In this document: positions 1 through 64,000 of the stretch, piece by piece
Position numbering within the stretch: position 1 is the stretch's first letter
Layout: the number at the start of each line of letters is the position of its first letter
IMG/VR virus record: IMGVR_UViG_3300013383_000248
Direction: 5' to 3' (one strand)
DNA length: 64,000 bases
From: a virus
Program-made: the position numbers and the translations under genes
Notes under the pieces: model-generated
What the model saw: the letters and a program-made list of their open reading frames with translations, nothing else
The model's database searches: none
What the model was told of the DNA's origin: nothing

Positions 1-36
1 TTAAATCACTTCCTTTAATTTTCAAATATAATATAT

Positions 37-192
37 TTACTTTTTCTTGGAGTCTTTAGTGGGATTATAAGCTCCTTGCTGTTTAGGATTTTCACCCCAC
101 ATAATTTGATAAACTGCTCTAGTAGCACTATTAGTTGTTCTACGTTTAGCTTTAGAAGCCATGGCTCCAAAAATACCACGAGGTTTACGCAT
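37..192 (-). CDS. small basic protein (51 aa, MRKPRGIFGAMASKAKRRTTNSATRAVYQIMWGENPKQQGAYNPTKDSKKK)
   Basis: ATG preceded by AAAGGAGATAATATT on minus strand; TAA stop; consensus promoter upstream. Differs from the tracked ORF 15..230 (other frame, no RBS). Confidence 0.4.
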   Translation of the reverse strand: MRKPRGIFGAMASKAKRRTTNSATRAVYQIMWGENPKQQGAYNPTKDSKKK

Positions 193-221
193 AATATTAT
201 CTCCTTTATTTTTATATAATT

Positions 222-250
222 ATTATACAAAAAAATTTTATAATTGTCAA
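222..250 (-). promoter_or_regulatory. sigma70-like promoter (minus strand TTGACA-17-TATAAT)
   Basis: Minus strand reads TTGACA (250..245), a 17-nt spacer, then TATAAT (227..222), just upstream of the RBS/ATG of the small basic gene. Confidence 0.5.
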
Positions 251-304
251 TTTTACATTTTATATAATTTTTTTACCAAATCGCATAAAAATTTTTGGCC
301 ATGG

Positions 305-333
305 TTGACTTTACAAATTTTTTGTGTTATAAT
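305..333 (+). promoter_or_regulatory. sigma70-like promoter TTGACT-17-TATAAT, divergent from the previous one
   Basis: TTGACT at 305-310, 17-nt spacer, TATAAT at 328-333. GGAGG at 348-352 and a TTG start at 362 follow. Confidence 0.5.
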
Positions 334-361
334 TTTTTTAGAAGGATTGGAGGTATTAATC

Positions 362-1426
362 TTGATAAAATTAGATTATACTCTTGAAACTCCTGAAGAA
401 CGAAATGAATTAGTAAAAAAAATTTTAGAGGAAAATCCAAATCCTAATGAAAAGTATTTAGAAATCCTCGCAGATTATCTAATTCTATGTATGGAGAAAC
501 AAGAAAAAAAAGAAAAGAAAATATTAACTGATAATAGATTAATGACAGTTAATAAGCGTGAAACTTCTTTTGAGGGTCTTGTTTCCTAGTTAGAGAATGG
601 TGAAGATGGTATATATAATTTAATTAATAGTGATAAAAATATGATATTTTAGCCAAAAGTTACAATTACAAAAAAAGATTTAGAAGAAATTCCTAGCTTA
701 AAACAATTAAAAGATGCTATTACAACTTGGGAAGCAAAAATGAAAGTAGTGAGTGGCAAAGATGCTTTCACTATAAAAAGAGCCTTGATAGAAATGCGCA
801 AAGACCAATATGTTATTAAAAATGCTTATCGAAAGCCAATAGTGCCGGTTAAACTTACTCGGTCTAAATATAAAATTAGACTAGACGAAGATGTAAAAGT
901 ATTTGATGATGATGGATATCCAATTCCAGAAGGCGTCTCATTAATGAATCCTGAAATTTGCTCTTGCATCTTATGTAATTATTCACGATTAAAAGAAGAT
1001 AGTTGGGACCGTTTTGAAGATGATACTTGGTATCTTATCTATGATTTTGAAAACACTTGCGATGAAGCTTTGGCTGAGTATCCTATGTTAATGCGTATTG
1101 TAGAATGTAAAATTGATGGATTGCAAAATGTAGAAATCCAAAAAGTATTACAAGAAGAATTTAATATTACTCATAGCTTAGAATATATATCTAGTTTATT
1201 CCGTAATAAAATTCCAAAGCTTATTGCCGATAAAGCTGTTGATAAATATTTAGAGTGGTATTATACAACACAAGAAAAAGGTAAGTATAAAAAATGCAGT
1301 CGATGCGGGCAAATAAAGTTAGCCCATAACAAGTATTTCTCTTTAAATAAAACAAGTAAAGATGGATTTTATAGTATTTGTAAAAAATGTCGAAATAGTT
1401 CTCGTAAAGAAAAAATGAAATCCTAA
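362..1426 (+). CDS. hypothetical protein (~354 aa) with C-terminal Cys4 zinc ribbon (CSRCG...CKKC); possible late regulator
   Basis: TTG start 8 nt after GGAGG. Joins tracked ORFs 161..589 and 740..1426 (same frame) across in-frame TAGs. No TAA/TGA until 1424-1426. Confidence 0.5.
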
Positions 1427-1444
1427 TGAAAGGAGAAATATTTA

Positions 1445-2659
1445 TTGTCTAGCGAAGGTAAACAATATTATTGTGAAAAATGTAATAAAACTATGGATGG
1501 AACTTAGTTTTATACATCAAATAATTTAGATAAGTATCCTAACGATGGCAAATTACCCCAATGCAAAAAATGTATTACAATGCATGTGGATAATTGGAAA
1601 CCAGATACTTATTTATGGATATTGCAAGAATGTGACGTTCCCTACATCCCTGATTAGTGGAATTAGTTAATGGGTAAATTTGCTAAGGATAGAGCGAAAG
1701 TTACTGGAATGACAATTTTAGGTCGCTATCTCTCAGCAATGAAATTAAATCAATGGAAAGATTATAGATGGAAAGATAGTCAATTCTTACAAGATTTACA
1801 AAATAAAAAAATAGAAGAGACAATGAAGCAATAGGGCTATGATGTATAGGATATAGCTACTGCTATTCAACGTGCTTCATTTGCTTTACCGACAGAAGAA
1901 CTTAAAGAGCCACCGGCCCCTACTCCTCCCTCTCTAGATTTTGGGAATCAACAAGAAGATTATTTTAAAGATAAATTGGATTTTGATATACCTGACCTAG
2001 GGGCAGAATTGACTGACGAAGATAAACGATATTTATATTTAAAATGGGGTAAAGGCTATAGTCCAGATGAATGGGTTCGCTTAGAGCAACTGTTTAATGA
2101 AATGATGTAGTCTTATGATATTTAGTCAGCAGGCCATATTGATACATTAAAACTTGCTTGCAAGACATCATTAAAATCTAATCAATTATTAGACATAGGT
2201 GATGTAGACGGCGCTCAAAAGATGATTAAAATGTATGATTCTTTAATGAAGTCTGGCAAATTCACAGCTGCCCAAAATAAAGAAGAATCTGGTGATTTCG
2301 TTGATTCTGTTGGTGAATTAATAGAAATGTGTGAGAAACAAGGTTATATTGAAAGATATTATATTGATTCTCCAAATGATAAAGTAGATTTTACAATTAA
2401 AGATATGCAGAAATATACCCGTACTTTAATTGAACGAGAAACTAATCTTGGCAATATGATTGATTAGGCATTAAAACAAAACGCTAAAGAAGATGAAGAA
2501 GCCAAAGAAAACGTCGAAGATACAATTGTTGATGATGTTGATATGTCTATTGAAGATATCGAAAAAACTTTGGAAGATAAAGATATTGAAGACTTTAGTG
2601 AATTTTTAGATAACGAGACAGAGTTAGATATAGATGCTTTCTCTGATAGAGAAGATTAA
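1445..2659 (+). CDS. hypothetical protein (~404 aa), N-terminal CxxC...CxxC zinc ribbon, acidic C-terminus; positional candidate for terminase small subunit
   Basis: TTG start after AAAGGAGAAAT. Frame is continuous with tracked ORF 2222..2467 through multiple TAGs. Ends TAA at 2657-2659, overlapping the terL ATG. Confidence 0.45.
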
Positions 2660-4410
2660 TGGCATTACAAGATTTACTTGACTTATCTACTAGTCGGAAA
2701 AAGATAGGTCTTTCTGAAGAACGTATTAATGCTGTAATGCCTATTATTCGTAAATATACTGCCTTTTGGCGTGAATATCCAGATTTATTTGTAGATTTTT
2801 TAGTGCGAGGAACGCGTACAGAGCCAAAAGAGGGAGAATTTAGATTCTTCTTTTATTAGCGTGTGTTCCTACGATGTGTAATGCGTTATCAATATGTTTA
2901 CGCAGTTTTCCCTCGTGCTTATTCTAAATCATTCTTATCAGTTATGGCTTTAATGGTTAGATGTATTCTTTATCCTGGAGTTCACTTATTTGTTACTTCT
3001 GGTGGTAAGGAATAGGGTGCTAGTATTTTGCATGATAAAGTTAATGAACTTTGTGATTTAATACCTAGCTTCAGGCGTGAAATTGACTGGGGCCGTGGTA
3101 AGAGCCAAGAGAGTAAAGATAAAGTACGCTATGTATTTAAAAATGGCTCTGTTCTTGATAACTTAGCTGCTAGAGAAAGCACTCGTGGTCAGCGTCGTCA
3201 TGGTGGCTTGATGGAAGAATGTGTAGGTATTGATGATTAGATTTTGCGTGAAGTCATTATACCAGTTATGGCAATTCCTCGTAGAGCTAAAGATGGTACA
3301 ACCCATGAAGAAGAAGCAGTTAATAAATCTCAGATTTATATCACTACTGCTGGTTATAAGAATACTTATCCTTATGATAGACTAATTGGTTTATTGGTTC
3401 GTATGATTACTTAGCCTGATAGATGTATGGTATTAGGCGGGACTTGGCGAACTCCTGTAGCTGTTGGCTTACAATAGAAAACATTCATTACTGACCAAAA
3501 GAATGAAGGAACTTATAATGAAGCTTCTTTTGAGCGTGAATATGAATCTATTTGGTCTGGTACTGTTGAAGATGCGTTCTTTAATGCGGAAATATTTAAT
3601 AGAAATAGAATATTGAATTAGCCTGAATATGAGGCTTCTGGCCGTTCAAGTAAATTATCTTATTATATATTAAGTGTTGACGTAGGCCGTAAAGGATGCG
3701 ATACTGTTGTTTGTGTATTTAAAGTAACGCCGTAGCCGCATGGTGAACCAATTAAGAGTTTAGTTAATATTTATACTATGAATGATACTCATTTTGAAGA
3801 TTAGGCTATTAAGCTTAAAAAATTATATTATAAATATAAAGCTCGTAGAATTGTAATAGATGCTAATGGTTTGGGCGTTGGCTTAGTAGATTTTATGGTT
3901 AAGCCTTAGATCAATCCTGAAACTTCTGAAGTAATTCCTGATTTTGGAGTTTATGGTGGAACTTAGGATGATGCGGTTTAGGAATATAAAAAATATAAAA
4001 CCAATAGTACAGAATTAGACGTTTTATATTTGATGAAAGCTAATGCACCAATTAATACAGAAGCACACAGTATTACTTAGTCAGTATTAAATTCTGGCAA
4101 GATTAAATTTTTAATTGATGAACGAACTGCTAAATAGAAATTATTAACTACTAAAGTAGGTTAGAATATGACTACTGAAGCTCGTTCTGATTATTTAAGA
4201 CCTTTTAGTTTAACCACTTCATTGCGTGAAGAGATTATGAATTTGCGTGAAGAGAATGAAGGTTTAAATATTATTTTAAAACAAGCTAATAAAAGTATTA
4301 AAAAAGATAAATTCTCTGCATTAGAATATGGTTTATATTATATAAAAAAAGTAGAAGAAGATAAAAAGAAGAAAAAATTCCGGGCTGCTGATTGGATGTT
4401 TATGAATTAA
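2659..4410 (+). CDS. terL: terminase large subunit (~583 aa)
   Basis: Tracked ORFs 2659..2859, 3028..3240 and 4168..4410 are in one frame. Hand translation through ~12 in-frame TAGs is continuous, with an ATPase region (YAVFPRAYSKSF, RRHGGLMEECVGIDD) and an RNaseH-like nuclease region (ILSVDVGRKGCDTVVCVF, IVIDANGLGVGLVD). Confidence 0.85.
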
Positions 4411-4419
4411 GCCGGGCAA

Positions 4420-4463
4420 CTCTTATTATTCTTTTAAATTAATTTTTAAAAGAATAATAAGAG
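4420..4463. repeat. 44-bp perfect palindrome (19-bp arms, 6-nt loop TTAATT); possible terminator or protein-binding site
   Basis: CTCTTATTATTCTTTTAAA-TTAATT-TTTAAAAGAATAATAAGAG read directly. Lies between terL and the nuclease-like gene. Confidence 0.6.
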
Positions 4464-4499
4464 GAATTTATTTGTAGATAAAGAAAGGAGACTTAATAT

Positions 4500-4856
4500 A
4501 TGGATGCCAGTCGTGCGGAAATTAAGATTAGAGAAATCTTAGAAGAAGCCGGCCTGAATTTTAAAATGGAATATATTTTCCCAGATTTAAAAACACATAA
4601 TGGTCGTCCTTTGCGTTTTGATTTTGTTATATTTGATGATGATAATAATATTGATTTTTTAATTGAATATCAAGGTAAACAACATTATGAAGCCAGTAAT
4701 AAATTTGGTGGTAAACGTGGTTTATACCAGTAGCAATATAATGATAATCAAAAACGTAGATTCTGTGCTTTACACGATTTACATTTAATAGAAATTCCTT
4801 ATACAGAAGAAAATTTAATTTCTTACGATTATATAATGCGAAAGGCTGGATATTAA
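4500..4856 (+). CDS. PD-(D/E)XK (restriction-endonuclease-fold) nuclease-like protein, ~118 aa; candidate homing endonuclease
   Basis: D..D...EYQGKQHY motif block (FDFVIFDDDNNIDFLIEYQGKQHY). One in-frame TAG. Position between terminase and portal is a typical homing-endonuclease insertion spot. Confidence 0.5.
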
Positions 4857-4873
4857 TTGAAAGAAGGTGAAGT

Positions 4874-6568
4874 ATGGAATTAGAAAAAGAAGAATTAACC
4901 AGAAATGAATAGATACATAAAAAAGGTTTTGATATAACTGGAGGAACACGAGAGTATTCTGCGGTTGGTCCTAGTGAATATAAAAAGATTAAAGTTGGCG
5001 TTAAGACATTAGATGATGCAGTTTTAAATCTTGGTTCATTCAGATGGGATACATATGGTCGTCGTAATGAAAAATATAGCCGTGAGCGCATTTATACTAA
5101 ACCTATGGTTATGGATGCTTTGATTCGTAATGATATTCCAGAGCTGCGAAGAATATCACGCTTCTTTTTTAGAGTAAGTGGTATTTATCAAAGAGTATGT
5201 AATTACTTTGCAAATATGTATCGTTATGATTGGGCTATTGCTATTTAGTCTAATAATACTGATGGCTCAACCGTCAAAGATATTAATGAGACAAAGGCAG
5301 TAAAAGATTTCTGGCGAATTTTAAATTATTTAGATAATTCTTATATTAAGAAGATTTGCGGCGATATGGCTCTTGAAGTTATTAAATGTGGAGCTTATTA
5401 CGCTTATATCGTTCCATCTAGCACTGGATTAGTTTTATAGCAACTTCCTATTGACTATTGCCGTTCTAGATATTCAGTAGGTAATTTGCCTGCTATTGAA
5501 TTTGATATGAGATATTTTGATACTTTTGTAGATACTAATTATCGTAATAGAGTATTAAAATTATTCCCTGATGAATTTACAGTAGGTTATCGTCTTTATA
5601 GGGCCGGTAAACTTTTGCCTGATGTAGCTGGTGATAATAGCGGTAGCTGGTATTTATTAGACCCGCAGAGTACTATTAAATTTGCTTTAAACGGCACTAA
5701 TGATATTCCATTATTTGTAAATGCTATTCCAGCGATTTTAGATTTGGATGCCGCACAAGATTTAGACCGTCGCAAGCAAATGCAAAAATTATTAAAGATT
5801 TTAGTTTAGAAATTACCGCTTGACAAAAATGGTGATTTAATCTTTGATATTGATGAAGCTCGCGATATACATAATAATGCTGTTGAAATGCTTCGTAGAG
5901 CAGTGGGTGTTGATGTATTAACTACTTTTGCAGATGTAGAAGCAATTGATACATCTGATAAGAACACTTCTACAACCACTGATGAATTAGAGCGTGTTGA
6001 GCGAACTGTGTATAATGCTTTTGGTGTTTCACGCAATTTGTTTAATACGGATGGTAATATTGCATTAGAAAAATCTATTTTAGATGATGAATCTACTATG
6101 CGTAATTTAATTTTGCAATTCAACATATTTTTTGATAGAATATTATCAGTCCTAAATGTTTAGAAAAAATATAATTATAAGTTCTATATGTTAGAAACTA
6201 CACAATATAATTATAAAGATTTGTCTAAGATGTATAAAGAGCAAACTTAGATTGGTTTCTCTAAAATGCTACCTTAGATTGCTCTTGGACAATCACAGAG
6301 TTTTATTCTTAATACAGCTCATTTTGAAAATGAAGTTCTACATTTAAGTGAAGTTATGATACCGCCTCTTATGAGTTCTACTCTGAACGGTGAAGATATT
6401 TTGGGTAAAAAAGATTAGAATAGTTCTAGCACTTCTCAAAATAAAACAAGTGGAAATTCTACCACTACTACTGTGAAAACGGAAACTAAAGAGAGCGGCC
6501 GGCCAGAAAAAGCTAACGACGAAAAGAGCGAAAAAACAATTGCTAATCGTCAAGCGGCTGGTAAATAA
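4874..6568 (+). CDS. portal protein (~564 aa)
   Basis: Continuous frame through tracked ORFs 5486..5809 and 5888..6163 and many TAGs. Size, gene order after terL and acidic/Ser-Thr-rich C-terminus fit a portal. Confidence 0.75.
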
Positions 6569-6580
6569 GGAGGATTTATA

Positions 6581-8143
6581 GTGAGACATACAAGTGTTAA
6601 GTTAGATACTCCTGTTGAGTTTATTAATATCACTAAAATCAATCCTTTAATTTCTAAATGTTAGATTAAAGTTTGTTATGTTGGTGATAAACCAAATCGC
6701 AATAGAAGTGTTATAACAAAAGAAGTTGCTAAAGATTTAGCGTAGAGTTTGCCGGGTAGTCCTATTGTTGGCTACTTTAATGAAGCCAATGGGGATTATG
6801 AAGAACATAATCGTGTAATTGATATTTCTAATGGCAAATTTGATATAAAAGATACTACTGTTCCTTACGGTTTTGTAGATTTAGGAGCGAAAGTATGGTT
6901 TTAGAAATTTTTAGATGATGGAAAAAACGAGCATGAATATTTAATGACTGAAGGCTATATCTGGACAGATATTTATCCAGAAAGCAAACGTATTATTGAA
7001 AAAGGTAATAATCAATCTATGGAATTAGATGATGAAAAAATTAATGCGTATTGGTCGAAAGATAAGAATGGAATGCCCGAATTTTTTATTATAAATGAAG
7101 CGATAATTAAGAAACTTTGTATTCTTGGAGAAGATTGTGAACCTTGCTTTGAAGGAGCTAATATTACTGCACCTACAATGCATTTCTCATTTAGTGATAA
7201 ATTTAATGAGCAATTATTCTCTATGATGAAAGATTTAAAAGAATTATTAGAAGGTAAAGGAGGAACAAAAGTGTTCACAAGATACAATGTGGAGATTGGT
7301 GATTCCATTTGGACTTCTCTTTATTCTTACATTAAGGGCTTCGGTGCTGGTAATGCAGTGATTGAAGAAGTTTGCGAAGACAATGGTAATTTATTTGCTG
7401 TTGTTAAGGAAGATGACAAGTTCGTTCGTTTAGATTTTTCTATGGAAAATGATACTTTCACTCCTGGCGAAGTTTCTGAATTAACTGATTATTCTGTTTC
7501 TGAGAACCCTCAATTCGATTCTGAAAAAGTCGCAGAATTTGCGAAAAAAAAGGACGAAAAAGATAAAGACAATAAAGAGAATAATGATAATAATAAGGAA
7601 GATTCTTCTGACGATAAATCAAAAGATGACGAAAAGAAGGATACTTCTGAAGATAAACCTGCTGATACTTCTGACAAAGAAGAGAAGCCAGCTAAGGATG
7701 ATGAAGAAGAAAAGAAGAAAAAGAAAGCTAAGTATTCTTTAGAAGACGTAGTTGAATATGGTTTATTAAAAGATGAGTATGCAGCTCTTGAAACTAAGTA
7801 TAATGAATTAGTTGAAAAGCAATCGCAACTTGAACAAGAACTTGCTTCTTTAACCCAGTTTAAGACTGAGGCTGAAAGAGAAAAGAAGCAAGAGATGATT
7901 AATAGTTTCTATATGTTATCTGATGATGATAAGAAAGATGTTGTTGCCAATATTGATACTTATTCATTAGATGATATTGAAGCAAAGCTTTCTATTATTT
8001 GTGTTCGCAATAAGGTCAATTTCGATACTAATGTAAATAAAGAAAATGACCCACTTACATATAATATTAATAATGATGTAAATGAAGATAGCATTCCTGC
8101 TTGGATTAAGGCAGTATAGGATGTTGCGAAAACTATGGAATAA
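6581..8143 (+). CDS. scaffold-like protein (~520 aa), possibly a prohead protease-scaffold fusion; acidic/Lys low-complexity plus coiled coil
   Basis: GTG start after AAGGAGG. Contains tracked ORF 6944..8119. The KDEK/acidic stretch 7540-7740 and a coiled-coil segment are typical of scaffolding proteins. Confidence 0.5.
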
Positions 8144-8167
8144 TAAATTTTTAAGGAGGAAAACCTA

Positions 8168-8944
8168 ATGCTTTTAAAAGATATGCTTAAAGACCTAAGC
8201 GGCGTATCTGCTGTTAAGGGCGGTTACGTTGAATATGGCTATGGTCAGGTTGAGCCTAATCATTTAAGTGCTCAGCGCACTGGTCAGATTTATGCTCAGT
8301 TACCTGCTAATAAAAATATCCAGCTTCTTGAAAATGGCCAGTTTGTTAAGTATGACTATGCTGCTGGTGAGCTTGGTGAAGTTGATTTCACTGGCAAGGG
8401 CGAATGGATGTTAGTTTATAATGAGATTAAACTTTATCGTGAGGAACAGGCCGATTGCGAATTTGCTATGCGCAAGGACGATTATTAGGCTCGTTACTAC
8501 AGCCCATATGATGGCAAGCAGGAGATTGGCACGCGTCAGGCTCGTTACCTAAACGGCAAGGATGCTGCTGGTAATACTTCTATAACTATTAAGGATAGCC
8601 AGGGTGTAGAACATACTTATGAATATGATGATGTTACTGCTGGTCCTGATATCCGTGAACTCTTCTATGAAGAAGATCCTTTACATTTCGATGGTCCTTA
8701 TGAGGCCCGCAGAATGCCTGCTGGCACTAATATGGTTCCTCGTGTTTTAAAGACCAATGTTGGTGATATTTTTACGACTAATACTATTGCTGAAGCTACT
8801 CTTGTAGTTGGCGATATTTTAAGCCCTCGTGCTACTGACGGTATGCTTTCTAAGTCTGGTGATGGCTCTATCCAGTGGTAGGTTGTTAAGGTTTATGAAA
8901 TGCCTGACCATCAGAAGGGCGTTAAGATTATGCGAATCGCGTAA
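8168..8944 (+). CDS. head structural protein (~258 aa; decoration or minor capsid)
   Basis: AAGGAGG RBS. Higher GC and only 2 TAGs, suggesting a highly expressed gene. Immediately upstream of the putative major capsid gene. Confidence 0.4.
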
Positions 8945-8961
8945 GAAAGGAGAGAAGAAAA

Positions 8962-10098
8962 ATGTTAGATAGAAAAAATCTTGTTCAATTAATGAAGACT
9001 GTCGCTAAGGCTGATCCTTCTACTCCTACTGCTTACAGCTTTAATGGCGAAAGCCTTTCTTATGATGCTCTTAATGAAACTCTCCGCAGAGAATTAAATG
9101 AACTTGCTGGAACTTATTCTCTATATCGTGATAATAAGAACCTTATTTTCTCAATGATTGAGGAAACTATTGATGAAGTTCTTCCTAAGAAAGTTGAAGA
9201 GCAATATAATCAGTTTGCTGAAGTTAAGACTTTCAAGCAGGGTGACAAGCCCATCTTCCGCAGAAAGTTCAGCAATAATACTCGTGCAAAGCAATTCATT
9301 ACCCGTGTCGGCCTAGCTGGTATCTATGAAGTATTCAAGCTTGGTAAGACCGAAGAAAGCTTTGAAGTCCGTACAAGTGCTATCGGCGGAGCTGCTCAAA
9401 TTGGCTTTGAAGAGTTCCTTGATGGCCGTGTCGATTTTGGTACTGTCACCCAGATCGTTATGGAAGGTATGGACGAGCTTATCTATAAAGAGATTGCTGG
9501 TGCATTAAAGGCCTCTATTAACCAGTTACCTCCTGCTAATCGTGTTGTTGGTAATGGTTTTGATGAACCCGCGTTTGATAAGTTACTTATGATTGCTTCT
9601 GCTTATGGTACTCCTACTATTTATTGCACATATGAATTTGCTGTTCGTATGATTCCGAAGGATGCTTGGCGTTATACTGAAGCTATGAAGAATGAGCTTT
9701 GGAACACTGGCCGTCTTGCTTCTTATAAGGGTTATAAAGTTGTTATCCTTGAGCAGGGATTCGAAGATGCTACCAATGAAAAGAAGGTCATTGACCCAGG
9801 TTATGCTTGGATTATTCCTACTGGTGCTGATAGTAAGCCTGTAAAGGTTGCTATGGAAGGCAATACCATTGTTGATGAATATACTAATTATGACCGCAGC
9901 CGTGAAATTTAGGTTTATAAGAAGGTTGGCGTTATTGCTATGTTAGCTAATAACATCTGCTGCTACTGTGATACCGAACTTCTTGGCGATATGAAGACTT
10001 GGCATCTTGATGGTGTAACTGGTAAGGTCCGTGATTATGCTGGCCAGATTACTGGTTCTCACGACACTATTGATGGCGGAAATGAAGATACTCCGTAA
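8962..10098 (+). CDS. putative major capsid protein (~378 aa)
   Basis: GAAAGGAGAG RBS. A single in-frame TAG, high GC, followed by a strong terminator. Size and position fit an HK97-fold major capsid protein. Confidence 0.55.
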
Positions 10099-10134
10099 TT
10101 GATATTAACTAAAAATTAATATATAATATTTTTA

Positions 10135-10175
10135 GGGGAGAATGGGGAAATCCCCTTCTCCCCTATTTTGTTTTA
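10135..10175 (+). terminator. rho-independent terminator (GC hairpin AGGGGAGAA..TTCTCCCCT + T-tract)
   Basis: Nested GGGG/CCCC hairpin followed by ATTTTGTTTT, read directly. Confidence 0.75.
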
Positions 10176-10196
10176 TGAGTAAAAGGAGAATAAAAA

Positions 10197-10763
10197 ATGA
10201 ATAAAAAGATTTTGTTAGTTACTAACAGAAGTGCTGGGATGGTTGTTTATAATATTCCAGAAGAGGGCATCCGTAGAGAATTTATGCCTGGTGAAACTAA
10301 GAAGATTCCTTTTGAAGAGTTAGAGAAGCTTGCCTATCTTAGCGGTGGCCGCACTTTAATGGAAAATTTCTTAAAAATTGTAGATACTGAAACTACACAA
10401 GAGTTAGGTATTCATACAGAACCCGAATATTATTTAGATGATGCTGGAGTTATTAAGCTTCTTACTGAAGGAACGCTTGATGAGTTCCTTGATTGTCTCG
10501 ATTTCGCTCCTATTGGAGTTATTGATATGATTAAGAGCTATGCTGTCTCTCTTCCTATGAGCGATTATAATAAGCGTAAGGCTCTTAAAGATAAGACTGG
10601 ATTTGACCTTGATAGAGCATTAGCTAATAAGGAAGCTGAAGCTGCTGAGGATGAGCAGATTACTCCAAAGGCACCTGAACGTAGAGTAAAGACTGAAACT
10701 AAGTCTACAATGCCTCCTGGCCGCAGAACTGCTCCTCGTTATAATGTTGTAAAAGAAGGTTAA
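10197..10763 (+). CDS. hypothetical structural protein (188 aa), no TAG codons
   Basis: Tracked intact ORF; RBS AAAGGAGAATAAAAA. Confidence 0.6.
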   Translation: MNKKILLVTNRSAGMVVYNIPEEGIRREFMPGETKKIPFEELEKLAYLSGGRTLMENFLKIVDTETTQELGIHTEPEYYLDDAGVIKLLTEGTLDEFLDCLDFAPIGVIDMIKSYAVSLPMSDYNKRKALKDKTGFDLDRALANKEAEAAEDEQITPKAPERRVKTETKSTMPPGRRTAPRYNVVKEG

Positions 10764-10785
10764 TTATAAATAAGGAGGGTTTTAT

Positions 10786-11397
10786 ATGACATATTTTTAT
10801 AAAGTTTATGAACGCTTTTTAGGTAAAGTAACAGATGATATGTATTTAGAACTTACTCCTCGTGATACATTTTTAGATTTACGCCAATTACTTGTTGATA
10901 GTATTCCTGGATTTGAATTTCCACGTAAACGATTAGACTATGTTTTAGTTGATGAAGATGCTCCTGATTTTATAAAAGGAGAGATTGATGGCGGAGATAT
11001 TGACATTCCACTGGGCGGAGATTTATCTGAAGAAGTAACTGGTAGTAATATTGATATAGATAATGCTTTTTAGGAGATATTTTCTGAGGAAAATACCTCC
11101 TATTTTAATGCCGATTTAGATGATGAAGAAATAAATATCTTAGCTTTGATTATGGTTGAAGCCTGGGTAGAGCGTCAATTGGCATCTATTGAAGTAACTA
11201 GAATGAAGTATTCTGGTACAGATTTTAAATTTACTTCATAGGCAAACCATATGTCAAAATTGTTATCATTGAGAACAGAAGTAAGACGTTAGGCATTTCA
11301 TATGCAAAGATTATATAAGCGTCGTAAAACTGATGATAATGGATATATTAAATCCAATTGGTCTATCTTAAGGGAGGTAAGCGCCCTTGATGACTAA
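10786..11397 (+). CDS. hypothetical head-tail joining protein (~203 aa)
   Basis: AAGGAGGG RBS. Continues tracked ORF 10786..11073 through 3 TAGs to a TAA. Confidence 0.45.
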
Positions 11398-11683
11398 ATA
11401 TAATTTTAATATTGATAATAGTTTAATTAATACCAATATTAATAGATTAACTAACTAGATATGGAAATTAATTCCTATGAAAGAAAATGAAGAAGATTGG
11501 TTATCTTAGTTAAATACTGTAATTATTGAATTAACTGGTCTTGGAGAAATTTTTAATGATAGTTAGTATTTAATTCTTTTAAGTAAATTAGAAGGATTAA
11601 AAGGTACTGAAATGGAATTTCCTATTTATAGAAAGACGGTGTTTGAAGCTATCACTCTATTAAGGGGGCTTCACATTGAATAA
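11390..11683 (+). CDS. hypothetical protein (~97 aa)
   Basis: ATG overlaps the upstream stop; GGGAGG upstream; 2 in-frame TAGs. Confidence 0.4.
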
Positions 11684-12671
11684 GAATGAATATTTAGATG
11701 CGATGTATAATCGTATTCCAAAAGCTAATATGCTTACAAGATATTTATACGGCGGTGGAGTAACAGGTCAATAGGATAGAATGATAAGAGATAAACGTAA
11801 AAGTTTAAGTAGAGCTTTACTTTATTCTTATTAGGCGGCACAAGTTAAAAAATTATATGATAATAACGATAATATTGAACGTCGTGCATTAATTAATCCT
11901 GATAAACTTAAATAGGATTATGATGAAAAAATTATTTCCATTGGATTTGAAAGTAATTTTAAGACTGGCGATATTTTTCAATGGCTCGGTACTAATACTT
12001 ATTGGTTAATTTATTTATAGGATTTAACTGAATTAGCTTATTTCCGCGGCAATATAAGACGTTGTTCTTATGAAATTGCTTGGGAAGATGAAGATAAGAA
12101 TTACCATAAAACTTATGTGGCCTTACGTGGTCCCGTTGAAACTAAAATAAATTATATTCAAAAACATGAAATCAGTATAGACACTCCTAACCATTCTTTA
12201 AATATATTGTTACCTTATAATGATGATAATGTAAAATTATGTTAGCGTTATAATAAATTTTATTTATAGAATGACCCTAATAAAACGTGCTGGCGTATTG
12301 AAGCTACTGACTTATATTCTACTCCTGGAATAATTGAGATTAATGCAGTTGAATATTATTCTAATGAAACTGCTGACGATGTTGATAATGGTATTGTTGG
12401 CGGTTTAATAGAGCCAATTCAAGACCCTAATGAAGGTAAAGAAAATGGTATAATTGGAGATACCTTTATTAAACCAAAAATAGCGTATGAGTATAAATAT
12501 GATGGAATTAAATCTGGCAAATGGACTTGGGATAAAAAATTACCATTAACAGTTAAAGTTGATGAAGAATCAAAAACTTTAAAACTACGATGGGAAACTA
12601 CTTATTGCGGATAGTTTGATTTATTCTATGGGCCAGAATGTAAAACCATTGTAGTAGAATCTTTATTTTAA
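11676..12671 (+). CDS. hypothetical structural protein (~330 aa)
   Basis: Possible TTG start at 11676 or ATG at 11703 after AGGGGGC. Open through ~8 TAGs to a TAA at 12669. Confidence 0.5.
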
Positions 12672-12692
12672 AGATGAAGGAGAAACCGGAGA

Positions 12693-13283
12693 ATGAAAAT
12701 CGATAATGTAAAAAATCCAGAGTCAGCATTTTTGGCCCAAGAGAAAGATATGAAAATTATTGTTGATCGTATGGCCGCGAATCAACGTTTACGTAAATTA
12801 CTTTATTATACTACTCCTGATGCTTTAAGAAAGCCAGAAGTAAGTGATTAGAATTTTGTAAAGATGTTTGGCAGAAATATTAGGAATTTACCGAAACTTT
12901 ATATAGATAAGGATGTTTTAAATTATATAGTTATTAGTTTTGATAATTTTGCTCCTAATGGAGAAAATCCTGAATTTAGAGATAATACTATTGAATTTGA
13001 TATTGTTTGTCATTATGATTAGTGGCAATTAGATGATTCATTTTAGTTAAGACCTTATAGAATTGCTGCTGAACTTGATAGTATGCTTGATAAAAAACAT
13101 TTAACTGGAATTGGGCAACTTAATTTTATTGGCGCTTAGCAAATTATATTAACTGATGAATTTGCTGGACTTTGTTTATTATATGATACAATACACGGAG
13201 GAGAAGATAAAAAATATATGCCAAATCCTGCTGATGAACAAATGTTTATCGAGGATTATTTTAAAATGCCTAAGATGAATTAA
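12693..13283 (+). CDS. hypothetical structural protein (~196 aa)
   Basis: GAAGGAGAAACCGGAGA followed by ATG; continuous through TAGs. Confidence 0.5.
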
Positions 13284-14017
13284 TGGATTATAAACTTAGT
13301 TTGATGTGCGGGACAGACTTACCTGTTCCAGAAATTCCATTAACTCTTCATTAGCCTAAGATAAAGGAAATAGCATTAATTGGCGAAAAAGAATTTTTTA
13401 CTGGTGCTCAGTGTCTTTGTATTAATAAAAATAGTATTATAGACTAGGACAAAAACGGTTTAGATACTACTACCAATTTTTAGATATTTATGATGGTAAT
13501 GCTATAGAAAGATAATACTGAACGGCGAAAAGCTGCACAAAAGGTTCTATCATTACTATTCCCAAATTCAAAGTCTACATTTACTCCTAGGTCTATTATT
13601 ATTTAGTATAATGATAGTGATATTTAGATTAATATGGATAATGACAACTTTGAATTGTTTTAGTAGGTAGCAAGGCAAATTTTTTGCTTTGATACTAATA
13701 AAAATGGGCAAGATAATTATAATCCTGCTAATAAGAAAGCTCAAGAAATAGCTAATAAATTAATGAAAGGGCGTCAAAGGGTCGCTGAACTTAAAGGGGT
13801 TACCGATTCAAGCATTTTGAGCCAATACGTTTCTACTTTGACTATTGGACTAGATTCAATGTCATTAGAAGATTGTATGAATTTAACATTGTATTAGTTA
13901 TACGATTTAATAGAAAGATTCTCTCTTTATACTAATTGGGATATTGATGTAAGGAGTAGATTAGCAGGAGCCAAGTCAGACAAAAAGCCTGACAATTGGA
14001 TGAAAAACATTCATTAA
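13283..14017 (+). CDS. hypothetical protein (~244 aa)
   Basis: ATG overlaps the upstream TAA (ATTAATGG); many in-frame TAGs; ends TAA. Confidence 0.45.
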
Positions 14018-14096
14018 TTTTGTATAAATCGCTTTACTAATTTTTGTAGCGAGTTATATAAATAAAATTTAAATTTTATTAAGGAGGAAATAACCT

Positions 14097-15194
14097 ATGA
14101 AATTTGGTGTTCGTGAGATATGCGATGTCGTATTAAAAGCTCGTGCTCCTATGAAGGTTGGTAATAAAGTTTTCTATGCGAACGAACCAGTTCTTTATTT
14201 CGATACATTAAAGACTTCTAGCCTTGAGGGTGCTTCTACGACCGTATATGCACAAGGCGGACGCGGCAATGCTCGTTTAGTAGCTTGGGACGGCGACCGT
14301 ACTTTAACATTCACTATGGAAGATGCTCTTATTTCTGCTGAAGGTTTCATGATTCTTTCTGGTGCTGGCTTAATTGATGCTACTGCTAGTAATACTATCA
14401 AGCAGCACGTAACTGAAAAGACTACTGCCGTTGTTTTAGCTGAAGATAAGAAGAGTGTTCAGATTTATACTACTAACCTTCCTTATGAATATATTTCTAA
14501 GGATGGCAAGCGTGATGGTGAATATTACATTTATGCTATGTTAGTTGACAATGATGAGCCTGTTACTGAACCTTATTTACCCACTGTAATTCGTACTGGT
14601 ACTAAAGCTGATAGATTCCATTATGTTGAAGCTAGTAAGAGTTATGAAAAGTTAGCTTCTGATGAAGAAGTTACTGCAGCTCAAGATAAGGGCGAAACTA
14701 TTTATTATGGTCTTCAGATTAAAGCTATAACTGAGAATGCTGATGATAATATTAAGGGCTATGCTATCGTTGATGGTAAGACCGAAGATGATTATCATAA
14801 GCTTGCTAAGTTTGAGAATGGCGTTGTTCTTCTTGACTATTATGTTGAAAAGGCTAGTAAGGCAAAGCAGATTGAAATTACCGCTGAATCTTTCGGTGGC
14901 AACTTCTATCTTGAAGCTTCTACCTTATTCCGTACTCAGGATGGTGTTGATCTTCCTGCTGAGTTTATAATTCCTAACTGCAAAGTTTAGTCTAACTTTA
15001 CTTTCAGTATGGCTGCTACTGGCGATCCTTCAACTTTCACTTTCACTCTTGATGCATTCCCTGGAACTACTCGTTTCAATCCTACTAAGAAAGTTCTTGC
15101 GGCTATCTAGATTATCGAGGAAATCACCGATGCTTCCATGTATCGTACTCAGACTGTCCACGATTCTAAACATGATAGCTACTTTGATATTTAA
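14097..15194 (+). CDS. putative major tail protein (~366 aa)
   Basis: AAGGAGG RBS. High GC and only 2 TAGs, suggesting high expression. Preceded by a promoter-like TTTACT-17-TATAAA. Lies upstream of the tape measure. Confidence 0.5.
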
Positions 15195-15196
15195 TT

Positions 15197-15355
15197 ATGA
15201 TTATTAATTCTCGTGCCCCTCGTCCTGAGAAGGCTTATGAAGAAAAAGTTGTAGTTGAAGAATCAAAGAAGGAAACCAAAGCTACTGTAAAAACTAAAGA
15301 AGCTCCTCTCACTGAAGATGAGCTTATTAATAAAATTATTAAAGGAGAGGGTTAA
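15197..15355 (+). CDS. small protein (52 aa)
   Basis: ATG immediately after the upstream TAA; its end is embedded in a terminator hairpin. Confidence 0.4.
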   Translation: MIINSRAPRPEKAYEEKVVVEESKKETKATVKTKEAPLTEDELINKIIKGEG

Positions 15356-15373
15356 TCCCTCTCCTTTTTTTTA
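15344..15373 (+). terminator. rho-independent terminator (GGAGAGGG-TTAA-CCCTCTCC + T8)
   Basis: Perfect hairpin plus TTTTTTTT, read directly. Confidence 0.8.
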
Positions 15374-15396
15374 TTTTGTGAAAAAGGAGATAATAT

Positions 15397-16767
15397 ATGG
15401 CAAAACAAAATTGGCGTTCATTTAATAGACGTACTCTAAATTAGGCTTTTAAAGTTGCGGCTAGTAGAGGAAGAAGTAATGGTTTACCTACTCCTAACTA
15501 TTTAGCTAATATATATAATGATTATCGAGAGTAGATAAGATCTAAATTTAAATTGGGTTTTCAAAATTAGACATTGCGTCAATAGGATAAAAATGCGATG
15601 ATTTTAGAAAAATTTTTAAATGCCTTAAAATTTTATAGTGCTTCAGGAAATTTATAGGGTTTTAGGAATTTATCTTAGTGGTCTGACTTAGAAGAAGTGT
15701 TAAGTACTGAAGTATTATTAGAAGTTATAAATAATTTAAAATAGGTAAATTCAGGCTTGTTTAATCATTTATAGTTTACTTTTGTAGCTCCCTTAGGAGA
15801 AAAAGATATATAGGGTAAAGTTTGGGAATAGAAGTTGGCAGAAGTGAGTGCTACTTTAGAAGCTACTTTAGCAGGAAAAGATAATAAATGGTGGAATGAT
15901 AATAAAACCATTCAGGTAGGTAAACATTGGACTGGAGAATTAAAAGATAATACAATAGACTTAATTTCTCCAGTAGAAGATATTAGTACATAGATAGGAT
16001 TAAACTTATACCGTTAGTCTTCTCATAATTAGGCTATAAATCAAGCTAAGTAGAATATATATTTCACAAAAGGTAGCGATAAATCTAAAGAAAAATTAAA
16101 AGGATTATTGGATTAGGAAATATCAGTGCAATCAGCGAAAAATAAATAGATTAAAATTGATGCCACTGGTGGATGGGTTTTAAATGAAAATTATAGTGCT
16201 ACAGCAACTATTCCACAAATTTTAATTGATGCTTTTAAAGATGCTACTTTTTCTGCTAAATCTTATTAGAAAGGTAAATATATAGAAGTCGGTGGAACAG
16301 CAGCATATAAAATTTTTATGACTGTAGCTCCTGGAGATTATCAGGAAAAACATTATAGATATTGCCGCATGTTAAATTGTTTACATCATCATAGTGGTTT
16401 TCATGATGACAGTAAAATATATATATATAGAATAAGAGCTTTATATGAATTAGCAGGAGCTAATCAAAAACTAGGAGAGGGTTAGCTAGTTGATTCTATT
16501 ATTAAAGATTTAATAGATAATCCTACAGGAGCTAAATATTTAGTAATAAATAATCCTACTGCGTAGTACACTGGTATTAAAGTCATTCCTACTTCTTAGA
16601 TTGCTAGAGCTGCTGAAGAATATATATTCTTTAATAAAAAATATGGAACTTTAGGAGAGTTTTTAGATGCCAATCAATATGGACTATCAGTTCACCAAGC
16701 TCTTGATAGTAAAATTGTTTTAAATATGAATTATTCTGAATTATATAAAAATATATCTTAGAGTTAA
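15397..16767 (+). CDS. hypothetical tail protein (~456 aa)
   Basis: AAAAGGAGATAATAT followed by ATG; open through >25 TAGs to TAA. Confidence 0.5.
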
Positions 16768-16774
16768 AAATTTT

Positions 16775-16802
16775 TTGACTTTGAAAAAATTTTTTGTTAT
16801 AA
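16775..16802 (+). promoter_or_regulatory. consensus sigma70-like promoter TTGACT-16/17-TATAAT, flanked by two self-complementary A5T6 blocks
   Basis: AAAAATTTTTTGACTTTGAAAAAATTTTTTGTTATAAT read directly. Confidence 0.55.
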
Positions 16803-16880
16803 TATATTTGTTAAGAAAATAAAAATTAAAAAATTTACCTAGGTAATTTTTTAAAATATTATAAAGAAGGAGGCGAAGTA

Positions 16881-17408
16881 ATGGCAAAGTTATCATTTAC
16901 CAAGCTCGCACTTCAAAAAAACTCTTAGGTAAAAGATTGGAGTTTTAACGAGTAGCTTATTGAAGTAAAACAATATCTACCTATTAAAGAGCGAATGGAT
17001 ATTGCTTAGACGGTCATTCAACAAGTCATTGATTTTAATAATGAATTTTTGAATGAATTTGCTTTCCATATGTATATGGATTTAGCAATAGTATTTAATT
17101 ATACAAATCTATCTTTTACCGATAAGCAGAAGGAAGACTTGTATAAGCTTTATGATTTATTTGTCGGTTCTGGATTTATGAAAGAGCTGAAGAAACAAGT
17201 AGATTGTAATCAAACTGATGATTTAGAAGTCTATACTTATGAAACGCTTAATGGATATTATAAGTATCGTAATAGTGTTTATGGCATTATGGATATTATG
17301 GGTTCCGACTACGGTTCATTAGCTACAGAAGCTGAATCATTAAGAAAATCTATTTCTGACCCCGATAGCTTAAATGTCTTAAAAGAGACTTTAACCAATT
17401 TAGGATAA
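16881..17408 (+). CDS. hypothetical protein (~175 aa); positional candidate for tail assembly chaperone
   Basis: AAGGAGG RBS; includes tracked ORF 17049..17408; 3 TAGs. Confidence 0.45.
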
Positions 17409-17446
17409 AGTAATAGAGATTATTCCTAAATTAAATAGGAATATAT

Positions 17447-17482
17447 AAAGGGTATGAGGATATTCCTCATACCCTTTTTTTA
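17447..17482 (+). terminator. rho-independent terminator (AAAGGGTATGAGGA..TCCTCATACCCTTT + T-tract)
   Basis: Read directly; sits upstream of the tape measure gene. Confidence 0.7.
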
Positions 17483-17519
17483 ATTATATAAATAGGAATT
17501 GAGAGAAAGGAGAAAACAT

Positions 17520-20500
17520 ATGGCTAATAATAGTGCCCAATATGATGTAAGACTTGCCTTTTCAGCAGATGTAGCTTAGGCAAGATAGCAATTAAAAAGT
17601 TTACAAGATGAATTAAGTAAACTTAGTACATTGAAAGATGTAAGTGTTGGAACTCGTTTAACGAAAGAGTTAGAATAGGCTTCTTTAAAAGCGGCTGATT
17701 TAAAAGTAATGCTTGAAAAGGCAACTGATATTAATACAGGCAAGTTAAATCTAACTTCTTTCTCTAATTAGCTAACTAAAAATGGAGAAAGCCTATCTAC
17801 TTATAGGAAAGCATTAAGTGCTCTAGGTCCTCAAGGTGAAGAAGCTTTTTTACAATTAACATAGAGTGTAATTACTGCTGATGCGGCTTTAACTACAGGT
17901 AGTAAGAAATTAAATGAATTTAAAAAGACTTTAGCCAATACAGTAAAATGGCAAATTTCTTCTAATATTACTCATGGTATTGTGGGAGAACTTTAGACTG
18001 CCTATTATTATGCTAAAGATTTAGATAGGGCTTTAACTGATATCAAAATTGTTACAGAAGATAGTGCTGGCTCTATGGCCGATTTTGCCTAGAAAGCTAA
18101 TAAAGCAGCTTAGTCTTTAAGTACTACTACTAAAGATTATGCTTAGGCTTCTTTAATTTACTATCAGTAGGGTTTAAGTGATAAAGAAGTAGAAGCAAGA
18201 ACGGCGGTTACTATTAAAATGGCAAATGCTGCTGGTGAAAGTGCATCTAAAGTGTCTGATTAGCTAACGGCTGTTTGGAATAACTTCTATGATGGTAGTA
18301 AATCTCTTGAGTATTATGCTGATGTAATGACAAAACTTGGCGCTTATACTGCCTCTAGCACTGATGAAATTTCAGAAGGTATTTAGAAATTCGCTTCTGT
18401 AGCTAATACAATTGGTCTTAGTTATGAATATGCGACATCTGCCTTAGCTACTTTAACAGCGAAAACACGTGAAAGTGCTAACGTAGTAGGTAATAGTCTT
18501 AAGACCCTTTTTGCACGTATTTAGGGTTTATCTCTTGGAGAAACTCTAGAAGATGGTACTGATTTAAATAAATATTCTACAGCTTTGGCAAAAGCTGGTA
18601 TTGATATTAAAGATTAGAATGGCGAGTTAAGAGATATGAATTCTATCCTTGATGAAATGATGAACAAATGGGATGGAATGAGCCGTGCCCAGTAGGTAGC
18701 ATTAGCTCAAACTGTAGCGGGTGTGCGTCAATATACTTAGCTTATTAATCTTATGGAAAATAAGGATTATTTTAAAGAGTTAGTTGGAGTAGCGGAAAAT
18801 TCTGAAGGAACGTTATAGATATAGGCAGATATATTTGCTGATAGTTGGGAAGGTGCTCGAAAAAGAGTTCAGGCTGCTGCTGAAGGCATTTATGATAGCT
18901 TAATTGATGAAGAGTTTTTTAAAGATGTTGATAATGTTGTTACTGTAGTATTAAATGGTATTAATGCTACCATTAAAGGATTAGGTGGAGTTAAAGGAGT
19001 AGTATCTAATATTAGCGCTTTAATTTTAAATATATATAAAAAAGATATTACTAGCGGATTAAATAATTTTGGAACAATGTTAAAAAATCTAACTCCATAG
19101 GGTTAGGCTTCTATAGAAGCTCGTAGACAAGAAGCTTTAGAGCAATAGAAAAAATTATATACTGGAGGCATTACTCCTAGTGAATTAAATTCTTGGGAAA
19201 CTGCAAGTTATCAAGATGATGCTAGATATGAAAAATATACTAAATTAGCGGAAGTTGAATAGTAGATTTTAAATATTTCTAAAGATTTAACAGAAGAAGA
19301 AAAAAAATAGGCTGGATTGTATTTAGATATATTGAATGCTGCTTCTGATAGAAAAGTTCTTACTAGCTAGCAAGTTGATCAAGCTAAAGAGCAATATCAA
19401 ACTATAGCCTCTTCATTAATTCATTCTTTGCGTTTAGCAGGAGCTGGAGATAGAGATGTTACAGAAGTTATTAGAAAAAATAATAATTATTTAAATGCAG
19501 CGAGTATAGCTTATTCATCTAATACTATCAGTAAAGTTGATGAAAAATCTCCTTTCGATACAGTATTACAATCTTCAAAAATAAAAGATATTGAAAATCT
19601 ACAAAAAATGATTAATGATCTATAGAATTTTAATGATTTTGATTTTGCAAGATTTAATGAAGATGCTTTTATAGGAATAAAAACATCTTTAGATGAATTA
19701 ATAACTAAATTAAAAAATGGTACAGCAACAGCTAAGGAATTTAATAAAGTCTTAGAAGATACTGGTAAATTTACTATGACAGCTGCTTTTGGATAGAGAG
19801 AACAAATAGATCCAAAAACTGGTAATATTACCTAGTCAGCCATTCCAGGGGCTAGACAAGAAGTCCAAGAACAAATGGAAATAGCTACAGTATATACAGA
19901 AGCTACTGGTCCTGCTTAGCAATTAGCTTAGGCTACATAGGGTCTTAATGTAGCTATGGAAAGATAGATTAAAACTAGCAATGAAGTTAAAGCCAGTGAA
20001 GAAGGAACTACTGAAGCAGTAAAAAAATTAGGAAATAGTACTGTTGAAGCTAGCGATAAAATAGTAGCTTTTAGTACTTCAGCTATGAATATAGCTGGAA
20101 TTTTTAACTCGCTTTAGGGAGTTGTTAACATTTGGTCTAATGATAATTTATCAGGATGGGAAAAAATTTTAGGGACATTAACTAGCCTAGGGATTCTTTT
20201 ACCTAATTTAGTAAGTTTAGGTAAAGCTATGACTATAATAACTCAAAAAATTACAGTTGCTAAAACTCAAGAAGCTGCTGCTCATACTCTTAATGGAAAT
20301 GCGATACAAGCTGAAGGGGAATAGGCTAAATTAGCTAATAAAAATTTTTCTATATTAGGTAAATCAATGAGTGGTATTAGTGCTGCGGCGGGTTGGATTA
20401 GCATTGCTTTAACTGCTTTAACACTTATTATTTCAGCTGTATCAGCTGCGATTGAAGAAGCTAAAGAAAAACGAGCTGAATTTGCATAGACTACTAAAGA

Positions 20501-23500
20501 AACTTATGAATAGACTAAATAGGAAATAGAAGAAAATGAAAAACTTGTTACTTCTTATCAAGAATTATTAGAAACTTATAAAAAAACTGGCGAAGGAAAA
20601 ACAGATTTAGTAAATACTTCAATAGAATTAATTGATGTATTTGATATAGAAAATGGTAGTTTATTATTATTATAGGGAAATTATGAAGAATTAACCAAAC
20701 GTATTTTGGAAGCTAAATAGGCTAAAGATACATTAGCTATTGGTGAGGCTAAAGCAGCTTATTTTGCAGCAAATGATACAGTTAAGGATGAGTTAGGTAG
20801 TACTTTTGGTTCTTATTGGGATATTGCTAGTGAAAATGCTGGAGATAATCAAGGATCTCGTTTATAGATTGCTCATATAGCTGGTTCAGATTATGATATT
20901 ATGTAGCAATATTTAAATTCTGTAGAAGGCTCTTCTAATTGGACTGTTAAAAATTTCCAAGGGAATGGAGCTTTTGATATTGCTAATGTAATAGATTTTT
21001 ATGATAATGCTAATACAAATATGTAGTAGTTTAGCGAGTGGGCTTAGAAAGAAACATCTAATGGAGGATTAGGTTGGTCTGAAGAATAGGTTAATGAATA
21101 TCTAGAAGAAAGTCGTACTAGCTTAGCTTCTATGAAAACTTTGGTTGATGGATGGAAAGATATTCAAAATGATACTAATTTAGCTATTTTAAATGCTTCA
21201 ATGAATGAATATGATGAAACTAAAGTTAAAGATTTGCCTTCTTATTTAAAATAGAGAGAAGTATTCACTAATCAGAAAGACGATTTAGAAGTTGGATATA
21301 CTTCTAACCCTGATGAAATTATTACTAGCTTTTTAGGAACAAATTCTAAAACTTCTGATTATGAAACTCTTCTTAATGGATTACAATCTTGGTATGATTA
21401 GTATTCTTCATTTTTACCGAATTTTGAAGAAATTATAAATAGTGGATTAACTGACGAAGAATTAAAAGTATTAGTCAATATTGATCCTAGAATAACCGGT
21501 GGTTCTTTAGAAGATTTACAAAATTAGATATAGAAATATTTAAAAACTCATCCGGTAGATATATCTGCCGATATTAAAGCAGGTAAAAAGGCTTTAAAAG
21601 AAGATATGTCTGGAAAAAATGATTGGAAAGATTTTTGGGAAGCTACCAGTAATATCACTTGGGGGAAAAATGGTATTGTTAGTTAGGCTGATTTTTAGGG
21701 AATGCAATATGGTCAATAGCAAAAATACCTTAATGAATTATATTCTCAAAATGCCTAGACTTTTTCTCCTGAAGAAAGAATAGCTAGAGCTACTGAAGAA
21801 AATGCTGAGTTAGAATAGCAAATAAATAATTTAAAAGGTTTATCAGATGAATAGGTAACCGAATTACAAAGAGGCAATTTAACAGAGAAACAAAATTAGG
21901 CTTATGATGATTTTTCTAATTATGAAACTTAGATAAATAATTTATTAGAAGCTTATAAAAATTCTGATAATTATGGAAAATATAACGATAGCTCTTGGTA
22001 TGAAGATATGCTTTTCTCTAACACAGCTTTTAATAATCCAGGGATGTATGATAATTGGATTAATACCTTGATTGCTAGAATAGGAGGTACTCCTGAAAAT
22101 TTCATAAAACCTGAAGTAACTACAGAGAATAGTTTAATTGAAGGACGAGATACCAAAAGAAATTTAGAGAATTAGAGACAAGGGTTTTAGGAAGATAATA
22201 TTACATAGTTAGAAAAAGAGCAAGCAGAAAATACTAGAGAATTATAGAATGCTTTAATAGATTATAATACTGAAATATCAAGAACAATACAGAATTTAGC
22301 CAATACTGATTTAAAAATTGGAGATATTATTTAGCCTGAATAGGTTGAAGCTTTAAAAGCTATTGGCATAAATTTAGATGATTATTTCATTCCAATGGAA
22401 GATGGTACTTATAAATTAATTACTGCTGCTGAAGAATTTAATAGAATCGTTGGTAAGGCTAGCATCTAGAATGCTTATAATGGTGCTGATATCATTATTC
22501 AAAATTTATAGGATAGTGGGCATTTTTTAAAAACTAATGGTTTATCAGATAAAGAAATTCGAGAACAAGCAAGAGTTTAGGCAGAAGATATTATTGATAA
22601 TTAGGGACAGACTAACTGGAGTGAAGAACGTAAATAGGCTTATTTAGATGCAGCTAAAGTAGATTCTACTTAGTTTGATAGTATAGATGAGGCAATGGTT
22701 GAAGCAGCTTAGCGGCTTAAAAAAGAAATTGAAAATGGAGATTATATCATTGATGTTACCATTAAAAATGCTAATTCTATGTCTGAATTAGAAAATTTAG
22801 CTAAAGAGGCTGGATGGAATAAAACTGATAAAGAATATACTGATGCTATTTTAAATTATCAAGCTGAAAATGGTAATAGCTTAGGCCGTGATGAAGCTAT
22901 AGCTGTTCAACGAGATTCTTAGAATAAATAGGCTGCTGATGAAGCTTTAGCAGAAGCTTAGAAATAGGAAAATAAAGCTAGAGAAGCTGTATATAATGCT
23001 ACAGGAAATGATTCTCGTGGAATACCAAATCGAGTATTAGCAGAAGAAGAATTAGAAAAGGCAATAAATAAAAGAGTTGAAGCTGAAACAAAAGTTAAAG
23101 AGGCTGATGATAAATTAGCTAATTCAACAGAAACTTTGAGTAAAAAAATGAAAAAAGTTGATTTTACAGAAACTGTTAAAAATTTAAAGGAATATGCAGA
23201 TAAATTAAAATCAGCGGGAAAAGGTACTGAAGAATATGAATAGTCTCTTAACGGTATGGCGGAAGAACTTTAGAATGCTTTTGGCGGAAATTTTGACGCA
23301 GAAATAGTTAAAAAACATCAAAATTTGATTAATAAATTAATAAATGGTACAGCTTAGGCTAGACGAGATGCAGCTGCTCAACTTTCTATAATAGGTCAAG
23401 ACAGTAAATTTAAAACTAATATGGAATAGGCTTTTGAAGGAGCAGAAGAGGAAGTGCAAACTAAAGTAAATGAAATTACTTCTGCTTTTAGCACTATGAC

Positions 23501-26500
23501 CAATGGTTTAAGTTTTAATGTCGATGGTAGTATTACTATGGATAGCCAATAGGCTATTGCTTAGGTTGGTGCTTTAATTGGATAGATGGATAATCTTGAA
23601 GCCGCAGCAACATTAGGTGGTAGCTTCTTAAGAGCTTTGTTAGACAGTAATATCGAATTTGATGCTTCCTCTATGGAAAAATTGGAAAATATGCTAATAG
23701 TCTTTGCTAAAGTCCAAAATGGTGAAAATGTAGATGTTAGCGAAGTCAAAAATGCGTTTAAAGATTTAGGGGATATTGGATTATTTGCTTCCGGTAAAGC
23801 CATTGATGTTCCTCCTTATAATATGGCTAATAAAAGTGGTGGAGGAGGAAGTAAGTCTAAAAAATCTGCTGCTGATATTGGTAAAGAAATTCAAGATGAA
23901 AAATTAAAAACTTATGAAAAGAAACGTGAATTGTTAGAAGCTAAGCGTGATGGAGCTAATCCAGAAGATGCTGCTAAATATATCCAAGAAGAAATTGATT
24001 TACTTAAAGAAGAGCAAGATATTCTTGAAGATTAGATTAAATCTTGGAAAGAATTATTAAAAGTTAAAGTTCAAGAATTTAATAAAGAACATCCAGAGTT
24101 TGAAATTAAACTTACTGATGATGGCGAGATTGCTAATGCTTCTGAATTATGGGGTTAGGTTTGGGCTTAGTATCAAAAGAATCTTGAAGATGGCATGAGT
24201 GAAGAAGAACTTAATGAATGGTTCACTAAAATTAAAGACGCTCTTGATGGTCCTATGGGTATCCAATAGAACATTGATGAAAACGTTGCTCTTATCGCTT
24301 AGAAAGAAAAAGAACAAGCCGAGCTTGAACTTGAATCAATTACAAAAGCTATTGATTGGAAAGTTAAGCAAATTGATTTCTAGATTAAACGTCTTAATTA
24401 TTATCAAGAAAAACTTCTTAAATAGGCCCACGGCAATAAACAAACTATTGAAGCAATGCTTGAAGGATTTGCTTATCAAGAGCAAGAAATGTTATAGCTT
24501 TTTGATAAAGGTGCAACTTTACGTGATGGTATTGACTAGTTAGTTGCCGCGAAAGCTAAGTATCCAGGCTATGAATAGATGTTTGATGAATAGATACTTG
24601 AATATCAAAGTGATTTAATTGATGTTAATGAGGCTATTCTAGATTTACGAAATGATATTGAAGATCTAGTTTAGAACGTTCTAGATTTGGCTCTTGATGA
24701 AATCGATAAATAGATAGAGCGTCTTGATACTTATACATCAATGCTTGACCATCTTAATAATATTATTGATTTGTCTGGCCGTTCAATGCTTGATATGGGC
24801 TTAAAAACCTAGATTGGTGCTACTAAAGTAGAAACAATGTTAGGCAAAATGAAGGCTTTAAAGGCCCAGATGGATGGCTTAACTAAAGCGACTAAAGAAG
24901 CAGAGGCGGCCCTTGCTGACCGTTAGGCTGATGGCGATACCTCTTCTGTTAAATTCTGGGAGAATCAAGTTGAGGTCTTAAAACAAGAGACTGAGAAGGC
25001 TTCTGAAGAATTCTTAGCGTCTTGGGAAGAAACTCTTGAAGCCGCTCAAGATTTATTTGAAATGCGTGTTGAAATGGCTGTTGCAGTATTAAGTAATGCC
25101 TTATCACCATTTGAAACTCTTGAAGATTTCTAGGATAAATATGAAAAGGCAAAAACCATCAATGAAGAGTACCTTGATGATGCTGAACGTCTATATGAGT
25201 TGAATAAGTTAAATCGTTAGCTAAATTTATAGCTGGCTGATGCTAATGACCTTTTAGCGAAACAAAAACTTAGAGACCTTCAGCAAGAGATTCACGATCT
25301 TCAGGCCGATGGTGTCCAGATGAGCCAATATGATCTTGAGTATTTACAAAAGAAATATGATTTACAACTTGCTGAAATTGCTCTTATGGAACAGCAAAAC
25401 TCAAAGACTTCAATGCGTTTAGTGCGTGATGCCGCAGGTAACTGGACTTACGCTTATGATGCTGATGAAGAAAAGATTGAAGATGCTACATAGAAATATG
25501 AAGATGCTGTCCATGAGTTAGATTAGCTAAGTAAAGATTATATTAATGATGTGAGTGAATAGTTGATTTAGAATTAGATTGATTTTAAAGAAGCTTTACA
25601 AGACCTTGATAAGAATTCTGCTGATTATTCTAATTAGCTATTATCATTATAGGAATATTATGTTGAAAGACAAAGATATTTACTTGATGAATTAAATAAA
25701 GGTGTTGTAAATAGCGGATAGACTTTTCATGATACCCTTTACGGCCAAATGACTGATCTGTATGATTACAATGATGCTTATATGTTATTCGTTAATAATT
25801 CTAATGCTACTATAACTGAACTACAAACCAATTATAAAGATTGGCAAAAAGTTGTAGAAACTGCAATGAGTGTTGCTGGTACATCTTGGGATAACTTTGG
25901 TACTGATATGGGCGGCACTCTTGATAGCCTTGAAGAACATATTCAAAAATTATGTGATGAAATTGAGGAACTCGTTAATGTATTAATGGGTTATATTTCT
26001 CAGTCTATTGGAATGGTCCTGGATTGGGAATAGAAATATTCTAAGCGTACTGATTAGGAACTTGCAGCCAATGAATCTTATATTGATGGTAATTTTATTG
26101 GCAGTAGCAGTGGTGGAGGAAGTAGCAATGTAGATATGCAAACTGATTTTACTGCTTTAATACAGCGTTGGATGGCTGGTGAACGTGATTTAACTAACTG
26201 GGATAATTCTAAAACTTATAATAGTTTGGAAGAAATAAAAGCCGATTTAGGTAAAAAATTAGATGCTTTTGAAAATGGTGAAGAAATACTTTTCTAGGGA
26301 AGTGGAGAATCATTTGACGAAGATGCTTATCAAACAGTTTATGATCATTTTTATAAAGGTTATGGAACTAACGGCGGAAGGTATGGATCTCTTTCTTATC
26401 CGAATACTTTTAGTAATAGTATTGTGGATAAAGCTGCTAATTACTTAGGAACAAAATATACCTATGGTGGTAAAGACGCGAGTACTGGTTTAGATTGTTC

Positions 26501-27209
26501 TGGATTAGTATATAAAGCATTGAATGATGCTGGAGTTAATGTTCCTATATTAACGGCTGAAGGATATAAACAAATGGCTAAATCTATTAGTTCTGCTAAT
26601 ATCAAACCTGGTGATTTAGTATTTTTTGGAGCTAATGGCGTGGCTGATCATGTAGGAATTTATATGGGCAATGGTTAGATGATAAATGCTACGGGTACTA
26701 AGACTTAGATTACTAGTATAGATTCTAAAAAAGCTGGATTAATTGGTTATGGTCGTATAGGTAATAGTTATTCTTCTAGCGATACTGCTGCTTTGATGGA
26801 TAGACTTGGTTTATCTAGAAGAGGTGGAGCTGCTTCTGGAGCTTATACTGGTGATTGGGGTCCTGGTTAGGGTATAGGTATTGATAATGGAAAAATTATT
26901 AAAGTCCATCCAAAAGAATTGATACTTAATAAATCTGATACTAGAAATATACTTCGTGCAGTTGATATTGTTCGTAATATGAATGATTGGGTAGATAAAC
27001 AAGTTTAGTAGTTATCTAATTTAAGTTCTTCAAAATTAGATAGCTTATATAATTCTGCTATCCCAAGATATGATACTCAACCAATTAAGCAAGAAGTCAC
27101 TATTCAAGCAGATTTCCCAGGAGTTACTGATCATTATGAAATTGAAGAAGCATTGTCTAATCTTAGCAATAATGCTGCTCAATATATAAGTGCGAATAAA
27201 TCTAAATGA
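17520..27209 (+). CDS. giant tail tape measure protein (~3229 aa) with C-terminal NlpC/P60-type peptidase domain
   Basis: A single frame stays open from ATG 17520 to TGA 27207-27209. It includes tracked ORFs 19428, 23586, 25749 and 26424 and ~150 in-frame TAGs; I found no TAA/TGA. It is highly alpha-helical/coiled-coil with a TMP-like core (ANAAGESASKVSDQLTAVWNNF). The C-terminus carries GLDCSGLVYKALNDAG ... VADHVGIYMGNG (NlpC/P60 Cys-His). Confidence 0.65.
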
Positions 27210-27233
27210 GGAGGATTAATTTCCTCCTCATTT
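27204..27233 (+). promoter_or_regulatory. perfect 12-bp stem hairpin (AAATGAGGAGGA-TTAATT-TCCTCCTCATTT) without a U-tract, between the tape measure stop and the next RBS
   Basis: Read directly. Contains a GGAGG on each arm and could modulate coupling or readthrough. Confidence 0.4.
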
Positions 27234-27254
27234 AGAGGAGAGAAAGGAGTTAAT

Positions 27255-30200
27255 ATGGCTTATAATAGAAAAGAAGAATACTTAGCAGTAGTTAAACAAC
27301 CAAAGCAAATTACTGATGAACTATTAGAAACCATTGATTATATCGCTCGGGCCCGTGATGCTGAATTATCATTTGATAAAACTATAATTGCTGAAATTGT
27401 AAGTCTTAATAATGCTGATACTGGTGAATATTTTGTTGAATATCAAAAAGGTAAATTTAGAGCATACGTACCAGCTGGAACTACATATACTTATTCTAAA
27501 GGAACTAATGTATATGTAAAAATTCCTGGTGGAGATTTTACTTAGAAAAAAACTATTGAGGGAAAAGTTTCTGCTTCTTCTTATACAGAAGAAGAGTATG
27601 AAGATTTATCTCAATAGATTATTGAAGTAAATGAAATCCATAGCGATGGCAATGAATATGGTATTTTGGCATATGCGCCAGAAGATAATACTTATTATGA
27701 AAAAGTAATTTATAGTAATGAAAAATTAGAAGACAATTCTATTTTTACAAGTTTAATCAGCACTTATCCAAATATTATGATTTCTGCTGATTTTAGGACT
27801 TAGTTTTATGGAACTATGGTGGCCGGCAATTATGGTTTAAAAGTAGAATTTGAAGAAAAAGATACTGGTGTTATTTTTACTCGTCGTTTAGATATTACTA
27901 ATTTTTCAGGCAGTATTTATGATTATGAGGTATTTTCGCCTTAGTATGCTATATATAACTTTCAAGGCATTGATTTATTAGGTGTAAAAAAAATCACTTT
28001 TTTTCAAGAGCGTTTTGTTGATTATGATAAAGTATATAATGGTAAAAATGAATTAATTTAGACCTACGATGAAGATCCAAATATCTTTTGTAAAAATATA
28101 AAACTTTGTTTTGTAGATTTACAAGATACTACTAAAGACTTATATTATGTAGGTATAAGTGCGCCACAAGGTTTATCATTAATTTACGATACAGATTCTA
28201 TTATCTTAAAAGGTGTTTTTTATTATGCCAATAAAGATATTTTAGATAAAAAAAATTGTGTTTGTTATTGGTATAAATAGAACCCTGCGATATTATCGGG
28301 GGATGAAAAATATGACAAAATTGCCGGGCCAGGCTGGGAATTAATTGATGATAAAACAAAAGTTAGTTTTAATGAATTAACTGTTTCTGGCAAAGATGTC
28401 TATCAATAGATAAGATATAAATTAGTTGTAATTTATAATTCATCAGTGACATTAAGTAAAGATGTTAGAGTTGTTAAATATTATAATGAACGTTTTACAA
28501 TAATCCGCAATGATGTGAGCGATACAGAAGTTAAATTAGAAATCGTAGATGGACGCGAAAAGATAGAAATGGCAGATTGGTATGTCGACCTTATGGATGG
28601 CTCATACTTAGCTTTAGATAAAGATGCTAGTTCAATTGATGTATCTAAATATTTAGATTATGGAACAGTAATGTTTTATACTGTTAGTCTATTGGAAGAC
28701 GGTAATTATGTACCATGTGAGTATAAATTAACTAATTATCAATCTGATATTTCAGTAAGAGTAATATTTAATGGTAATGATACTTTTTAGTACGATAAAA
28801 ATAACAGTATTACAGTAGATTAGTCAGAATCAGAAATGATTATTACTCCAACAATTACTGTTAATAAAGATAATATAGGTATTAAAACAGTTACTTGGTA
28901 TTCGCCTGATGGAGGATAGCTATTTGAATACCCTACTACTAAAATAACTAATTCAATGATTTCTAAATTATGGGTTAATACTAGTGATAATTCAGTTCAT
29001 TTTAATATTCGACAAAAACGTATTTCTAATTATACAAATAATACATTAATTTTAAAAGTTATTACCTTAACTGATAAAGAATATTATTTTAATAAAACTA
29101 TTTATTTTAGTAAATAGGGTGAGTATGATTTAAATGGTAGAGACTATACTTTTATAATTAAACAATGTGATGAAAATGGAAATGAAATTTCTAAACGACC
29201 ATTAAATAAAGTTGGAGATACTTATAATCCTATTTATTTTAAAGCTGAATTACGATTAGATGGAGAAATTATTACTGCTGATACTAAATATAAAGATGAA
29301 GATGGAAATATATTAGGGAGTTATGATTTAACTTTAAAACGTACAGATATTCACGTTTCTAGTGAAAAACTTACAGATACTATCTATAAAGTTAATAGTT
29401 TTATTGAAGATAAAGAAGGATAGTATTTTATTAAATTTAGTTTAACAGTTGGTATTAAAGGAAAAACTGAAGGTACTAAAGTATTAAATTATTGGCAACC
29501 CATAATGGTTAGTGAAAATATTGAAGTTAATAATATAAAAGAAATAAGTATTCCTGATAGAATTACATATGATAGTTCTGGAACTGCAAGTTATCATTCA
29601 TTAAATGCTATTTCATTTATTTATTATTGTAATAAAGTAAACGTATAGTTAATTGGACCTTATAGCTATTCAATGACAACTAATTTATTTTTATATCCTT
29701 TAGAAGAAGATGGTAAAAAAACAGGATATTATAAATTAGTGCCTACTTCCACTTTTGGAGGAGCTTATTTTGCTGAAGAAACTGATACAGTAGATACTTC
29801 TCCTATGGGAGCTATCTATATTACTATCCCAACTGATAGGTATGGAGATAGTACTATTAGATATTTAATTTATCCAGTAGTAATGCTAATAGAACGTGAC
29901 GGGAATGTTACTGATGTAGAAGAAGATGATGGCACTGATATCACTGTAGTAGATGAAGAGAATCCAGAATTTACTAAGCCTATGAAACCTAGTTTTTCTC
30001 ATTAGGGTGGTAAATATGATTAGACAACTAGAGATTAGGAAAATGAAAGTAAATGGAAAGAATACGTAGGCGGAAAAACTTATATAGGTGATACTTGGGA
30101 AAAACAGCGCAAAATTCCTGTTGAAAAACCAGTAGAACCTAAAGATCCTATTGTTACTTAGAGTTTATAGTTATTAACTGAAGAACTAAATACTAGTGGT

Positions 30201-30473
30201 TATGTTTCTGGATTATATTAGTATGATAGTGATGATATACCTACTAATATTTTACGTGCTGATGGCCTTGTTAGATTAGGTGGAGATAAATTAGTTATTG
30301 ATATAGATGGAAATTTAAAATTAAATGAAGAAACTCCTAGCAATATATTAACTATAGCTAGATTATTGAATGAACTAACTTCTAATTTAGATTTTAAACA
30401 GGAATTAAGTAATAATATAGTTCCACCCCCTTAGAAAAATATTAAAATACGTAATTGGTATATTGAAGAATGA
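27255..30473 (+). CDS. large tail structural protein (~1072 aa; distal tail/baseplate candidate)
   Basis: Tracked ORFs 27255, 28446 and 29673 are in one frame. Codon-by-codon check to TGA at 30471-30473. Confidence 0.6.
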
Positions 30474-30503
30474 TGGATTTTTATCCATCATTCTTTTTTT
30501 TTA
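30466..30503 (+). terminator. rho-independent terminator (GAATGATGGA-TTTTTA-TCCATCATTC + T9)
   Basis: Read directly. Confidence 0.8.
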
Positions 30504-30579
30504 TTTGGACCAAAATAGTATGTTTACAATATATAATTTTTAAAAATAAATAGAAATAAGAGTTAAAGGAGGTCAATAA

Positions 30580-33500
30580 ATGGCAACATCTACAATAAAT
30601 GTAAATAGAGTATATCCGCCTATAGTTAATAGCTCAATTCCAGCATATTTAGCTACTGCGGAATCTTTAAATATAAATTTTTCTTTGCCTAAATCATTGA
30701 ATTATGATGATGTAAAAAATATTTCAATTAAATTTAGCCAATAGTCAAATAATAAAAGTGTAGTTAATACAGATGTTTATTATGATGGAATTATTTATAT
30801 GGAAAAGCCTACTACCTCTACTAATGGAATATATACGGTTACTGTAAAAAATTCGGATATAAAATTAGGAGATACCGTTGGTTGGGTTTCCAATACTTTT
30901 TATAAAATCCAAATCCGTTTTGGATATAGTAAATTAGATTATGAGAAAAACAAAATTGCATTTTTTAAATGGAAAAAAACACAAACATTAATAAATGGAT
31001 TTTCAGAATGGTCTAATGTAATAATTACTAAAGCAATAGAAGAACCTATTGTAAATATTTTAAATAATAGAGAAATAACTAATCTTGATGTTGGTTTTAT
31101 ATTAACCAAAAGTGAAAATGTAGAAACAACAAGATTTCCTAAATTTTAGGGTGGTTATCATTGTGCTGCCGAAGAACCTATGGATAAATATCGTTTTAGA
31201 TTATATGAGGGTTCTTACACTAGTACAAATTAGCCTACAATTGATCCTTATTTGTCTAGCGATTGGTTATAGTTCAATGGTGGCGGCCAAGATTACTATA
31301 CAGGATTGGTTGAATATAGTTTTAATAGATAGTTAGACTATTTGGGCCATAAAACTTATTCAGTAGTTTTAGATGTAATTACTGCTAATGGGTATCAAAA
31401 ATCTTCTGAATTTTATAATTTTACTATTACTGAAAATTATTTAAAATAGCTAGAGTCTTTAGTTTTTATTGTTAAAGATAATAGTGGAGATACTACAATT
31501 TAGCAAAGATTATTTAATACAAACGAAACTAGCTTTGAAACTTATAAAAGTTATTTTAATATTGATGGAGAAAATCCTACATTCATTAGAGGATATTTTA
31601 ATGATTGTATTGAAAATGGAATAAGCTATAAAACTGGCGATATTGTTTATAGAACTGGCACAGTTGGCATAGATGCTAAAGAATATATTTTATCTCGTGA
31701 TACTAGAATTAACGCTGTTGAAAATTTCAGCCATAATATAAGAGCTGATGAAAATGCCAGTTTAGAAATTTATATAAAAAATAATCCCTATAAAGTAACA
31801 GAGCATACTGTTGATACTACTATTACTGGGGATAAAATAGAATATGATAAAGTAGTTTTAAAATATTAGCCTCTTGACGGAACTTTTATTTTATCTAGAG
31901 CTTGTGAAAAAGATAATTATACTTAGTGGGAAGATATAGCTTAGTTTGATTGGTATAATGAATCTAATTATGATAATGAATTAACTTTATTATACGAAGA
32001 TTTTACTGTTGAGAGTGGCGTTAAATACAAATATGCTTTACAGAAAAAAAATGTCGCAGGACTTAGAAGTGCGCCAAAATATGAAGCCTCTGATATTGAT
32101 ACTTCTCCGGCACATTGGTCTAATTTTTAGTATAGCTATATTTATAATAATGGTATTCAAGTTCGTTTAAATTTTGATTGCAAAATAAATAGTTATAAAC
32201 ATACTACTTTATTCCAAAAACAAGATAGTTTAAATTCTAAATACCCTATTATATTACGAAATGGTCTTGCACATTATGCTGAATTTTAGTTAGGAGCTAA
32301 AATTTCTTTGCTTAGTGATGAAGATTCTTCTTTTTTAATGCGTAATGATGCGAAAGGCGGTTATTACCATAGTTGGTATGGTGACATAGTTATCTCAAAA
32401 GATAAATATATAGAGAATTTTACGCGAGATTTACAAGCACCATATAATAATAAATTAACATTGGGGCAATATATAGATATTGATGCTTCAGTTTTTAATA
32501 CTTCTCCTACCAATAATAATATTTATATGGAGCGTATTTATCGTCATTGGGTAGAAGAATTCCTTAATGATGGTGGATATAAATTATTTAAATCAGCTAC
32601 TGAGGGCAATCATATTGTTACATTAACTAATGTCTCTTGGACGCCACAAGCATCTTTGGGAAGAATGATTTATGATTTTAATTCTACTGCATATGAAGTA
32701 GCAGAATTTAATTGTGATAATATTAAATTATATAATATAAATCCTTTAACGACTTTATCTAATAATTCTAAATTAGCTATTCAAGATGCTAATACTAAAA
32801 ATAAAGTAATTATTGGTCAAGTAGCTAGAACATTTAATGGATAGTTAGAGAAAGAAGTAAAAGGTAATTCATTAAAAATTATTTCTAATCCTAAATTTAA
32901 TGAAAAATATGATAACATTTATGAAGCTATTAAATTATAGGAAGAAATTGAAATTAGTGAAGAGAAGAAATACACGTTAATGAAGGTACGAACTATTTGG
33001 GTAGAGCAATATCCTAAATTAAGTTTAAAAAATAGAATTGAATATTTAAAACATCAAAATGGATTATCAATGATAGAACAATTAGAAAATGCAGTTGAAT
33101 TATTACGTTGTGAATAGTTATTAAAAGAGTATGAAAAAAATCAAACTAATATAATAACTATGATAATAAATAATAAAGAAATTTCTATGATGCCTAGCCG
33201 TATATACCATATTGATGATATGAATTTACAATCTATGTATTTAAAATTTACTCGTCCTGTTTTAATAAATTATATTGCTGAAATAGAAGAAGAAGATTAT
33301 TCAGAAATGGTTACAGTGGCTACTCGTGAATTTGTTCAATGGGGACAAATAGGTGGAGTATTTACCGATACTAAAGATATATTAGATAATCATCAATTTT
33401 TCAGAAATGATGATACTAATATTGTTAATGAAAATTATAATTATAGTTTGTACTCTACTCGAAATATTATGGAAGTATTAAAAGAAAAAATACATACTTC

Positions 33501-33999
33501 TATTTTAAATGATTATAGCGGAGAAAAAATAAATTCTTCTTTTGAAATTTTATATAATAAAATAAATGAATTTTTAGATAAAATAGATGATGATACAAAT
33601 TCTATTGAAGATTTATTAATTGAAGGTACTGAATTATTAGAAGAATATCGTCCATTATCAGGATTAGTTTTAAATGATTAGACTGATGCTTGGATGAATG
33701 GTTCTGACCAATTAGTAGTTTATAACTTTAATGGTATAGAAAGCCTTGAAATTGAAGCTGATGCTAATACTGATATTGTTTTTGGTAGAAATAATGAAAT
33801 TGATAGTAGCACTGGTTCTGTTTCTCCGGCGAATGAAGGTAATCATATTCGAGTTGGACCAACAAATAAGATAGTATTAAATCCTTTAAAAAGTACAATT
33901 AAATCATTGGAATTTGCACGTCCATCTTATGCTATCATTAATTATAAAGCTGTTTCTTCTCTAGAATTAAAAGGATATATTAATACAAATGAGGAGTAA
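30580..33999 (+). CDS. large tail structural protein (~1139 aa)
   Basis: AAAGGAGG RBS. Tracked ORFs 30799, 32308, 33160 and 33694 share its frame. Continuous through many TAGs. Confidence 0.6.
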
Positions 34000-34004
34000 G
34001 TAAT

Positions 34005-37000
34005 ATGAGAGAATATCTAACTGATTCAAAATTCTTGTCTATGTTAGATGAGATGCGTATAAAGAAACATTATGCAAAAATTACTATATTATCATTTGTA
34101 GATGAAAAGCCTTTACGAGAAATTCAAGGAATAGCAACAGCTGGCTCTATTACTGTTAATGGGCAAGCAGCATTACGCCGCACAATAAGTTTAACAGTAA
34201 GCGGAGTAGAAAATGAAAATGATATAAATAATATTGAAAATATAATTTCAATAAATAAAAAAGTAAAAATAGAAGTTGGGCTTGAAAATCCATTTGAAGA
34301 TTATAAAAATTATGGAGATATTATTTGGTTTCCTCTTGGAACTTATGTAATTAATCAAGCCACTACTTCTACTACAGCCTCTTCAGCAAATATTTCTATT
34401 TCAGGCAAAGATAAAATGTGTATGCTTGATGGTACTTGCGGAGGTACACTACCTTCAGCAGTTACTTTTCATGAGACGCAATATGAAGATGATAATGGAG
34501 ACATTACAATAGAGCAAGTGCCTATATTTACAATTATTAAAGAATGTGTAACACATTTTGGTAAAGAACCAGAATAGAATGTTATAATTAACGATGTAGA
34601 TATGACCGCAAAACTTAGTACAAAATATATAGGCCAAAATCCTATATGGTTTTCTAAAGATTATAAAAGTTTTGTGATTAGCGAGAATGCTCCTGAAGAT
34701 GAAAATTTTTTACAACATAAATTTATTTATGGATAGGATGTTGGATATCAAGAAACAGATTTTACTTATCCAGGAGAATTAGTGTTTTCTGCTGGAGATA
34801 CAGTAACTTCTGTTCTTGATAAAATTATAGAATCTTTAGGTAATTATGAATATTTTTATGACTTAGATGGGCATTTTGTTTTTTAGCAGAAAAAAAATTA
34901 CTTAAATTATTATTATACTCCAATTACTTAGATTAATGATAATTATTATATAAAAGCTTTTTCTGATAGTAAATATTATTATACTTTTATTGATGCAAAA
35001 GATGCTTTATCTTATTATAACAGTCCTAAATATGAAAATATTAAAAACGATTTTATTGTTTGGGGTGATAAAACCAATAGTAATGGTGTAACTAAAACTA
35101 TTTAGTATCATTTAGCTATTGATGAAAAACCGCAAATTGATTTAGCTAATCAATATATGTGGGATATTATTAGAGGCAATGGTGACCACGCATATTATTT
35201 ATTTGAGTATGAGAAAAATGATTATAATTAGACTCCTGAGTAGAAAGCTATTGAATTAATTTATACTCAAAATCATAATGAAATTACTGATAGTTCAATA
35301 GAAACTGCTATTAAAAAAGATGTAGTAAATAATATTTTACAGAATTATTCTTTTTATAACGGAGATTAGTTTATACTTTATTATAAAGTTACTTTTTCTG
35401 ATTAGATAAGATATTATAAAGTTATATTATTAAATAATGAAATAATTGATTTTGTATATCTTGAGGATTTGACTGATATTATTGATTTTACTCATTTAGC
35501 TTTTGGAGTTTATCCTAAGAAAGACGAAGAAGAGGAAGAAGAAGATAATGATTCTCCAGAAGATGAACCGATAGGTTATCCTGATAATCCAAATCTTCCA
35601 GACATAGACCCTGATTTTGGCATACCTGATTCTTGGGAAAGAAATTCTAATTCTACTAAATCTTAGACTTCGTTAGACCCTGATTTTGGGGCAAATCCAC
35701 AAGATCCTTCAGACGACACTAAAGATGATTCTGAGGATAAAAAAGATGATACTACAAAGGTAAAATATAAAGAATTTTATTTAGTACAAAAAAGAATTAT
35801 AGATAATATAGATGTTTTAGGATATTATAATAAAAAAGGCGAATGGATATAGATTTTTGAATTATCAGAAGGATTAAATTTAACTAATATAAATAATTTA
35901 ATTAATAAAGTAAAATAGAATTATTATTTAAAAATTATAAAAGATATAAATTTTGATGAAATTAATAAAGAGTATGATTTTAATTTTATAAATCAAAATA
36001 ATGTTTTATTAATTTCAAATACTGATTTATTAATCTATAAATTAAATTCTTATGATTCTCAAGGCAATAAAAAAGAATTTAATTATAGTATTCCTAATGA
36101 CTATTCAGAAATAAAAGATTCTGAAGATAAAATATTAATATCTAAAGAAGAACATAAAGAATTAATTAAAGTTTTATTAGAATACTATAAATCAAATAAA
36201 GATGATTTAATTGATGATATTACTTTAATTTATAATTATACTGATATAGATGATATTTCTGATAGTGATTCTTCTGATTCAGATAGTAATAATCCTACCC
36301 CAAGAGACTCTAATAATAATGTTATGCCTTTAGCTACAATTGATCCTGATTTTGAAGTAAATCCTGGAGAGGAAAGTAGCTCAGATACTAGTTCATCTAC
36401 TACTGACAACAAAAAAGGTAGCGATTTGTTATTACCTTTTTTAGATCCAGTAGATGGGAAAAAAGATTAGCTAAAAGTTTTAAAAGATTAGGAAGATATA
36501 ATAAAGAAAATTTTTATTTTACGAGATAATGGGAATTATTCTTTAAATGAAATAATTGAAGAAATAACTAATGCTTATAACTCTAATATCATTGATTTTT
36601 CAATTCTTCCTGAAAAAAGTAAAATTAAAATTATTACTTATATTCCAGAAGAGCCAGAGTTTGATTATGAAGATAATTTTTATTTTACATTAATTGGAAC
36701 TCCTTGCAATGAATGGCGCGAGGAACTATTTAGATAGGCTTTACTAAATAATGAAAATGGCTCTCAAAAGGGAGACTATGATGATGAATTATTAGCTAAA
36801 ATAGATAATGAATATTTATGGCGTAAACAATTATTTGATCCCTAGAATGAAACTTGGCATGAAGAATGGAATAACTAGATTGACTCGGTTAATTTGGATG
36901 AAGAAAAAATAGATACTTGGGATGGATGGAATCCAGCTATTTATATTGATCCTAGTTTAATTACTTATTGGTTAGATTTTATTGATGTTGATTAGTTAGT

Positions 37001-37451
37001 ATCAAAATATTCTGTTAATAAGATAGGCCGGCGCACTAAAGCCTTGACTAAAACTAATATGAGTTTATTATATAAATTAGATGTGCCTGATATTATTTTT
37101 TTTGAAAATACTGGTGAAGCAGATTTAATTTAGAAAATTGAAGAATATACTTTAGAAGGCCAGGCGTATTGTGCCCTAAAACCGGGGCAAATGAAACTAT
37201 TTAGTTCTAGCGGAACAGGTAGTACAGCATTTGATTATATTCGAGAAATGCTTTATTAGTATTTAATTTATAATTTAACTGTTACTATTAATTGTACCCC
37301 AAGGTATTATTTAGAGCCTAATAATTTAATTTATATAGATGATAAAAAAAGTAATATTAAAGGTGAATTTGTTATAACTTAGTACACTCTTCCTTTAACT
37401 TATAATGGAAATATGTCAATTACAACAAATGAAGCCTTAACAAGAGTATAA
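34005..37451 (+). CDS. large tail structural protein (~1148 aa) with acidic/Ser-Asp low complexity and three DPDF(G/E) repeats
   Basis: Tracked ORFs 34005 and 35469 share the frame. Ends TAA inside the AAGGAGG of the next gene. Confidence 0.6.
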
Positions 37452-37461
37452 GGAGGTAACA

Positions 37462-38163
37462 ATGAGTATTGAATTAAAATAGATTGTTTATAATCTTGAA
37501 GATTATGGAGGATCTGGTGGTTTAATCTCTACTAATAAAAATAATCATAATGAATTAATATATAGTATGGTTTATTAGAATAATGAAAATGATTCTACAG
37601 AAACTACTTTAGTTGGCGATTTAGGATTAACTGATTATCTGGAAAATCGTATTAATATTTTTGATAAAAATATTTTAGCAAATTATACTAATGTAAAAAA
37701 AATAGGTATTTAGGCTCCTCCTGGAACTAAATTTACTTTTTCTGAATCAGTTACTCCAAATGCTGGACAATGGTTAATGATAGGTCGTACTGGAATTTAT
37801 GAATTAAATGATGATATAGTAATTAAATCATTACGATTTCAACATCCTAAAAATTATATTTTAAATAAAGAATTAAGTTAGGAATTATAGTCTAATGGAA
37901 CAGCAATTATGAAACAGGCTAGAGATGAATTTTTAACTAAAGTAACTGAGTTAACTAAAAGCCAAGGGACAGTCCCAGATCGAACTGAAACTGGTAATGA
38001 CTATTGGATATAGTATAATAATCTCCATTAGCAATACGTTACTAAATACAGAAGCGGTTTAGGCTTATATTTAAAAGGCAAAGCTGGAGTTTATGTTGAT
38101 GGTTCTGAAGATGATTTATATAATATTATTATTGATTTTACTTATGGAGAAGAGGAGGGATAA
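37462..38163 (+). CDS. hypothetical tail protein (~233 aa)
   Basis: AAGGAGG RBS; continuous through TAGs; TAA at 38161-38163. Confidence 0.5.
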
Positions 38164-38166
38164 TTA

Positions 38167-40818
38167 ATGTATAGTTTTTATGGCGGACAAAAAGGTTAGG
38201 ATTTTAAAATAACAAGAATATTTTCTAACCGAGCAATAGATATGGTTGGAGATTTATAGATGCGTTGGACTTCACCAGTAAATGTAGGAGATTATATATT
38301 TATTAATTATGGTGATCCTTCATTTATGAATGAAGAAACTTCTAACTATAATACCAATTTATAGATAGATTTAAAAGCCAGCGGTAAATCTTTTACTAAT
38401 TCATTATGGCAAAAAATTTATGTAGATAGAAATTTAACAATTTCTCCTGAGTTCCCTGAGAATGATAATAATATTTATGTTTTCTTAAATTTAGATGAAA
38501 GTAATACTGAGGAATACGGTAATTCTTTATAGGAAGTATCAGATATTGAAAGCGAAGAATGTTTTGGGTTTGGATATAGATTAATTGCTTGTGTAACTGG
38601 TGTTACTCCTCGAATTTAGGTATTCCATTAGACAATAGATATTGAAGATGGAGATCCTTATGTTACTTTAAATTTAACTAACCCTGATACTCCTAAAATT
38701 AAATTTTATTTACAACGTGGATAGTGCATTGAAGATGTTTATAGAAATATTGTAGGATCTTAGGAAGAACCTAATGCTTATTTATACACTGATGGTAGAA
38801 CTTATATAGATAAAAATGGTGAAACAAAAACAGCCACTTTAACTAAGCCTTAGTTGATATTTGATTTGCCAAAGGCCCCTACGTTTTATTATGGTATGTT
38901 ATTTGGTACAGGTCCTTTAAATTTTTATCATAATTTTGGTACTTTATCTAGTAGAGAATATTATTTAAACAATGATACATATAAGATTTATAAGAAAGAA
39001 ATACAGTTAATAACCAGAATTAGTGATTTTTTACATAGAATTTTATTAAATGATGCTGTAACTTATACTTTAGATGAAAGCTCTAAAGATAAAGATACTG
39101 GTATTTATAGTAATCTTCAATTTGATGATATAAAACATTTTTATTATATTGTAAATAATAATTTTTTTAAAGAAGGCAGTAATTTAAATAGATCATTTAT
39201 ATACGTTCAAGAAGAAGACAAAAATGTTATTTTTAATCCATTGTCTAATAAAAATGATGAAGTGACAAAAAATAATGAGAAAAAAATTTTAAAATTATAT
39301 AAAGAATTAAAAAATGATTATCATTTATCTGTACGTCCTTATGAACGTTATAAAGAAGATGGTTCAAAAGAGTTAATTCCTTAGTATATGTGGACAAATG
39401 ATGATGCCACTGAAGAAGTTAATACTTATTTATTATCATCTTCTATTTTCAAATCCTTCCCTAATTCGTTATATCCTTTAGGAATTATAATAAATGATTT
39501 AATAGAAAAATTATTTAGTATTATTGTAGAAGATGAAAATGGAAATCCTTCAATAAAAGAAAATTACATTACTTCTGATGTATCTTATTCTTTTGAAACT
39601 TATAATACTGCTGATTATTTAATTGGAGTATTAGCACAAGGTTCTTATTTAAATGAACATTATTATGATGTATCAAAAGCTTATAAAGCTGATTTTTATG
39701 TTAATGAACCTACTGGTAAATTTTATATTTTAACAAATATAAATGAAATTTATATTGAAGGAAAATATATCGGAGCTATTACCGCCCCTGCTCCTATTGC
39801 TACGACCCAAATGACTTCTAGTTTTTATTTTGATAAAAAGGAACAAAAATATGTAAAAAATCAAAATAAAGTTATTAGTAGTTTAACTGAAGGTATGGGA
39901 GAAAATATTTATCAAGAAGAATTCTTATTTAAATTAGTAAATGATCCTATTACCTTGACAAAAATAAAATAGGTTGTTAATGACGCAGATTTTACAATCG
40001 GAAAACCTATTCCTTAGAATGAAAATGAATAGTTAGTAAACATAGAAGCTCCTATGCCTATCCATGTATTTACTCCAGGGAGTAGTGGATTAAGTGTTTT
40101 AAATAATAAAGTAATATGGAATTCTACTAATTATGAAGGACCATTATTTTCTAAAGGAGATCTATTTTTCAATATAACACGATTAGAGGATAATAATGCT
40201 AACCGTGGTGATGTTTATAGATATAATTAGCTTCCTACAAATACAATCGAAGAATAGAAAGCTATTTTAAAAGATACAATGACTAATAGTTGGGAATTAG
40301 TTGGGAATATAAAAGGTATTCCAGGTATTCCTAATCCTACTAAAATTGTAAATATTACTTTAATTCCTACAACAAATCAAAGTGATAATTTTAAAATAAC
40401 TTATTTAGGCAGTAGTAATACTAGTACTTTTAATTATAAGATAAATAAATCTCCTAATAATGGAGCAGAAGTTAATCCAACTCCAACATTAATGGCTATA
40501 ATTCAAAATATAATTAATGGTAATAATATTTCAGTATCAAATAATGAATTAATTTTACCTGATTTATTAGTAGATACTAATAATGGAGAAATTTTATTAA
40601 TAAATTACTTTGCTTCAGAAAATTCTACCCCTGAAAGTTATTGGGGAATTTATACTAATAATTCTTGGAATATAATGTCTTTCTCAGGTGGCGGGTCTTC
40701 ATTCTTAAATGATTAGCCTAATAAATTAACGGAATAGCATAAACAATAGGGTTATTCAGTTGATTATTTAGAAACAAAATTTTTAAATAGCCATTTAATC
40801 TGGCATGATTGGGATTAA
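38167..40818 (+). CDS. tail fiber / receptor-binding-like protein (~883 aa), Asn/Ser-rich C-terminal region
   Basis: Tracked ORFs 38854, 39388 and 40279 share the frame from ATG 38167. TAA at 40816-40818. Confidence 0.55.
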
Positions 40819-40831
40819 GGAGGAATTTTAA

Positions 40832-41239
40832 ATGGATGCTCAATTAGTAGCGCAAATATTTCAAATTTGTATTATTCCTTTACTTGGAATTTTAACAACG
40901 TTTTTAATTACTTGGATTAAATCTAAGAAAGATGCTTTAAAACAACAAACAGATAGTGAATTAGCTAAGAAATATTTGGATATGCTTGATAATACAATTA
41001 CTGACTGTGTTATTGCAATGAATCAGACTTATGTTAATTCATTAAAACAACAAGGTAAATTTGATAGTGAAGCACAAAAGAAAGCTTTTACTGATGTATA
41101 CAATAAAGTAATTGCTATTCTTGGCCAAGATGCTATTGAATATTTAAATTCGGCTATTGGAGATTTAAATGAATATATTACTTCTAAAATTGAAAAAGAA
41201 GTCAGCTCAAATAAAATTACTCCAACAGAAGAAAAATAA
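40832..41239 (+). CDS. holin, LL-H family-like (135 aa; one N-terminal transmembrane helix)
   Basis: Tracked intact ORF. N-terminal hydrophobic helix followed by a KKYLDMLDN...EAQKKAFTDVYNKVIAILG...IEKE pattern recalled from the LL-H holin family. Confidence 0.65.
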   Translation: MDAQLVAQIFQICIIPLLGILTTFLITWIKSKKDALKQQTDSELAKKYLDMLDNTITDCVIAMNQTYVNSLKQQGKFDSEAQKKAFTDVYNKVIAILGQDAIEYLNSAIGDLNEYITSKIEKEVSSNKITPTEEK

Positions 41240-41244
41240 TAAAA

Positions 41245-41279
41245 TGGGAGAACCAAATGCGGTTCTCCCATTTTTTTTA
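41245..41279 (+). terminator. rho-independent terminator (TGGGAGAACC-AAATGC-GGTTCTCCCA + T8)
   Basis: Read directly. Confidence 0.85.
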
Positions 41280-41306
41280 TGCTTATTTATTATAATAAAA
41301 TGCCCT

Positions 41307-41348
41307 AAATAATTTCCCAAAATTTTTGACAAAATTGGGAAATTATTT
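41307..41348. promoter_or_regulatory. 14-bp perfect inverted repeat (AAATAATTTCCCAA / TTGGGAAATTATTT) flanking a TTGACA; candidate operator over a -35 element
   Basis: Read directly. A second TTGACA lies at 41347-41352. No clean -10 identified. Confidence 0.4.
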
Positions 41349-41401
41349 GACAATAATTTTTATATAACTATGGAAAGAATAAATAAGAAAGGATTTTAGT
41401 T

Positions 41402-41833
41402 ATGAATTTATATCAAGGTTTTGGAAATAACCAAAGTTATTATCAACCACAAAGAACAAATACAATTGCACCACCGATCCAATAGCCATAGGCTTTTATC
41501 GGATTAAAAGGTCGGCCAGTTTCTTCATTAGAAGAGGCTCGTGCGGCTGCTATTGATTTTGATGGTTCTGTATTTTTCTTTCCTGATTTGGCTAATAAAA
41601 GGATTTATACCAAACAAATTAATTTAGATGGAACGGCATCTATGAATATGTATGAGTATAAAGAAGTTCCTACTGAAGCTTTTAATTCATCTAATTTCGT
41701 CACTCGTTAGGAATTTGATGAAACTTTAAATGATATTAAAGGGGCTTTAAACATGATAGCTTAGTAGACTTAGCAATAGATACAATAGTCAAAGCCAGAA
41801 GAGCAGCAACCTAAGCCGCAAATTAATTTTTAA
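41402..41833 (+). CDS. hypothetical protein (~143 aa) with Gln-rich C-terminus largely encoded by TAG codons
   Basis: The stretch ...IAQQTQQQIQQSK... uses TAG for 6 of its 8 Gln, interleaved with CAA. Ends TAA inside TTTTAAGGAG. Confidence 0.5.
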
Positions 41834-41846
41834 GGAGTAATGGAAT

Positions 41847-42083
41847 ATGCAAATGAATCCTATACAGATTATTCAAATGATAAAAGGTGGGTCTAATCCT
41901 CAACAGTTAATGATGTCATTTTTATAGCAATAGAATAATCCAATGGCTAATAATTTGTTATAGATGGCTCAAAATGGAAATATCGGTGGAATTGAATAGG
42001 TAGCACGAAATATGTGTGCATAGAAAGGATTAGACTTTGATAAAGAATTTAGTTCCTTTAAGCAATAGCTAGGAATTAAATAA
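41847..42083 (+). CDS. small Gln/Asn/Met-rich protein (~78 aa)
   Basis: GGAG 9 nt upstream of the ATG; 7 in-frame TAGs; TAA at 42081-42083. Confidence 0.4.
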
Positions 42084-42110
42084 TATATTTTATTAAAGGA
42101 GGACATTTTT

Positions 42111-42216
42111 ATGTTCAACACAAGCAATGGTTATAGTTTAGCTGATATTGCCGCAGCCACAGGCGGCAATGGATACCATAATGGTGATGATGGTATGTGG
42201 GGTAATGGCGCATGGT
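42111..42216 (+). CDS. exon 1 of a Gly/Asn/Trp-rich late protein (MFNTSNGYSLADIAAATGGNGYHNGDDGMWGNGAW)
   Basis: AAAGGAGG RBS. The ORF hits TAA exactly where a GC-rich structured insert begins. Confidence 0.6.
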
Positions 42217-42485
42217 AAGGTAAAATCTGCCATGGATAAATCGCGGAATTAAGCGGGAAAGCTGAAATGCTAATCCGAACCGAAGGCTAGGTTTAACCTA
42301 GTCAGGGGCAACGCATAGATGGTGAAAAGATATAATCCATCCACGAGGCCGCGACATTTATTTAATAAATGAAAAGATATGCTGAACTAATACGAATAAG
42401 TAAGTATTAGAACTATAAGACAAAAAACTTATAGGATAACATAATGGGATAATTATTTTATTCCTTTTCTGCTTCAATGGATGGG
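42217..42485 (+). mobile_element. ORF-less group I intron (~270 nt; 3' splice site uncertain, 42485 or 42494)
   Basis: A GC-rich island in a 30% GC genome. Exon end CATGGT (42211-42216) pairs with intron GCCATG (42229-42234), giving a U.G pair at the splice site (P1). An in-frame stop sits at the first intron codon. Splicing after a G at 42485 or 42494 restores the frame into the downstream ORF. Confidence 0.6.
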
Positions 42486-43201
42486 GCGGAAATGGTTGGG
42501 GTAATGGTGCCAATGGTGCTGGTTATCAGGGAACTACAACAAGAGAAGAATTAACTTATGGCTTTGATATGAGTGATATTAAGTCCGGCATTAATTCTTT
42601 ACAAACTGGTTTATGCAATGGCTTTGCTGGTGTTAATAATAATTTATTAACTGGCTTTGCTGGCATCACTGAAACTTTAAATGGTAATGCTCGTAGTTTA
42701 CAATCTGATATTTGCAATATGGGTATGACTAATATGTAGAATACCTTTGGTATCACTCAGGCTATTAATGCTGATACAGTTGCTAATATGCAGAATACTA
42801 ATGCTCTTTCTCAATAGTTAAATAATATGGCTGCAACAAATGCCTAGTGTTGTTGTGAGAACAAAAATCTTATTACGTCAAGCTTTGCAGATTTAAATTA
42901 TAATCTTGCTACTGAAGCTTGCCAGAATCGTCAAGCAGTTAACTAGGGTGTAAGAGATATCATTGACAATACTAATGCTAGTATGCGTTCTATCCTTGAT
43001 TTCTTAGTCCAGGATAAGATTGATACTCTTACTGCTGAAAATACTAGTCTTAAGGGCCAGATTTCTTAGAACTTGCAGAATGCTTATTTGGTAGAACAAC
43101 TTTCTCCTAAAGCACAGCCTGCTTATATTGTTGCTAACCCTTATACTGGCAATACCTATACTACTTATGGCTGTGGATATGGCTGTGGTTGCAATTCTTA
43201 A
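42486..43201 (+). CDS. exon 2 of the same protein (GNGWGNGANGAGYQGTT...; Asn/Gln-rich; C-terminal YGCGYGCGCNS)
   Basis: Frame mod 3 = 2, continuous to TAA at 43199-43201, with several TAG(Q) codons. Composition matches exon 1. Confidence 0.6.
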
Positions 43202-43221
43202 TAAGAAAAGAGGAAAAATAA

Positions 43222-43641
43222 ATGGAAATAACAGCTAATGCTTTACAAACGGTAAATGCCAATAGTAATGTAGTGTTTACTAATACCGCTGTTCCAGGTA
43301 GTTGTGCGATGGTGCATCGTGAAGGAAGTGGATTAGTAACTTTACGTGGTATGACTAATCAATGCAGAGCTAGATTTAGAGTAACCTTTGGAGCGAATGT
43401 CGCACTTCCAACAGGTGCTACAGTAGCTCCTATTTCTTTAGCAATAGCTATAAATGGTGAACCCGTTGCTGAAACTACTATGATTTCAACGCCTGCGGCA
43501 GTTGAAGAATTTAATAGTATTTCTCGTGCCTTATTTTTGAATGTCCCTTCTGGATGTTGCCAATAGATAAGCGTAGAAAATACTAGTGCTTCTGCTATTA
43601 GTGTTGAAAATGCCAGTCTTATTATAGAAAGGGTGGCTTGA
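43222..43641 (+). CDS. hypothetical structural protein (~139 aa), high GC, beta-rich
   Basis: Tracked ORF 43222..43566 plus a TAG-readthrough extension to TGA at 43639-43641. Confidence 0.5.
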
Positions 43642-43700
43642 TTACAATGGAGAAATTATGTTAGATTAAGGATACTTTAATAACTTTAGTCGAATAGCAA

Positions 43701-44198
43701 ATGGCTAATCCTCAATGTGTAAATACACATGAAATGGGAGAAGTTATTGATATGATTAAAGATTTGGCCGAAGCCTGTTATTATGGGTCAGTCGTAGATG
43801 CTATGTTGGAAAATAAGGAAGAGGAAGAAATTTATGGTATTGGTATGATGAAAGACCCTCATAAACGCAAGAATCCATATCCTTATTATGTAAATGGGGA
43901 TTATCGTGAAGATAAATATTATACCAAAGATTACGATGGTGGATACAATGGATACAGTTATACAGGCACAGGCGGAATGAATGATGATAATAAAAAAATG
44001 GGCCATAGCCCAATGAAACGTAAATCCTATATCGAGAGTAAGGAACGTCATATGGACTAGGCCCTGTAGATGAGAGAGTTAGAAGATTATGCACAAGTTC
44101 TAACCTCTGATCTTATGGAAATGATTCAGGATGCAACTCCTGAAGAAAAACAATTATTACAAAGAAAGATAGCTACATTGGCTACGAAGATTGTATAA
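43701..44198 (+). CDS. hypothetical protein (~165 aa)
   Basis: Tracked ORF 43701..44060, extended through one TAG to TAA at 44196-44198. Confidence 0.5.
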
Positions 44199-44209
44199 GA
44201 ATAAGAAAT

Positions 44210-44242
44210 AAAGGGAAGCCATTGCTTCCCTTTATTTTTTTT
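44210..44242. terminator. bidirectional rho-independent terminator at the convergence of the late and replication modules
   Basis: AGGGAAGC-CATT-GCTTCCCT hairpin with T-tracts on both strands. The plus gene ends at 44198 and the minus gene ends at 44241. Confidence 0.75.
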
Positions 44243-44642
44243 AGTTTTGAGTTATTTGATTAGAATATTTTTTATGAACTAATTTAAACATTTGATCACC
44301 CTAATGATTTCCCCCCAAAGCATTATATGCTTCATGGTCACTGTCTATATCAGTATATTCTTCTAAGGTAATAATATGTTCAGGTTCTAATAATTTCTAA
44401 CATTTTGAAAGGAATAGCGGCCGCTATAAAGAAAGGATACCTTTTTTAAGAGCTTTTATTTCTTCCTCTTGGAAATCGTGTTTGGTTTGGATTTCTTCAT
44501 GAAGTTCATTAAGAATTTTTTCCTATTTCTCTCCATATTCTTTTTTTACCATTTTAAAAAATTTTCTTAAGAACCAACCAAGACCCGCTATAATTAATCC
44601 AAATAATATTTCTAACCAATATTGCAGGATAAATTCTAACAT
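44241..44642 (-). CDS. small membrane protein (133 aa; N-terminal TM helix then a charged tail); holin/antiholin-like
   Basis: GGGAGG RBS; ATG at 44642..44640; 4 in-frame TAGs; TAA at 44241-44243. Frame length checked (402 nt). Confidence 0.45.
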
Positions 44643-44727
44643 TTATATAATCCTCCCGACATAAAAGTGTCGCTCTTTCTCATTATAAATGAAAGTAGAA
44701 ATTATATAATTGTATAGAATTGCCCGT

Positions 44728-45233
44728 TATTCCCAATTCAATTCATCCTGCTACGATTTAAAATATGCAGTATATAAACATATAGCATCACAAACATCAT
44801 CATTAGCCTATATGCCATATGTATCTTTTACATATTTTATATCAAGAGGTTTAAGATTTTCACGTTTAATGCCGCGGCCTGTCTTAATACCTAAATTTTT
44901 ACGCCATTCGCTAGCCTACATAAATTCTATACTTTTGGAATTTATATTATTATTTACACTATGTGCGCCAAGAACTATAGAACCCTAAAGCCACATAAGT
45001 AATCGGGCAGTGTCTGAATAACCATAAGCTTCTGGATGAACATCTTCAGCAATTAATTTTTCTATATTATATTGTTTTACTAATTCTATAATTCCACTTT
45101 GTATCTTTTGGATGCGGCTTACATTATTAGAAGAAGATGCGGTAAGTAAACCATATGTAATTAACTTACCTTTATCATCTGATATAGCATATCCAGTAGA
45201 TTTAGTGGATAAGTCTAAAAATAAAAAATTCAT
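44728..45233 (-). CDS. ruvC: RuvC-like Holliday junction resolvase (~168 aa)
   Basis: N-terminus MNFLFLDLSTKSTGYAISDD (tracked ORF 44985..45233), continuing through 4 TAGs to ...DDVCDAICLYTAYF.... Matches the lactococcal-phage RuvC pattern from memory. Confidence 0.7.
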
Positions 45234-45275
45234 ATAAATCTCCTCCTATTATAGAAGGAGATTATTATTTATTGA

Positions 45276-45824
45276 TTAATTATTAACGTCCTTGCTTGTG
45301 GAGCCAAATCCGCCGATTCTTTCACCTTCAGCTTTATCATCATCCGTAGTAAGATAATTACGGATTACTCCTTGGCCAATAATATCTCCCTTAGCAATTT
45401 CAATATCAAAGGGAGAAAGATTAATTAACTGGAAATAAATGTGTCCCTCATTGTCAGGATTATTATAATAATCAGCATCAATAATGCCAACTCCATTAGC
45501 AAGAATAATCCAATGCTTCAGAGGAAGTGAAGAACGAACAGATAGCTCAAGGAATTGGCCATCTTCCATATGACATTTCATTCCAGTAGGAACGAGAGTA
45601 GGTTTTAATTTAAGTTCTTTGGTAATTTTAGCCATTTCACTTAAAAAAATAATATCATTAGTAGCAGCGCTATTTCTAAAAGCTTCTACAATATGCGTAT
45701 ATGAAGGAATTACAACATCTTCTGCTGATGCAAAATCATAGCCTGCACTATACTTTGTTTTGCGCTCAGGCATCGGTAAATCCCAATCATTATACTTGCT
45801 CACTTTTTCAAAATAAATACTCAT
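45276..45824 (-). CDS. dut: dUTPase
   Basis: Tracked intact ORF carrying the SAGYDF, GIIDADYYN and RIGGFGSTSK motifs. Confidence 0.9.
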   Translation of the reverse strand: MSIYFEKVSKYNDWDLPMPERKTKYSAGYDFASAEDVVIPSYTHIVEAFRNSAATNDIIFLSEMAKITKELKLKPTLVPTGMKCHMEDGQFLELSVRSSLPLKHWIILANGVGIIDADYYNNPDNEGHIYFQLINLSPFDIEIAKGDIIGQGVIRNYLTTDDDKAEGERIGGFGSTSKDVNN

Positions 45825-45829
45825 TAGTT

Positions 45830-46096
45830 AATTACAGTCTCCCCATCAAAAGTAGCTCTAGTTGTGTAACAAAGTGAAATATGGTCTGTCGGTTCTTTTT
45901 CATCATTGAATTTCTTTACAAGGGTTACTTGATACCATTCATCAATGATTTCGCCTTTCTATTTACGTTCTTTTTTTGTAGAAGAATACTTAGCTAAATC
46001 ATATTCTCTATCCTGCTTAGCATTATTAATAAGTTCAGCAGCTTCTTTTTCTGTATCTACTCTATATACTTCAGTAGTATTAATCAAATATTCAAA
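45830..46096 (-). CDS. hypothetical small protein (~88 aa)
   Basis: ATG at 46096; one in-frame TAG; stop overlaps the dut start. Confidence 0.35.
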
Positions 46097-46110
46097 CATA
46101 TTTTCTCCTA

Positions 46111-46371
46111 TTAATTTACATAAACTTTAATATTGTTATTACTATATTTAGTTACTAAAGAATTTTCAATAGTTTCTTTAAGTCCTTCGCCATACGTTTG
46201 ATTACCGTAAAGATGAATATCACTATCTTTATATTGTTCTGATAACTTAATTAAAGTATCACTAAGATTATCAAGACGGCATGTGCAAACCATAGTGGGC
46301 TTCTTATCATTAGATCCTTGATAATAAATGATTTGTGTTGTATTAAATAAATCAAAATAAGTAAATAACAT
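46111..46371 (-). CDS. hypothetical protein (86 aa)
   Basis: Tracked ORF. Confidence 0.4.
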   Translation of the reverse strand: MLFTYFDLFNTTQIIYYQGSNDKKPTMVCTCRLDNLSDTLIKLSEQYKDSDIHLYGNQTYGEGLKETIENSLVTKYSNNNIKVYVN

Positions 46372-46373
46372 AA

Positions 46374-46889
46374 TTATCTCCCTATTACTGGAACAATACC
46401 AGCATCATAATCAAATAAATGATAGCAATGAGTTTCATCATTATTTGTAATCCAAATTTCAATTGCACCAGAACCGCTATCATTAATATCTTTGATTTGA
46501 CCTAAATCTTTAATAATATCATAAACAGCAGAAGTCATATTAAGGTAAGGATTATCATTACTTAAGCTATCAGTCTCAAATACTGTATAATAATTTAATT
46601 CATTACATAAAAGCATAAAATACTTGTTAGAACTTTCTTGAACATAAGTATCAATAACTTCTAATTTTTTATCTATTTCTTCTGGAGTTAGTTCTTTCAT
46701 TTGGCTAATTACACATTTATTTAATTCATAATTGCTCATTTTAAAATCGACGCCATCTGATAATACACTCCATTCAGTGCCGGACCAGACATAGTTATGA
46801 GTATCAGTTGTATTGTAAAATACATCTCCTACTAATGGCTCTTTCTATATAGCTTCTTCTAAAGTAGCAATTTTTCCTCTATATCTCAT
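46374..46889 (-). CDS. hypothetical protein (~171 aa)
   Basis: Tracked ORF 46374..46739, extended upstream through one TAG to an ATG at 46889 that overlaps the nrdG stop. Confidence 0.45.
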
Positions 46890-47374
46890 TCATTAATCTC
46901 CTTTAAATTTATGATACTTTGATTTTTACTACCTCTCATTGATAATGTAATATCTCTTTGAGATTGGATATAAGGACCGTCAATTAATACATCAGCTTTT
47001 TTGAGAATTTCTTGAAGCTTGCCGTTAGTAGTTTGTTTAACTAAATCCTCATAATAATATCCTGTCCAAATATAAATCTTAGTATCAGGAAGTTTTTCTT
47101 TTACTGTATTAATAAGAAGTAGAGTAAGTAATTGATTTTGTTCGCATAATGGTTCACCACCAAGTATACAAAAATCTCTATGAATACCATTAATAGTTAA
47201 TGCTTCAATTATTTTATTTAATGTATCATTGGTAAATTCTTTGCCTCCATTAAAATCCCAAGTTTCAGGATTCTAACACCCAATACAGTGATTGGGGCAT
47301 CCCTAGACCCAAAATGATACGTTCACCCCTGGGCCGTTAGCCACATCATTATATTTTAAATTAGCATACTTCAT
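46886..47374 (-). CDS. nrdG: anaerobic ribonucleotide reductase activating protein (radical SAM), ~162 aa
   Basis: Translation: MKYANLKYNDVANGPGVNVSFWV-Q-GCPNHCIGC-Q-NPETW..., with TAG at two Gln positions. Not in the ORF track because of the TAGs. Confidence 0.8.
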
Positions 47375-47640
47375 TTTATAATCTCCCAAGAGCAACAATA
47401 TAAATTACAGCAAGGAATAATTACTTGTTCTAATATTTCTTTATTATTATAATCTTTAGATATTTTTACTTTGTAAAATCTATATCCTCTAATATTATGT
47501 TTTATTGGAAACCATATCCATCGTTCATTATTTTCTTGCCATTCTATATAATTTTTTAATTTTCTAGTCGGTATAATATTATTTTTATTTAGATAATTAT
47601 AAATGTCTTGTAAATTATCTGTTATATAAGTACATATCAC
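47371..47640 (-). CDS. hypothetical small Cys-rich protein (89 aa)
   Basis: Tracked ORF; its TGA stop overlaps the nrdG ATG (ATGA). Confidence 0.35.
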   Translation of the reverse strand: MICTYITDNLQDIYNYLNKNNIIPTRKLKNYIEWQENNERWIWFPIKHNIRGYRFYKVKISKDYNNKEILEQVIIPCCNLYCCSWEIIK

Positions 47641-47714
47641 TATCTAATTAGAACAAGGATATTCTCTTCCTTCCTACTAATTAAAATAATTATTTGTCCA
47701 CTTCATTAAATGAT

Positions 47715-49841
47715 TTATAGATGGCATACTCTATCCCTTATTTCATTAGTTCGACCATGATTCCAGAATTGGGAGCCAATATAGCCGCAGGTCCTGCGTG
47801 CGACATTAAGTGTTTCATGATCTCGATTACCACAATTAGGGCAATACCATTCGAGATTATTATCTATTAAAATTTCTCCATCGTAGCCACATTTTTGGCA
47901 ATAATCAGATTTAGTATTTAATTCAGCGTACATGATATGATTATAAATAAATTGCATTACAGTTTCTACTGCTTCAATATTATTTTGGAGATTAGGGGTT
48001 TCAATATAACTAATCGCACCTCCTGGACTTAATGCTTGGAATTCAGCTTCAAGAGCCAATTTATTAAAGGCATCAATTTCTTCAAATACTGGGACATGGT
48101 AACTATTTGTAATGTAATCTCTGTCTTTGCCATCTAGTTTTATAAAAATATCTTTGCCAAAACGCTTTTTAAGACACGTAGCAAATTTATATGTTGTACT
48201 TTCAATTGGTGAACCATAAACGCTATAAGAAATATTCTCTTTGGCCCGCCATTTATTACAAGCATCATTTAAATGTTGCATAACTTTAAGCCCAAATGAT
48301 TTACCGCCTTTGGTATGACTTTCTCCAGTCATATATTTAACACATTCATATAAAGCGGCATAACCGAGAGATAATGTAGAGTAATTATCGTGAAGTAATT
48401 TATGAATACTTTCACCTTGGTTTAATCTCGCTAATGCGCCATATCGCCATAGTATAGGAGAAACATCTGCCGTGGCATGACTTAATCTTTCATGTCTGGC
48501 CTGCAATGCATGATGACATAGCTCAAGCCGTTCATCAAATAATTCCCAGAATTTAGTATAATCTTTTTTAGAACTAAATGCTATATCTGCAAGATTAATT
48601 GTAACCACTCCCTAGTTAAAGCGACCATAGTATTTATGCTCAATGGGGTCAGGCGTAAGGAATGAACGACATCCCATGCATGGATAAACATCACCCTTTA
48701 ATTCTTTCATTATTTTTTCAGAAATATAATCAGGGACTAAGCGCTTTGCAGTGCATTTGGCGGCGAGCTCAGTAAGATACCAATATTTTGTACTAGGATA
48801 AACATTATCAGGTTCAAGAACATATAAGAGTTTAGGGAAGGCTGGGGTAATATATACTCCTTTTTCATTTTTAAATCCGAGAATACGTTGATTTAAAAAT
48901 TCTTCAATAAGCATTGCTAGTTCTTCTTTATATTCATTTGTCTCATTTAAATACATATATACTGATAAAAATGGAGCTTGGCCATTAGTATTAGTCATAG
49001 AATTGGTTTGATAATTAAATGTCTGAACTGCATCAATAATTTCTTTATGCAAATCTTCATTAACATATTTTTCAACCAATTCTTTATCAAAACCTCTATT
49101 TTGGTATTTTTTAATATATCTTTCTTTACTGCTTCTAACAAATGGGGCTAAATGTGTTAATGAAATAGTAGCTCCACCGTAAGAAGAAGAAGTTACAGCA
49201 GCGATAATTTGTGTAGCAATAGTAGTTGCAGTTAGAAGACGATGAGGTTTTTCAATCATTACCCCATTTACCACAGTACCGTTTTGTAACATATCTTCTA
49301 AGTTAATTAACTCGCAGTTGTGTAATGCATTTTGAGCAAAATAATCTGCATCATGAAAATGGATAATACCTTCATCATGCGCTTTTACGATATCTGAATC
49401 AAGTAAAAAACGGCGAGTAATATCAGTGCTAACAATACCAGCCATATAATCTCTTTGAACAGTAGTACGTTTAGCATTCTTATTAGAATTTTCATTATTC
49501 CAATAATCGCTATTGCCTTCTAATAACTCTCTGATAGATTGATCAGTAGTATTAGATTGACGAACCATTTCTTTTTTATATCTATATCTAATATATGCAC
49601 GAGCCACATCACGTCGCTCAGATTGCATTAAATAATCTTCAATTAAGTCTTGGATATCTTCTACTTCAATACTGCCATCAGGGCATTTACTTATCCAAGA
49701 TTCAATATCATTGGCGATATCAATAGCTGTATCATTTTCATAAAGCTACCCATCTACTTCTATAAATGCTTTATTAATAGCATTAGTTATTTTATTTTTA
49801 TCAAATAATACAACTGTGCCATCACGTTTAATTATATACAT
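47715..49841 (-). CDS. nrdD: anaerobic ribonucleoside-triphosphate reductase (~708 aa)
   Basis: ATP-cone N-terminus MYIIKRDGTVVLFDKNKITNAINKAF. Tracked ORFs 48612..49628 and 47715..48608 are in one frame, joined by TAG codons. C-terminus has the glycyl-radical RRTCGYIG and Zn-ribbon CxxC...CxxC. GGAGG RBS. Confidence 0.9.
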
Positions 49842-49877
49842 TCATTAACCTCCGCACTAAATATAATAGGAATTTAC

Positions 49878-50343
49878 TTATACATATTTAGAACTTTTTT
49901 CTAAATAACGTTGATAATTTTTATTTAAAATTTTAGGAGTTTTTTCATACCTCAAATTTCCATTTTTATCATTATAATACTAATCTTTTTCTGACAAATC
50001 AGAAATATTATTTTTTGGAGATTGTAAAATAATTATCTATCTGTCTTTGGATGCATTATTTCCGCCTTTAAGCTAATTATATCCATTTATTGATTCTAAA
50101 GCTGAATATATTTCTATGAATTTTGGTTCTAAATTATTAGCTTCATCTAAAGACAAATTATCAGCTAAAATAATATGTTCAAAATTATCCCAGCCATATT
50201 CTAGAATGTCTTTATAAAATTCTTTCTATTTAAAGTATCCTTTACCGCTTTTCCATCTTAAATTTGGATTTTTCCCGTGTTTTGTCTATCCTATATAAAC
50301 TTTATGATTTATTAAATTTCTATGTAAATAAATACAATAAATA
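49878..50343 (-). CDS. free-standing GIY-YIG homing endonuclease (~154 aa)
   Basis: Sequence IYCIYLHRNLINHKVYIG-Q-T...RWKSGKGY..., where the Q of YIGQT is a TAG. 5 in-frame TAGs. TTG/ATT start near AAGGAGGG. Confidence 0.65.
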
Positions 50344-50407
50344 AGCAATCCCTCCTTAAATTTAAAAATATATATACCTATTATATTTAGTGTTTCTTTA
50401 TTATAGA

Positions 50408-50992
50408 TTAATCATTCTTGCCTAATTCGGCATACCAAAAATGGTCTGTGATTTCAGCTACAATATTTTTTAAATCATTTCTATCTTCATTTACAAATAT
50501 TTTTACATCATTAAATTTTATATTATTAAAATCTTGTTCATCAGCCGCATAACGTCTAATAATTTCTGGAACGTTGGGTGATTCTTCTCTATTCAGTTGA
50601 CGTAATAATCTTTGTTCATCTGAAGCTACAATACCATAAATCTTTAAATCAATTTCTGGAAACGCAGATAAAGCTTTAATTCCAGAAGGATTAAAGATAC
50701 CGATATTAAGTTTATTCTTTCTTAAACAGTTAATACCAGTTCCATACCACCAATTATTAAATTGAACATATTCCAGCATTTGATGATTATCTATCATTTG
50801 TTTAAATTCATTTTCAGTAACAAAATAATAATCTTTTCCTTCAACTTCTCCTTCACGGCCCGGACGAGTAGTGTAAGAAACTATAGAATGAACTATAGGA
50901 TTATTTAATTTTTCTATTTCCTTTAATATGGTGTCTTTGCCTGAACCGGCTTTACCCACTAAGGCGATTAATTTATATTTTTTATTCTTCAT
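50408..50992 (-). CDS. gmk: guanylate kinase-like (194 aa)
   Basis: Tracked ORF with a GKAGSGKDT P-loop and the YTTRPGREGEVEGKDYYFV motif. Confidence 0.8.
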   Translation of the reverse strand: MKNKKYKLIALVGKAGSGKDTILKEIEKLNNPIVHSIVSYTTRPGREGEVEGKDYYFVTENEFKQMIDNHQMLEYVQFNNWWYGTGINCLRKNKLNIGIFNPSGIKALSAFPEIDLKIYGIVASDEQRLLRQLNREESPNVPEIIRRYAADEQDFNNIKFNDVKIFVNEDRNDLKNIVAEITDHFWYAELGKND

Positions 50993-52443
50993 CTTCAGCT
51001 TCTCCTTGGGAACGGTTATTTCTTAATACTAAATCACCATTAGATTGAATTCCATCAATGTGATAAAGTTGATGTCCGGCTGTTGATGCATACTTCTTAA
51101 CAATAAAATCATCTCCAGAACGGATGCCTTGGACTACAATCATATTACCGCGATTAAACCAAGATTTTTCAATAATTTTTTTAGTTCCATCAGGTTGTTT
51201 TTGAGAAATTTGTTTGTCAAACAATGTAAAATATTCTTTTCTGAACTTTACATTTACTACTCCTGTTGGAGTAAGAATAGTTACAATACTCTTATTCTTA
51301 TTTTTAGCGATACAAGTGCCGCACAACTTAGAAAGATAATAAATATTTATTGTTTTTCCAGCCTTAATAAAGCTTCTTTCTACGACTGGGTCTTCTGGAA
51401 GTTTATAGAAATCAACAAATCCATATTTACCTTGATTAACTTTTGCTAATTCATGTTCGTGGTAATAGAAACATAATACTTCCATTTCCCACGCAGAATA
51501 ATTTACTTTAGGACAATATTTATCCCAATCCATTTTAAATACAATTTCATTTAATTTATTTAAAATTTCTTCTTTATTATCAGCAATTTGTTTACGATAA
51601 ACATCCATCCATCCTTGGTAAACCTTATCATTCCAATCCTTAATATTTAAAAAGAAATTAGAATTATTGCTTTGGATTAAGTCATCTTTATCAATCTTTT
51701 GTAAAAATCCAATAGCTCTTTCATCTAGTTTATAATTAACTTTATCATATTTACAAATTTGTTTTAAATAACGAGTAAATTCATAAATATGTAAAGCCTG
51801 TTGTCTTTCATCTGTATCTGCTGGAAGAAGATTTAATTTCATTAAAGTAGCTAAATTTTGAAGATTAAGATTTTTCTTTTTATCACAAGTTTCCCAAATA
51901 TACCAAGCCATACAAAGTTTTCTATCCATCATATGGTCAAAAGCCCCACCCTTGATAAGAGAAATCATAGCTTGTTTATTAGGATTAACTTTATTTAAGA
52001 AATCTCTAGGAGAGATATAAGGTCTGTTATCAATAATTGTGCGAACTACATCATCACCAACATTTAGCATACCTTTTAAGCCGAACAGAATTTGATTATT
52101 TTCAACATCAGGGATAAAACTAAATTCTGATTTATTAATATCAGCAAGACTTACTTTAATACCAGCCTTACGAATATCACCAATGGCCTTAGCAATTTTT
52201 CCATAGTCAGTAGAATTAGTTTTTCTTACCTTAGATTTTTTATCAGGTAAATCTTCAAAAGTAACTCCGTTAGCTAAATCATCAGCTTCTGGATCATAAA
52301 TATCTACTATTTCTTCTTCACTATTATCTTCTAAAGAACCACTATTGACAATTAAACAAGCACAATTCCAGTAGATAGGATTGTAATGAATAACAAAATA
52401 AATCATTTGAATAGCTACAAATGAATAAGGGAGTGAGTGATTA
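50982..52443 (-). CDS. dnaE: DNA polymerase III alpha subunit (DnaE), exon 2 (C-terminal ~486 aa)
   Basis: Begins ...NHSLPYSFVAIQMIYFVIHYNPIYW, aligning with E. coli DnaE ...[24 protein letters not shown]. No ATG or RBS of its own. TAA at 50982-50984. Confidence 0.85.
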
Positions 52444-53626
52444 CGTATACTCTGACTATTTCTTACGGACTTTGTAGTGAAAGTGGTAAATTTTCTCGTC
52501 CGCACACCATTTCCAACAACGTGTCAATAGTTGTTGTACTCCAAGTCTAACCTTGGATAGTCGATACAATAGATTAAAAATAAAGTTATTTTTTCCTTAA
52601 AGGATAATTTAAATTATCTTTTTTATGAGAGCGGCCAGTATTTATATTGGTTACTGTAGATCTTGATTTATTATATTTTTTAGCAATTTCATTTTGAGTT
52701 AAATTAGTATTTAATAAATCATTAATAATTTTATTAACCCAAATTTCATTAGCTTTTTTGTTACATCCTTTTATATATAAAGGATAAGTTTCATTTTTAT
52801 CAAAAAAATATCTACCACTATTAATACCAGAAATAAAACCAATACTTTTAATATTAAAATCTTTTGCTATTGTTTTATAAATTTCTCCAGACTTTATTCT
52901 ATCTTTAATTTGTTTTATTTCTTCTTTAGAGAAATGGCTTCTATTTATTTCTTTTTTTAAAGGATAATCAAATAAAGGATTTTTAAAATTTAACCCGCTA
53001 TTAATATTTATAAGATATGAATACTTTAAACGTGGAGAATATTTTTTTAAAATTTCATTAAAATCTTTATTGGCTATTAATAAATTCTGTATATTAATAA
53101 TTTCATTTCCAGTAAATAGTTTTGAAGATTGTAATTTTTCTTTATAAGTTTTTTCCTTCGGAGAAAATCCTTGTCCTCCTTGAGAAACATTATATCCATT
53201 TAAAGAAATTAAACTTTGATATTGTTCTATATAATATTTTTCTTTATCATCTATATAATTTTGGTCTTTACTATCATCAATTTCTTCTAATATAATAAAA
53301 TCAAAATTATTTAATCCATATTTTCTAATAGCATTATGGAATGGTATATTATAATCATTTGATTTAGGATTAAAAGAACAACTTTTATGTCCATTTTTTC
53401 TTTTTTGGATATTATTTGTTTGACCAATATAAATCTTCCCATTTATTTTATTTTCGTATTTATATATATATTTCATTTTTGCACCTCCTTATAATCTATT
53501 TCTACTTTTAATCTATCACGAGATTTTACCCTCGTTAGCAATTAATTTTATAATACTACCAATATTATAATGTAAATTAATTACCCCTATGACGAATAGG
53601 TTAAGTGTGTAAGCCCCAATCTCTCA
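52444..53626 (-). mobile_element. group I intron (~1183 nt) in dnaE carrying a GIY-YIG homing endonuclease gene
   Basis: Exon 1 ends ...AGCCU (53627) and pairs with intron GGGCU (P1, U.G at the splice site). The intron ends in a G at 52444. Splicing gives GYAFS-L-NHSLPYSF, collinear with E. coli [14 protein letters not shown]. Intron flanks are GC-rich and structured; the homing endonuclease gene has its own AAGGAGG RBS. Confidence 0.7.
52586..53476 (-). CDS. GIY-YIG homing endonuclease (296 aa), intron-encoded
   Basis: Tracked ORF: MKYIYKYENKINGKIYIGQTNNIQKRKNGHKS.... C-terminal NUMOD/HTH-like repeats. No TAG codons. Confidence 0.85.
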   Translation of the reverse strand: MKYIYKYENKINGKIYIGQTNNIQKRKNGHKSCSFNPKSNDYNIPFHNAIRKYGLNNFDFIILEEIDDSKDQNYIDDKEKYYIEQYQSLISLNGYNVSQGGQGFSPKEKTYKEKLQSSKLFTGNEIINIQNLLIANKDFNEILKKYSPRLKYSYLININSGLNFKNPLFDYPLKKEINRSHFSKEEIKQIKDRIKSGEIYKTIAKDFNIKSIGFISGINSGRYFFDKNETYPLYIKGCNKKANEIWVNKIINDLLNTNLTQNEIAKKYNKSRSTVTNINTGRSHKKDNLNYPLRKK

Positions 53627-56169
53627 AGGCTAAAAGCATATCCTAACTGCGGTGCTACTGCTGTTTCCCAAAAATATTCTGCATCACTTTTATTATTAAA
53701 ACGACTAAATACCTGTTCCTTTAATTGAGGAATCTTAGCCATTTGTTTTTTAGCAACAACTTTACGTGCTGAGTTAGCTTCACCTAATGTAAAATGAGCT
53801 ATATCCATAAGGATTTCCATCATTTGTTCTTGTAAAGGGCAACAACCATAATATTTATCACAGTGTTTATGAAATTTATTAATAAGTTCTTGAGGCAAAT
53901 GATGTTGTTTCATTTCTTGATCAAAGGCTTGGATACCTTGGTGTTGAATTCGATAAAATCTATCTTGTTGTGATTCTTTACCTTTTTCAGACATAAGACG
54001 CATCATAGCATTAGCCGCAGTCATTTCCATAGGGTCTTGCGGTTTTAGTTTTTTGGCAATAGCTAATCCTACACCAGTAGAAAACTGGAAACAGTCTAAT
54101 ACATCGCCTGCTGCAAGATGGTCCCAAATATTTTGGTCTTTTGTATCTATTACTTCTGGATGAATATATTGATTATAAAATTCTCTTAAAGATAAATCAG
54201 GAATTTCTTTTGCCTTTAATAGTAATTCATAACAAGTAATAATCTTGTCAGAAGCTTCAGTCACAAGGAAATCATATTTAGTATCTCCAGCTGCTTCCGC
54301 CTGATGCAAATCCCAGCAAGTAATTAAATTACCACTAGGCGTTCTCATAAATGCTGCTGTATCATAAGGATCATCCCCATAAAGAATAACGCCAGAAGCG
54401 TGAGAAGAACGTTTATTAACAATACCGCCAATATAAATAATTATATCAAGAAGTCCTGGATATTCATTTACTTTATTAATAAATGTTTTAACAGGCTTTC
54501 TATCTTTGGCTTCATTACCATAAATAACATCGTCAATTTCCCATAAGAATCCACGTTCTTGCGGGATAAGAGAAGACATATACTGTGCTTCATCTACGTC
54601 AATACCATTTGGATATTCTTCTGACCTATAACCACGACAAGCAGTGAGAATAGCAGATTTAGTAGTTTCAGTGCCAAAGGTAGCAACCTGAATTAATCCT
54701 AATTCTCCACGTTCTTTGCGAATAGCTTCAAAAATTGCAGGACGTTTTGAAGGAGCTAAGTCAATATCAATATCAGGTAATTCAGCACGTTCTTTGTTTA
54801 AAAAACGCCAATAAGGGAGACCCCATCTTATAGGATCAAGCTGAGTGATACCTAATAAATAGTTAGATAAAAAACCAGTGGCCGAACCACGCCCTGGACC
54901 TACTATAGAGCCGCAATTCCAAAACAAATCAATATAATGTTTAAAAGTATTAAAGTAAGCAAAAAGGCAATCATCTAATTTTTCACCAATATCTTTTATA
55001 ATATCAGCTTCAATTTCAAGACGATTTAAATATATATCAAGTTTATCTTCAGAGATACTTTTATTATACATCTTTTCCAATAAAGACATATAACATTCAT
55101 TAACCCAATAACGTTCTTGAGGATTATCACTCATTAATAAACTACATAAAATAGGATATTGTTCTTCACGTTCACCATACCATCCAGCCAATGATTGAGG
55201 ATAATCTGTTACTTCTACTTTTGGAATTATTTGTTTTCTTTCAAGAGAGAAATCTTCAATTTTATTTTGAATTTCAAGAGTATTATTTAAAATTTCTTTA
55301 GCTATTTCTTCTGGCTGTTCTTCTATGTCTAAATATATAAAACAAGGTTCAATTAATTTAAAAACTTCATCATAAGTCATTAAATGAGCGAACTCATAGA
55401 ATTTATCAACTTCTCGTTCACCGTCTTTTGAATTAAGATAAGCTTTATGAATTGGTCTATCTTCTTTAGTTAGATAATGACTGTCTGTAGCAACTTCTAC
55501 TTTAATTCCATATTTACGGCCAATTTTATAAATCATATGATTTACAAGTTTTTGGTCTGCCGCTGTTGATGGTGCAATCTCTAAATAAAAATCTTCATCA
55601 AATAAATCTTGGCAAAAAGTAAGAAAAGTATCTATTTGTTTTAATGTTTGATATAATTCATATTTATTTTCTTGTTCTTGGTATTCTACTGCTTTTAATA
55701 AACAAGTTCCTAACTCTCCACCAATACAAGCAGTAGTAGCGATTAGATGTCCTTTATATTTTTCTACTATTGGCTTTAATTCACTCTTTAAAAGTGGAAC
55801 TCGTTCCATTTTTCTATCAACATATAAATTTTGCCAAGCAATTGAACTTAATTCTTTTAATGCTCGATAGCCTATAGCATCTTTAGCAATTAAAATAAAA
55901 TGATAATATTTTTGTCCTGTACTTCTATCATCAGTTAAATAAATTTCATTACCTAATGCTATTTTAAAATCTGGATATTTTTCTTTAATTTTTTTAGCAT
56001 ATTGATTTACTGTCATATGTGCAGAAAGACTTTCGTGGTCTGTAATAGCGATTCCCGAAAGTCCTAATTCAATAGCCTTATCAATTAAAGTTTCTGGTTT
56101 ATTTATGCAATCAAGTAAACGGAGGTTCGAATAATCAGTATGATTATGGCAACCAAAATAAGTACTCAA
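53627..56169 (-). CDS. dnaE: DNA polymerase III alpha subunit (DnaE), exon 1 (N-terminal ~847 aa; PHP, palm, fingers)
   Basis: TTG start 7 nt after GGAGG. N-terminal PHP motif HNHTDYS. The tracked ORF 53587..56169 runs 13 codons into the intron. Confidence 0.85.
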
Positions 56170-56236
56170 TTCCCTACCTCCTTAATTCTATTATTTTCTG
56201 TAAATATTATATCATATAATTCTATCAAAATCAATT

Positions 56237-56428
56237 TTAAAAATCATCTATATCATTAGCGATTTTATTTATCATAGCAGCCAATTCAATTAAATTCTAC
56301 CTATACGTTGATAAATTATTTTTTAATTTTTGGTTTTCACTGAATAAATAAGAAATCTGATTTTCATTCTATTGCTACTGTTTTTCTAATTCATTACCTA
56401 GCTAATTAAGTAAATTTTGTATTTCCAT
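56237..56428 (-). CDS. small coiled-coil Gln-rich protein (~63 aa)
   Basis: ATG overlaps the upstream stop (TAATGG); 9 in-frame TAGs (QQQQ run); TAA at 56237-56239. Confidence 0.3.
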
Positions 56429-57027
56429 TATCCTATAATCTCCAAATGATAATCATTCTTTTCATTTAAACAATCCAAAAGAGTATAAAACAGACTATGA
56501 TAATAAGGCGGAACCCACTCTGGTGATAAACAAATAAAATACTTATCATAAGAATCAGTAAATTTAAATTCTTTAAATGGTATTTTATTATATTTAAAAT
56601 TTACTTCAAAATTTGGGTCACAAGAATTATCATTATGAACCCAAGTGTAGTCTTTCAACTGCCCTTGGTCGTGAAAATATTTAACCCAGTCCGCACAATT
56701 ACATTCTTCTAATTTTTTATCTTTATCTTTAATATCATAAAAAATATCGTGATGATGGTCTATATTAGTAATATTTAAGTTGGTATCATTTTTTAAATAA
56801 TCTTGAATAAATGAATGACTATAACTAATAAAAATAGAAGAAGTTTTATCTATAGTTCGTAATAAATATCTAAGTATTTTAGAATAAATATTTAAATCAG
56901 CAGGTGTAGTGGTAAGATTGGGTAAACTCTTTAATAAATCATCCCAATGATTTGCTGGCACCATGTTATTATATAAATTAATACTTGGTGCCATAATAAT
57001 GTCAAAATCTACGCTTAATACATTCAT
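56428..57027 (-). CDS. hypothetical protein (199 aa)
   Basis: Tracked ORF; ATG start confirmed. Confidence 0.5.
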   Translation of the reverse strand: MNVLSVDFDIIMAPSINLYNNMVPANHWDDLLKSLPNLTTTPADLNIYSKILRYLLRTIDKTSSIFISYSHSFIQDYLKNDTNLNITNIDHHHDIFYDIKDKDKKLEECNCADWVKYFHDQGQLKDYTWVHNDNSCDPNFEVNFKYNKIPFKEFKFTDSYDKYFICLSPEWVPPYYHSLFYTLLDCLNEKNDYHLEIIG

Positions 57028-57094
57028 ATATATATTATTTCCTTATAACAACTAATTTTTTACTGGCTCTAGTAATACCAGTATATAAATATTT

Positions 57095-58153
57095 CTAATG
57101 GTCTAATTTATTAAAAGGATGTACTTCTTCAATTAATAATACCTTATCCCATTCACTGCCTTGTGCCTTCCAAACTGTTATAGCATAAGCATAAGCAAAG
57201 TAATAAGGAGCTTCTAAAGCATCAGAATTTCTAGCAAAACTATTCATTCTAAATTCTTGTTTTTTATCAAAAGCTTGCTCTCCTGTAAGTAAAGCATCAT
57301 AATCAATTGGAATAGATTCAAATCTTCCATTTCCAATATCCATACCAGTAAACATATATTGCAATTCTTTATTATAAATAAAGCTTGGATAATGATAAGG
57401 AACTATTTGATAATTAGTAATTGTCCCAATAGACCCATTAGTGAGTGGCCATAAACCATTAGTGGAGATAAAATCCCAATGATTGGTTAATCCTATGATT
57501 TTATCTCCTATTTCTGGTATAGGTCCTCGACCCTGTCTTTCTCGAACTTTATTATTTATTTCAATACGTTTCTTATTAGAGGCGCATAAAGTTTGGTCTG
57601 CCCATTCATACATTTCAGGAATAAGTTCATAAGGTCTTAGAATTTGAACTTGTTCTTTGGCTACTGGAAATTGCCCCAAGGGCTTACCTTCACGCACCCA
57701 CATAGATAAACGAATAATTTCACTATCTTGTGCTTGCCGCATAATTTCATCTAGAAAGATATGTGGTTTATCTAATACATGGTTATCTTCATTTTGATCT
57801 ACAGGAGGAAGCTGAAAAGGGTCACCACAGGCAATTACATATTTATGATGGGAAAGAAGTAAATCCCACATTGTTTTAGGCAGCATTGATATTTCATCTA
57901 CAATAATTACTTTATATGGGATAGGCCATCTTTTTTTTAAATAAAATGTGCCGTTAGGTCTCGGTTTAGCTTCATACAATAATTTATGTGCTGTAGTTGC
58001 ATTAGGGCATCCTTTTGTTTGAAGAACGGTTGCTGCTTTACCAGTATAAGCCACATAAGCTACATCAGTTTCAGGATTCAAATTTAATGATTGAACTATG
58101 AATTTTACTAATGTAGATTTGCCTGTGCCAGTTAAGCGTAGCCAGCAATACAA
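57095..58153 (-). CDS. RecD/Dda-like SF1 DNA helicase (>=352 aa)
   Basis: Walker A TGTGKST, Walker B VIIVDEISM, GDPFQLPPV, and C-terminal VWKAQGSEWD motifs. Start is unclear (TTG at 58153; no ATG, no SD). Confidence 0.8.
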   Translation of the reverse strand: MYCWLRLTGTGKSTLVKFIVQSLNLNPETDVAYVAYTGKAATVLQTKGCPNATTAHKLLYEAKPRPNGTFYLKKRWPIPYKVIIVDEISMLPKTMWDLLLSHHKYVIACGDPFQLPPVDQNEDNHVLDKPHIFLDEIMRQAQDSEIIRLSMWVREGKPLGQFPVAKEQVQILRPYELIPEMYEWADQTLCASNKKRIEINNKVRERQGRGPIPEIGDKIIGLTNHWDFISTNGLWPLTNGSIGTITNYQIVPYHYPSFIYNKELQYMFTGMDIGNGRFESIPIDYDALLTGEQAFDKKQEFRMNSFARNSDALEAPYYFAYAYAITVWKAQGSEWDKVLLIEEVHPFNKLDH

Positions 58154-58186
58154 GTATAAGATTCGTGGCTCTTGTATCTGGCTACG
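58137..58186 (-). promoter_or_regulatory. 16-bp interrupted stem-loop spanning the helicase translational start region
   Basis: CGTAGCCAG(CA)ATACAAG with a 16-nt loop, pairing to CTTGTAT/CTGGCTACG; read directly. Confidence 0.4.
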
Positions 58187-58213
58187 GCAATTTTCAATCC
58201 AGCATTTTGTTTA

Positions 58214-58639
58214 TCAGTTAGTGTCAAGCGGATTTACTTCTCCTTTCCATATAAATTTATCATTTTCAAAAACCACTTTCATTGGTTTTTCTTGAGCTGT
58301 GGGAATGATATAAACATAATCTTCAGTAAATGGCATTTTAAATCTAGTATCACCATTTTCATCAAAAATTTCTAAATCGTATTTTTGATTTGAACCTTCG
58401 GTTTCTGCATCTGTACTCGGTCGGAGCTAAGCCATTTTTTTATTACCCTTGCCGCCTCTAATTTCATAAATATCACAAGAAGTAGTTTTATTAAGCTCAG
58501 TGAGTTTAGCACTTAATTCTTTAATTGCTCTAGTAGCTTCTTCAGCAGAAATACCAAAACTACCCCAAGAAGCTATTTCTTTTACTAATTCATTAAATTC
58601 ATCTTCATTAAACAAAGTATTTGTAAGCTATTGTGGCAT
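58214..58639 (-). CDS. hypothetical protein (~141 aa), same frame as the helicase and separated from it by tandem TGA-TAA
   Basis: ATG near 58639, inside the C-terminus of the upstream gene. Reads through 2 TAGs. Ends ...GEVNPLDTN-TGA-TAA. Confidence 0.4.
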
Positions 58640-59333
58640 ATTGTTGTCTAACGTAATTTGATTGCGATAATCCTCTTTCATAACATTTCATAAAAGCTAA
58701 AGCAGCTTCTTGCTCGTTCTCCAATTCTAAAAATTTTTCAAAATTAAAATTATTTGAATAACAAAAACCAAACATATCAATTTGATATTTAATATCATCA
58801 CGAAGAAAATCCATTTGACCTTTTAAATCTGCTCCCCATACTCTATCAGTAAATACTTGATTCCATTGGCATAATCCATAAAATCCATTGCCATAAATGG
58901 TAGTTTGCAAATCTAATGTCCCACCGCCAACCTCAGCCATCATATTACCTAAAATACCAGCACATACATAATCATTCCAGCCAAGATTTTTCATATATTC
59001 CCAAATAAGAGTAGCATCTTTATATTCAAGTCCATCTAATTCTTCATCAACTTTATCTAATTGATTTTGATAGAATTTAATAATTTCATTATAAAAATGC
59101 CATTTACCTTTAAGATTCATAATTACATCACTATCATCAGTATAACCGATTAACCGAGCATTATTAGCATTATTATGAATTTCTTCTTTTTTTAAAGTAT
59201 ATTCATCAATTAAATTGATAAGTTCCCAATAATTATTAGTTTCTTTTAAGGGAGTATATTCAACAGTTATTGCATTAACATTAATAGTTAAAATTAAAAG
59301 GATACTAATAATTATAATAATTTTTGTTTTCAT
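58608..59333 (-). CDS. secreted lysozyme-like protein (241 aa; signal peptide; phage-tail-lysozyme-like domain)
   Basis: Tracked ORF. N-terminus MKTKIIIIISILLILTINVNA looks like a signal peptide. YVCAGILGNMMAEVGGG and GLCQWN resemble the AGIMGNxxxESG / GxxQW motifs of tail-lysozyme domains (recalled from memory). Confidence 0.5.
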   Translation of the reverse strand: MKTKIIIIISILLILTINVNAITVEYTPLKETNNYWELINLIDEYTLKKEEIHNNANNARLIGYTDDSDVIMNLKGKWHFYNEIIKFYQNQLDKVDEELDGLEYKDATLIWEYMKNLGWNDYVCAGILGNMMAEVGGGTLDLQTTIYGNGFYGLCQWNQVFTDRVWGADLKGQMDFLRDDIKYQIDMFGFCYSNNFNFEKFLELENEQEAALAFMKCYERGLSQSNYVRQQYATIAYKYFV

Positions 59334-59350
59334 ATTTTTCTCTCTATCTA

Positions 59351-61091
59351 TTAAAAATAATATTTTACATTTTTAGTAACATGATAATCAGTAATAAAAA
59401 TTTCTGGATTAGTTTTTCCTAAAAATTCATTTATTTTACAAATACCAATAATATCAACAATTATACAGCCTGTTTCACTATGTAAATAATTATATTCTTC
59501 TTGATTAACATTAAATTTAATTAAATCTAAATCATTTGGTAATTTAATTTTTAATGTTCCAGTAGTTTCTTTAGGATAATAAATTACATTATTATTAGTA
59601 AGTTTTAAATTTTTAATAACTATATATGGTTCTTTAAAATTCTATCCCCACAAAGGTTCAAACTCTGGTATTTCTAATATAGTATTTATATCAATATTAT
59701 TACTATCAAAAATATAATCAGCTAAATAAACTGGCTAACCATCATAACCATATAATTTACTATTTGTATCTCTTATGAATTTTCTTATATTATTATCAGC
59801 AATTTTCGCACCAAATGCTCCTTGATGACCTTCTGCAAATTCAAAATATCCAGTAGAATTAAGATAAGCTTTAAAATCTTTTATAGGCTCAAAAAATTCA
59901 TACCCACGACCAGATCCTTCCCAGTATTTAATTCCATTTTCAATTACTTCATTAAGTATAAGAGTCGGCTTCTAAAATCTATTAGCAAATTCATTTGCTA
60001 TTAATCCAGTTAAATTTTTATTTACTTCATATTTTTTATCCAACTAAACAACTAGAATTTTATCATTTAATAAACCTTGTTCTTCAATTAACTTTTCTAT
60101 TATTTCAACATTGGCATCACGGATTTTAGTCTATCGTGTTTTTACATTACCACTAACGCGACATGCCTGTTCTACAATAGTTTCAGCTTGTCCTCTGCAT
60201 CCTCTTTTGGTTGATGGAATTAAATCATAGGCAAGAAAATCTAACATACTCTAAAATACTACTTGTCGTTCATCAGTTTCTCCAACACGAGTAACTGCAT
60301 TAATGAGTGGAGCAATATAGAAAGCGACACCCATAGGAGTTAAAGTTTCTTTTAATTTAAATTTATTTTTTTCCATCATACCTTTAATATAAGGATTTTG
60401 AGGATTCTTTAATCCTTGATTAATAAAATATCGAGTTTCATAAGGCCTACTATCCATCATATCGCCGATTAATCCAAGAGCTACTAAATCTAAATATTTA
60501 TTTGAATAATTAGTATTAAGAATTTCATCAATAGCATTACAAAATTTATAAACAATAGCGACGCCAGATAATGCTTTATTAGGATAGTTATCTAATTGAT
60601 TATTAATTACACAAGCATAAGGAGAAATTTCATCTGCTTCATGATGATCTAAAATTAATATATCAATACCCTTATTATAAAGTGCTTTATGTTCTTTATA
60701 CTAATTACTTCCTGCATCAGGAATTATTACTAATTTAGTATCTTCTGGAATAGTATCTAAAATAATACCGTGAGTTTTCTAGATATGAACTCTATAATAT
60801 ACATTATTAGATACATAATAAGGGAATAAATCATATAAATAATTAATCAGCAATGCTGAAGATGTATAACCATCGCAATCAGCATCTACCTAAATAAAAA
60901 TTTTATCATTTTGTTTAATATGTTTTAATAATAATTTAATTCCCTATTCTATATTATTTAATAATTTATTGGGATATACATCAGATTGTGTGGGATTAAG
61001 AAAATGCTAAATATTCTCAGTCTTAATCCCACGATTATTCATTATTGTTTCTAATGGAGTTTTTTGTGTATCATTAATTAATTTATAATTC
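59351..61091 (-). CDS. recJ: RecJ-like DHH-family ssDNA exonuclease (~580 aa)
   Basis: Hand translation through ~12 TAGs: VDADCDGYTSSALL (DHH motif I), IPDAGSN, LDHHE (the DHH motif itself), GVAIVYKFC, LGLIGDMMD. AAGGAG RBS; TAA at 59351-59353. Confidence 0.85.
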
Positions 61092-61104
61092 ATATACTTA
61101 CTCC

Positions 61105-61473
61105 TTATATAATAATTCTTTCTTTATATAATTTAAGAAATAAATCTGGCCCTTCATCAGTTGGACTATCCTTATAATTAGTAAGCATATTCTTATCAAA
61201 AATAAAAGATATGTTAAAATAATTTCCATACTTAGCCTTTATTTTTAATAAGTTATTTTTTAAATGATAAAATTCTTCATCACCTATTTTTTGGAATTGT
61301 CTATCAAAAGCAATAATAATATCTTTCGCACCGACTTGCTCTAATAATTTCATTTGCTGAGCCGATACGCTGCTGCCGCAACAAGCTACCGTTATATCAT
61401 TTTCAAAACCAAAATAACTTTGATATTGTAAGGTTGACTTTTCCATATAATCCATTATTTCTAATGGTACTGA
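61105..61473 (-). CDS. dnaG: DnaG-type primase, exon 2 / C-terminal TOPRIM part (~122 aa; 5' boundary uncertain, 61455-61482)
   Basis: ...LEIMDYMEKSTLQYQSYFGFENDITVACCGSSVSAQQMKLLEQVGAKDIIIAFD... is TOPRIM-like. The frame is open upstream of the tracked ATG, through TAG codons. Confidence 0.7.
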   Translation of the reverse strand, partial: SVPLEIMDYMEKSTLQYQSYFGFENDITVACCGSSVSAQQMKLLEQVGAKDIIIAFDRQFQKIGDEEFYHLKNNLLKIKAKYGNYFNISFIFDKNMLTNYKDSPTDEGPDLFLKLYKERIII

Positions 61474-62455
61474 CTATATCTTCCAACTACTAATTATAGT
61501 TGCCACTGTTTCGAGATATGTACCAATAATATCTCTACTCCCTTTAACAGGATAGTCGATACAGGTTATCTATTTTTCCACATCTATTTTGCTCCTACTG
61601 AATGATTATTTCTTAGAGGATAATTATATCCATCAAGCCTATAAGATTGAGTTTTTCCATTTATTATATCTGAAATAGTGGAAGAAGAACAATTGAACAT
61701 TTTTGCTAATTCTTTTAAATTTTTATCATTTTTTAAAATTTCTTCATGAATTTTTTTACATTCTTCAGGAGAAAATTTTAATCCTTTAGTGCCTTTAGCT
61801 TTATTAGAACGAATAGGATATTTAATTCCAGACTAAGGTCTTCGTGCTCCAATATTTATATTGTATATGTGAGTTAGTGAAAATCCAGTTTTTTCACTTA
61901 TTTCTTTAAAAGAATATTTTTCATTCTTTAAATACTCAATAACTTCTAATATTTTTTTATCTTCATACATTGGTTTAACAGGATTTTTTCCACCAGTTGA
62001 TTGATTATAACCATTAAAATATGTATCATAATATTTTATCCAATATTTTTCTCTATTGTCTAATTCTTCAAGTGGAACATTTTCTTCTAAAACTATTAAT
62101 TGATACTCTTCTTCTCCATATTTTCTTATCCCTCGACTTAAAGGATAATCATACTCTGCTTTATTCATATTAAATGGGTCATATTGAATATGCTATTTAT
62201 GTCTATTTTTTAAGTTATTAGTTTGACCTACATAAACAATTTTACCATTACTTTTTTTCTTATAAGCATAAATTACATTCATAAAATCAACTCCTTTTCT
62301 CACTATTATATGAAAAATGAAGTTAGATGTTTAAATAGATTTTCCCACGGAACCACCTTGAATTTAAAAAAATTTTTAGGCTCCTCCGTTAGCTTGTTAA
62401 AAATAACAAACCCCATTGGTAAATGGTAAAGTGGACTAGGGCGAAACTTTCTTTT
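61474..62455 (-). mobile_element. probable group I intron (~980 nt) in the primase gene carrying a GIY-YIG homing endonuclease gene (3' splice site uncertain)
   Basis: Exon 1 ends GAGGGU (62456) and pairs with downstream GCCCU (62442-62438) as P1 with U.G. The upstream reading frame decays after IIFEG (the TOPRIM EG). The ATAGTCAG motif near the 3' end is shared with the dnaE intron. The C-terminal piece has no RBS. Confidence 0.5.
61833..62282 (-). CDS. GIY-YIG homing endonuclease (~149 aa)
   Basis: MNVIYAYKKKSNGKIVYVGQTNNLKNRHK-Q-HIQYD..., where the RxxxH Gln is a TAG. AAAGGAG RBS. The tracked ORF 61833..62168 is its C-terminus. Confidence 0.75.
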
Positions 62456-63220
62456 ACCCTCAAATATTATTGCTTTTCCTATCCTATTTATATTTGCTTT
62501 ACTATTATTTAAATTATATAAATTCATACCAAGAGGATGAGAATAAAGAATCTTATTAATTTTTAATGGTCTATATTTGCCATACAATAGAGCTTCCTCT
62601 TTTCCTAACACTCTTCCTCTTAGTCCTATAAAATTTCCATCTATGTCAAAATGAGGAATTGTAATAGCATCGCCGCCAGGGTAATAACCAATTATTGCTT
62701 GGTCTATCGCCTCTTGGCTTATTCCTTCTTTTAGCCACGGAGTTAATTTTACACAATAATTAAATCTACTTAAAATTTTACTATCATAAGTTTTTAATTC
62801 AACTTTAGAATTTAAATTTTCTTCTATGTTATTCTTATCATAATTAGCTAAAAATTTCCAATCTTCTAAGCCTAAATCTTCAGCATCGTCTTCCACTGAA
62901 CCGGCAATACCAAAATAATTAGCTATCCAACGAACTGCATCATTTAGGTCATACTCTTTATTAGATTGGATATGAGCTACTTTAATTACTAATTCAAATA
63001 TATCAAATATATCATCACAGCCGGTGTAGCATTTAAATAATTGACTATTTGAATAGTAATAAAGTTTCTTACTTCCTGCTCCTGGTTCATTATGACAGAT
63101 AGTTTCAGAAAGGATACCGAATTCACTATATTCAGGATTACCGCCCCAAATATTTAGTAATTCAAAAATATTGTCTAAAGTTAAATTATTTTTTATCTCA
63201 GCTTTATCATAGTTAATCAT
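62456..63220 (-). CDS. dnaG: DnaG-type primase, exon 1 (zinc-binding and RNA-polymerase domains, ~255 aa)
   Basis: CHC2 zinc finger CHNEPGAGSKKLYYYSNSQLFKCYTGC. RNA-polymerase-domain motifs GYYPGGDAITIPHF, GLRGRVLG, KYRPLKINKILYSHPLGMNLYNL. Ends ...NRIGKAIIFEG, aligning with E. coli ...PNRLLVVEG. Confidence 0.75.
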
Positions 63221-63238
63221 TATTAACTTAATAAATTA

Positions 63239-63421
63239 TTAGAATGTAATTACATTAATACAAGTGCCTTTAATACCAAATTCTTCATTAACTACTTTAA
63301 TAAGGTATTCCTTTGGATGTTTCTTTGCAAATTCACCCTTAGCAGTCTTTAGATACATCGCTGCCATTTCCTTCGGCATCTTATATTCAATAGTTCCATT
63401 CATAATATCTTTGTTAAACAT
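63239..63421 (-). CDS. hypothetical small protein (60 aa)
   Basis: Tracked ORF. Confidence 0.35.
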   Translation of the reverse strand: MFNKDIMNGTIEYKMPKEMAAMYLKTAKGEFAKKHPKEYLIKVVNEEFGIKGTCINVITF

Positions 63422-63437
63422 AATTTAATCTCCTTAT

Positions 63438-64000
63438 TTAAAAAGCGCTATCTTCAGCAATTCTAATTTTTACATTTTCCATATCTACTAATTCATAACT
63501 CCAATCAGTGCAAAAGATTGGAATAATACGACAGCAACCTAAATCAGCCTTACACCATAGATAAATTCCTTTATATTTACCTCGACGATTTTTATATACT
63601 GATAATTTTATTGTTGGACGTTCAAAAGTATTTGTTTCAAGTATTTTCTCTAACGATTGATAATCATTATCACGAGCTTGAAGAAGTAGCATACCTACGT
63701 CAATTTTATCTGCAATGGCTTTTGAACCACGCAGAACATTTTGGTCTGGCGTTTCACTATATTGATAATCAGCATTTAACTAAGTAGCAGACATAATAAA
63801 AATACCATATTGATTACAAATATCTTTTAATCTAGTAGAAAGCATAAAAAGGATATTATCTTCTCTTAATTTTACGCCGCCGCTTCGTTTACTAATTTCT
63901 TCAAGAATTTTCATACTTGTATGAATATAATCGTGAAATATGTATTTAACCCCGTGGTCTCGAATATTTTTCTTAATAACATTTTCTACATCCCGTAAAG
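63438..64000 (-). CDS. dnaB: DnaB-like replicative helicase, C-terminal part (gene runs past the window end)
   Basis: ...GIFIMSATQLNADYQYSETPDQNVLRGSKAIADKIDVGMLLLQARDND...VYKNRRGKYKG... matches the SF4 H3/H4 and C-terminal motifs. One in-frame TAG near 63780. Confidence 0.8.

Follow-up and report, generated by a model that had tools for sequence, protein, structure and literature searches.

TAG as a sense codon, probably for glutamine, in a phage sequence with TAG-rich late genes

In the window, as we call the whole 64,000-nt stretch analysed here (one strand of IMG/VR record IMGVR_UViG_3300013383_000248, 30% GC), TAG is read as a sense codon, and comparison with relatives supports its decoding as glutamine. 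Under translation table 11, ORFs of at least 100 aa covered 49.5% of the window, with a mean of 185 aa and a longest ORF of 865 aa; when TAG was read as sense, coverage rose to 96.2%, the mean to 322 aa and the longest ORF to 3,242 codons. As a control, TGA read as sense gave a coverage of just 53% and the same longest ORF as table 11, and TGA reassignment was rejected because it brought no gain comparable to that of TAG. Reassignment of TAA was likewise rejected on ORF statistics, as the many short overlapping ORFs that it yielded (longest 867) are an artefact of the low GC content. Across 53 gene calls, 352 in-frame TAGs stood against 557 CAA/CAG codons, and 41 genes (77%) contained at least one TAG. 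The genes ended in TAA (46) or TGA (7) and never in TAG, as the first-pass annotation had claimed. Its warning that standard-code gene callers would shatter the genome was also justified, as ORFs of this size reach only about half of the window under table 11. That annotation held TAG to be sense throughout: the sense reading stood, but TAG use is not uniform, with 12 genes lacking TAG and a TAG-poor replication block. Its TAG tallies for TerL (∼12), the tape measure (∼150) and RecJ (∼12) were roughly right, the exact values being 14, 115 and 11. A few genes carry a TAG within their last one to seven codons, where it may serve as the terminator.

The packaging, head and tail genes, assigned from gene calls and profile matches, form one block:

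113..44198, + strand: late block (packaging, head, tail), TAG-rich
161..1426, + strand: sigma-factor-like gene (phrog_5767) shortly before the terminase gene, 2 in-frame TAGs
2659..4410, + strand: TerL (large terminase), 583 aa, 14 in-frame TAGs
4874..6568, + strand: portal protein (phrog_2739, 2.3e-75), 8 in-frame TAGs
17520..27209, + strand: tape measure, 3,229 aa, 115 in-frame TAGs
27255..40818, + strand: five large tail/baseplate-region genes (1072, 1139, 1148, 233 and 883 aa) with 20, 16, 21, 7 and 18 TAGs, respectively; none matched a Pfam family

Many essential genes in the window are broken by TAG alone and mended once TAG is read as sense. In the tape measure, a PhageMin_Tail domain (aa 194-401) and an NlpC/P60 domain (aa 2977-3069) share one frame across the 115 TAGs, and in the sigma-like gene both TAGs lie within the region that aligns to relatives. 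Were the TAGs instead real stops, the genes would be pseudogenes, products of assembly or sequencing error, or carriers of a few programmed read-through sites. Nothing speaks for this except that table 11 breaks up the genes, whereas domains flank many TAGs in a single frame, no TAA or TGA occurs among the 352 interruptions, all of which are TAG, and identical positions carry TAG, CAA or CAG over dozens of independent contigs. ORF statistics and the codons aligned in relatives refute real stops, to which we give virtually no chance of being right.

On the opposite strand, replication and nucleotide-metabolism genes showed the same single-frame interruptions in smaller number:

44241..64000, − strand: replication and nucleotide-metabolism block, TAG-poor
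46886..47374, − strand: NrdG activase, TAGs at 47303-47305 and 47273-47275
47715..49841, − strand: single 708-aa frame of NrdD (anaerobic ribonucleotide reductase), interrupted by TAG at 49746-49748 and 48612-48614
49878..50348, − strand: free-standing GIY-YIG endonuclease gene, 5 TAGs, with KVYIG[TAG]T (TAG at 50286-50288)
50408..57027, − strand: TAG-free run with guanylate kinase, the DnaE parts, a GIY-YIG gene and a 199-aa gene
50982-52406, − strand: DnaE C-terminal part, within the TAG-free run
52586-53476, − strand: GIY-YIG gene between the DnaE parts, in the TAG-free run
53581-56016, − strand: DnaE N-terminal part, within the TAG-free run
59351..61093, − strand: RecJ-like DHH exonuclease, 580 aa, 11 in-frame TAGs
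61566..62282, − strand: GIY-YIG endonuclease gene, 3 TAGs, with RHK[TAG]H (TAG at 62193-62195)

The sequence agreed with the earlier description of NrdD as one frame of ∼708 aa cut by two TAGs, and the joined protein spans the entire Pfam NRDD profile (1.9e-173). The motifs named in that description, FWV[TAG]GC...GC[TAG]NPE in NrdG and the two GIY-YIG motifs listed above, were also found as given. The sole TAG of the DnaE N-terminal part is its second-to-last codon, beyond the insertion junction. The GIY-YIG gene at 61566..62282 sits in a ∼1-kb insertion of the primase gene, and the ∼510-bp segment bearing the GIY-YIG gene at 49878..50348 is missing from two relatives (L086, L088). No group I intron was found by Rfam at either the DnaE or the primase insertion.

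To assign the residue decoded at TAG, we calculated the likelihood of each amino acid from the residues and codons of IMG/VR relatives aligned to the TAGs of the window. In a structural set of 15 genes, relatives carried Gln 1000 times, TAG 662 times, Glu 256 times and Lys 130 times at these positions, giving a log-likelihood of -4254 for Gln and -6595 for the runner-up, Glu. The replication block, a second and independent gene set in which homologues showed Gln at TAG positions, gave -1746 for Gln versus -2106 for Glu. At the codon level, the TAGs of TerL faced CAA 310 times, TAG 262 times, CAG 101 times and GAA 67 times in 80 relatives, and conversely CAA/CAG positions of the window faced TAG in relatives 480 times across the 15 structural genes. 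TAG thus acts as a synonym of CAA/CAG among the relatives. Two standard-code relatives (L070 and L032) had Gln at 43 of 92 TAG positions (47%), matching the rate at genuine CAA/CAG positions (69 of 144, 48%), and in TerL one of them, L032, had Gln at 12 of the 14. Within the window itself, the YIG[TAG]T of the gene at 49878-50348 faces YIGQT and YVGQT, with ordinary Gln codons, in its paralogues, the two remaining GIY-YIG genes.

The first-pass annotation had placed TAG at invariant Gln positions. Gln (CAA/CAG) was indeed the commonest residue facing TAG in the IMG/VR relatives, but the word invariant is too strong for some positions. The first TAG of NrdG faces Gln and the second His in the PFL-activase, and the second TAG of NrdD faces Leu in three solved NrdDs. 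More generally, solved homologues of NrdD, NrdG and RecJ in the PDB have Leu, His, Glu, Lys, Tyr, Asn and others at the TAGs, although these structures are too distant to inform on the residue. Such Leu, His or Glu matches could be taken as a sign that TAG encodes another amino acid (Glu, Lys, Tyr, Trp, Leu, Ser or pyrrolysine), as could the label 'tRNA-Pyl', which ARAGORN gives to any CUA tRNA, and the identity elements of the CUA tRNA described below, which are not readable. Against this stand the leads of Gln over Glu (∼2,300 log units in structural and ∼360 in replication genes), CAA and CAG as the most frequent partner codons, and TAG positions that are as conserved as true Gln codons. 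Another residue is therefore most improbable. Together, the likelihoods, the standard-code relatives, the paralogues within the window and the CUA tRNA of close relatives support decoding of TAG as Gln, by far the best assignment.

TAG use differed strongly between the two blocks. The + block contained 310 TAGs versus 361 CAA/CAG codons (TAG being 46% of Gln codons), with TAG lacking in only 2 of 29 genes. The 24 − strand genes (including one at 42115-42357, outside 44241..64000) had 42 versus 196 (18%), and 9 of them lacked TAG (Fisher odds ratio 4.0, p = 1e-15). TAG is concentrated in packaging, head and tail genes, and the genes for DNA polymerase, guanylate kinase and primase have few TAGs or none. 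The skew toward late structural and lysis genes extended to the relatives, in which gyrase A, gyrase B, ligase and RNase H had no TAG, as did a 16-kb block of small genes, whereas a holin-like gene had 5 and a CHAP lysin 2. The replication block is not free of TAG, however, with 11 in RecJ and 2 in NrdD.

The search for a tRNA with a CUA anticodon, suggested with the first annotation, was negative in the window and positive in relatives outside it. ARAGORN and Rfam (gathering score) found no tRNA in the window, nor did Rfam at gathering score find other RNA families there. Stepping outward through IMG/VR relatives in 10-kb steps, we saw no CUA tRNA in the first four steps, and the fifth reached a tRNA array. 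A CUA tRNA was present in all five close relatives examined, ∼37 kb past the right end of the window; three of the five have TerL loci, with 97–98% amino acid identity to that of the window. It lies in a small array (∼7 tRNAs seen) that is co-directional with the replication genes. ARAGORN reported the CUA anticodon in L205, L208, L209 and L211, for which the Rfam tRNA model scored 49 bits, and the Sup-CTA annotated in Phass-1, used as a positive control, was likewise reported as a CUA tRNA. Compared with the tRNA-Gln(UUG) of the phage itself, the Phass-1 tRNAs and two further tRNA-Gln sequences, the CUA tRNA was not clearly nearest to that tRNA-Gln(UUG). A variant form in L206, L210 and L212 scored 38.9 bits; it lacks the D-loop GG and the T-loop TTC and is missed by ARAGORN. 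This variant occupies the same genomic slot as the canonical form, is unrelated to it in sequence and adjoins a GIY-YIG homing endonuclease gene; in two close relatives it replaces the canonical tRNA. A GGQ-type motif search for a release factor over all fetched DNA gave no match, a weak negative given that it is a motif search alone.

A host that itself reads TAG as Gln would also account for these genes, the phage matching the code of its host with no switch during infection, as in code-25 phages of Absconditabacteria and code-4 phages of mycoplasmas. The 77% of window genes with TAG does exceed the per-clade means of 26–71% reported for phages of standard-code hosts. However, the replication genes of the window are strongly depleted of TAG and 12 of its genes have none, and in relatives gyrase, ligase and the 16-kb block are also without it; the relatives encode their own CUA tRNA; and code 11 or code 4 is in use among close relatives that share its TerL family. 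TAG is not known to encode Gln in any bacterium, and a recoded host is very improbable. The source is a large tailed gut phage, probably of ∼190 kb, and its host most likely belongs to the Firmicutes.

We consider it very probable that this is a code 15 phage that reads TAG as Gln and stops only at TAA and TGA; a suppressor tRNA and a timing gate on late genes would be part of this reading. As all five close relatives examined carry one, a phage-encoded tRNA with a CUA anticodon would read TAG. TAG-poor and TAG-free genes could be translated early in infection by unaltered host machinery, and late genes rich in TAG, with the sigma-like factor among them, would give full-length protein only after the suppressor tRNA has built up. 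Recoding would then act as a timing gate on late gene expression, one that is presumably leaky or graded because of the TAGs in RecJ and NrdD. More speculatively, the suppressor tRNA might be a swappable cassette, and the two TAGs of the late sigma-like factor might gate late transcription besides translation, a combination that we put forward tentatively and think rather doubtful. If the variant tRNA works, homing endonucleases would carry determinants of the genetic code between phages, and many "suppressor-less" recoded phages, a class that makes up ∼60% of the TAG-recoded genomes in Borges et al. (10.1101/2021.08.26.457843), might bear similar non-canonical tRNAs.

Reassignment of TAG to Gln with a late-gene bias has been described before (10.1101/2021.08.26.457843, PMC10607447, PMC9523058). 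In the code-15 gut phage clades of Borges et al. (Sapphire, Agate, Jade, Lak and crAss-like), TAG was assigned to Gln from terminase alignments, as here. These clades share with the window low GC, loss of TAG as a stop and a recoding focused in structural and lysis genes and variable in replication genes. Single clades mix codes 11, 15 and 4, and in the TerL family of the window the three codes coexist at 61–73% identity to the window TerL. The size range of the large clades takes in ∼190 kb, as for the phage of the window, and their suppressor tRNA(CUA) is seen here in close relatives. The guanylate kinase of the window was found in the Logan assembly of SRR1747033, and the Sapphire representative, SRR1747018_scaffold_13, comes from an adjacent run number. 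Unlike in those clades, the motif search of fetched DNA found no release-factor homologue here, and in two relatives the canonical CUA tRNA is replaced by the non-canonical form.

Phass-1 (proposed Phassvirus, OQ749652, NCBI 'Caudoviricetes code 15 clade', PMC10607447), a large gut-virome phage, also has TAG in TerL, tape measure and portal, and its Sup-CTA tRNA genes are arrayed on the replication-gene strand, as in relatives of the window; a further likeness is that no dedicated aminoacyl-tRNA synthetase is reported (PMC10607447). It differs in size and tRNA number (136 kb and 33–36 tRNAs versus ∼190 kb and ∼7 seen in relatives of the window) and in recoded ORFs (28% versus 77% of window genes). 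Phassvirus species share 82–86% nucleotide identity as well as synteny (PMC10607447), whereas the TerL of the window is only 41.6% identical to that of Phass-1 with no nucleotide match, and when 45 kb of the window was compared by megablast with the 50,697 GenBank phage records of INPHARED, nothing matched; membership in Phassvirus was rejected. The crAss-like code-15 phages of Peters et al. (2022, PMC9523058) have the same reassignment, with metaproteomic proof of Gln at TAG, the sole such precedent. They are an unrelated lineage (Crassvirales, Bacteroidetes hosts), and the proteomic proof is theirs, whereas the window was read from sequence. The closest annotated TerL relatives (44–47% identity, similar genome size) are Geobacillus virus E3 and Enterococcus phages VRE9_4, H1 and EF1, large siphoviruses of Firmicutes that presumably use the standard code. 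The TerL match is unbroken in E3, VRE9_4 and H1 and, taken by itself, gives no sign of recoding; in EF1/EF5 its one interruption is an annotated HNH endonuclease gene.

Overall, the TAG-to-Gln recoding in the window is real and of a kind already well described in phages as code 15, and it leaves current understanding unchanged. The window and its parent genome need translation table 15 for gene calling, as table 11 fragments TerL, portal, tape measure, NrdD and RecJ. The mixture of codes 11, 15 and 4 in one TerL family is in line with the rapid change of phage codes proposed in the literature, and the window adds another large Firmicute-type lineage to the known TAG-to-Gln phages, one in which the expected early/late asymmetry is clear.

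The window has a GC content of 30.1%. When it is read in the standard bacterial code, 61 ORFs reach 100 aa or more; they average 185 aa, with the longest at 865 aa, and account for only 49.5% of the sequence. Reading TAG as sense raised this cover to 96.2%, with 72 ORFs averaging 322 aa and a longest ORF of 3,242 codons. As controls, TGA as sense gave 53% cover with the longest ORF unchanged, and TAA as sense gave numerous short overlapping ORFs (longest 867) because the window is AT-rich. The gain on opening TAG, which the TGA control lacks, confirms the first-pass annotation in taking TAG for a sense codon. Gene calling with TAA and TGA as sole boundaries yielded 53 genes with 20,051 codons, including 352 in-frame TAGs and 557 CAA/CAG codons, and at least one TAG is present in 41 of them. 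In these genes, TAG serves as a sense codon synonymous with CAA/CAG and never as a terminator (TAA 46, TGA 7, TAG 0). The consequence of this recoding for annotation is large. The called genes form two blocks on opposite strands.

Features of the window
113-44198, +, packaging, head and tail block
Within 113-44198, +, sigma-factor-like gene upstream of the terminase, 2 TAGs
2659-4410, +, large terminase (TerL), 14 TAGs
4874-6568, +, portal
Within 113-44198, +, virion structural proteins
17520-27209, +, tape measure, 3,229 aa, PhageMin_Tail at aa 194-401 and NlpC/P60 at aa 2977-3069
Within 113-44198, +, five further large tail-region genes
44241-64000, -, replication and nucleotide-metabolism block, which holds the genes in the next nine lines
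NrdG, -, 2 TAGs
NrdD, -, 708 aa, entire Pfam NRDD profile matched (1.9e-173)
Guanylate kinase, -, no TAG
DnaE, -, in two parts
UvrD-like helicase, -
RecJ-like DHH exonuclease, -, 11 TAGs
Primase, -, in two parts, no TAG
DnaB fragment, -
Three GIY-YIG endonuclease genes, -
49866-50378, GIY-YIG segment between guanylate kinase (gmk) and nrdD
52434-53631, GIY-YIG segment splitting DnaE in frame
61444-62451, GIY-YIG segment splitting primase in frame

Both tape measure domains lie in one frame that spans 115 TAGs. The genes had been identified correctly from the sequence, and the two TAGs reported for NrdD are present at 49746-49748 and 48612-48614; the earlier TAG counts were approximate, with about 12 given for TerL, about 150 for the tape measure and about 12 for RecJ, against 14, 115 and 11 here.

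TAG had also been described as occupying invariant Gln positions. This is overstated, as solved homologues carry Leu, His, Glu, Lys and other residues there: the second NrdD TAG is opposite Leu in three NrdD structures, the NrdG TAGs are opposite Gln and His in PFL-activase, and those of RecJ are opposite Glu, Lys, His/Tyr, Asn, Gly and others. Because these homologues are distant, their structures are of little use for TAG identity; closer relatives supply the decisive evidence. In IMG/VR, a search with TerL retrieved 80 loci sharing 61-98% identity, and TAG was masked as X in all alignments to relatives so that it exerted no pull toward Gln. Opposite the window's TerL TAGs, these relatives carry CAA 310 times, TAG 262, CAG 101, GAA 67 and GAT 50. 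Across 15 structural-block genes, with identical proteins removed and a substitution table built from the same alignments, relatives showed Gln 1000 times, TAG 662, Glu 256, Lys 130 and Ser 108, giving a log-likelihood of -4254 for Gln and -6595 for Glu, with all other residues lower. Nine replication-block genes, compared across 80 primase-anchored loci, gave -1746 for Gln and -2106 for Glu. In the reverse comparison for the 15 structural-block genes, TAG in relatives was opposite CAA/CAG codons of the window 480 times. Under the standard code (table 11), two loci of IMG/VR relatives (L070 and L032; each L-numbered locus has its own coordinates) are fully open, with ORF cover of 97% and 96%. 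Gln stands at 43 of 92 TAG positions in these two loci, a rate equal to that at the window's true Gln codons (69/144), and L032 TerL alone has Gln at 12 of 14. Furthermore, YIG[TAG]T in one GIY-YIG gene of the window aligns with YIGQT and YVGQT, encoded by ordinary Gln codons, in the other two. The Gln reading of TAG is thus supported by likelihood in two gene sets, by standard-code relatives and by the GIY-YIG paralogues.

TAG is enriched in the late genes. It makes up 46% of Gln codons in + strand genes (310/671) and 18% in - strand genes (42/238; odds ratio 4.0, p = 1e-15). Besides guanylate kinase and the primase parts, the C-terminal part of DnaE and several small genes are TAG-free, and the sole TAG of the N-terminal DnaE part is its second-to-last codon, past the insertion junction. 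The replication block is not devoid of TAG, as seen in RecJ and in GIY-YIG genes with 3 and 5. To the right of the window in close relatives, DnaB, ligase, gyrase B and A, and RNase H have almost no TAG; a CHAP lysin has 2 and a holin-like gene 5. Most tail genes use TAG for 40-66% of Gln codons, and four late-block genes (8962-10098, 6944-8143, 8168-8944 and 14097-15194) for 9-20%. Of the four, one has a match to a virion structural family, and the capsid gene was not recognised among them; should they prove to be the highly expressed head genes, their low TAG use would point to selection against TAG where expression peaks.

ARAGORN found no tRNA in the window, and no Rfam match reached the gathering score. 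The search was extended outside it by a stepwise walk along the nearest-related IMG/VR contigs. TerL is 97-98% identical to the window's in 3300029858_000001, 3300045988_158846 and 3300045988_166471, and 3300045988_152007 and 3300045988_164919 are linked to the window via primase and its neighbours (93-100% identity); overlaps between contigs suggest a genome of ~188-190 kb. No CUA tRNA was present in the first four outward steps, and the fifth reached a small tRNA array. Here, a CUA-anticodon tRNA (Rfam tRNA model, 49.1 bits) was labelled 'tRNA-Pyl(cta)' by ARAGORN, the same report that the annotated Sup-CTA of the code-15 gut phage Phass-1 receives as a positive control. It is followed by tRNA-Leu(UAA), a RAGATH-33 RNA and tRNA-Gly. 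In contig coordinates of relatives, the CUA tRNA lies ~37 kb past the window's right end on the strand of the replication genes. A 30-mer of the conserved adjoining spacer had exact matches in five contigs, all close relatives, and a CUA tRNA was beside the spacer in all five, in canonical form in three and in another form in two.

CUA tRNAs in relatives
Canonical form: L205 1129-1203; L208 7284-7358; L211 1276-1350
Non-canonical form (L206/L210 and L204/L212): L206 1236-1307 (= L210 3464-3535); L212 11050-11121

The two forms occupy the same slot and are unrelated in sequence. The non-canonical one has a cloverleaf fold with the anticodon loop CUCUAAA, a D loop (AGCAGCAA) without GG and a T loop (GGCAGCA) without TTC; it was missed by ARAGORN and scored 38.9 bits with the Rfam tRNA model, against a gathering score of 29. 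The two forms share an unpaired U1, G73 and an encoded CCA. A GIY-YIG ORF (L206 ~472-1230) is directly upstream of the non-canonical form, and this pairing of the non-canonical tRNA with a putative homing endonuclease gene in two relatives is the most unusual point of the analysis. Sequence similarity did not reveal the charging synthetase of either form, and a motif search found no release-factor motif in any fetched DNA. Suppressor-tRNA decoding is well supported for the lineage; as the window has no tRNA and its relatives carry the CUA tRNA, we infer this step for the window's own genome.

Two large structured RNAs of unknown function are right beside the suppressor tRNA in the relatives' array: a full-length ROOL RNA (320 bits; L208 8251-8844, - strand; also L205 1-171) and RAGATH-33 (~139 bits; L205 1402-1514, L206 2263-2375). 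The tRNA-Leu(UAA) is intact in one relative (L205 1303-1388) and split in the anticodon loop by a ~740-nt group I intron in two (L206 1421-2249, L204 467-1290; Rfam Intron_gpI, 64 bits, at L206 1974-2176).

The three GIY-YIG segments of the window, ~0.5-1.2 kb each, are absent from the same site in close relatives; relatives carry other DnaE insertions elsewhere in the gene. Primase and DnaE, the two genes interrupted, are essential, and Rfam detected no group I intron at their insertions. The primase insertion has an ATG exactly at its 3' junction. The interruptions may be introns or may mark split genes.

Just left of window position 1, relatives carry a 16-kb island (L167 4000-20000) of 37-46% GC, the rest of the phage being ~30%, with small genes on the opposite strand and almost no TAG. 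It is probably an early, host-like region; its genes include AbrB-like, HAD-like and nucleoside deoxyribosyltransferase-like ones, and in more distant relatives a tRNA-Asn or tRNA-Lys occurs at this place (L046 1500-1574, L054 3535-3610). Several unusual accessory genes of relatives lie outside the window (L198 587-3082, 6467-7873 and 8268-9578; L169 14860-16269). Their products are proteins of 831 and 468 aa that, as a guess from their sequences, may be vault-like and flotillin/band-7-like, a 469-aa protein with an N-terminus resembling a tRNA-binding or RNA-ligase domain, and a radical-SAM protein whose gene has 5 TAGs.

The window is an instance of a known, well-documented system, code 15. 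Predictions of TAG-to-Gln recoding cover many gut phage clades and connect it with suppressor tRNAs and with late and lysis genes (10.1101/2021.08.26.457843); metaproteomics has confirmed it in crAss-like phages (PMC9523058), and it is described for the Phass-1 group (PMC10607447). As TerL is only 41.6% identical to that of Phass-1, the window is not a Phassvirus; the closest annotated TerLs are from standard-code Firmicute siphoviruses (Geobacillus E3, 47%; Enterococcus phages, 44%). Within 61-73% identity to the window's TerL, the family includes codes 11 (L070, L032), 15 and 4 (L067, L051, L053). The code-4 loci (TGA to Trp), whose TerL identity is 63-66%, are 98-99% open with TGA as sense, and their in-frame TGAs are opposite Trp of the window in 13 of 19 cases. 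Similarly, clades of Borges et al. contain mixed codes (10.1101/2021.08.26.457843). The exact guanylate kinase of the window is present in a Logan assembly of SRR1747033, a run number near SRR1747018, from which the Sapphire clade representative comes (10.1101/2021.08.26.457843); this is no more than a lead to the clade of the window.

Relatives and the published model (10.1101/2021.08.26.457843) suggest infection of a host with the standard code: the early and replication genes, poor in TAG, and tRNA(CUA) would be expressed first, on host machinery, and full-length late proteins would be possible only after the tRNA(CUA) step. Because the sigma-like factor upstream of the terminase itself contains TAGs, late transcription may be gated too, and we speculate that the code switch could act as this gate.

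Follow-up and report, generated by a model that had tools for sequence, protein, structure and literature searches.

A gut siphovirus of genetic code 15 uses TAG glutamine codons unevenly between neighbouring genes

For recoded phages, Borges et al. have already put forward a code-switch model (bioRxiv 10.1101/2021.08.26.457843, later Nat Microbiol 2022), and uneven TAG use of the kind analysed here is likewise on record. Variable recoding of replication genes is also on record (Borges et al.; Babkin et al.). The sequence analysed here, a stretch of 64,000 nucleotides (IMG/VR record IMGVR_UViG_3300013383_000248; hereafter 'the window'), shares many properties with the phages of Borges et al. 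TAG encodes glutamine, the phage is AT-rich, and the predicted host is a Firmicute using the standard code. Recoded codons are concentrated in structural genes, their use by the replication machinery is 'variable', and only some gene families are strongly biased. Recoding extends to intron and homing endonucleases, TAG almost never serves as a stop codon, and close relatives differ greatly in their degree of recoding. Unlike in those phages, where lysis genes are preferentially recoded, the holin homologue in the window's late operon is free of TAG. Going beyond that work, the most abundant virion proteins form a conserved class that avoids TAG and is optimised for CAG. As far as can be checked, our lineage matches none of the clades that Borges et al. 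named.

A second point of comparison is phAss-1, a proposed Phassvirus in the NCBI 'Caudoviricetes code 15 clade' (Babkin et al. 2023, PMC10607447; OQ749652). In this phage, TAG encodes glutamine in 28% of open reading frames (PMC10607447). Like the window, phAss-1 represents a large siphovirus, with a tape measure of about 3150-3230 residues (3149-3209 in relatives of phAss-1). Both share the order TerL, portal, head, tail and then a convergent replication block (nrdDG, DnaE, RecJ), and in both lineages the replication genes are preceded by a tRNA array in the same orientation. However, protein identity is only 41-49% (TerL, 41.6%) and there is no nucleotide match. phAss-1 has a 136-kb genome and 36 tRNAs, three of which are tRNA-Sup(CUA), whereas our lineage has about 187 kb and a far higher share of TAG. 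Members of one genus share synteny and about 80% or more nucleotide identity, so the window falls outside Phassvirus, and the two are related at family level at most. A megablast search against INPHARED phages gave no match.

The same reassignment, mostly in late blocks, occurs in a further group (PMC7886860; Mgcod, bioRxiv 10.1101/2022.06.29.495998; Peters et al. 2022, PMC9523058) that belongs to an unrelated phage order with Bacteroidota hosts. There, TAG decoding as glutamine has proteomic proof and, as here, replication genes are split by introns. Unlike in that group, code use in the window does not follow blocks; genes rich in TAG alternate with TAG-free ones in one operon. For annotation, such genomes fit neither a single-code nor a block-wise code model. 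The closest cultured relatives are SPbeta-like phages and large siphoviruses of Enterococcus and Geobacillus (Geobacillus virus E3, Enterococcus phage EF1), with identities of 44-47% for TerL, 41% for the putative capsid protein and 39-40% for a tail structural protein. In contrast to the window, their genetic code is the standard one, as PMC10607447 states for EF1.

Two parts of a siphovirus genome of about 187 kb lie in the window, the virion operon and the distal part of the replication block. Relatives were found with the large terminase gene TerL (2659-4410, + strand; phrog_2 and others) as the anchor, giving 80 related loci, and the ~187-kb genome was pieced together using relatives at least 93% identical. 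The lineage, which is common in human gut metagenomes, represents a very common and previously undescribed gut phage. Judging from its relatives, the host is probably a Clostridia-type Firmicute. The late operon (362-44198, + strand; PHROGs/Pfam) encodes a sigma-like factor, packaging, head, tail and holin functions, then small unknown genes, and coding-strand GC skew is positive to about 44 kb. Next, at 44203-44240, a strong bidirectional terminator hairpin, with a 17-bp stem and T runs on both strands, separates the convergent blocks. The - strand genes (44241-64000; Pfam) are the distal part of a long early/middle block for replication and nucleotide metabolism.

The window phage uses genetic code 15, in which TAG is a glutamine codon. 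The reassignment is seen in the reading frames: those of at least 150 codons cover 92% of the window if only TAA and TGA are stops, versus 33% with the standard code. Of the 50 complete genes, 44 are terminated by TAA and 6 by TGA, none by TAG. In the early region of relatives, 5 of 79 standard-code reading frames stop at TAG, and two of these stops are clearly internal. Where the window has TAG, orthologues have glutamine codons in 59% of cases (CAA 28%, TAG 26%, CAG 5%), followed by codons for E and K. The profile at window CAA sites is alike (Q 53%, E 16%). Hence, TAG sites evolve as glutamine sites.

Codons were counted in a curated table of 53 genes, for which first-pass calls had been corrected at introns, the N-terminus of DnaE and one endonuclease that lacks an ATG start. 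Glutamine is encoded by 350 TAG, 466 CAA and 90 CAG codons across the window. The TAG share is 46% (310 of 669) for + strand genes and 17% (40 of 237) for - strand genes (Fisher odds ratio 4.25, p=1.2e-16). The initial annotation described TAG usage as extremely uneven between genes, and our counts per gene confirm this; after curation the ratio is not uniform (G=220.8, df 51, p=5e-23). Heterogeneity is also present within the + strand (G=71.9, p=1e-5) and within the - strand (G=79.2, p=2e-8). In 3000 permutations, the observed G was not attained in any of the three tests. Note that, out of frame, TAG is equally dense in the + and - blocks (0.025 and 0.023 per position); its deficit is therefore tied to the reading frame. 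TAG codons are evenly positioned along genes (KS p=0.69), and the +4 base after TAG resembles that after CAG.

In the late operon, TerL has TAG at 14 of 22 glutamine codons. The tape measure, tail and portal genes had been noted as rich in TAG, and the counts agree. The tape-measure-like reading frame (17520-27209; 3229 residues) contains 115 in-frame TAG codons, 53% of its glutamine codons, alongside 87 CAA and 13 CAG. The portal gene has 8 of 21, and five large tail/baseplate-type genes (27255-40818) have 16-21 each, or 40-58%. A small glutamine-rich protein (41402-41833) is encoded with 8 TAG among 19 glutamine codons; in its run, AqqTqQqIQq, we counted five of seven rather than the six of eight first given. 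As had also been observed, a few genes here contain between zero and two TAG codons. They include the putative major capsid gene (378 residues; 1 of 11), gene 10197 (0 of 2) and a virion structural protein, the putative major tail protein (14097-15194; phrog_2729), which matches a 'virion structural protein' of Enterococcus phages and has two TAG and six CAG among 10 glutamine codons, with a GC content of 39%. The capsid gene and its decoration-like neighbour (258 residues; TAG 2 of 14) span 8168-10098, have a GC content of 40-42% and are rich in CAG. The capsid identity is putative and is based on position and size; Pfam, PDB profile and AlphaFold comparisons gave no result for it. The holin homologue (40832-41239; phrog_13712, E=2.6e-28), which has an N-terminal transmembrane segment, uses TAG for none of its 10 glutamines (p=0.0024 against the strand rate).

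On the - strand, DnaE uses no TAG for its 56 glutamines. Exon 1 (53626-56180) and exon 2 (50982-52442) flank an intron of about 1.18 kb (52443-53625). The junction, ...GYAFSL|NHSLPYSF..., is set by intron-less orthologues of 1315-1333 residues. The coding sequence begins before its first ATG, and the PHP motif, HNHTDYSNLRLLD, is found near 56150. An Rfam search of this intron matched no group I model. It carries a GIY-YIG homing endonuclease gene (52586-53476; GC 20%) without TAG at 11 glutamine codons, whereas the other endonucleases carry TAG. The initial annotation had listed DnaE and this endonuclease as TAG-free, correctly, together with gmk (0 of 6), dut (0 of 3) and the gene for a secreted tail-lysozyme-like protein (58608-59333; Pfam Phage_lysozyme2; 0 of 11). 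It was also right that genes for the RecJ-like exonuclease (59351-61093; Pfam DHH and RecJ_OB; 11 of 23) and the RuvC-like Holliday junction resolvase (44727-45233; phrog_827, E=1.4e-15; 4 of 8) are rich in TAG. The primase gene (61105-63220) had been put in the same class, but its exons have no TAG at 11 glutamine codons. Instead, the three TAG codons (of eight) belong to a GIY-YIG endonuclease (61566-62282) within its intron of about 1.0 kb (about 61438-62455), which was placed by means of an intron-less 367-residue allele in L083. Packing is tight: recJ begins 11 nt after primase exon 2 and ends 17 nt before the lysozyme-like gene, and both neighbours are TAG-free. The RecD-like SF1 helicase gene (57035-58225), previously called TAG-free, has one TAG, at codon 264 of the 57035-57886 reading frame and directly upstream of motif VI; its orthologues have 2-4 each. 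Its Walker A motif is broken by a stop codon and a frame change at 58132-58134. The gene for anaerobic ribonucleotide reductase NrdD (47715-49841; Pfam NRDD, E=2e-173) has TAG at 2 of 23 glutamine codons (codons 32 and 410). Finally, a free-standing GIY-YIG endonuclease-like reading frame without an ATG start (49893-50363; 5 of 7) occupies the place of two tRNA-Sup(CUA) genes in phAss-1.

The same genes are TAG-free or TAG-rich across about 50 relatives (TerL identity 62-98%). Among orthologues, TAG accounts for 1 of 528 glutamine codons in DnaE, 0 of 106 in the lysozyme-like gene, 10 of 739 in the decoration-like gene and 6 of 688 in the putative capsid gene; CAG makes up 74-79% in these two head genes. 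Equivalent values are 96 of 183 for RecJ and, in pooled orthologues, 26% for TerL. Use of TAG per gene correlates between the window and phAss-1 (about 41% TerL identity; Spearman 0.61, p=0.02), where RecJ has 4 of 22 and the head gene orthologue 0 of 15. Hence, TAG avoidance appears to be selected gene by gene, in a pattern that persists even at about 41% TerL identity. Near-identical relatives have some 45 kb of genes whose transcription runs away from the late operon, and these contain 0-6% TAG and 44-66% CAG, and the gyrase, ligase and RNase H genes of close relatives use TAG for none of 48 glutamines. Across the family, the TAG share of late genes ranges from 2% to 51%, and more TAG goes with less CAG. 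For amino acids other than glutamine, TAG-free and TAG-bearing replication genes resemble each other and the bulk of the late genes in codon usage (RSCU r=0.97-0.98). The abundant head/tail class, with a GC3 of 0.30, and the early class, at 0.34, differ from these.

Our favoured explanation, to which we give a probability of roughly 60%, is that TAG is nearly neutral but has been purged from genes needed early, or independently of a decoding switch, and from bulk virion proteins. In most AT-rich genes, TAG would be an ordinary glutamine codon, about as frequent as CAA, as expected if AT-biased mutation turns CAG into either. One purged class would be genes translated before, or independently of, a phage-induced change in decoding: the long early region, DnaE, primase, gyrase, ligase, RNase H, gmk and dut. 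A low TAG content of the early region, gyrase, ligase and RNase H is a prediction of the model of Borges et al., in which such genes must first be readable under the host code. The other purged class would be the most heavily produced virion proteins, codon-optimised to CAG. Earliness cannot explain avoidance in the putative capsid, decoration and major tail genes, all inside the late operon; their higher GC content and use of CAG suggest translational selection. Thus, there would be two separate reasons to avoid TAG, early need and bulk production. Conversely, translation of RecJ, the resolvase and the homing endonucleases would be withheld until TAG is decoded, and virion and tail genes would be held back likewise. 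Since the nuclease genes are TAG-rich and packed against TAG-free neighbours, they can be held back at translation. Scheduling of these nucleases, in an otherwise TAG-free operon, would then be by translation rather than transcription. On this basis we infer both a temporal order of gene use and a cost of TAG in highly expressed genes. The earlier proposal that early genes are readable under the host code would hold for the early region, with 0-6% TAG, but not for NrdD, the RecD-like helicase and DnaB, which have 1-3 indispensable TAG codons despite early/middle-type functions. As was recognised at the outset, the early/late split is not clean, and exceptions occur both ways. The TAG-free holin homologue and DnaE-intron endonuclease count against our explanation, as do the TAG codons of NrdD, DnaB and the RecD-like gene and the tRNA search described below. 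New here are the avoidance of TAG by CAG-optimised head/tail proteins and the holin homologue, the finding that TAG-rich replication-block genes of known function are nucleases, and the outcome of that tRNA search.

Expression level alone is an unlikely, though not negligible, alternative. Here, TAG would be slightly costly throughout, owing to competition from release factor 1, and be purged according to abundance or the need for accuracy. Timing would play no part, and the early/late appearance would be a by-product. Such a cost would fit the late operon, where avoidance is strongest in the CAG-optimised, GC-richer head/tail genes and extends to the holin homologue, and it would fit the several replication genes that tolerate 1-3 TAG codons. 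However, the essential 3229-residue reading frame, with its 115 TAG codons, implies decoding of about 99% or better per codon; by calculation, a full-length yield of 31% requires 99% read-through at each TAG. The cost of TAG late in infection must therefore be tiny. Furthermore, low-copy DnaE, primase, gyrase and ligase, with ordinary AT-rich codons (r=0.98 relative to bulk genes), are as free of TAG as the capsid genes, while RecJ, in the same operon, has 52%. We regard as more doubtful still the idea that TAG is kept in DNA-cleaving or cell-damaging genes for safety, not scheduling, so that they are blocked in cells without the phage decoder (upon leaky early expression, abortive infection or transfer). 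Among annotated - strand genes, nucleases (RecJ, the resolvase and the GIY-YIG endonucleases, two of three being TAG-rich) have TAG at 23 of 57 glutamine codons and the others at 6 of 144 (odds ratio 15.6, p=7e-10), although this contrast is post hoc and involves few genes. The HNH/GIY-YIG endonucleases that lie in the tRNA array of relatives use TAG for 9-10 of 10-13 glutamines; also in relatives, PIN-PhoH has 5 of 15 and a holin-like transmembrane protein 4 of 7; an intron endonuclease was preferentially recoded in Borges et al. (10.1101/2021.08.26.457843). Against this, harmless tail proteins are just as TAG-rich, and RNase H (0 of 5, relatives), the DnaE-intron endonuclease (0 of 11) and the holin homologue (0 of 10) do not fit.

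Two further possibilities can be largely set aside. TAG-free genes might be recent imports from standard-code genomes, in which TAG has yet to accumulate. Homing endonucleases and introns are indeed mobile, the TAG-free DnaE-intron endonuclease is aberrant in GC content, and the head genes and early region differ in GC from the rest. However, TAG-free replication genes otherwise have the codon usage of TAG-bearing ones (r=0.98), and so are not imports. Moreover, the same genes are TAG-free in relatives as distant as about 41% TerL identity, leaving time enough to equilibrate, as RecJ did. Hence, mosaic origin is very improbable. That correct gene calls would make the TAG/CAA/CAG ratio uniform has practically no likelihood. 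While some first-pass calls were wrong, at the sites listed above, the heterogeneity was measured after curation, and our table agrees with independent public code-15-aware calls on a 99.94%-identical ENA contig (L158). Gene-calling artefact is thus refuted, and the unevenness is neither this nor drift.

A decoding switch raises the matter of the decoder, which the initial annotation took to be a phage suppressor tRNA. No tRNA was found in the window, and with ARAGORN and the Rfam tRNA model no tRNA of this anticodon, CUA, was detected across about 97% of the ~187 kb of close relatives. In contrast to the phages of Borges et al., the window lineage gave neither this tRNA nor a gene for a release factor or an aaRS. 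Note that only about 40% of published code 15 cases have a phage-encoded CUA suppressor tRNA. The tRNA array of relatives contains 11-13 canonical tRNAs and a conserved non-canonical tRNA(UUA); one unusual tRNA has a 76-nt insert within its anticodon loop. The decoding tRNA is putative in both existence and identity. It is possible, but improbable, that TAG is almost completely reassigned without any CUA-anticodon tRNA, and that the UAG decoder is new for code 15 phages. In that event, a candidate is tRNA(UUA), which would read UAG by wobble with release factor 1 neutralised; a modified host tRNA or an unusual one, such as that with the anticodon-loop insert, might serve instead. The missing recognisable amber suppressor is the part to pursue, and the code-switch mechanism is testable in this abundant lineage. 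If no CUA tRNA is involved, the conserved stop codon in the RecD-like Walker A motif, with or without the frame change, may be a second recoding event that uses the same machinery.

The window has a GC content of 30% and holds two convergent gene blocks, which meet at a strong bidirectional terminator (44203-44240). The gene table compiled here agrees with public gene calls on an ENA contig of 99.94% identity. With TAG read as sense, coverage by open reading frames (ORFs) of at least 150 aa rises from 33% to 92%. Reassignment of TGA gives almost no gain (36%), and if TAA is read as sense, ORFs simply fuse, without producing a coherent gene set. The + strand block (362-44198), the late operon, opens with a sigma-like factor, a gene in the TerS position and TerL. 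An HNH endonuclease comes next, then the portal, a scaffold-like protein, two head proteins and connector-type proteins. These are followed by a virion structural protein (putative major tail protein), a tape-measure-like ORF of 3229 aa and five large tail genes, and the operon closes with a holin homologue and a number of small unknown genes. The - strand block (44241-64000), for replication, encodes a RuvC-like resolvase, dUTPase, NrdG, NrdD, a free-standing GIY-YIG endonuclease, guanylate kinase (gmk), DnaE, a RecD-like helicase, a secreted lysozyme-like protein, RecJ, primase and the C-terminal part of DnaB. Both DnaE and primase are split by introns with GIY-YIG endonucleases. Note that the first late gene (362-1426, + strand) encodes a sigma-factor-like protein (phrog_5767), whose C-terminus forms a zinc-ribbon/HNH-like tail. 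Since this gene faces a GC-richer, divergently transcribed early region, just past the window start, the early/late control region is probably located here.

Glutamine codons were counted in a curated table of 53 genes, giving 350 TAG, 466 CAA and 90 CAG. Fractions below are TAG over all Gln codons. The TAG share is 310/669 (46%) in the + strand block and 40/237 (17%) in the - strand block (odds ratio 4.25, p=1.2e-16). The initial annotation described TAG use as very uneven between genes, and heterogeneity is indeed far above binomial noise, for all genes (G=220.8, df 51, p=5e-23) and within the + strand (G=71.9, df 28, p=1e-5) or - strand (G=79.2, df 22, p=2e-8) alone. For each of these gene sets, none of 3000 permutations reached the observed G. 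Outliers with little TAG in the late operon are a putative capsid protein (1/11), a 258-aa head protein (2/14; 12 of its Gln codons are CAG), the scaffold-like protein (1/9) and the holin homologue (0/10). The putative capsid protein had no match in Pfam, PDB sequence or PDB profile searches, and its single-sequence AlphaFold model was unusable (pLDDT 43). In the replication block, the genes that stand out as high are RecJ (11/23), the free-standing GIY-YIG ORF (5/7) and the resolvase (4/8). These values for RecJ and the resolvase, and the lack of TAG in DnaE (0/56), bear out the first description. Three details of it need correction. The primase was called TAG-rich, but its exons hold no TAG and the codons belong to the intron endonuclease; the RecD-like helicase, thought to be free of TAG, has one; and a glutamine run in gene 41402, reported as six TAG among eight, has five among seven. 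Across all genes, TAG share did not correlate significantly with GC or GC3.

Where it is used, TAG behaves as an ordinary glutamine codon. Nine window genes were aligned, codon by codon, with 7 to 50 dereplicated orthologues each. At window TAG positions, orthologues have CAA (28%), TAG (26%) or CAG (5%), then Glu and Lys codons; the profile at window CAA positions is the same. TAG is spread evenly along genes (KS p=0.69). The base at +4 is distributed after TAG as after CAG, and no special context beyond this likeness was found. In unconstrained late genes TAG and CAA are about equal (310 and 290) and, across the family, TAG rises where CAG falls. Hence, we infer that AT pressure gave rise to TAG, through C-to-T change in CAG codons.

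The pattern extends beyond this genome. We gathered about 110 loci of related phages, with TerL, RecJ and ligase queries, and pooled counts over orthologues. TAG is rare in the putative capsid protein (6/688, with 79% CAG), 258-aa head protein (10/739), DnaE (1/528), lysozyme-like protein (0/106), gmk (0/44) and primase (11/311). Conversely, it is frequent in RecJ (96/183), phrog_4051 (343/686), TerL (424/1610) and the portal (422/1474). In the distant phage phAss-1 (proposed Phassvirus, OQ749652; Babkin et al. 2023, PMC10607447), with a TerL about 41% identical, TAG is again absent from DnaE (0/59), NrdD (0/29) and the capsid homologue (0/15), and present in RecJ (4/22) and an HNH endonuclease (5/9). 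The rank correlation of per-gene TAG use between window and phAss-1 is 0.61 (14 genes, p=0.02). Because it is conserved across relatives, the pattern appears to be selected.

The remainder of the genome, about 187 kb in full, was pieced together from relatives of at least 93% identity. Running from the sigma-like gene away from the late operon, it begins with 45-50 kb of small early/auxiliary genes (GC 33-40%, CAG 44-66%, TAG 0-6%), in which TAG is almost unused, even as a stop. Such near-absence agrees with the published proposal that the host can read early genes. Beyond these genes lies a tRNA array (about 6 kb), interspersed with TAG-rich HNH and GIY-YIG endonucleases. Next are radical-SAM genes and fibre-like genes with TAG, then auxiliary genes, and then PhoH, a CHAP-amidase endolysin (1/8) and a holin-like transmembrane protein (4/7). 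RNase H, gyrase B and A, and ligase (together 0/48) precede DnaB, which leads into the - strand block of the window.

What could generate such unevenness? Mutational bias between strands was rejected, because the two blocks have equal out-of-frame TAG densities and each has a G-rich coding strand. Recent import of TAG-free genes was likewise rejected, on their conservation and on codon usage. Outside Gln, relative synonymous codon usage in TAG-free replication genes matches that of TAG-bearing ones and of bulk late genes (r=0.97-0.98); the distinct classes are abundant head and tail proteins (GC3 0.30) and the early region (GC3 0.34). In our view, the best frame is the published code-switch model (Borges et al., bioRxiv 10.1101/2021.08.26.457843), which for this phage is an inference. 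TAG-free genes would be translatable by the naive host, and TAG-bearing genes would wait for phage-induced UAG decoding. Timing cannot be the sole force, since late genes of capsid, decoration and major tail type shun TAG about as strictly as DnaE. Their avoidance of TAG belongs to a wider preference for GC-ending, CAG-type codons, an indication that translation of the most abundant products is under selection.

Within the replication block, every TAG-rich gene of known function is a nuclease (23/57 for nucleases and 6/144 for other annotated genes, p=7e-10 for this post hoc contrast). RecJ lies only 11 nt and 17 nt from its TAG-free neighbours, leaving no room for a promoter of its own. Any delay in its expression would thus be translational. 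As the initial annotation cautioned, there is no clean early/late split: a few TAGs must be decoded for NrdD, DnaB and the RecD-like gene, and TAG is missing from one endonuclease and from the holin homologue. The proposed comparison with promoter class gave nothing, as a scan for sigma-70 consensus sites found fewer (118) than in shuffled sequence (136), and transcription units were not resolved.

We searched for the UAG decoder. Decoding of about 99% per codon is needed, by calculation, for a one-third yield of an ORF with 115 TAGs; hence, UAG decoding late in infection must be very efficient. In the window, ARAGORN and Rfam detected no tRNA, and no Rfam family, group I introns included, was matched. 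The suppressor tRNA that the initial annotation hoped to locate did not emerge from relatives either. Their genome, covered for all but about 5 kb, has 11-13 canonical tRNAs, all in the one array, and no CUA anticodon was found. Of the extra matches from relaxed ARAGORN settings, most fall within coding regions and were dismissed. By contrast, phAss-1 has three CUA tRNAs, and BLAST with these against all relatives' loci gave no match. Two of them, with a tRNA-Leu, lie directly upstream of nrdD; in the window, that spacer is filled by the TAG-rich GIY-YIG ORF (49893-50363, - strand), which has no ATG start. A missing CUA tRNA is not unprecedented, because only about 40% of TAG-recoded genomes have suppressor tRNAs (Borges et al., bioRxiv 10.1101/2021.08.26.457843).

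The array of relatives does contain a conserved non-canonical tRNA with the ochre-type anticodon UUA (L138 18980-19053; also L135, L148, L149 and L136). The Rfam tRNA model gives it 48.5 bits, but it is missed by default ARAGORN. It has U33, A37, an encoded 3' CCA and a T loop of TGCGATT, with compensatory changes in the T stem and at pair 31-39. In the acceptor stem, G3.U70 and A73 make up the alanine identity set, which does not fit Gln. An active ochre-reading tRNA should be accompanied by backup stops after TAA, and these were not enriched (19/50 in frame, 28/100 out of frame, p=0.26); an apparent enrichment over genome-wide triplet frequency was an artefact of AT-rich spacers. The array also holds other odd tRNA and tRNA-like genes. 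One tRNA gene (L138 16165-16310; also L134, L136, L137, L139, L148 and L149; 42.7 bits against the Rfam tRNA model) has a 76-nt anticodon-loop insert with its own T-arm-like hairpin, and the gene is conserved at 94-97% among relatives. A tRNA-like gene (L139 19606-19678, L135 17145-17215, L148 3804-3874) has G for U at position 33. Since its 'anticodon' differs between close relatives (AAA or AGA), it is probably a pseudo-tRNA or has a non-decoding function.

Several genes are interrupted. The DnaE intron (52443-53625, - strand, 1.18 kb) contains a GIY-YIG homing endonuclease (52586-53476, GC 20%) with no TAG, and was not detected by the Rfam group I model. The primase intron (about 61438-62455, - strand) contains a GIY-YIG endonuclease (61566-62282) with three TAG. 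Both introns are proven by uninterrupted alleles of close relatives, namely DnaE of 1315-1333 aa in L083, L084, L087 and L088, and primase of 367 aa in L083. A third candidate lies within 42112-43201 (+ strand). Here, a Gly-rich ORF (MFNTSNGYSL...GNGAW) ends at 42216 and resumes in frame about 255 nt on, as ...GWGGNGWGNGANGAGYQ..., running into the gene at 42569-43201. The spacer (about 42216-42470), which includes ...AAGATATAATCC..., has no Rfam match even at E<=1. Because it is GC-rich and looks structured, it may be an ORF-less self-splicing intron.

The RecD-like helicase (57035-58225, - strand) is broken inside Walker A by a stop at 58132-58134 (...IAGYA-TAA-CT-GGC ACA GGC AAA), past which GTGKST is read on in the -1 frame. 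A stop occupies this codon in every relative, mostly as TAA and in L082 as TGA. The next nucleotides are CT in six sequences, which changes the frame, and GCT or GTT in L087 and L086, which keeps it. Since the stop is common to all relatives and the remaining gene is conserved (75-96% amino-acid identity), comparison of these sequences suggests programmed read-through, frameshifting or a split gene. This break, the missing amber suppressor and the tRNA(UUA) are worth further work.

Earlier work has described that recoded codons concentrate in late genes, that recoding of replication genes is variable, that intron endonucleases are recoded and that close relatives show graded degrees of recoding (Borges et al., bioRxiv 10.1101/2021.08.26.457843). 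Hence, TAG unevenness as a phenomenon is already known. The phage lineage is undescribed and very abundant, with more than 1,700 near-identical fibre-protein sequences in public data. Contigs almost identical to the window are present in ENA ERZ808281 and IMG 3300045988. Its kinship with phAss-1 and with SPbeta-like, Enterococcus and Geobacillus siphoviruses is at most at the family level. Relatives also encode an 827-aa major-vault-protein-like protein, with an MVP shoulder domain, and a flotillin/band-7 protein (L155/L156 10001-12484, L140 2-1687). Both genes are CAG-rich, without TAG, and public metagenomes contain over 5,000 homologues of the MVP-like protein.

Follow-up and report, generated by a model that had tools for sequence, protein, structure and literature searches.

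A 3229-Residue Probable Tape Measure Protein and Its Candidate Lysin Cassette in an Apparently TAG-Recoded Human-Gut Phage

Does a 9.7-kb reading frame in a phage genome encode one protein and, if so, does the whole of that protein measure the tail? The question is raised by positions 17520–27209 of a 64-kb stretch of viral DNA (all of the DNA analyzed here, hereafter the window), which a preliminary description had read as the gene of an exceptionally long tape measure protein (TMP) ending in a cell-wall peptidase. We find that the frame is a single gene. It very probably encodes the TMP of a ~190-kb siphovirus-type phage of the human gut that is recoded from TAG to glutamine (Gln) and has an SPbeta-related virion module, the protein acting as ruler and lysin. 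Two features go beyond the preliminary description: the lysin lies in an allelic cassette, and a 750-aa block carries the signature of purifying selection.

A Single Gene and Its Genetic Code

The forward-strand interval 17520–27209 is a single open reading frame (ORF) of 3229 sense codons closed by a TGA stop at 27207–27209, encoding a protein of 359 kDa. It contains 115 in-frame TAG codons and no TAA or TGA; the coordinates given earlier were exact, translation with table 15 returned one uninterrupted frame containing both of the peptide strings quoted, and a search for an overlooked in-frame TAA or TGA found none. From base composition, a TAA/TGA-free frame of this length has a chance probability of P ~1e-94. 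Shuffling the window 200 times produced no such run longer than 272 codons, and the other five frames of the interval hold 134–478 TAA or TGA codons. The start codon (ATG at 17520) is preceded by the Shine–Dalgarno sequence AAAGGAG (17506–17512, forward strand), and the same rule identifies a site at 21 of the 23 gene starts in the window.

The frame could instead be taken as a set of neighboring genes or an array of decayed pseudogenes in which TAG is a real stop, given that the standard code cuts it 115 times and that the GenBank record of the related phage phAss-1 is annotated as if TAG were a stop. Against this, TAA and TGA are absent, the protein is conserved at full length in more than 120 relatives on record, TAG exchanges with CAA and CAG, and none of 45 genes terminates in TAG. 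Nor are internal starts in excess: only two sites within the ORF combine a Shine–Dalgarno sequence with a start codon, which is not above the off-frame number. The multi-gene reading is effectively refuted and has next to no chance of being correct. The identical 3229-aa protein is present in public human-gut assemblies.

With TAG read as sense, the window's coding coverage doubles, rising from 34 kb to 69.6 kb, and TAG occurs in frame in TerL, portal, TMP, and other genes. Opposite the TAG positions of the TMP, the commonest codon in relatives is TAG, followed by CAA. Among aligned CAA/CAG positions 12–18% are TAG in relatives; opposite the Tyr, Lys, and Trp codons TAT, TAC, AAG, and TGG the figure is 0–0.3% (TTG 1.5%, GAG 3.7%). 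In these comparisons TAG behaves as a Gln codon, pointing to a genetic code 15 phage. A search of the 64-kb window (~40% of the ~190-kb genome) and of five related loci found no tRNA or suppressor tRNA(CTA) gene. Phage-encoded suppressor tRNA(CTA) genes are frequent, but not universal, in code 15 phages. Under a standard-code gene caller the TMP falls into more than 100 fragments, as in the phAss-1 record, so that the tail ruler and its virion-associated lysin are hidden.

A close parallel is the group of phAss-1 and the proposed Phassvirus, human-gut phages in which TAG is likewise recoded to Gln and whose modules are of the siphovirus type (PMC10607447). The phAss-1 TMP has 110 TAG codons. 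Unlike the DNA examined here, phAss-1 carries three tRNA-Sup(CTA) genes, and genomes of its group are smaller (~133–136 kb vs. ~190 kb).

Two hairpins flank the gene. A terminator-like hairpin with a 14-bp stem followed by a T-run (17447–17477, forward strand) lies 40 nt 5' of the start and may attenuate TMP transcription; another with a 15-bp stem (27201–27236, no strand assigned) overlaps the stop codon. Annotated stem-loops are similarly found just before and just after yomI, the TMP gene of SPbeta.

Position in the Tail Module

The N-terminal core of the protein (aa 1–500; 17520–19019, forward strand) contains a complete PF10145 PhageMin_Tail domain at aa 194–401 (18099–18722; E 1.7e-27, 97 bits vs. 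a cutoff of 33.2, full profile 1–201), and the protein matches TMP PHROGs with E-values down to 4e-45. Column identity across the core is 75–97% within the family and falls to 23–32% against SPbeta YomI, the TMPs of Enterococcus phages, and phAss-1. In megablast the gene matched none of 50,697 phage records, and tblastn matches among phage records were confined to the N-terminal 500 aa.

The neighboring genes agree with this identification. Gene order runs terminase–portal–capsid–tail–holin with the holin gene last, and the TMP lies between the tube and the large tail-tip and fiber genes. The 365-aa tail tube (major tail) protein gene (14097–15194, forward strand) matches phrog_2729, a virion structural protein, at E 6e-53; the identical gene in a related locus (L001) carries PF27173 YomU_Tube. 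No sheath gene was detected in the tail module. A 175-aa gene (16881–17408, forward strand; phrog_30570) occupies the tail-assembly-chaperone position, from which we infer that it encodes this chaperone; in Enterococcus phage VRE9_3, too, a member of phrog_30570 precedes the TMP gene. A search for a G/GT-type programmed-frameshift chaperone pair upstream of the TMP found none, nor did this gene have a −1 frameshift extension, the other frames downstream being filled with stops and no slippery site lying near its 3' end. Such −1 frameshift pairs are common upstream of TMP genes but not universal.

Downstream, large tail-tip, baseplate, and fiber genes occupy 27255–40818 on the forward strand, and their synteny is conserved in relatives. 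Of the five genes there, 34005–37451 matches the tail protein family phrog_1887, and no family was found for 27255–30473, 30580–33999, 37462–38163, or 38167–40818. The PHROG synteny is shared with the cultured phage VRE9_3 (TMP of 2673 aa), and the order tube, phrog_30570 gene, TMP, large tail genes is that of both VRE9_3 and SPbeta.

The virion module is related to that of Bacillus phage SPbeta. The YomI (CwlP) of SPbeta has a homologous N-terminal core (24% identity over ~490 aa) and is likewise a TMP with cell-wall hydrolase activity, the virion genes around our TMP match Pfam YonD_N, YonB, YomW, YomV_2nd, and YomU_Tube, and a related locus has matches to YorF and YorH just past the extent of the window. 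The lytic domains of YomI, however, we take to be a transglycosylase and an M23 peptidase, not NlpC/P60, and SPbeta differs from our phage as a temperate 134-kb Bacillus phage that uses the standard code. The preliminary identification as a TMP is borne out by PF10145, the PHROG matches, and this SPbeta-like siphovirus tail-module position.

As a side observation, one 37.8-kb contig was binned in an "uncultured Mollicutes" MAG, which together with the strong Shine–Dalgarno sites is a mere hint of the host. We considered Mollicutes as the host from this one MAG-binned contig and set the assignment aside as too weak to use.

Length Conservation and the Ruler Model

Typical siphovirus tails measure 50–200 nm (PMC10034513), and against these the description of our TMP as exceptionally long holds. 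It does not hold within the clade, where 129 representatives have a median TMP length of 2997 aa and a maximum of 4156 aa, and 13 are at least as long as 3229 aa; the length is normal for the clade. Among recoded phages, TMPs of the phAss-1 group are similar in size (3149–3209 aa). Rulers of this length have been described before, which makes this one a good example and not something new in kind.

For TMPs of this size the best experimental reference is Bacillus phage vB_BanS-Tsamsa, a cultured 169-kb giant siphovirus whose TMP has 3123 aa and whose tail was measured at 440 nm (PMC3903500), although it uses the standard code and infects the Bacillus cereus group. SPbeta has a long flexible tail of 320 nm and a 2285-aa YomI. 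At the far end, the giant TMP of Thermus phages P23-45 and P74-26 (5002 aa; 800 nm in P23-45) sets tails of ~800–900 nm; it too has a fused enzyme domain, an N-terminal RNA polymerase, but the protein is much longer, the host is a Gram-negative thermophile, there is no recoding, and we detected no homology to ours. At 0.14–0.15 nm per residue our TMP predicts a tail of 452–484 nm (432–463 nm without the lysin cassette), in line with the earlier estimate of nearly 0.5 µm, and scaling from SPbeta and Tsamsa gives ~430–490 nm.

An argument for a ruler comes from the variable spacer (aa 501–2100; 19020–23819, forward strand), which evolves rapidly at a fixed length. Across 120 relatives its column identity is only 42–56% and its length is 1599 ± 24 aa, and spacer pairs less than 30% identical differ in length by a mean of 25 aa. 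The whole protein measures 3234 ± 30 aa in relatives with the cassette and 3084 ± 15 aa in those lacking it. With spacer length kept to ~1.5% at identities below 30%, this family amounts to a natural experiment of unusual clarity on the ruler model.

Proline makes up ~1.1% of the protein, and the spacer has only weak coiled-coil-like matches in the PDB. A whole-family profile searched against PDB sequences likewise returned, beyond NlpC/P60, only weak coiled-coil look-alikes (SMC4 3e-4, Rad50 0.08) and no hidden enzyme of the P23-45 RNA polymerase kind. A Kyte–Doolittle scan located two hydrophobic, transmembrane-like segments (aa 883–902 and 952–981; 20166–20462, forward strand) in an otherwise variable region, close to the near-invariant residues G867, E881, K882, P895, and A928. 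The internal tandem repeat periodicity that the preliminary description proposed looking for was not found by Tandem Repeats Finder, self-BLASTP, or Fourier analysis; the last gave only a local 3.6-residue amphipathic signal at aa 1500–2100 and 2500–2860. The length is thus not explained by recent tandem duplication.

We predict from these patterns that the protein serves as a tail-length ruler. The TMP, mostly alpha-helical, would lie in a few copies along the inside of the tail tube as it grows and would set tube polymerization at ~430–490 nm, i.e., ~0.14–0.15 nm per residue. On infection, the protein would be expelled C-terminus first.

A Conserved Block and C-Terminal Module

Beyond the spacer, a GGGG linker (aa 2107–2110; 23838–23849, forward strand) with invariant columns G2107–G2110 marks the boundary of a highly conserved, predicted helical block (aa 2111–2860; 23850–26099, forward strand). 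Here column identity rises to 96–99% and length is held to 802 ± 4 aa. Amino-acid identity is 92–97% and four-fold sites differ by 24–33%, a combination that indicates strong purifying selection on this 750-aa block and shows that part of the TMP does more than measure length. Comparison of the family profile with PDB sequences found no known domain in the block. A low-confidence single-sequence AlphaFold model of aa 2111–3229 (mean pLDDT 42), used for secondary structure only, predicts long helices over aa 2111–2840. The block, together with the hydrophobic segments, would help form a DNA conduit.

The protein closes with a conserved C-terminal module (aa 3103–3229; 26826–27206, forward strand) of 129 ± 1 aa that is 86–98% conserved and shares 33% identity with the phAss-1 TMP C-terminus; it may be located at the tail tip. 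The phAss-1 TMP has the same architecture, with a homologous N-terminal core (30%), a divergent middle, and a homologous C-terminal module (33%), but ~2600 aa of its middle have no detectable similarity to ours and it lacks the NlpC/P60 cassette.

This contrast between spacer and block bears on how much of the protein is a ruler. The 750-aa block or other parts could be compact, or could be ejected as an effector or form a channel, leaving the tail substantially below the length predicted at 0.14–0.15 nm per residue. The block is far more constrained than a spacer would need to be, the giant P23-45 TMP carries a large non-ruler enzyme, and the NlpC/P60 cassette shifts total length by 141 aa that are uncompensated elsewhere. 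We nevertheless consider a partial ruler unlikely: the block is predicted, albeit by a low-confidence model, as near-continuous long helices with no detectable domain, its own length is fixed, and whole-protein length scales with the tail at 0.14 nm per residue in Tsamsa and SPbeta.

An Exchangeable NlpC/P60 Cassette

Between block and C-terminal module lies a cassette (aa ~2861–3102; 26100–26825, forward strand) that follows a Gly-rich linker (aa ~2860–2869) and exists in alternative alleles. The allele present here bears an NlpC/P60 (C40) peptidase domain at aa 2977–3069 (26448–26726, forward strand; PF00877, E 1.3e-22, 80.2 bits vs. a cutoff of 23). The Pfam search thus recovered both the TMP and the NlpC/P60 domain, and the Cys-His fold claimed earlier is present; it is subterminal rather than strictly C-terminal, the conserved 127-aa module following it. 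The label "CHAP-like" does not apply, as Pfam gives only PF00877 there and no CHAP (PF05257). CHAP and NlpC/P60 are different families of the same clan.

The domain appears structurally and catalytically intact and is a predicted peptidase. Against the PDB, phmmer matches it to Spr/MepS (1.6e-16), with Cys2993 (26496–26498) and His3044 (26649–26651) aligned to the MepS catalytic residues and Asn3056 (26685–26687, all on the forward strand) to its third His. Cys and His are each present in 71 of 71 family members, and the third residue is Asn in 54 and Asp in 17. The modeled domain has a pLDDT of 91–98, and Foldseek places it with LytE and the Clostridioides difficile autolysins Acd33800 and Acd24020 (probability 1.00, TM 0.88–0.89, rmsd 1.6–2.0 Å). 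The domains most closely related to it occur in fusions with phage baseplate-hub domains. Such an NlpC/P60 endopeptidase would locally cut the stem peptides of peptidoglycan in a Gram-positive-type wall.

The domain comes and goes within the family. It is absent from 49 of 120 close relatives, and its presence differs even between TMPs that are 97.5% identical over aa 1–2860, suggesting that it is dispensable. The interval corresponding to aa 2900–3100 spans 198 aa in relatives with the domain versus 57 aa in those lacking it, the alternative allele being an unrelated segment of ~95 aa. Cassette state changes at least 12–14 times on the family trees. The lysin appears to be an optional, exchangeable cassette and not part of the ruler.

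Its dispensability might be taken to mean that the domain is not an entry lysin but is inactive, purely structural, or active at lysis, all the more as Asn or Asp stands third in the triad where MepS has His and no endolysin was recognized adjoining the holin. We regard this as very unlikely. Cys and His are invariant, the papain-like clan admits either Asn or Asp at the third position, and the fold fits active D,L-endopeptidases. The baseplate-hub fusions of its closest relatives, and its structural match to the diffocin hub-hydrolase CD1368, also count against this reading, and mycobacteriophage TM4 has a TMP lysin motif that is dispensable but beneficial, useful only in some host states (PMC1796659). 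A separate muralytic gene, of the Phage_lysozyme2 type, is present at 58608–59372 on the reverse strand; it counts against action at lysis and rules out the TMP lysin as the sole muralytic domain in the window.

An entry lysin within the TMP has precedent, as TMP-embedded lysins are established (PMC1796659, PMC10194240). Like the TM4 motif, the enterococcal TMP-LT, and CD1368, ours would be a peptidoglycan hydrolase housed in a tail protein that is ejected or sits at the tip. The TMP lysin of enterococcal phages is of the GH23 type (TMP-LT), and their NlpC/P60 domains occur in other tail proteins (PMC10194240), whereas here NlpC/P60 lies inside the TMP itself as a swappable allele.

Implications for Gut Phage Tails

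The main value of this locus is a clean, well-supported annotation that leaves the current understanding of TMPs unchanged. The naturally modular lysin cassette may be of interest to phage engineers, and the TMP family suggests that very long tails are carried by an abundant group of gut phages. More tentatively, and with considerable doubt on our part, the large, uncultured SPbeta-like gut-phage clade (hundreds of TMP clusters at 50% identity) may combine length-selected tails of ~0.45 µm, free turnover of the spacer, host-adaptive lysin swaps at a Gly-linker hot spot, and a TMP that is its most code-switch-dependent product. If so, the 115 TAG codons would make the TMP gene the one most dependent on the code switch and tail assembly a late checkpoint, and exchange of lysin cassettes near the tail-tip end of the protein would represent adaptation to the wall or physiological state of the host.

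Open Reading Frame and Genetic Code

The open reading frame (ORF) runs on the plus strand from ATG 17520 through 3229 sense codons to a TGA stop at 27207-27209 and contains 115 TAG, no TAA and no TGA codons, agreeing with the single frame under table 15 (17520-27209) claimed in the preliminary description. The regional base composition predicts that 6.5% of codons should be TAA or TGA, giving such an open run a probability of ~1e-94; the longest run without either codon in the shuffled window (n=200) was 272 codons, and the remaining five frames over the span hold 134-478. The start codon is accompanied by a canonical AAAGGAG at 17506-17512, and MANNSAQYDV is the common N-terminus of all full-length relatives (3039-3296 aa, more than 120 clusters, on contigs up to about 170-195 kb). 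An identical protein of 3229 aa is recorded on a human-gut contig of 192,997 bp, and the surrounding gene order is kept in every fetched locus. If the span comprised several genes, internal ribosome-binding sites with starts might be found, but just two in-frame starts have an upstream SD-like site, not above the off-frame count. The ORF is a single gene.

Four lines of evidence support TAG as a sense codon here. ORFs of at least 100 aa cover 33.9 kb with TAG as stop versus 69.6 kb with TAG as sense, the latter giving a neat, densely packed phage gene map, and all 45 gene ends are TAA or TGA, none TAG. When the gene is codon-aligned with three relatives whose proteins are 58-74% identical, the codon most often opposite TAG is TAG itself, followed by CAA and then GAA, AAA and CAG. 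Conversely, relatives have TAG at 12% of the positions that are CAA here and at 18% of those that are CAG, versus 0-0.3% for the codons TAT, TAC, AAG and TGG (Tyr, Lys, Trp), 1.5% for TTG and 3.7% for GAG. Because two substitutions separate TAG and CAA, their exchange reflects amino acid identity (Gln) rather than mutational proximity. TAG is the majority Gln codon of the gene (115 vs. 100 CAA plus CAG).

The TAG share of Gln codons differs between window genes when tabulated per gene, being high in the tape measure gene (53%), TerL (64%) and ORF 15397-16767 (66%). It drops to 1/11 in the capsid-like gene 8962-10098, 2/10 in the tube gene and 0/10 in the holin, all very low, as it is in most replication genes on the minus strand at 0-9%. 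TAG is avoided by abundant virion proteins and early genes.

Identity and Gene Neighbourhood

The product matches PF10145 (PhageMin_Tail) in Pfam at aa 194-401 (E 1.7e-27), and aa 14-532 are assigned to several tape-measure families in PHROGs. Plus-strand order in the window is terminase, portal, capsid genes, tail tube, chaperone-position gene, the ORF, five large tail-tip/fibre genes and holin; no sheath gene was seen. Public-assembly copies of window genes match new Pfam families named after virion proteins of the Bacillus phage SPbeta (YonD_N, YonB, YomW, YomV_2nd, YomU_Tube), and the SPbeta-named replication families YorF and YorH were found in a related locus slightly past the window end. 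The PHROG families are ordered alike in VRE9_3, a cultured Enterococcus phage whose tape measure protein (TMP) has 2673 aa in the standard code. Together these features identify the ORF as the TMP of an SPbeta-like siphovirus-type tail, bearing out the preliminary assignment.

Strong terminator-like hairpins lie 3' of the tube gene (15341-15367), 40 nt upstream of the TMP start (17447-17477), across the TMP stop (27201-27236) and 3' of the following gene (30465-30496), and a near-consensus extended -10 promoter-like site (TTGACT-17-TATAAT, TG; 16775-16803) precedes gene 16881-17408. In SPbeta, yomI, the TMP gene, likewise has annotated stem-loops on both sides. These elements may control tail-protein stoichiometry.

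Between the tube and chaperone-position genes, ORF 15397-16767 (+; 456 aa, 426-456 aa in relatives) contains 21 TAG and has no match in Pfam or PHROG. At ~44 kb the GC skew reverses sign, and gene orientation turns over at exactly the same point: structural and lysis genes lie on the plus strand before it, and genes for replication and nucleotide metabolism, among them NrdD (47715-49841) and dUTPase (45276-45827), on the minus strand beyond it. A Phage_lysozyme2 gene without TAG (PF18013, E 7.9e-15; 58608-59372, -) lies amid the replication genes adjoining a RecJ-like gene, and no gene next to the holin (40832-41239) was recognised as an endolysin. DNA polymerase III alpha appears split (53581-56181, 52586-53488 and 50982-52523, -), with a GIY-YIG homing-endonuclease-like gene between the PHP/NTPase/finger part and the HHH_6 C-terminal part, a layout shared by related loci. 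Two small ORFs after the holin (42569-43201 and 43222-43641, +) have unusual composition and no family match; one is N/Q-rich with a Cys-Gly-rich end (…YGCGYGCGCNS).

The sole match among 185,579 species-representative genomes is CAMELE010000019.1 (37.8 kb), which carries a full-length TMP 65% identical to this one and is binned in an 'uncultured Mollicutes' MAG; this is either a faint clue to the host or a phage contig placed in the wrong bin.

Anatomy and Putative Ruler Signature

Comparison of 120 relatives divides the TMP into a conserved core (aa 1-500), a fast-evolving spacer (aa 501-2100; 42-56% column identity, many indels), an invariant GGGG (aa 2107-2110), a block 96-99% conserved (aa 2111-2860), a Gly-rich linker followed by an allelic segment, and a conserved C-terminal module (last 127-129 aa). 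Two hydrophobic segments occur at aa 883-902 and aa 952-981. Internal repeats, whose tandem periodicity the preliminary description proposed looking for, were sought in the TMP and none was found.

Amino acid identity in the block is 92-97% while four-fold degenerate sites differ by 24-33%, a sign of strong purifying selection and therefore of a sequence-specific role. A family profile found no known domain in the block, which a low-confidence model (mean pLDDT 42) renders as almost unbroken helices as long as 120 residues; a putative role is tail-tip assembly or conduit formation.

Spacer length is 1599 +/- 24 aa across relatives, and pairs less than 30% identical (~555 gapped alignment columns) differ in length by a mean of merely 25 aa. 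Sequence thus changes freely and length does not, matching what a molecular ruler predicts and suggesting this putative role for the TMP. Scaling from SPbeta (2285 aa, 320 nm, 0.140 nm per aa), Tsamsa (3123 aa, 440 nm, 0.141 nm per aa) and P23-45 (5002 aa, 800 nm, 0.16 nm per aa) predicts a tail of 452-484 nm, falling to 432-463 nm when the exchangeable lysin cassette is left out, in agreement with the earlier estimate approaching 0.5 um at ~0.15 nm per residue.

The claim of exceptional length holds against siphovirus tails in general, as these typically measure 50-200 nm (PMC10034513), but not within the clade. Searching the N-terminal 520 aa against 1.84 billion cluster representatives gave 2643 proteins at E <=1e-30; among the best 150, the 129 full-length proteins have a median of 2997 aa (IQR 2859-3139), 13 are at least as long as 3229 aa, one (43% identical in the N-terminal core) reaches 4156 aa and would have a tail near 0.6 um, and only one, representing this subfamily, has the NlpC/P60 motif. 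Long TMPs are already published for Tsamsa, P23-45/P74-26 and the phAss-1 group; the last, TAG-recoded human-gut phages with TMPs of 3149-3209 aa (PMC10607447), is the most direct precedent and supplies the comparison with recoded phages suggested earlier. We re-derived the phAss-1 TMP (OQ749652.1, 5261-14713) as one 3150-aa ORF with 110 TAG under code 15; its likeness to this TMP is confined to the terminal modules (33% identity at the C-terminus). In its GenBank record the region is annotated under standard decoding and broken up into some 25 small hypothetical proteins.

An Exchangeable Putative Lysin

Pfam places an NlpC/P60 domain (PF00877, E 1.3e-22) at aa 2977-3069. MepS/Spr catalytic residues align with Cys2993 and His3044, with Asn3056 at the third triad position; all 71 domain-bearing relatives keep this Cys and His, and have Asn (54) or Asp (17) at the third position. 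Modelled from a 44-sequence alignment (pLDDT 91-98), the domain superposes on Bacillus subtilis LytE, Clostridioides difficile autolysins and the diffocin hub-hydrolase (TM 0.88-0.89, rmsd 1.6-2.0 A). The Cys-His peptidase of the preliminary description therefore stands, as NlpC/P60 proper rather than CHAP-like and subterminal rather than C-terminal.

An unrelated ~95-aa linker replaces the domain in 49 of the 120 relatives, so that the aa 2900-3100 interval measures 198 aa with it and 57 aa without, and the difference is not made up elsewhere in the protein (2906 vs. 2897 aa for the remainder). Cassette state changed at least 12-14 times on trees built from that remainder and differs even between TMPs 97.5% identical over aa 1-2860, which marks the putative lysin as a swappable accessory, closely resembling in this the TM4 TMP with its dispensable lysin motif (PMC1796659). 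Lysins embedded in TMPs are generally well documented (PMC10194240). Beyond the family, the nearest relatives of the domain are fusions with Phage_GPD hub domains. In proteins of ~515 aa this baseplate hub domain is paired with an NlpC/P60 domain that shares 57-62% identity with the cassette; a single lysin module thus circulates among different tail proteins.

The ORF is confirmed and its original interpretation supported; the present analysis adds a family-wide length constraint, a 750-aa block under selection and a swappable cassette with the putative lysin.

Follow-up and report, generated by a model that had tools for sequence, protein, structure and literature searches.

A 230-Nucleotide IA-like Group I Intron without an Endonuclease ORF Very Probably Interrupts a TAG-Recoded Late Membrane-Protein Gene of a Gut Phage

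Introduction

The td and nrdB introns of phage T4 are the classical phage introns of subgroup IA2, with endonuclease ORFs in P6a. Subgroup IA is marked by extra helices in the interval between P7 and P3', and two such helices, P7.1 and P7.2, define subgroup IA2 (the T4 td/Twort type). The two orf142 introns of phage Twort that are matched by the covariance model described below are I2 and I3, of which I2 is the ribozyme, of subgroup IA2, whose crystal structure has been solved.

Two studies describe self-splicing group I introns located in core genes of gut phages whose late genes have a recoded stop codon (Yutin et al. 2021, PMC7886860; Borges et al. 2021 preprint, 10.1101/2021.08.26.457843). 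The introns of Yutin et al. were identified mainly via endonuclease protein domains (PMC7886860). Because detection leaned on these domains, an ORF-less copy such as the one described here would be missed.

The window analyzed here is a 64,000-nt stretch of viral DNA (IMG/VR record IMGVR_UViG_3300013383_000248). Positions 42217-42446 (+ strand) are very probably a 230-nt phage-type (IA-like) group I intron, devoid of an endonuclease ORF, that interrupts a TAG-recoded late membrane-protein gene of a gut phage. A sequence-only reading of the window had proposed a small ORF-less group I intron splitting one late Gly/Asn/Trp-rich gene; this proposal is borne out by homologues that span the junction, by a covarying core, and by a covariance-model link to the Twort introns. 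The large terminase of the phage is closest (44-47% identity) to those of large Bacillota phages, such as Geobacillus virus E3 and Enterococcus phages. A crAss-like identity, an idea that came from the TAG recoding, a 3229-aa ORF, and contigs of about 185 kb, was dropped on the terminase search, and the phage is not evidently crAss-like.

Host Gene and Intron Boundaries

The interrupted gene is predicted to be a late gene, itself TAG-recoded, for a Gly/Asn/Trp-rich, membrane-anchored protein of 286 aa and unknown function. It lies three genes downstream of the holin. Exon 1 (42111-42216, + strand) comprises 35 codons and the first base of a Trp junction codon (MFNTSNGYSLADIAAATGGNGYHNGDDGMWGNGAW + T). 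It is delimited by the ORF list and by DNA alignment with four intron-less alleles (L010-L013), and uninterrupted homologues of 270-295 aa align with it at their N-termini. Exon 2 (42447-43201, + strand) opens with the GG that completes the Trp codon, continues with IIILFLFCFNGWGGNGWGNGANGAGYQ..., contains five in-frame TAG codons, read here as Gln, and ends with TAA at 43199-43201. When 42111-42216 and 42447-43201 are joined, the ORF encodes the 286-aa protein with its transmembrane segment restored. This product matches phrog_16490 in PHROGs (E = 7.5e-37), a family of unknown function, and a Pfam search of the host protein returned no significant match. The intron is located at the start of the transmembrane segment.

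The junction is read directly from relatives that lack the intron. More than 100 homologues of 270-295 aa, all without interruption, read ...GAWWIIILFLFCFNGWGGNGWGN... across it (also given as ...GAWWIIILFLFCFNGWGG...). The DNA of the intron-less alleles reads GCATGGT|GGATAATT, with GGATAATTATT directly after GCATGGT, and the window carries exactly 230 extra bases at this point. Because the uninterrupted homologues and the intron-less alleles read straight through, the comparison shows the predicted boundaries: exon 1 ends at T42216, and G42446 is the last intron base. The intron starts with AAGGUAAAAUCU and ends with GAUAACAUAAUG. Its terminal guanosine (omega-G, 42446, + strand), the last base of GAUAACAUAAUG, is fixed by the intron-less alleles; in four diverged alleles an intron-final G is likewise followed by exon GGAU, with the G conserved in L137, L138, and L140. 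The predicted spliced RNA reads GCAUGGU|GGAUAAUU, and the 34-mer GGTAATGGCGCATGGTGGATAATTATTTTATTCC would be diagnostic of spliced RNA, as GGCGCATGGTAAGGTAAAATCTGCC would be of unspliced RNA.

These boundaries amend the sequence-only reading in several respects. Its insert of about 270 nt, ending at 42485 or 42494, is real, but the true extent is 42217-42446 (230 nt), and the 3' end had been misplaced by 39 bases. The Cys codon that it placed at the junction is instead Trp (T|GG), according to both the intron-less alleles and the homologues. Splicing after G42485 or G42494 is attractive at face value, since each of these bases is a G and each would bring exon 2 back into frame, yet we consider it extremely improbable. 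Positions 42447-42485 are exon and code for (W)IIILFLFCFNGWG, and because the 3' splice site had been put at G42485/G42494, the resulting protein is devoid of the transmembrane segment WIIILFLFCFNGW(GGN), a stretch that no full-length homologue lacks. The intron-less DNA continues with GGATAATTATT after GCATGGT, the conserved 3' tail of the intron family, GAUAACAnnnnG, stops at 42446, and the P10 guide described below pairs with 42447-42450. A third candidate acceptor, 42500, also restores the frame with a Cys junction; all three were ruled out by the homologue alignment. A stop at the end of exon 1 had been noted correctly: TAA at 42216-42218 terminates the ORF at 42111-42218 in the ORF list. 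It is not the first codon of the insert, however, the earlier numbering being one base off, as T42216 serves both to end the exon and to begin the TAA.

The same homologues bear on the alternative that the sequence-only reading itself had named, in which the locus would hold two separate genes with a structured RNA, either riboswitch-like or an sRNA, between them. Exon 1 does have its own start and stop, an ATG-initiated ORF follows downstream (42569-43201), and the Rfam group I model finds no match. Nonetheless, thousands of homologues are single proteins, and the more than 100 matches inspected cover 93-100% of the joined sequence. Closely related phages have both parts fused with nothing between them. 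The frame is already open and homologous from 42447, that is, 122 nt upstream of the first ATG, and the RNA topology is the group I pseudoknot rather than that of any riboswitch. Two genes therefore have a negligible probability, and one gene split by a group I intron is the reading pursued below.

No ORF of at least 30 aa lies wholly inside 42217-42446 on the + strand of the ORF list. The higher G+C content attributed to the insert holds for its 5' two thirds (0.46-0.50 over 42150-42349, versus 0.26-0.35 in most flanking intervals) but not for its 3' third, which is AT-rich (0.26-0.32); the Gly-rich exon ends also reach about 0.42. All sequence strings quoted in the earlier reading are present. 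The region folds better than its shuffles, with an MFE of -59.2 kcal/mol (z = -4.4; a value equalled by 0 of 200 shuffles), and the MFE fold independently recovers P1, P4/P5, P6a, P7.1, P8, P9, and P9.1.

Predicted Fold of the Intron Core

The core was examined in a covariation alignment (A4) of 26 diverse relatives, which were retrieved by a core sequence pattern and thus sample one clade only. Across P3-P9.1, 94.0% of cells in this alignment are paired, versus 72% in shuffles and 31-42% when the partners are slid. Changes on both sides occur in 40 of the 55 modelled pairs, and values this high arise in 0 of 500 shuffles. In the window copy, all 55 modelled pairs are standard. The helices follow the order P3-P4-P5-P6-P6a-P7-P7.1-P3'-P8-P7'-P9-P9.1, including the interleaving of P3 and P7, and the strands have the order of the group I pseudoknot (P3 5' < P7 5' < P3 3' < P7 3'). 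The covariation shows this predicted topology for the family. P2, which is present in the published structure from Staphylococcus phage Twort, is absent from the intron.

All core elements lie on the + strand. The 5' strand of P3, UCGCGG (42241-42246), is followed by J3/4, AAUUAA, and pairs with 42349-42354; it is 97.4% paired, with five of its six pairs changed on both sides. P4 and P5 occupy 42254-42277, where P4 (42254-42257/42274-42277) encloses P5 (42260-42262/42269-42271) and its loop, UGAAAU. They are 95% paired in A4 with double changes in four of seven pairs, and the stretch corresponds to the classical P and Q elements, AAGCGGGAAAG and AAUCCGAAC. P6 and P6a span 42280-42306, with P6 at 42280-42281/42305-42306 and the P6a hairpin at 42285-42292/42296-42303. 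Pairing reaches 100% and 96%, respectively, double changes occur in eight of nine pairs, and one G-C pair of P6a is A-U in a near-identical allele (L005).

The 3' strand of P6a/P6 contains UAGUCAG (42299-42305), which the sequence-only reading had noted as an element shared with two replication-gene introns. The motif is indeed present, but it belongs to different helices and is not homologous across the introns. Both replication-gene introns use it as the P7 3' strand (AGAUAUAGUCAG or AAAUAGUCAG), the counterpart of which in the present intron is AGAUAUGCUG. UAGUCAG is also not enriched in the window (8 matches versus 5.4 expected; 20 of 100 shuffles reach 8).

The 5' strand of P7, A[C]GCAUA (42311-42317), lies in an R-like element, GCAACGCAUAGA, and pairs with UAUGCU (42378-42383). 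On paper, A42311-U42383, the bulged C42312, and G42313-C42382 reproduce the canonical geometry of the guanosine site, the candidate guanosine-binding pair being G42313-C42382. Because the retrieval pattern fixed it, P7 does not vary in A4. Its support comes from one diverged relative, in Exiguobacterium phage EauM23, in which P7 is GACUA/UAGUC rather than GCAUA/UAUGC, a difference of two compensatory changes. Between P7 and P3' stands the P7.1 hairpin (42318-42341), GAUGG/CCAUC with loop UGAAAAGAUAUAAU, which is 100% paired with double changes in three of five pairs; many relatives have a nested extra hairpin within its loop. It is followed by a joining segment, CACGAGG, and the 3' strand of P3, CCGCGA (42349-42354), which together occupy 42342-42354. 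The CCACGAG joiner is invariant in the family, and part of it was fixed by the retrieval pattern. 

The P8 hairpin, CAUUUAU-UUA-AUAAAUG (42355-42371), is 80% paired, and all seven of its pairs show double changes. J8/7, AAAAGA, and the 3' strand of P7, UAUGCU, follow at 42372-42383 as an S-like element, AAGAUAUGCU, that is invariant in A4. P9 (42387-42393/42404-42410) and P9.1 (42413-42419/42428-42434, loop ACAAAAAA) complete the core at 42387-42434; they are 91% and 96% paired, with double changes in 12 of 14 pairs. With respect to subgroup IA2, one covarying extra hairpin is found at the P7-P3' position, and relatives add a nested hairpin rather than a second one. The arrangement appears nearer to P7.1/P7.1a, and the subgroup is assigned only as "IA-like".

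Splice-Site Helices

The sequence and the MFE fold predict a 6-bp P1 (42211-42234, + strand), in which exon CAUGGU (42211-42216) pairs with the guide GCCAUG (42229-42234) around the loop AAGGUAAAAUCU. The 5' splice site is marked by a wobble pair, U42216.G42229. This P1, with its U.G pair and 5' splice site, is as the sequence-only reading had drawn it. P1 covaries with a synonymous exon change: the exon codon GCA faces GCCAUG in the window, versus GCU and GCCAAG in L138 and L140 (exon GCU-UGG-U). Directly 5' of the P1 guide lies a predicted P10 guide, AUCU (42225-42228, + strand), that can pair with GGAU of exon 2 (42447-42450). The resulting P10 has 4 bp and adjoins P1. AUCU and GGAU are both found in four diverged alleles; P10 is thus invariant and does not covary.

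Covariance-Model Searches

Rfam RF00028 found no match in the whole window at its gathering score (50 bits), in 42000-42700 at E <= 10, or in four related loci at E <= 1. Taken formally, this result goes against the sequence-only reading, which had pointed to a Rfam/Infernal group I scan, but controls show that the model is insensitive. On T4, RF00028 gives 40.3 bits for td and 35.7 bits for nrdB, both under the gathering score. The Twort introns pass at 64-101 bits, with 97-101 bits for the two orf142 introns discussed below. Because the T4 td and nrdB controls also fall below the threshold, the miss is a gap in the sensitivity or coverage of the model and is not evidence on structure.

A covariance model, R1, was built from the family of this intron, and the window copy receives its top score (224.8 bits). 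R1 matches two experimentally proven group I introns, those of Twort orf142, at 17019-17243 (42.1 bits, E = 5.5e-9) and 17296-17552 (E = 8.9e-5); both alignments span model positions 1-224, and the E-values are rough owing to a shortened calibration. R1 has no match in the T4 td and nrdB region (L015), and there is thus no direct model link to the T4 introns. Across the whole window R1 finds no second family member, and weak matches at 30470-30517, 54469-54569, and 52010-52123 (E = 0.05-0.9) are regarded as noise. The window's other introns belong to a different type, one that is td-like. A megablast search of the phage collection with 27255-44198 gave no match, and intron relatives were found by blastn only in "distant" mode.

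Intron Family and Alleles at the Same Site

Sequence matches show a predicted family with at least 120 members in IMG/VR, found with one simple pattern, that split other phage genes; annotated examples include terminase, major capsid, and tape-measure genes. At the same site as in the window, related phages have no intron, an ORF-less intron, or an intron with an HNH endonuclease ORF in the P8 loop. Two alleles of the HNH form (L140 and L141) share with the window the insertion site (GCxTGGT|...|GGAT), the same core, and the P1 and P10 guides, and R1 scores 127-133 bits for their 5' part and 61-62 bits for their 3' part. They differ in having a 154-159-aa PF13392 (HNH_3) ORF, with in-frame TAG codons, in the P8 loop, which reads CAUUUAUUUG...[HNH ORF]...CAAAUAAAUG in L141, whereas P8 of the window copy is closed by a 3-nt loop. 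Because no endonuclease ORF lies inside it on the + strand, the window copy is not autonomously mobile. The simplest view is that it represents a mobile intron in a version without endonuclease, although whether the ORF was lost or gained is a matter of inference.

An alternative is decay, in which the intron would be group I by descent but would no longer splice, leaving a pseudogene or separate fragments (the 35-aa peptide and a product from ATG 42569). Absence of the endonuclease ORF is a stage in the known cycle of gain, degeneration, and loss, and public gene callers annotate only a 210-aa fragment (P0034). We nevertheless regard decay as quite unlikely. Every core helix is intact, with all 55 pairs standard and the top R1 score; P1, P10, the U.G at the splice site, and the final G have all been retained; and both exons remain open in the reading frame that results from splicing. 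At least 24 contigs carry near-identical introns, and the intron is also found, with compensatory changes, in alleles that encode proteins of just 60-64% identity.

Instead of RNA splicing, ribosomes could in principle bypass the gap, as they do in T4 gene 60, or shift frame across it, given that a stop codon lies right at the end of the first coding segment and that the segments are in different frames. The gap bypassed in T4 gene 60 is 50 nt, whereas the gap here is 230 nt and contains a covarying group I fold whose guides pair with the ends of both exons. Moreover, sister copies encode a homing endonuclease, a typical feature of introns. We give bypassing almost no credence.

Proposed Splicing Pathway and Implications

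By analogy with known group I introns, we infer splicing, catalytic activity, and an order of steps. The pre-mRNA would fold, with the exon end CAUGGU paired to the internal guide GCCAUG in P1. A free guanosine bound in P7 would attack after U42216, and the adjacent guide AUCU would align GGAU of exon 2 as P10. Terminal G42446 would then replace the guanosine, and the exons would be joined as ...GCA UGG U|GG AUA AUU..., restoring Trp-Trp and the transmembrane segment WWIIILFLFCF. Without splicing, translation would stop at a UAA that straddles the 5' splice site, with its U from exon 1 and its AA from the intron, affording only a 35-aa peptide.

The immediate value of this assignment lies in annotation. 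Public-data gene calls give a 35-aa ORF and a fragment of 207-220 aa (e.g., P0034, 210 aa, on at least 24 contigs), whereas the true product is predicted to be the 286-aa membrane protein. ORF-less introns of this clade are invisible both to RF00028 and to endonuclease-domain searches, so that alternatively coded gut phages probably have a higher density of introns than has been estimated. Practical means of finding them are R1 and the pattern CAACGCATAGA-N15-45-CCACGAG. It is doubtful that the intron belongs to a distinct, abundant clade of phage group IA-like introns beyond current curated models. Such a clade would be set apart by P7 GCAUA/UAUGC, a single P7.1 whose loop, UGAAAAGAUAUAAU, repeats the J8/7-P7' sequence UGAAAAGAUAU, the invariant CCACGAG joiner, and, in many cases, the lack of P2. 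On this doubtful reading, the placement of the intron at the start of the transmembrane segment, in a gene three positions downstream of the holin, means that its splicing could time or quality-control late expression atop TAG recoding.

Comparison with Known Phage Introns

Though genuine, the intron is an ordinary representative of a familiar class of phage introns, and it leaves knowledge of the group I mechanism unchanged. Like the window intron, the Twort orf142 introns are small and ORF-less and reside in a phage late/structural gene. They share with it the order P3, P4-P6, an R-like GCAACG-N-UA, extra helices between P7 and P3', and P8, followed by a purine-rich J8/7 ending in AUA before the 3' strand of P7, then P9, P9.1, and the tail UAACAUAAU-G. 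They differ in P7, which is GACUA/UAGUC in Twort versus GCAUA/UAUGC here, and in the P7-P3' spacing, which is about 26-68 nt in Twort (P7.1 + P7.2) versus one 24-nt P7.1 hairpin here. T4 td presumably follows the same splice-site logic, with a U.G in P1 and a terminal G. We take its J6/7-P7, AACGACUAU, to have the A-C(bulge)-G form, matching the P7 arrangement in the window, and it presumably also has an insertion between P7 and P3' and a 3' end, AACAUAAUG, identical to that of the window intron. The T4 td and nrdB introns sit in nucleotide-metabolism genes, whereas the intron described here lies in a gene predicted to encode a late membrane protein.

Boundaries of the Insert

An ATG-initiated ORF beginning at 42111 ends at a TAA stop at 42216-42218 (product MFNTSNGYSLADIAAATGGNGYHNGDDGMWGNGAW). 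A second frame, which reads ...IIILFLFCFNGWGGNGWGNGANGAGYQ..., is open from 42443 to a TAA at 43199-43201 when TAG is read as sense. The 5' two thirds of the intervening insert has a G+C content of 0.46-0.50, as compared to ~0.3 in its surroundings, and the predicted fold of the region is much more stable than those of its shuffled versions (z = -4.4). A search using the join proposed in the earlier sequence-only reading as the query recovered 4573 homologues. More than 100 of the best of these are uninterrupted proteins of 270-295 aa with 93-100% query coverage, so homologues spanning both ORFs, which that reading had suggested seeking, do exist. In a protein alignment of the homologues (A1), every full-length member contains WIIILFLFCFNGWG(G) between ...GNGAW and GNGWGN..., a segment that the window encodes at 42447-42487, within the intron as first proposed. 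Intron-less alleles in closely related phages (L010-L013) read ...GGTGCATGGT/GGATAATTATT..., whereas the window reads ...GGCGCATGGT/AAGGTAAAA...CATAATG/GGATAATTATT... at the same site (a solidus marks each junction). This comparison places a 230-nt insertion unambiguously at 42217-42446. The 5' splice site was therefore correctly placed in the sequence-only reading. Its 3' splice site, at 42485 or 42494, is refuted by the A1 segment and the intron-less alleles, which set the acceptor boundary after 42446 and correct the intron length to 230 nt; the junction codon, thought to be Cys, aligns with the intron-less alleles as Trp (T/GG). The spliced ORF (42111-42216 + 42447-43201) encodes 286 aa.

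Secondary Structure and Covariation

From its 5' end, the structure comprises P1 (exon CAUGGU with guide GCCAUG), the 5' strand of P3 (UCGCGG), J3/4 (AAUUAA), P4 and P5, P6 and P6a, the 5' strand of P7 (A[C]GCAUA), and a P7.1 hairpin. There follow the joiner CACGAGG, the 3' strand of P3 (CCGCGA), P8, J8/7 (AAAAGA), the 3' strand of P7 (UAUGCU), P9 with P9.1, and the tail GAUAACAUAAUG. Elements in this order, with P3 and P7 interleaved, make up the group I topology. An extra helix between P7 and the 3' strand of P3 is a mark of phage-type subgroup IA introns; td has P7.1 and P7.2 at this position.

The structure, drawn up manually on the window sequence, was then scored on an alignment (A4) in which 24 diverse compact relatives from IMG/VR are joined by the intron of Listeria phage LIS04, 25 relatives in all. 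Standard pairs occupy 94.0% of the cells, as compared to 72% in column shuffles; when the 3' partners are slid by 1-3 columns as a control, 31-42% of the cells are paired. Both sides change in 40 of the 55 pairs, and the covariation score is 0.584 versus 0.177 for shuffles, none of 500 reaching the observed value. Compensatory changes occur in each of P3, P4/P5, P6/P6a, P7.1, P8, P9, and P9.1. P7 is invariant in A4, which is uninformative on this helix because the retrieval pattern and filter had fixed both of its strands. In a more distant relative in phage EauM-23, P7 is GACUA...UAGUC, as compared to GCAUA...UAUGC in the window's clade, amounting to two compensatory exchanges.

The 11-nt sequence UGAAAAGAUAU occurs twice in the intron, at 42323-42333 in the P7.1 loop and at 42370-42380, where it spans the last pair of P8, J8/7, and the first bases of the 3' strand of P7. 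Many family members that lack a hairpin nested in the P7.1 loop conserve the copy located there (UGAAAAGAUAUAAU). The repeat could have arisen by duplication, or it could serve a tertiary contact or an alternative pairing.

Pairing with the Exons and Proposed Splicing

P1 is 6 bp long, ending in U42216 paired with G42229. The Ala codon that precedes the junction is GCA in the window but GCU in three other alleles of this host gene, two of which (L138 and L140) have the guide GCCAAG instead of GCCAUG. The guide thus tracks a synonymous exon change, bearing out the P1 originally proposed. The L137 allele, which has a P2 hairpin, keeps P1 at 4 bp with the guide GCCA. A potential P10 would pair AUCU, directly 5' of the guide, with GGAU, the first four bases of exon 2; all four alleles keep AUCU and GGAU and have a terminal intron G followed by GGAU.

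By analogy with characterised group I introns, two-step transesterification initiated by a guanosine would be expected to join U42216 to G42447. The UAA at the splice junction (U/AA) may halt translation at the end of exon 1 when the RNA is unspliced; in T4 td, such a stop is regarded as protecting the intron fold from disruption by ribosomes. Given the exact insertion, the covariation in its group I fold, the guides that pair with either exon, the terminal G, and family membership, 42217-42446 is best interpreted as a genuine, well-preserved ORF-less group I intron, phage IA-like and predicted to splice.

Alleles and Relatives

About 15 of the 120 homologue clusters listed are 207-220-aa fragments starting MSDIKSG, at the first ATG downstream of the intron, and all five fragment clusters inspected have an intron at this site. 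By BLASTP local identity to the query, P0034 (99%, at least 24 contigs) carries the same ORF-less intron, P0101 (60%) an ORF-less form, and P0067 (64%) an ORF-less form with a P2 hairpin, while P0041 (92%) and P0044 (86%) have introns with HNH_3 ORFs of 154 and 159 aa, respectively, in the P8 loop. P8 of the P0044 allele (L141) is CAUUUAUUUG...[ORF]...CAAAUAAAUG; that of the window is CAUUUAU-UUA-AUAAAUG. One conserved site that is variously empty or occupied by an intron with or without an endonuclease is what is typically seen in a family of homing introns; the window copy represents the endonuclease-less state. The HNH_3 ORF of L141 (838-1317) contains in-frame TAGs (e.g., L141 929-931, 1034-1036, and 1100-1102), so the gene of the mobile element is itself written in the alternative code of the phage, echoing the recoded intron endonuclease described by Borges et al. 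(10.1101/2021.08.26.457843).

In blastn 'distant' mode, 42228-42433 is 70-83% identical to intervening sequences in unrelated phages. The relative in Listeria phage LIS04 adjoins an endonuclease gene upstream of the terminase, and that in Exiguobacterium phage EauM-23 follows the terminase and precedes an HNH gene. Another lies within the split major capsid gene of bajarodcaudo virus 1, with an 'intron associated endonuclease', and in C. difficile phage phiCDIF1296T one separates the two portions of a tail or tape-measure gene. Family retrieval from IMG/VR with one degenerate core pattern, CAACGCATAGA-N15-45-CCACGAG, gave at least 120 loci, the source of the IMG/VR members of A4.

Host Gene and Genome Context

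The sole match of the spliced product is phrog_16490 (function unknown); Pfam returned nothing significant for it. A short N-terminal part precedes one hydrophobic segment, WWIIILFLFCF, which the intron splits at its first codon. Next come a linker rich in Gly/Asn/Trp, a long region that is Gln/Asn-rich and includes a CCC motif, and a C-terminus rich in Cys. The gene lies near the end of a TAG-rich late block. Three genes upstream of it is one of the holin family (40832-41239, + strand; phrog_13712, E = 2.6e-28). The two small genes between them (41402-41833 and 41847-42083) are TAG-rich and of unknown function, and no endolysin was identified among the few neighbours scanned.

TAG is reassigned throughout the window: read-through doubles the total length of ORFs of at least 100 codons from 34 kb to 70 kb and gives an orderly + strand late-gene block at 161-44198. 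A 3229-aa ORF (17520-27209) has 115 in-frame TAGs; the - strand replication-side genes mostly have 0-4, and 59351-61093 has 11. ARAGORN found no tRNA, hence no suppressor tRNA, within the 64-kb window. The large terminase is closest to those of large phages of Bacillota (Geobacillus virus E3 and Enterococcus phages, 44-47% identity), with 62% identity to one unannotated human faecal contig; no basis was found for a crAss-like affiliation. Contigs with the same host gene reach 184-187 kb.

Other Intron-like Sites

A DNA polymerase III alpha-like gene on the - strand (50982-56016) is in two parts, 56016-53581 and 52406-50982, ~1.2 kb apart. The gap holds a GIY-YIG homing endonuclease ORF (53476-52586, - strand; phrog_7168, E = 8e-38) and td-type group I-like 3' elements, GUAUCGACUAUCC ... 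AAAUAGUCAGAG, at ~52565-52450 (- strand); neither Rfam at E <= 1 nor the covariance model built from A4 (R1) matched it. Between the - strand ORFs 62282-61566 and 61455-61105, the gap 61455-61566 has GUAUCGACUAUCC (R-like), CAACUAUAAUUAGUAGUUG (P8-like), and GAAGAUAUAGUCAGU (S-like), which together form a compact, td-like 3' core of group I type; a third intron, or just its 3' part, is probably present here. UAGUCAG, previously regarded as an element shared among the introns, is the P7 3' strand here, unlike in the 42217-42446 intron, and the proposed link does not hold.

Comparison with Known Group I Introns

Rfam gave no group I match in the whole window at gathering scores and no match in 42000-42700 at E <= 10, so the Rfam scan suggested by the sequence-only reading came back negative. 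In a control on T4 134000-146000 (L015), the Rfam group I model RF00028 scores td at 40.3 bits and nrdB at 35.7 bits, below its gathering score of 50 bits. The absence of an RF00028 match therefore counts little against a phage IA intron, and default Rfam annotation would miss textbook phage group I introns; the window intron's clade is further from RF00028 than the T4 introns are. R1, in which P7 is unpaired because pseudoknots cannot be modelled, scores the window intron at 224.8 bits and relatives in annotated phages at 96-170 bits, with no match to the T4 introns. Of the three orf142 introns in Staphylococcus phage Twort, it matches two end to end (42.1 bits, E = 5.5e-9; 25.1 bits, E = 8.9e-5), and RF00028 scores these Twort introns at 64-101 bits (L136, Twort 16000-20000). 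These matches and the covarying fold uphold the group I class originally assigned. Published surveys of gut phages with alternative codes have reported group I introns, found mainly via endonuclease ORFs (PMC7886860; 10.1101/2021.08.26.457843). The practical interest of the window intron and its many relatives is that they escape both this endonuclease-based detection and Rfam.

Follow-up and report, generated by a model that had tools for sequence, protein, structure and literature searches.

Here we report that the primase gene of a virus is interrupted by a 1012-nt insertion (62455..61444, minus strand) that is very probably a mobile group I intron resembling the td intron of phage T4 (IA2-like), with a gene for a GIY-YIG homing endonuclease in the loop of its P6 helix. 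The insertion lies in a stretch of DNA of 64,000 nucleotides, the whole of which was analysed and is called the window below. The exons on either side of the insertion are colinear with intronless alleles of the gene, the insertion itself contains the helices of a ribozyme that covary among relatives, and other phages carry homologous introns at this very site. Phage-like in character and AT-rich (30% G+C), the window has on its minus strand, between 50 and 64 kb, an SPbeta-type replication module with genes for a DnaB-like helicase, the YorJ-like primase, a RecJ-like exonuclease, a lysozyme-like protein, a PIF1-type helicase, and DnaE. An earlier inspection of the letters alone, hereafter the sequence-only reading, had described a primase interrupted at the EG motif of its Toprim domain by an insertion of about 1 kb with a GIY-YIG open reading frame, and had asked whether this was an intron or a split gene. 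The interruption stands as described, and its measured length, boundaries, and reading frames are as follows.

62456..63220, minus strand: exon 1 of the primase gene (SPbeta YorJ-type), from the list of open reading frames and the sequence; ATG at 63220, ends ...AIIFEG (GAG GGT)
61444..62455, minus strand: predicted group I intron, 1012 nt; starts AAAAGAAAG..., ends ...GGAUUAUAUG, with its terminal G at 61444
61105..61443, minus strand: exon 2 of the primase gene; starts EKSTLQYQSYFGF..., first residues EKS (GAA AAG TCA, from 61443)
61566..62282, minus strand: open reading frame of the predicted GIY-YIG homing endonuclease in the P6 loop, 238 codons with TAG as sense; ATG at 62282, TAA stop at 61568-61566
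62297-62291, minus strand: ribosome-binding site (RBS) of the endonuclease, AAAGGAG
62195-62193, 61835-61833, and 61586-61584, minus strand: in-frame TAG codons of the endonuclease

Primase exons and boundaries of the insertion

The frame of the primase, which has no in-frame TAG codon in exon 1, makes sense up to ...NRIGKAIIFEG and degenerates thereafter, as had been noticed from the sequence alone: GAG GGT ends at 62456, the first inserted base is 62455, and the frame continues through 49 meaningless codons to a TAA. When the joined fragments were used as a protein query, more than 100 intact primase homologues were found, the top matches (P0001-P0004) being 367 aa long and 93-95% identical. 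In all nine intact homologues that were retrieved and read, the junction is FEGEKS or FEAEKS with no residues between. At the DNA level, five intronless alleles of the gene from closely related phages (L001-L005) align to the window at 63225..62456 and 61443..61000, and they are 90.5-92.6% identical in nucleotide sequence to the spliced coding sequence of the window, with no indels. These alleles read ...ATAATATTTGAAGGT|GAAAAATCTACT..., where the window reads ...ATAATATTTGAGGGT[1012 nt]GAAAAGTCAACC...; the sequence of the L003-type intronless allele around the insertion site is ...ATAATATTTGAAGGTGAAAAATCTACTCTACAA.... Measured against them, both junctions of the insertion are base-precise and in frame. 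The spliced coding sequence is 1104 nt long (367 aa), exactly as in the intronless alleles, and reads ...AIIFEG|EKSTLQY... across the junction. An alignment with phage primases had been recommended in the sequence-only reading; this comparison fixes the junction at FEG|EKS and leaves the spliced coding sequence without indels.

Neither stop codons nor frameshifts occur in the exons, and none of the five substitutions closest to the junction alters the protein. Five silent differences within ±12 nt of the junction, compared with a background divergence of about 8%, are suggestive of co-conversion and statistically unconvincing. The Pfam Toprim match across the junction of the spliced protein is weak (E 0.003, 18.1 bits versus a cut-off of 23.1).

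The position of the 3' boundary differs from what had been proposed. The sequence-only reading had ended the insertion at 61458, had let the C-terminal piece begin with ...LEIMDYMEKS, and had taken the IMD in it for a part of Toprim, so that five to eight residues were expected between EG and IMD. According to the intronless alleles the insertion ends at 61444, exon 2 starts with EKS, the homologues read FEG-EKS, and no extra residues separate EG from exon 2. Because excision of 62455..61444 gives a colinear coding sequence, LEIMDYM is intron sequence (the P9 hairpin and the tail behind it) and not Toprim, and the resemblance to the EGYMD of E. coli is a coincidence, since the intact homologues read FEG-EKS with nothing between. 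The three 3' splice sites offered earlier (61474, 61480, and 61483) fall within the 3' strand of P7 or immediately ahead of it, upstream of P9, which rules them out as the intron's 3' end. The locus is thus a cautionary case, in which intron RNA read in frame ("IMD") passed for a catalytic motif, and the splice sites proposed on that basis were wrong. Another candidate, a 3' splice site at 61453 (EG|DYMEKS), was discarded as well; the intact homologues are three residues shorter than it predicts and read FEG|EKS.

Predicted ribozyme structure

The boundaries fit the rules for group I introns, with a U before the 5' splice site, a terminal G, and a P10 pairing next to P1. The P1-like stem with a U·G pair that had been recognized in the sequence-only reading is confirmed, and it is identical (AGGGU/GCCCU) in two relatives at the same site, the phage contig L067 and Enterococcus phage EF1. 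The ribozyme parts, with percentages and double changes counted on the alignment of relatives described in the next section, are the following.

62438..62460, minus strand: P1 and internal guide sequence, AGGGU (62460-62456) with GCCCU (62442-62438); U62456·G62442 at the 5' splice site
62446-62443 with 61443-61440, minus strand: P10, 4 bp, UUUC with GAAA of exon 2; adjoins the 5' side of the P1 guide strand
62430..62434, minus strand: 5' strand of P3, CCACU, with partner AGUGG at 61503-61507; 100% of cells paired, 4/5 pairs doubly changed
62426-62413 and 62411-62392, minus strand: hairpin A and hairpin B, between the P3 5' strand and J3/4; both 100% paired
62346..62391, minus strand: J3/4 (UAA) and the P4-P5-P4' domain, ACGGAG ... 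UUCCGUG; 96.9% paired
62333..62340, minus strand: 5' strand of P6, AUCUAUUU, with partner AAAUAGAU at 61568-61575; closes the loop that bears the endonuclease gene
61472..61557, minus strand: 3' half of the core, with P7, P7.1, P7.2, the P3 3' strand, and P8
61557-61552 with 61477-61472, minus strand: P7, GACUAU with AUAGUC; invariant
61551-61540 and 61535-61513, minus strand: P7.1 and P7.2; both covary, P7.2 with double changes in 7/7 pairs
61507-61503 and 61502-61484, minus strand: P3 3' strand and P8
61467-61452, minus strand: P9 hairpin, CCAUUA-GAAA-UAAUGG, then the tail AUUAUAUG to G 61444; P9 100% paired, double changes in 6/6 pairs

All ten helices are formed in the window sequence, with a G·A mismatch at one position of P7.1. 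P7 is made by an R-type element, GUAUCGACUAUCC (61563-61551), and an S-type element, AAGAUAUAGUC (61482-61472). The resulting layout of the core, P7-P7.1-P7.2-P3'-P8-P7'-P9, is that of the T4 td intron and of the td-like intron in contig L027. The two systems are alike in further respects: td with its endonuclease I-TevI, a group I intron of subgroup IA2, also sits in a phage gene of DNA metabolism and carries in its P6 loop a GIY-YIG reading frame with its own RBS; near-consensus R and S elements (..CGACUAUCC.. and AAGAUAUAGUC) are common to both; and both have P7.1 and P7.2 between P7 and the 3' strand of P3, a P9 hairpin, and a tail that ends in ..AUG before the 3' splice site. Unlike td, the window intron lacks a hairpin where P2 is canonically found, between P1 and P3, it has two conserved hairpins after the P3 5' strand and ahead of J3/4, and it is without P9.1 or P9.2 extensions; its host gene is a primase gene, and its endonuclease contains sense TAG codons. 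The helix order P1-P3(5')-hairpin A-hairpin B-J3/4-P4 is found in the window and throughout the family of related introns, in place of the canonical IA2 order P1-P2-P3-J3/4-P4, and the IA2 placement of P7.1 and P7.2 between P7 and the P3 3' strand is present. Since the 5' helix order is non-canonical, we use the term IA2-like and do not assign the intron to IA2 itself.

Covariation and covariance model searches

The full structure, derived from the window sequence, was scored on 18 ORF-deleted introns aligned with MAFFT, an alignment that had not been fitted to it. Pairing was found in 92.8% of the pair cells, compared with 37-42% when the partners were slid by 1-3 columns; double changes occur in 37 of 57 pairs, and none of 500 shuffles reached the observed values. 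Nine helices are paired at 97-100% across the relatives, with P3, both 5' hairpins, P7.2, and P9 at 99-100%, and the pairing of P3 was additionally checked by a partner-shuffle test. Double changes affect three of the five pairs in hairpin A and six of the eight in hairpin B. In the same alignment the single inner P7.1 pair is paired in 78% of cells and P8 in 48%, the low value for P8 being due to the misalignment of this variable-length stem by MAFFT. One P4 pair (alignment columns 69/121) is A-U in the window versus G-C in the other 17 of the 18 sequences. When RNAalifold was applied to a MAFFT alignment of 62 non-window 3' halves, compensatory changes were seen in 15 of 23 pairs.

The sequence-only reading had proposed a covariance-model search for a group I core, which succeeded with one model and failed with another. 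The model R1, for which 62 related 3' halves were used and the window was left out, matches the 64-kb window at two places only, namely at 61436-61567 (109.4 bits, E 3.5e-20) and at an insertion in dnaE (52411-52572, 65.6 bits), and every core position that is invariant in the family is present in the window intron. The Rfam model RF00028 gave no match in the whole window at its gathering score, nor at E <= 10 on 61000-62800. This miss is expected because the P6 loop is about 0.8 kb long (an ORF of about 0.7 kb plus leader) and the arrangement of P3 is atypical; it reflects a limit of the model and is no evidence against an intron, yet it remains a failed test. RF00028 matches the best-scoring ORF-less member of the family (L053, 968-1199) from end to end with E 8e-8, its 36 bits falling short of the gathering score (50), and the td-like intron in contig L027 reaches 85.3 bits. 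The sole Rfam matches at E <= 10 on 61000-62800 were chance snoRNA matches.

The insertion might be a decayed intron that no longer splices, in which case the primase gene would be a pseudogene or would be complemented by a primase of the host or a helper. The lack of an Rfam match in the window and the G·A mismatch in P7.1 agree with such decay, and splicing is itself deduced from sequence; yet the R1 score of 109 bits, the ten formed helices, the presence of the invariant core positions, exons without a stop or frameshift and with silent changes in the five substitutions nearest the junction, and an endonuclease reading frame intact under the genome's own code all speak against it and make decay quite improbable.

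The structure also bears on the other answer considered by the sequence-only reading, namely that a homing endonuclease has split the primase, whose C-terminal fragment would start at the M of EG-x-MD. Here an N-terminal fragment with a 49-aa intron-encoded tail and a C-terminal fragment initiated at the ATG at 61455 (MDYMEKS...) would reassemble without splicing, giving fragment peptides MDYMEK... and ...FEGKRKFRPSPLYHLPMGF.... This ATG is in frame, 12 nt upstream of the start of exon 2, and genes fractured by homing endonucleases exist (PMC2677866). As had been observed, the frame ahead of the C-terminal piece has no stops other than TAG, and TAG is sense in this genome. It had also been noted correctly that the ATG lacks an RBS, there being no Shine-Dalgarno sequence upstream of it; this is weak evidence against a split gene, because no obvious Shine-Dalgarno sequence was found upstream of the primase start codon at 63220 either, and the missing RBS is therefore indecisive. 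However, the ATG at 61455 sits within the covarying P9 hairpin, none of the intact homologues read has anything that corresponds to MDYM, and the Toprim fold would be cut right after its catalytic glutamate. A complete covarying ribozyme core is kept around the endonuclease gene in the window, in L067, and in EF1, and a mere split gene has no reason to keep one. Absence of a core together with an independent RBS for the C-terminal fragment had been named as the result that would overturn the intron; the core is complete, and the Shine-Dalgarno sequence is missing. We consider a split very improbable. Once the intron is taken out exactly, an ordinary primase results and there is no split gene; of the two answers it is the intron that is borne out by excision, by P1, P10, and the terminal G, by the covarying core, and by relatives at the same site.

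Related introns and homologous copies at the same site

Relatives of the intron were collected by an exact search of viral contigs with the 14-nt R element of the window, which yielded at least 120 DNA stretches. The family was seeded from a 14-mer of the window, and identity within those 14 nt therefore carries no weight; all helices other than the seed region are independent of the seed. The whole 3' architecture is common to most of the at least 120 seed-bearing stretches, and their 5' halves, those of ORF-less relatives included, were recovered by nhmmer when the 5' part of the intron served as query. Family members also occupy the position after E-G of Toprim in genes for GyrB-like topoisomerases.

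Homologous introns were found at the very same site of the primase gene in L067, another TAG-recoded phage contig (...AIVFEG|EKSCLLY...), and in the cultured Enterococcus phages EF1 and EF5 (MF001358, MF001361; ...AIVFEG|EKSVMK...). Between these introns and that of the window, P3, P4, P6, P7.2, P8, and P9 are kept via compensatory changes; P6, for instance, is AUCUGUUU/AAACAGAU in L067, a compensatory change relative to the window. EF1 and EF5 resemble the window in the insertion site (..VFEG|EKS..), in P1 (AGGGU/GCCCU), in architecture, and in having a YorJ-type primase, about 35% identical to that of the window. EF1 differs in using the standard code and in having an endonuclease without TAG, and the 3' half of its intron has 74% nucleotide identity to the window. 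The records of EF1 and EF5 annotate three "hypothetical proteins" and no intron.

These copies also bear on whether the window could be a chimeric contig that joins a primase gene to an unrelated endonuclease cassette. Nothing specific supports such an artefact, the same arrangement and junctions recur in the cultured phages EF1 and EF5 and in the independent contig L067, and both junctions are base-precise and in frame, which leaves this explanation with hardly any probability at all.

In a literature search of incomplete coverage, no earlier description of a phage primase gene with a group I intron turned up. The primase intron belongs to a well-known kind, and homologous copies of it are already present, unannotated, in public phage genomes. 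Its most unusual feature, the P3 5' strand before two hairpins, is family-wide and not peculiar to the primase locus. We would suggest tentatively, in a proposal that may well prove wrong, that the window introns belong to a large, mostly unannotated family (more than 100 viral contigs with the exact 14-nt seed), some members of which are inserted behind the Toprim E-G codons of primases and GyrB-like topoisomerases, and that its P3-before-two-hairpins topology falls outside the Rfam model and may represent an undescribed variant of subgroup IA.

The homing endonuclease and TAG recoding

The protein encoded in the P6 loop matches the Pfam family GIY-YIG (PF01541) with residues 2-93 (E 1.6e-8, 35.1 bits versus a cut-off of 22.6). 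Several helix-turn-helix families match at about residues 172-217 with E-values of 1e-5 to 1e-3, mostly below their cut-offs, with HTH_3 and Sigma70_r4 marginally at theirs. The endonuclease of the EF1 primase intron is 48% identical over 225 aa, and the alignment runs through TAG codons 30 and 150 of the window gene; the gene is therefore intact only with TAG as sense, and under the standard code its reading frame breaks into three pieces. The same recoding is visible in the whole window, where long open reading frames add up to 19,695 aa with TAG as sense, compared with 7,092 aa otherwise, and where large plus-strand genes contain many in-frame TAGs, up to 116 in one. A tRNA scan of the window found no tRNA, and hence no suppressor tRNA. 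Sigma-70-like promoter sites number 22, compared with 16.8 ± 3.7 expected, so that the class is not enriched; the best one of the region (62333..62305) is located just upstream of the endonuclease RBS.

A stop-codon-containing endonuclease of a group I intron was described in an early gene of "Agate" phages by Borges et al. (bioRxiv 10.1101/2021.08.26.457843), who proposed that recoding could delay production of the endonuclease. The window resembles these phages in having an intron endonuclease with an in-frame reassigned stop codon in a replication-type gene of a recoded gut phage, and differs from them in that it reassigns TAG, whereas Agate phages reassign TGA. The idea that TAG acts as a timer of the endonuclease was considered for the window and is unsupported there; we do not adopt it, given 11 TAGs in the adjacent RecJ-like gene and none in the endonuclease of the dnaE intron.

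Proposed splicing and homing

Splicing, endonuclease activity, and homing are what we infer from these features, and they would proceed as follows. The primase gene would be transcribed into one pre-mRNA, and folding of the intron within it would set up P1 with its U·G pair at the end of GAG GGU. The 5' splice site would be attacked there by an external guanosine, the terminal G 61444 would then dock in P7, and P10 (UUUC with GAAA) would align exon 2. The exons would be joined as ...UUUGAGGGU|GAAAAGUCA..., to give an uninterrupted YorJ-type primase of 367 aa. The endonuclease would be translated separately from its own RBS and would need TAG as sense, like the rest of the genome. Intronless primase alleles met during co-infection are presumably its targets, and cutting them would let the intron be copied into them (homing).

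The primase of the window is accordingly best annotated as one spliced product of 367 aa, join 63220..62456, 61443..61105, plus an intron endonuclease, and not as two or three fragments, and the same correction is due for EF1, EF5, and many metagenomic phage contigs. The primase intron leaves the known picture of introns and primases unchanged. It adds one more case to the mobile group I introns that spread through the replication genes of gut phages with recoded stop codons, one in which the endonuclease gene has taken on the phage's own code.

A second intron in dnaE

The insertion in dnaE is a second intron of the same family as the primase intron. The sequence-only reading had linked the two through a shared element, ATAGTCAG, which is indeed found in both insertions on the minus strand, at 61470-61477 and 52452-52459. 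Taken alone, the 8-mer does not exceed chance expectation, with 3 matches versus 1.8 expected and 28 of 100 shuffles reaching 3. The element corresponds to the 3' strand of P7 plus two bases and is invariant in more than 100 related introns. The P1 of the dnaE intron contains two consecutive U·G pairs, and the splice sites chosen for it, 53627|53626 and 52444|52443, give GYAFSL|NHSLPYS, which aligns without gaps to the DnaE of Thermus (YGFNKSHAAAYS).

A Second Group I Intron, in the dnaE Gene

In the window, the DnaE (DNA polymerase III alpha subunit) gene holds another intron of the family to which the primase intron belongs. This dnaE intron carries a GIY-YIG open reading frame devoid of in-frame TAG codons.

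52444-53626, minus strand: dnaE intron, about 1183 nt
53476..52586, minus strand: GIY-YIG open reading frame of the dnaE intron

The intron scored 65.6 bits with the family covariance model R1, which was built from 62 related 3' halves with the window excluded, and its P1 contains two consecutive U·G pairs. Predicted splicing at 53627|53626 and 52444|52443 would join GYAFSL to NHSLPYS, and the resulting product aligns to Thermus DnaE without gaps.

Unusual 5' Architecture of the Intron Family

Canonical group I introns have the 5' order P1-P2-P3-J3/4-P4, with P2 located between P1 and P3. In contrast, the family introns are arranged as P1, the P3 5' strand, hairpin A, GG, hairpin B, UAA (J3/4), and P4, so that both hairpins lie between the P3 5' strand and J3/4. 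Strong covariation was observed in P3, hairpin A, and hairpin B across the family, and P3 of these introns could not be placed by the Rfam group I model. This layout was identified at the following loci, as well as in L056, L084, and approximately 40 more.

62392-62434: window primase intron
968-1199: L053, a family member lacking an open reading frame
2951-3210: L027, a contig with a td-like intron

Distribution in Other Genes and Phages

Same-family introns were also identified in the GyrB/topoisomerase-II-like genes of viral contigs L052 (1108 nt) and L088 (1057 nt), and probably in that of L017. The insertion sites in L052 and L088 (...VTEG|DSASGN and ...IVEG|DSAGGN) are immediately 3' of the Toprim E-G codons (GAGGGU), a position equivalent to that of the window primase intron. 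Further members are found in a helicase gene and, at the same primase site, in cultured Enterococcus phages, where the intron-bearing primase region is annotated as three separate "hypothetical protein" coding sequences.

L126 (MF001358.1, Enterococcus phage EF1) 138999-141996; also MF001361.1 (EF5): homologous primase intron with GIY-YIG gene
L001/L002 1126-2140: intron with GIY-YIG open reading frame in a DnaB-like helicase gene

L001 and L002, which among the matches listed are the nearest relatives whose primase lacks an intron, hold one in the helicase gene instead, indicating that intron content varies among near-identical phages.

Primase Junction and Endonuclease Leader

Compared with the intronless primase alleles, the intron-bearing allele of the window shows five silent changes no further than 12 nt from the junction (62444-62468 and 61431-61443): GAA>GAG upstream at position -4, which lengthens the P1 pairing, and AAA>AAG, TCT>TCA, ACT>ACC, and CTA>TTA downstream. 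By sequence comparison, these changes are compatible with co-conversion or target-site protection, but the pattern is statistically indistinct from the ~8% background divergence.

62283-62345, minus strand: non-coding leader 5' of the primase-intron endonuclease start

This leader is near-identical in the window and in L067, a second TAG-recoded contig with an intron at the same site, whereas the remaining ribozyme has diverged. Within the leader lies TAAACA-17-TATAAT (62333..62305), the region's best match to a promoter, and the endonuclease may thus have its own internal promoter or be controlled at translation through this element.

TAG Recoding

No tRNA genes were found in the 64 kb of the window, and hence no suppressor tRNA is encoded there. 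TAG is a sense codon across the whole window, including genes other than late and structural ones, such as a replication gene beside the primase.

17484-27209, plus strand: most TAG-rich example open reading frame, 116 in-frame TAGs
59351-61123, minus strand: RecJ-like replication gene adjoining the primase, 11 in-frame TAGs
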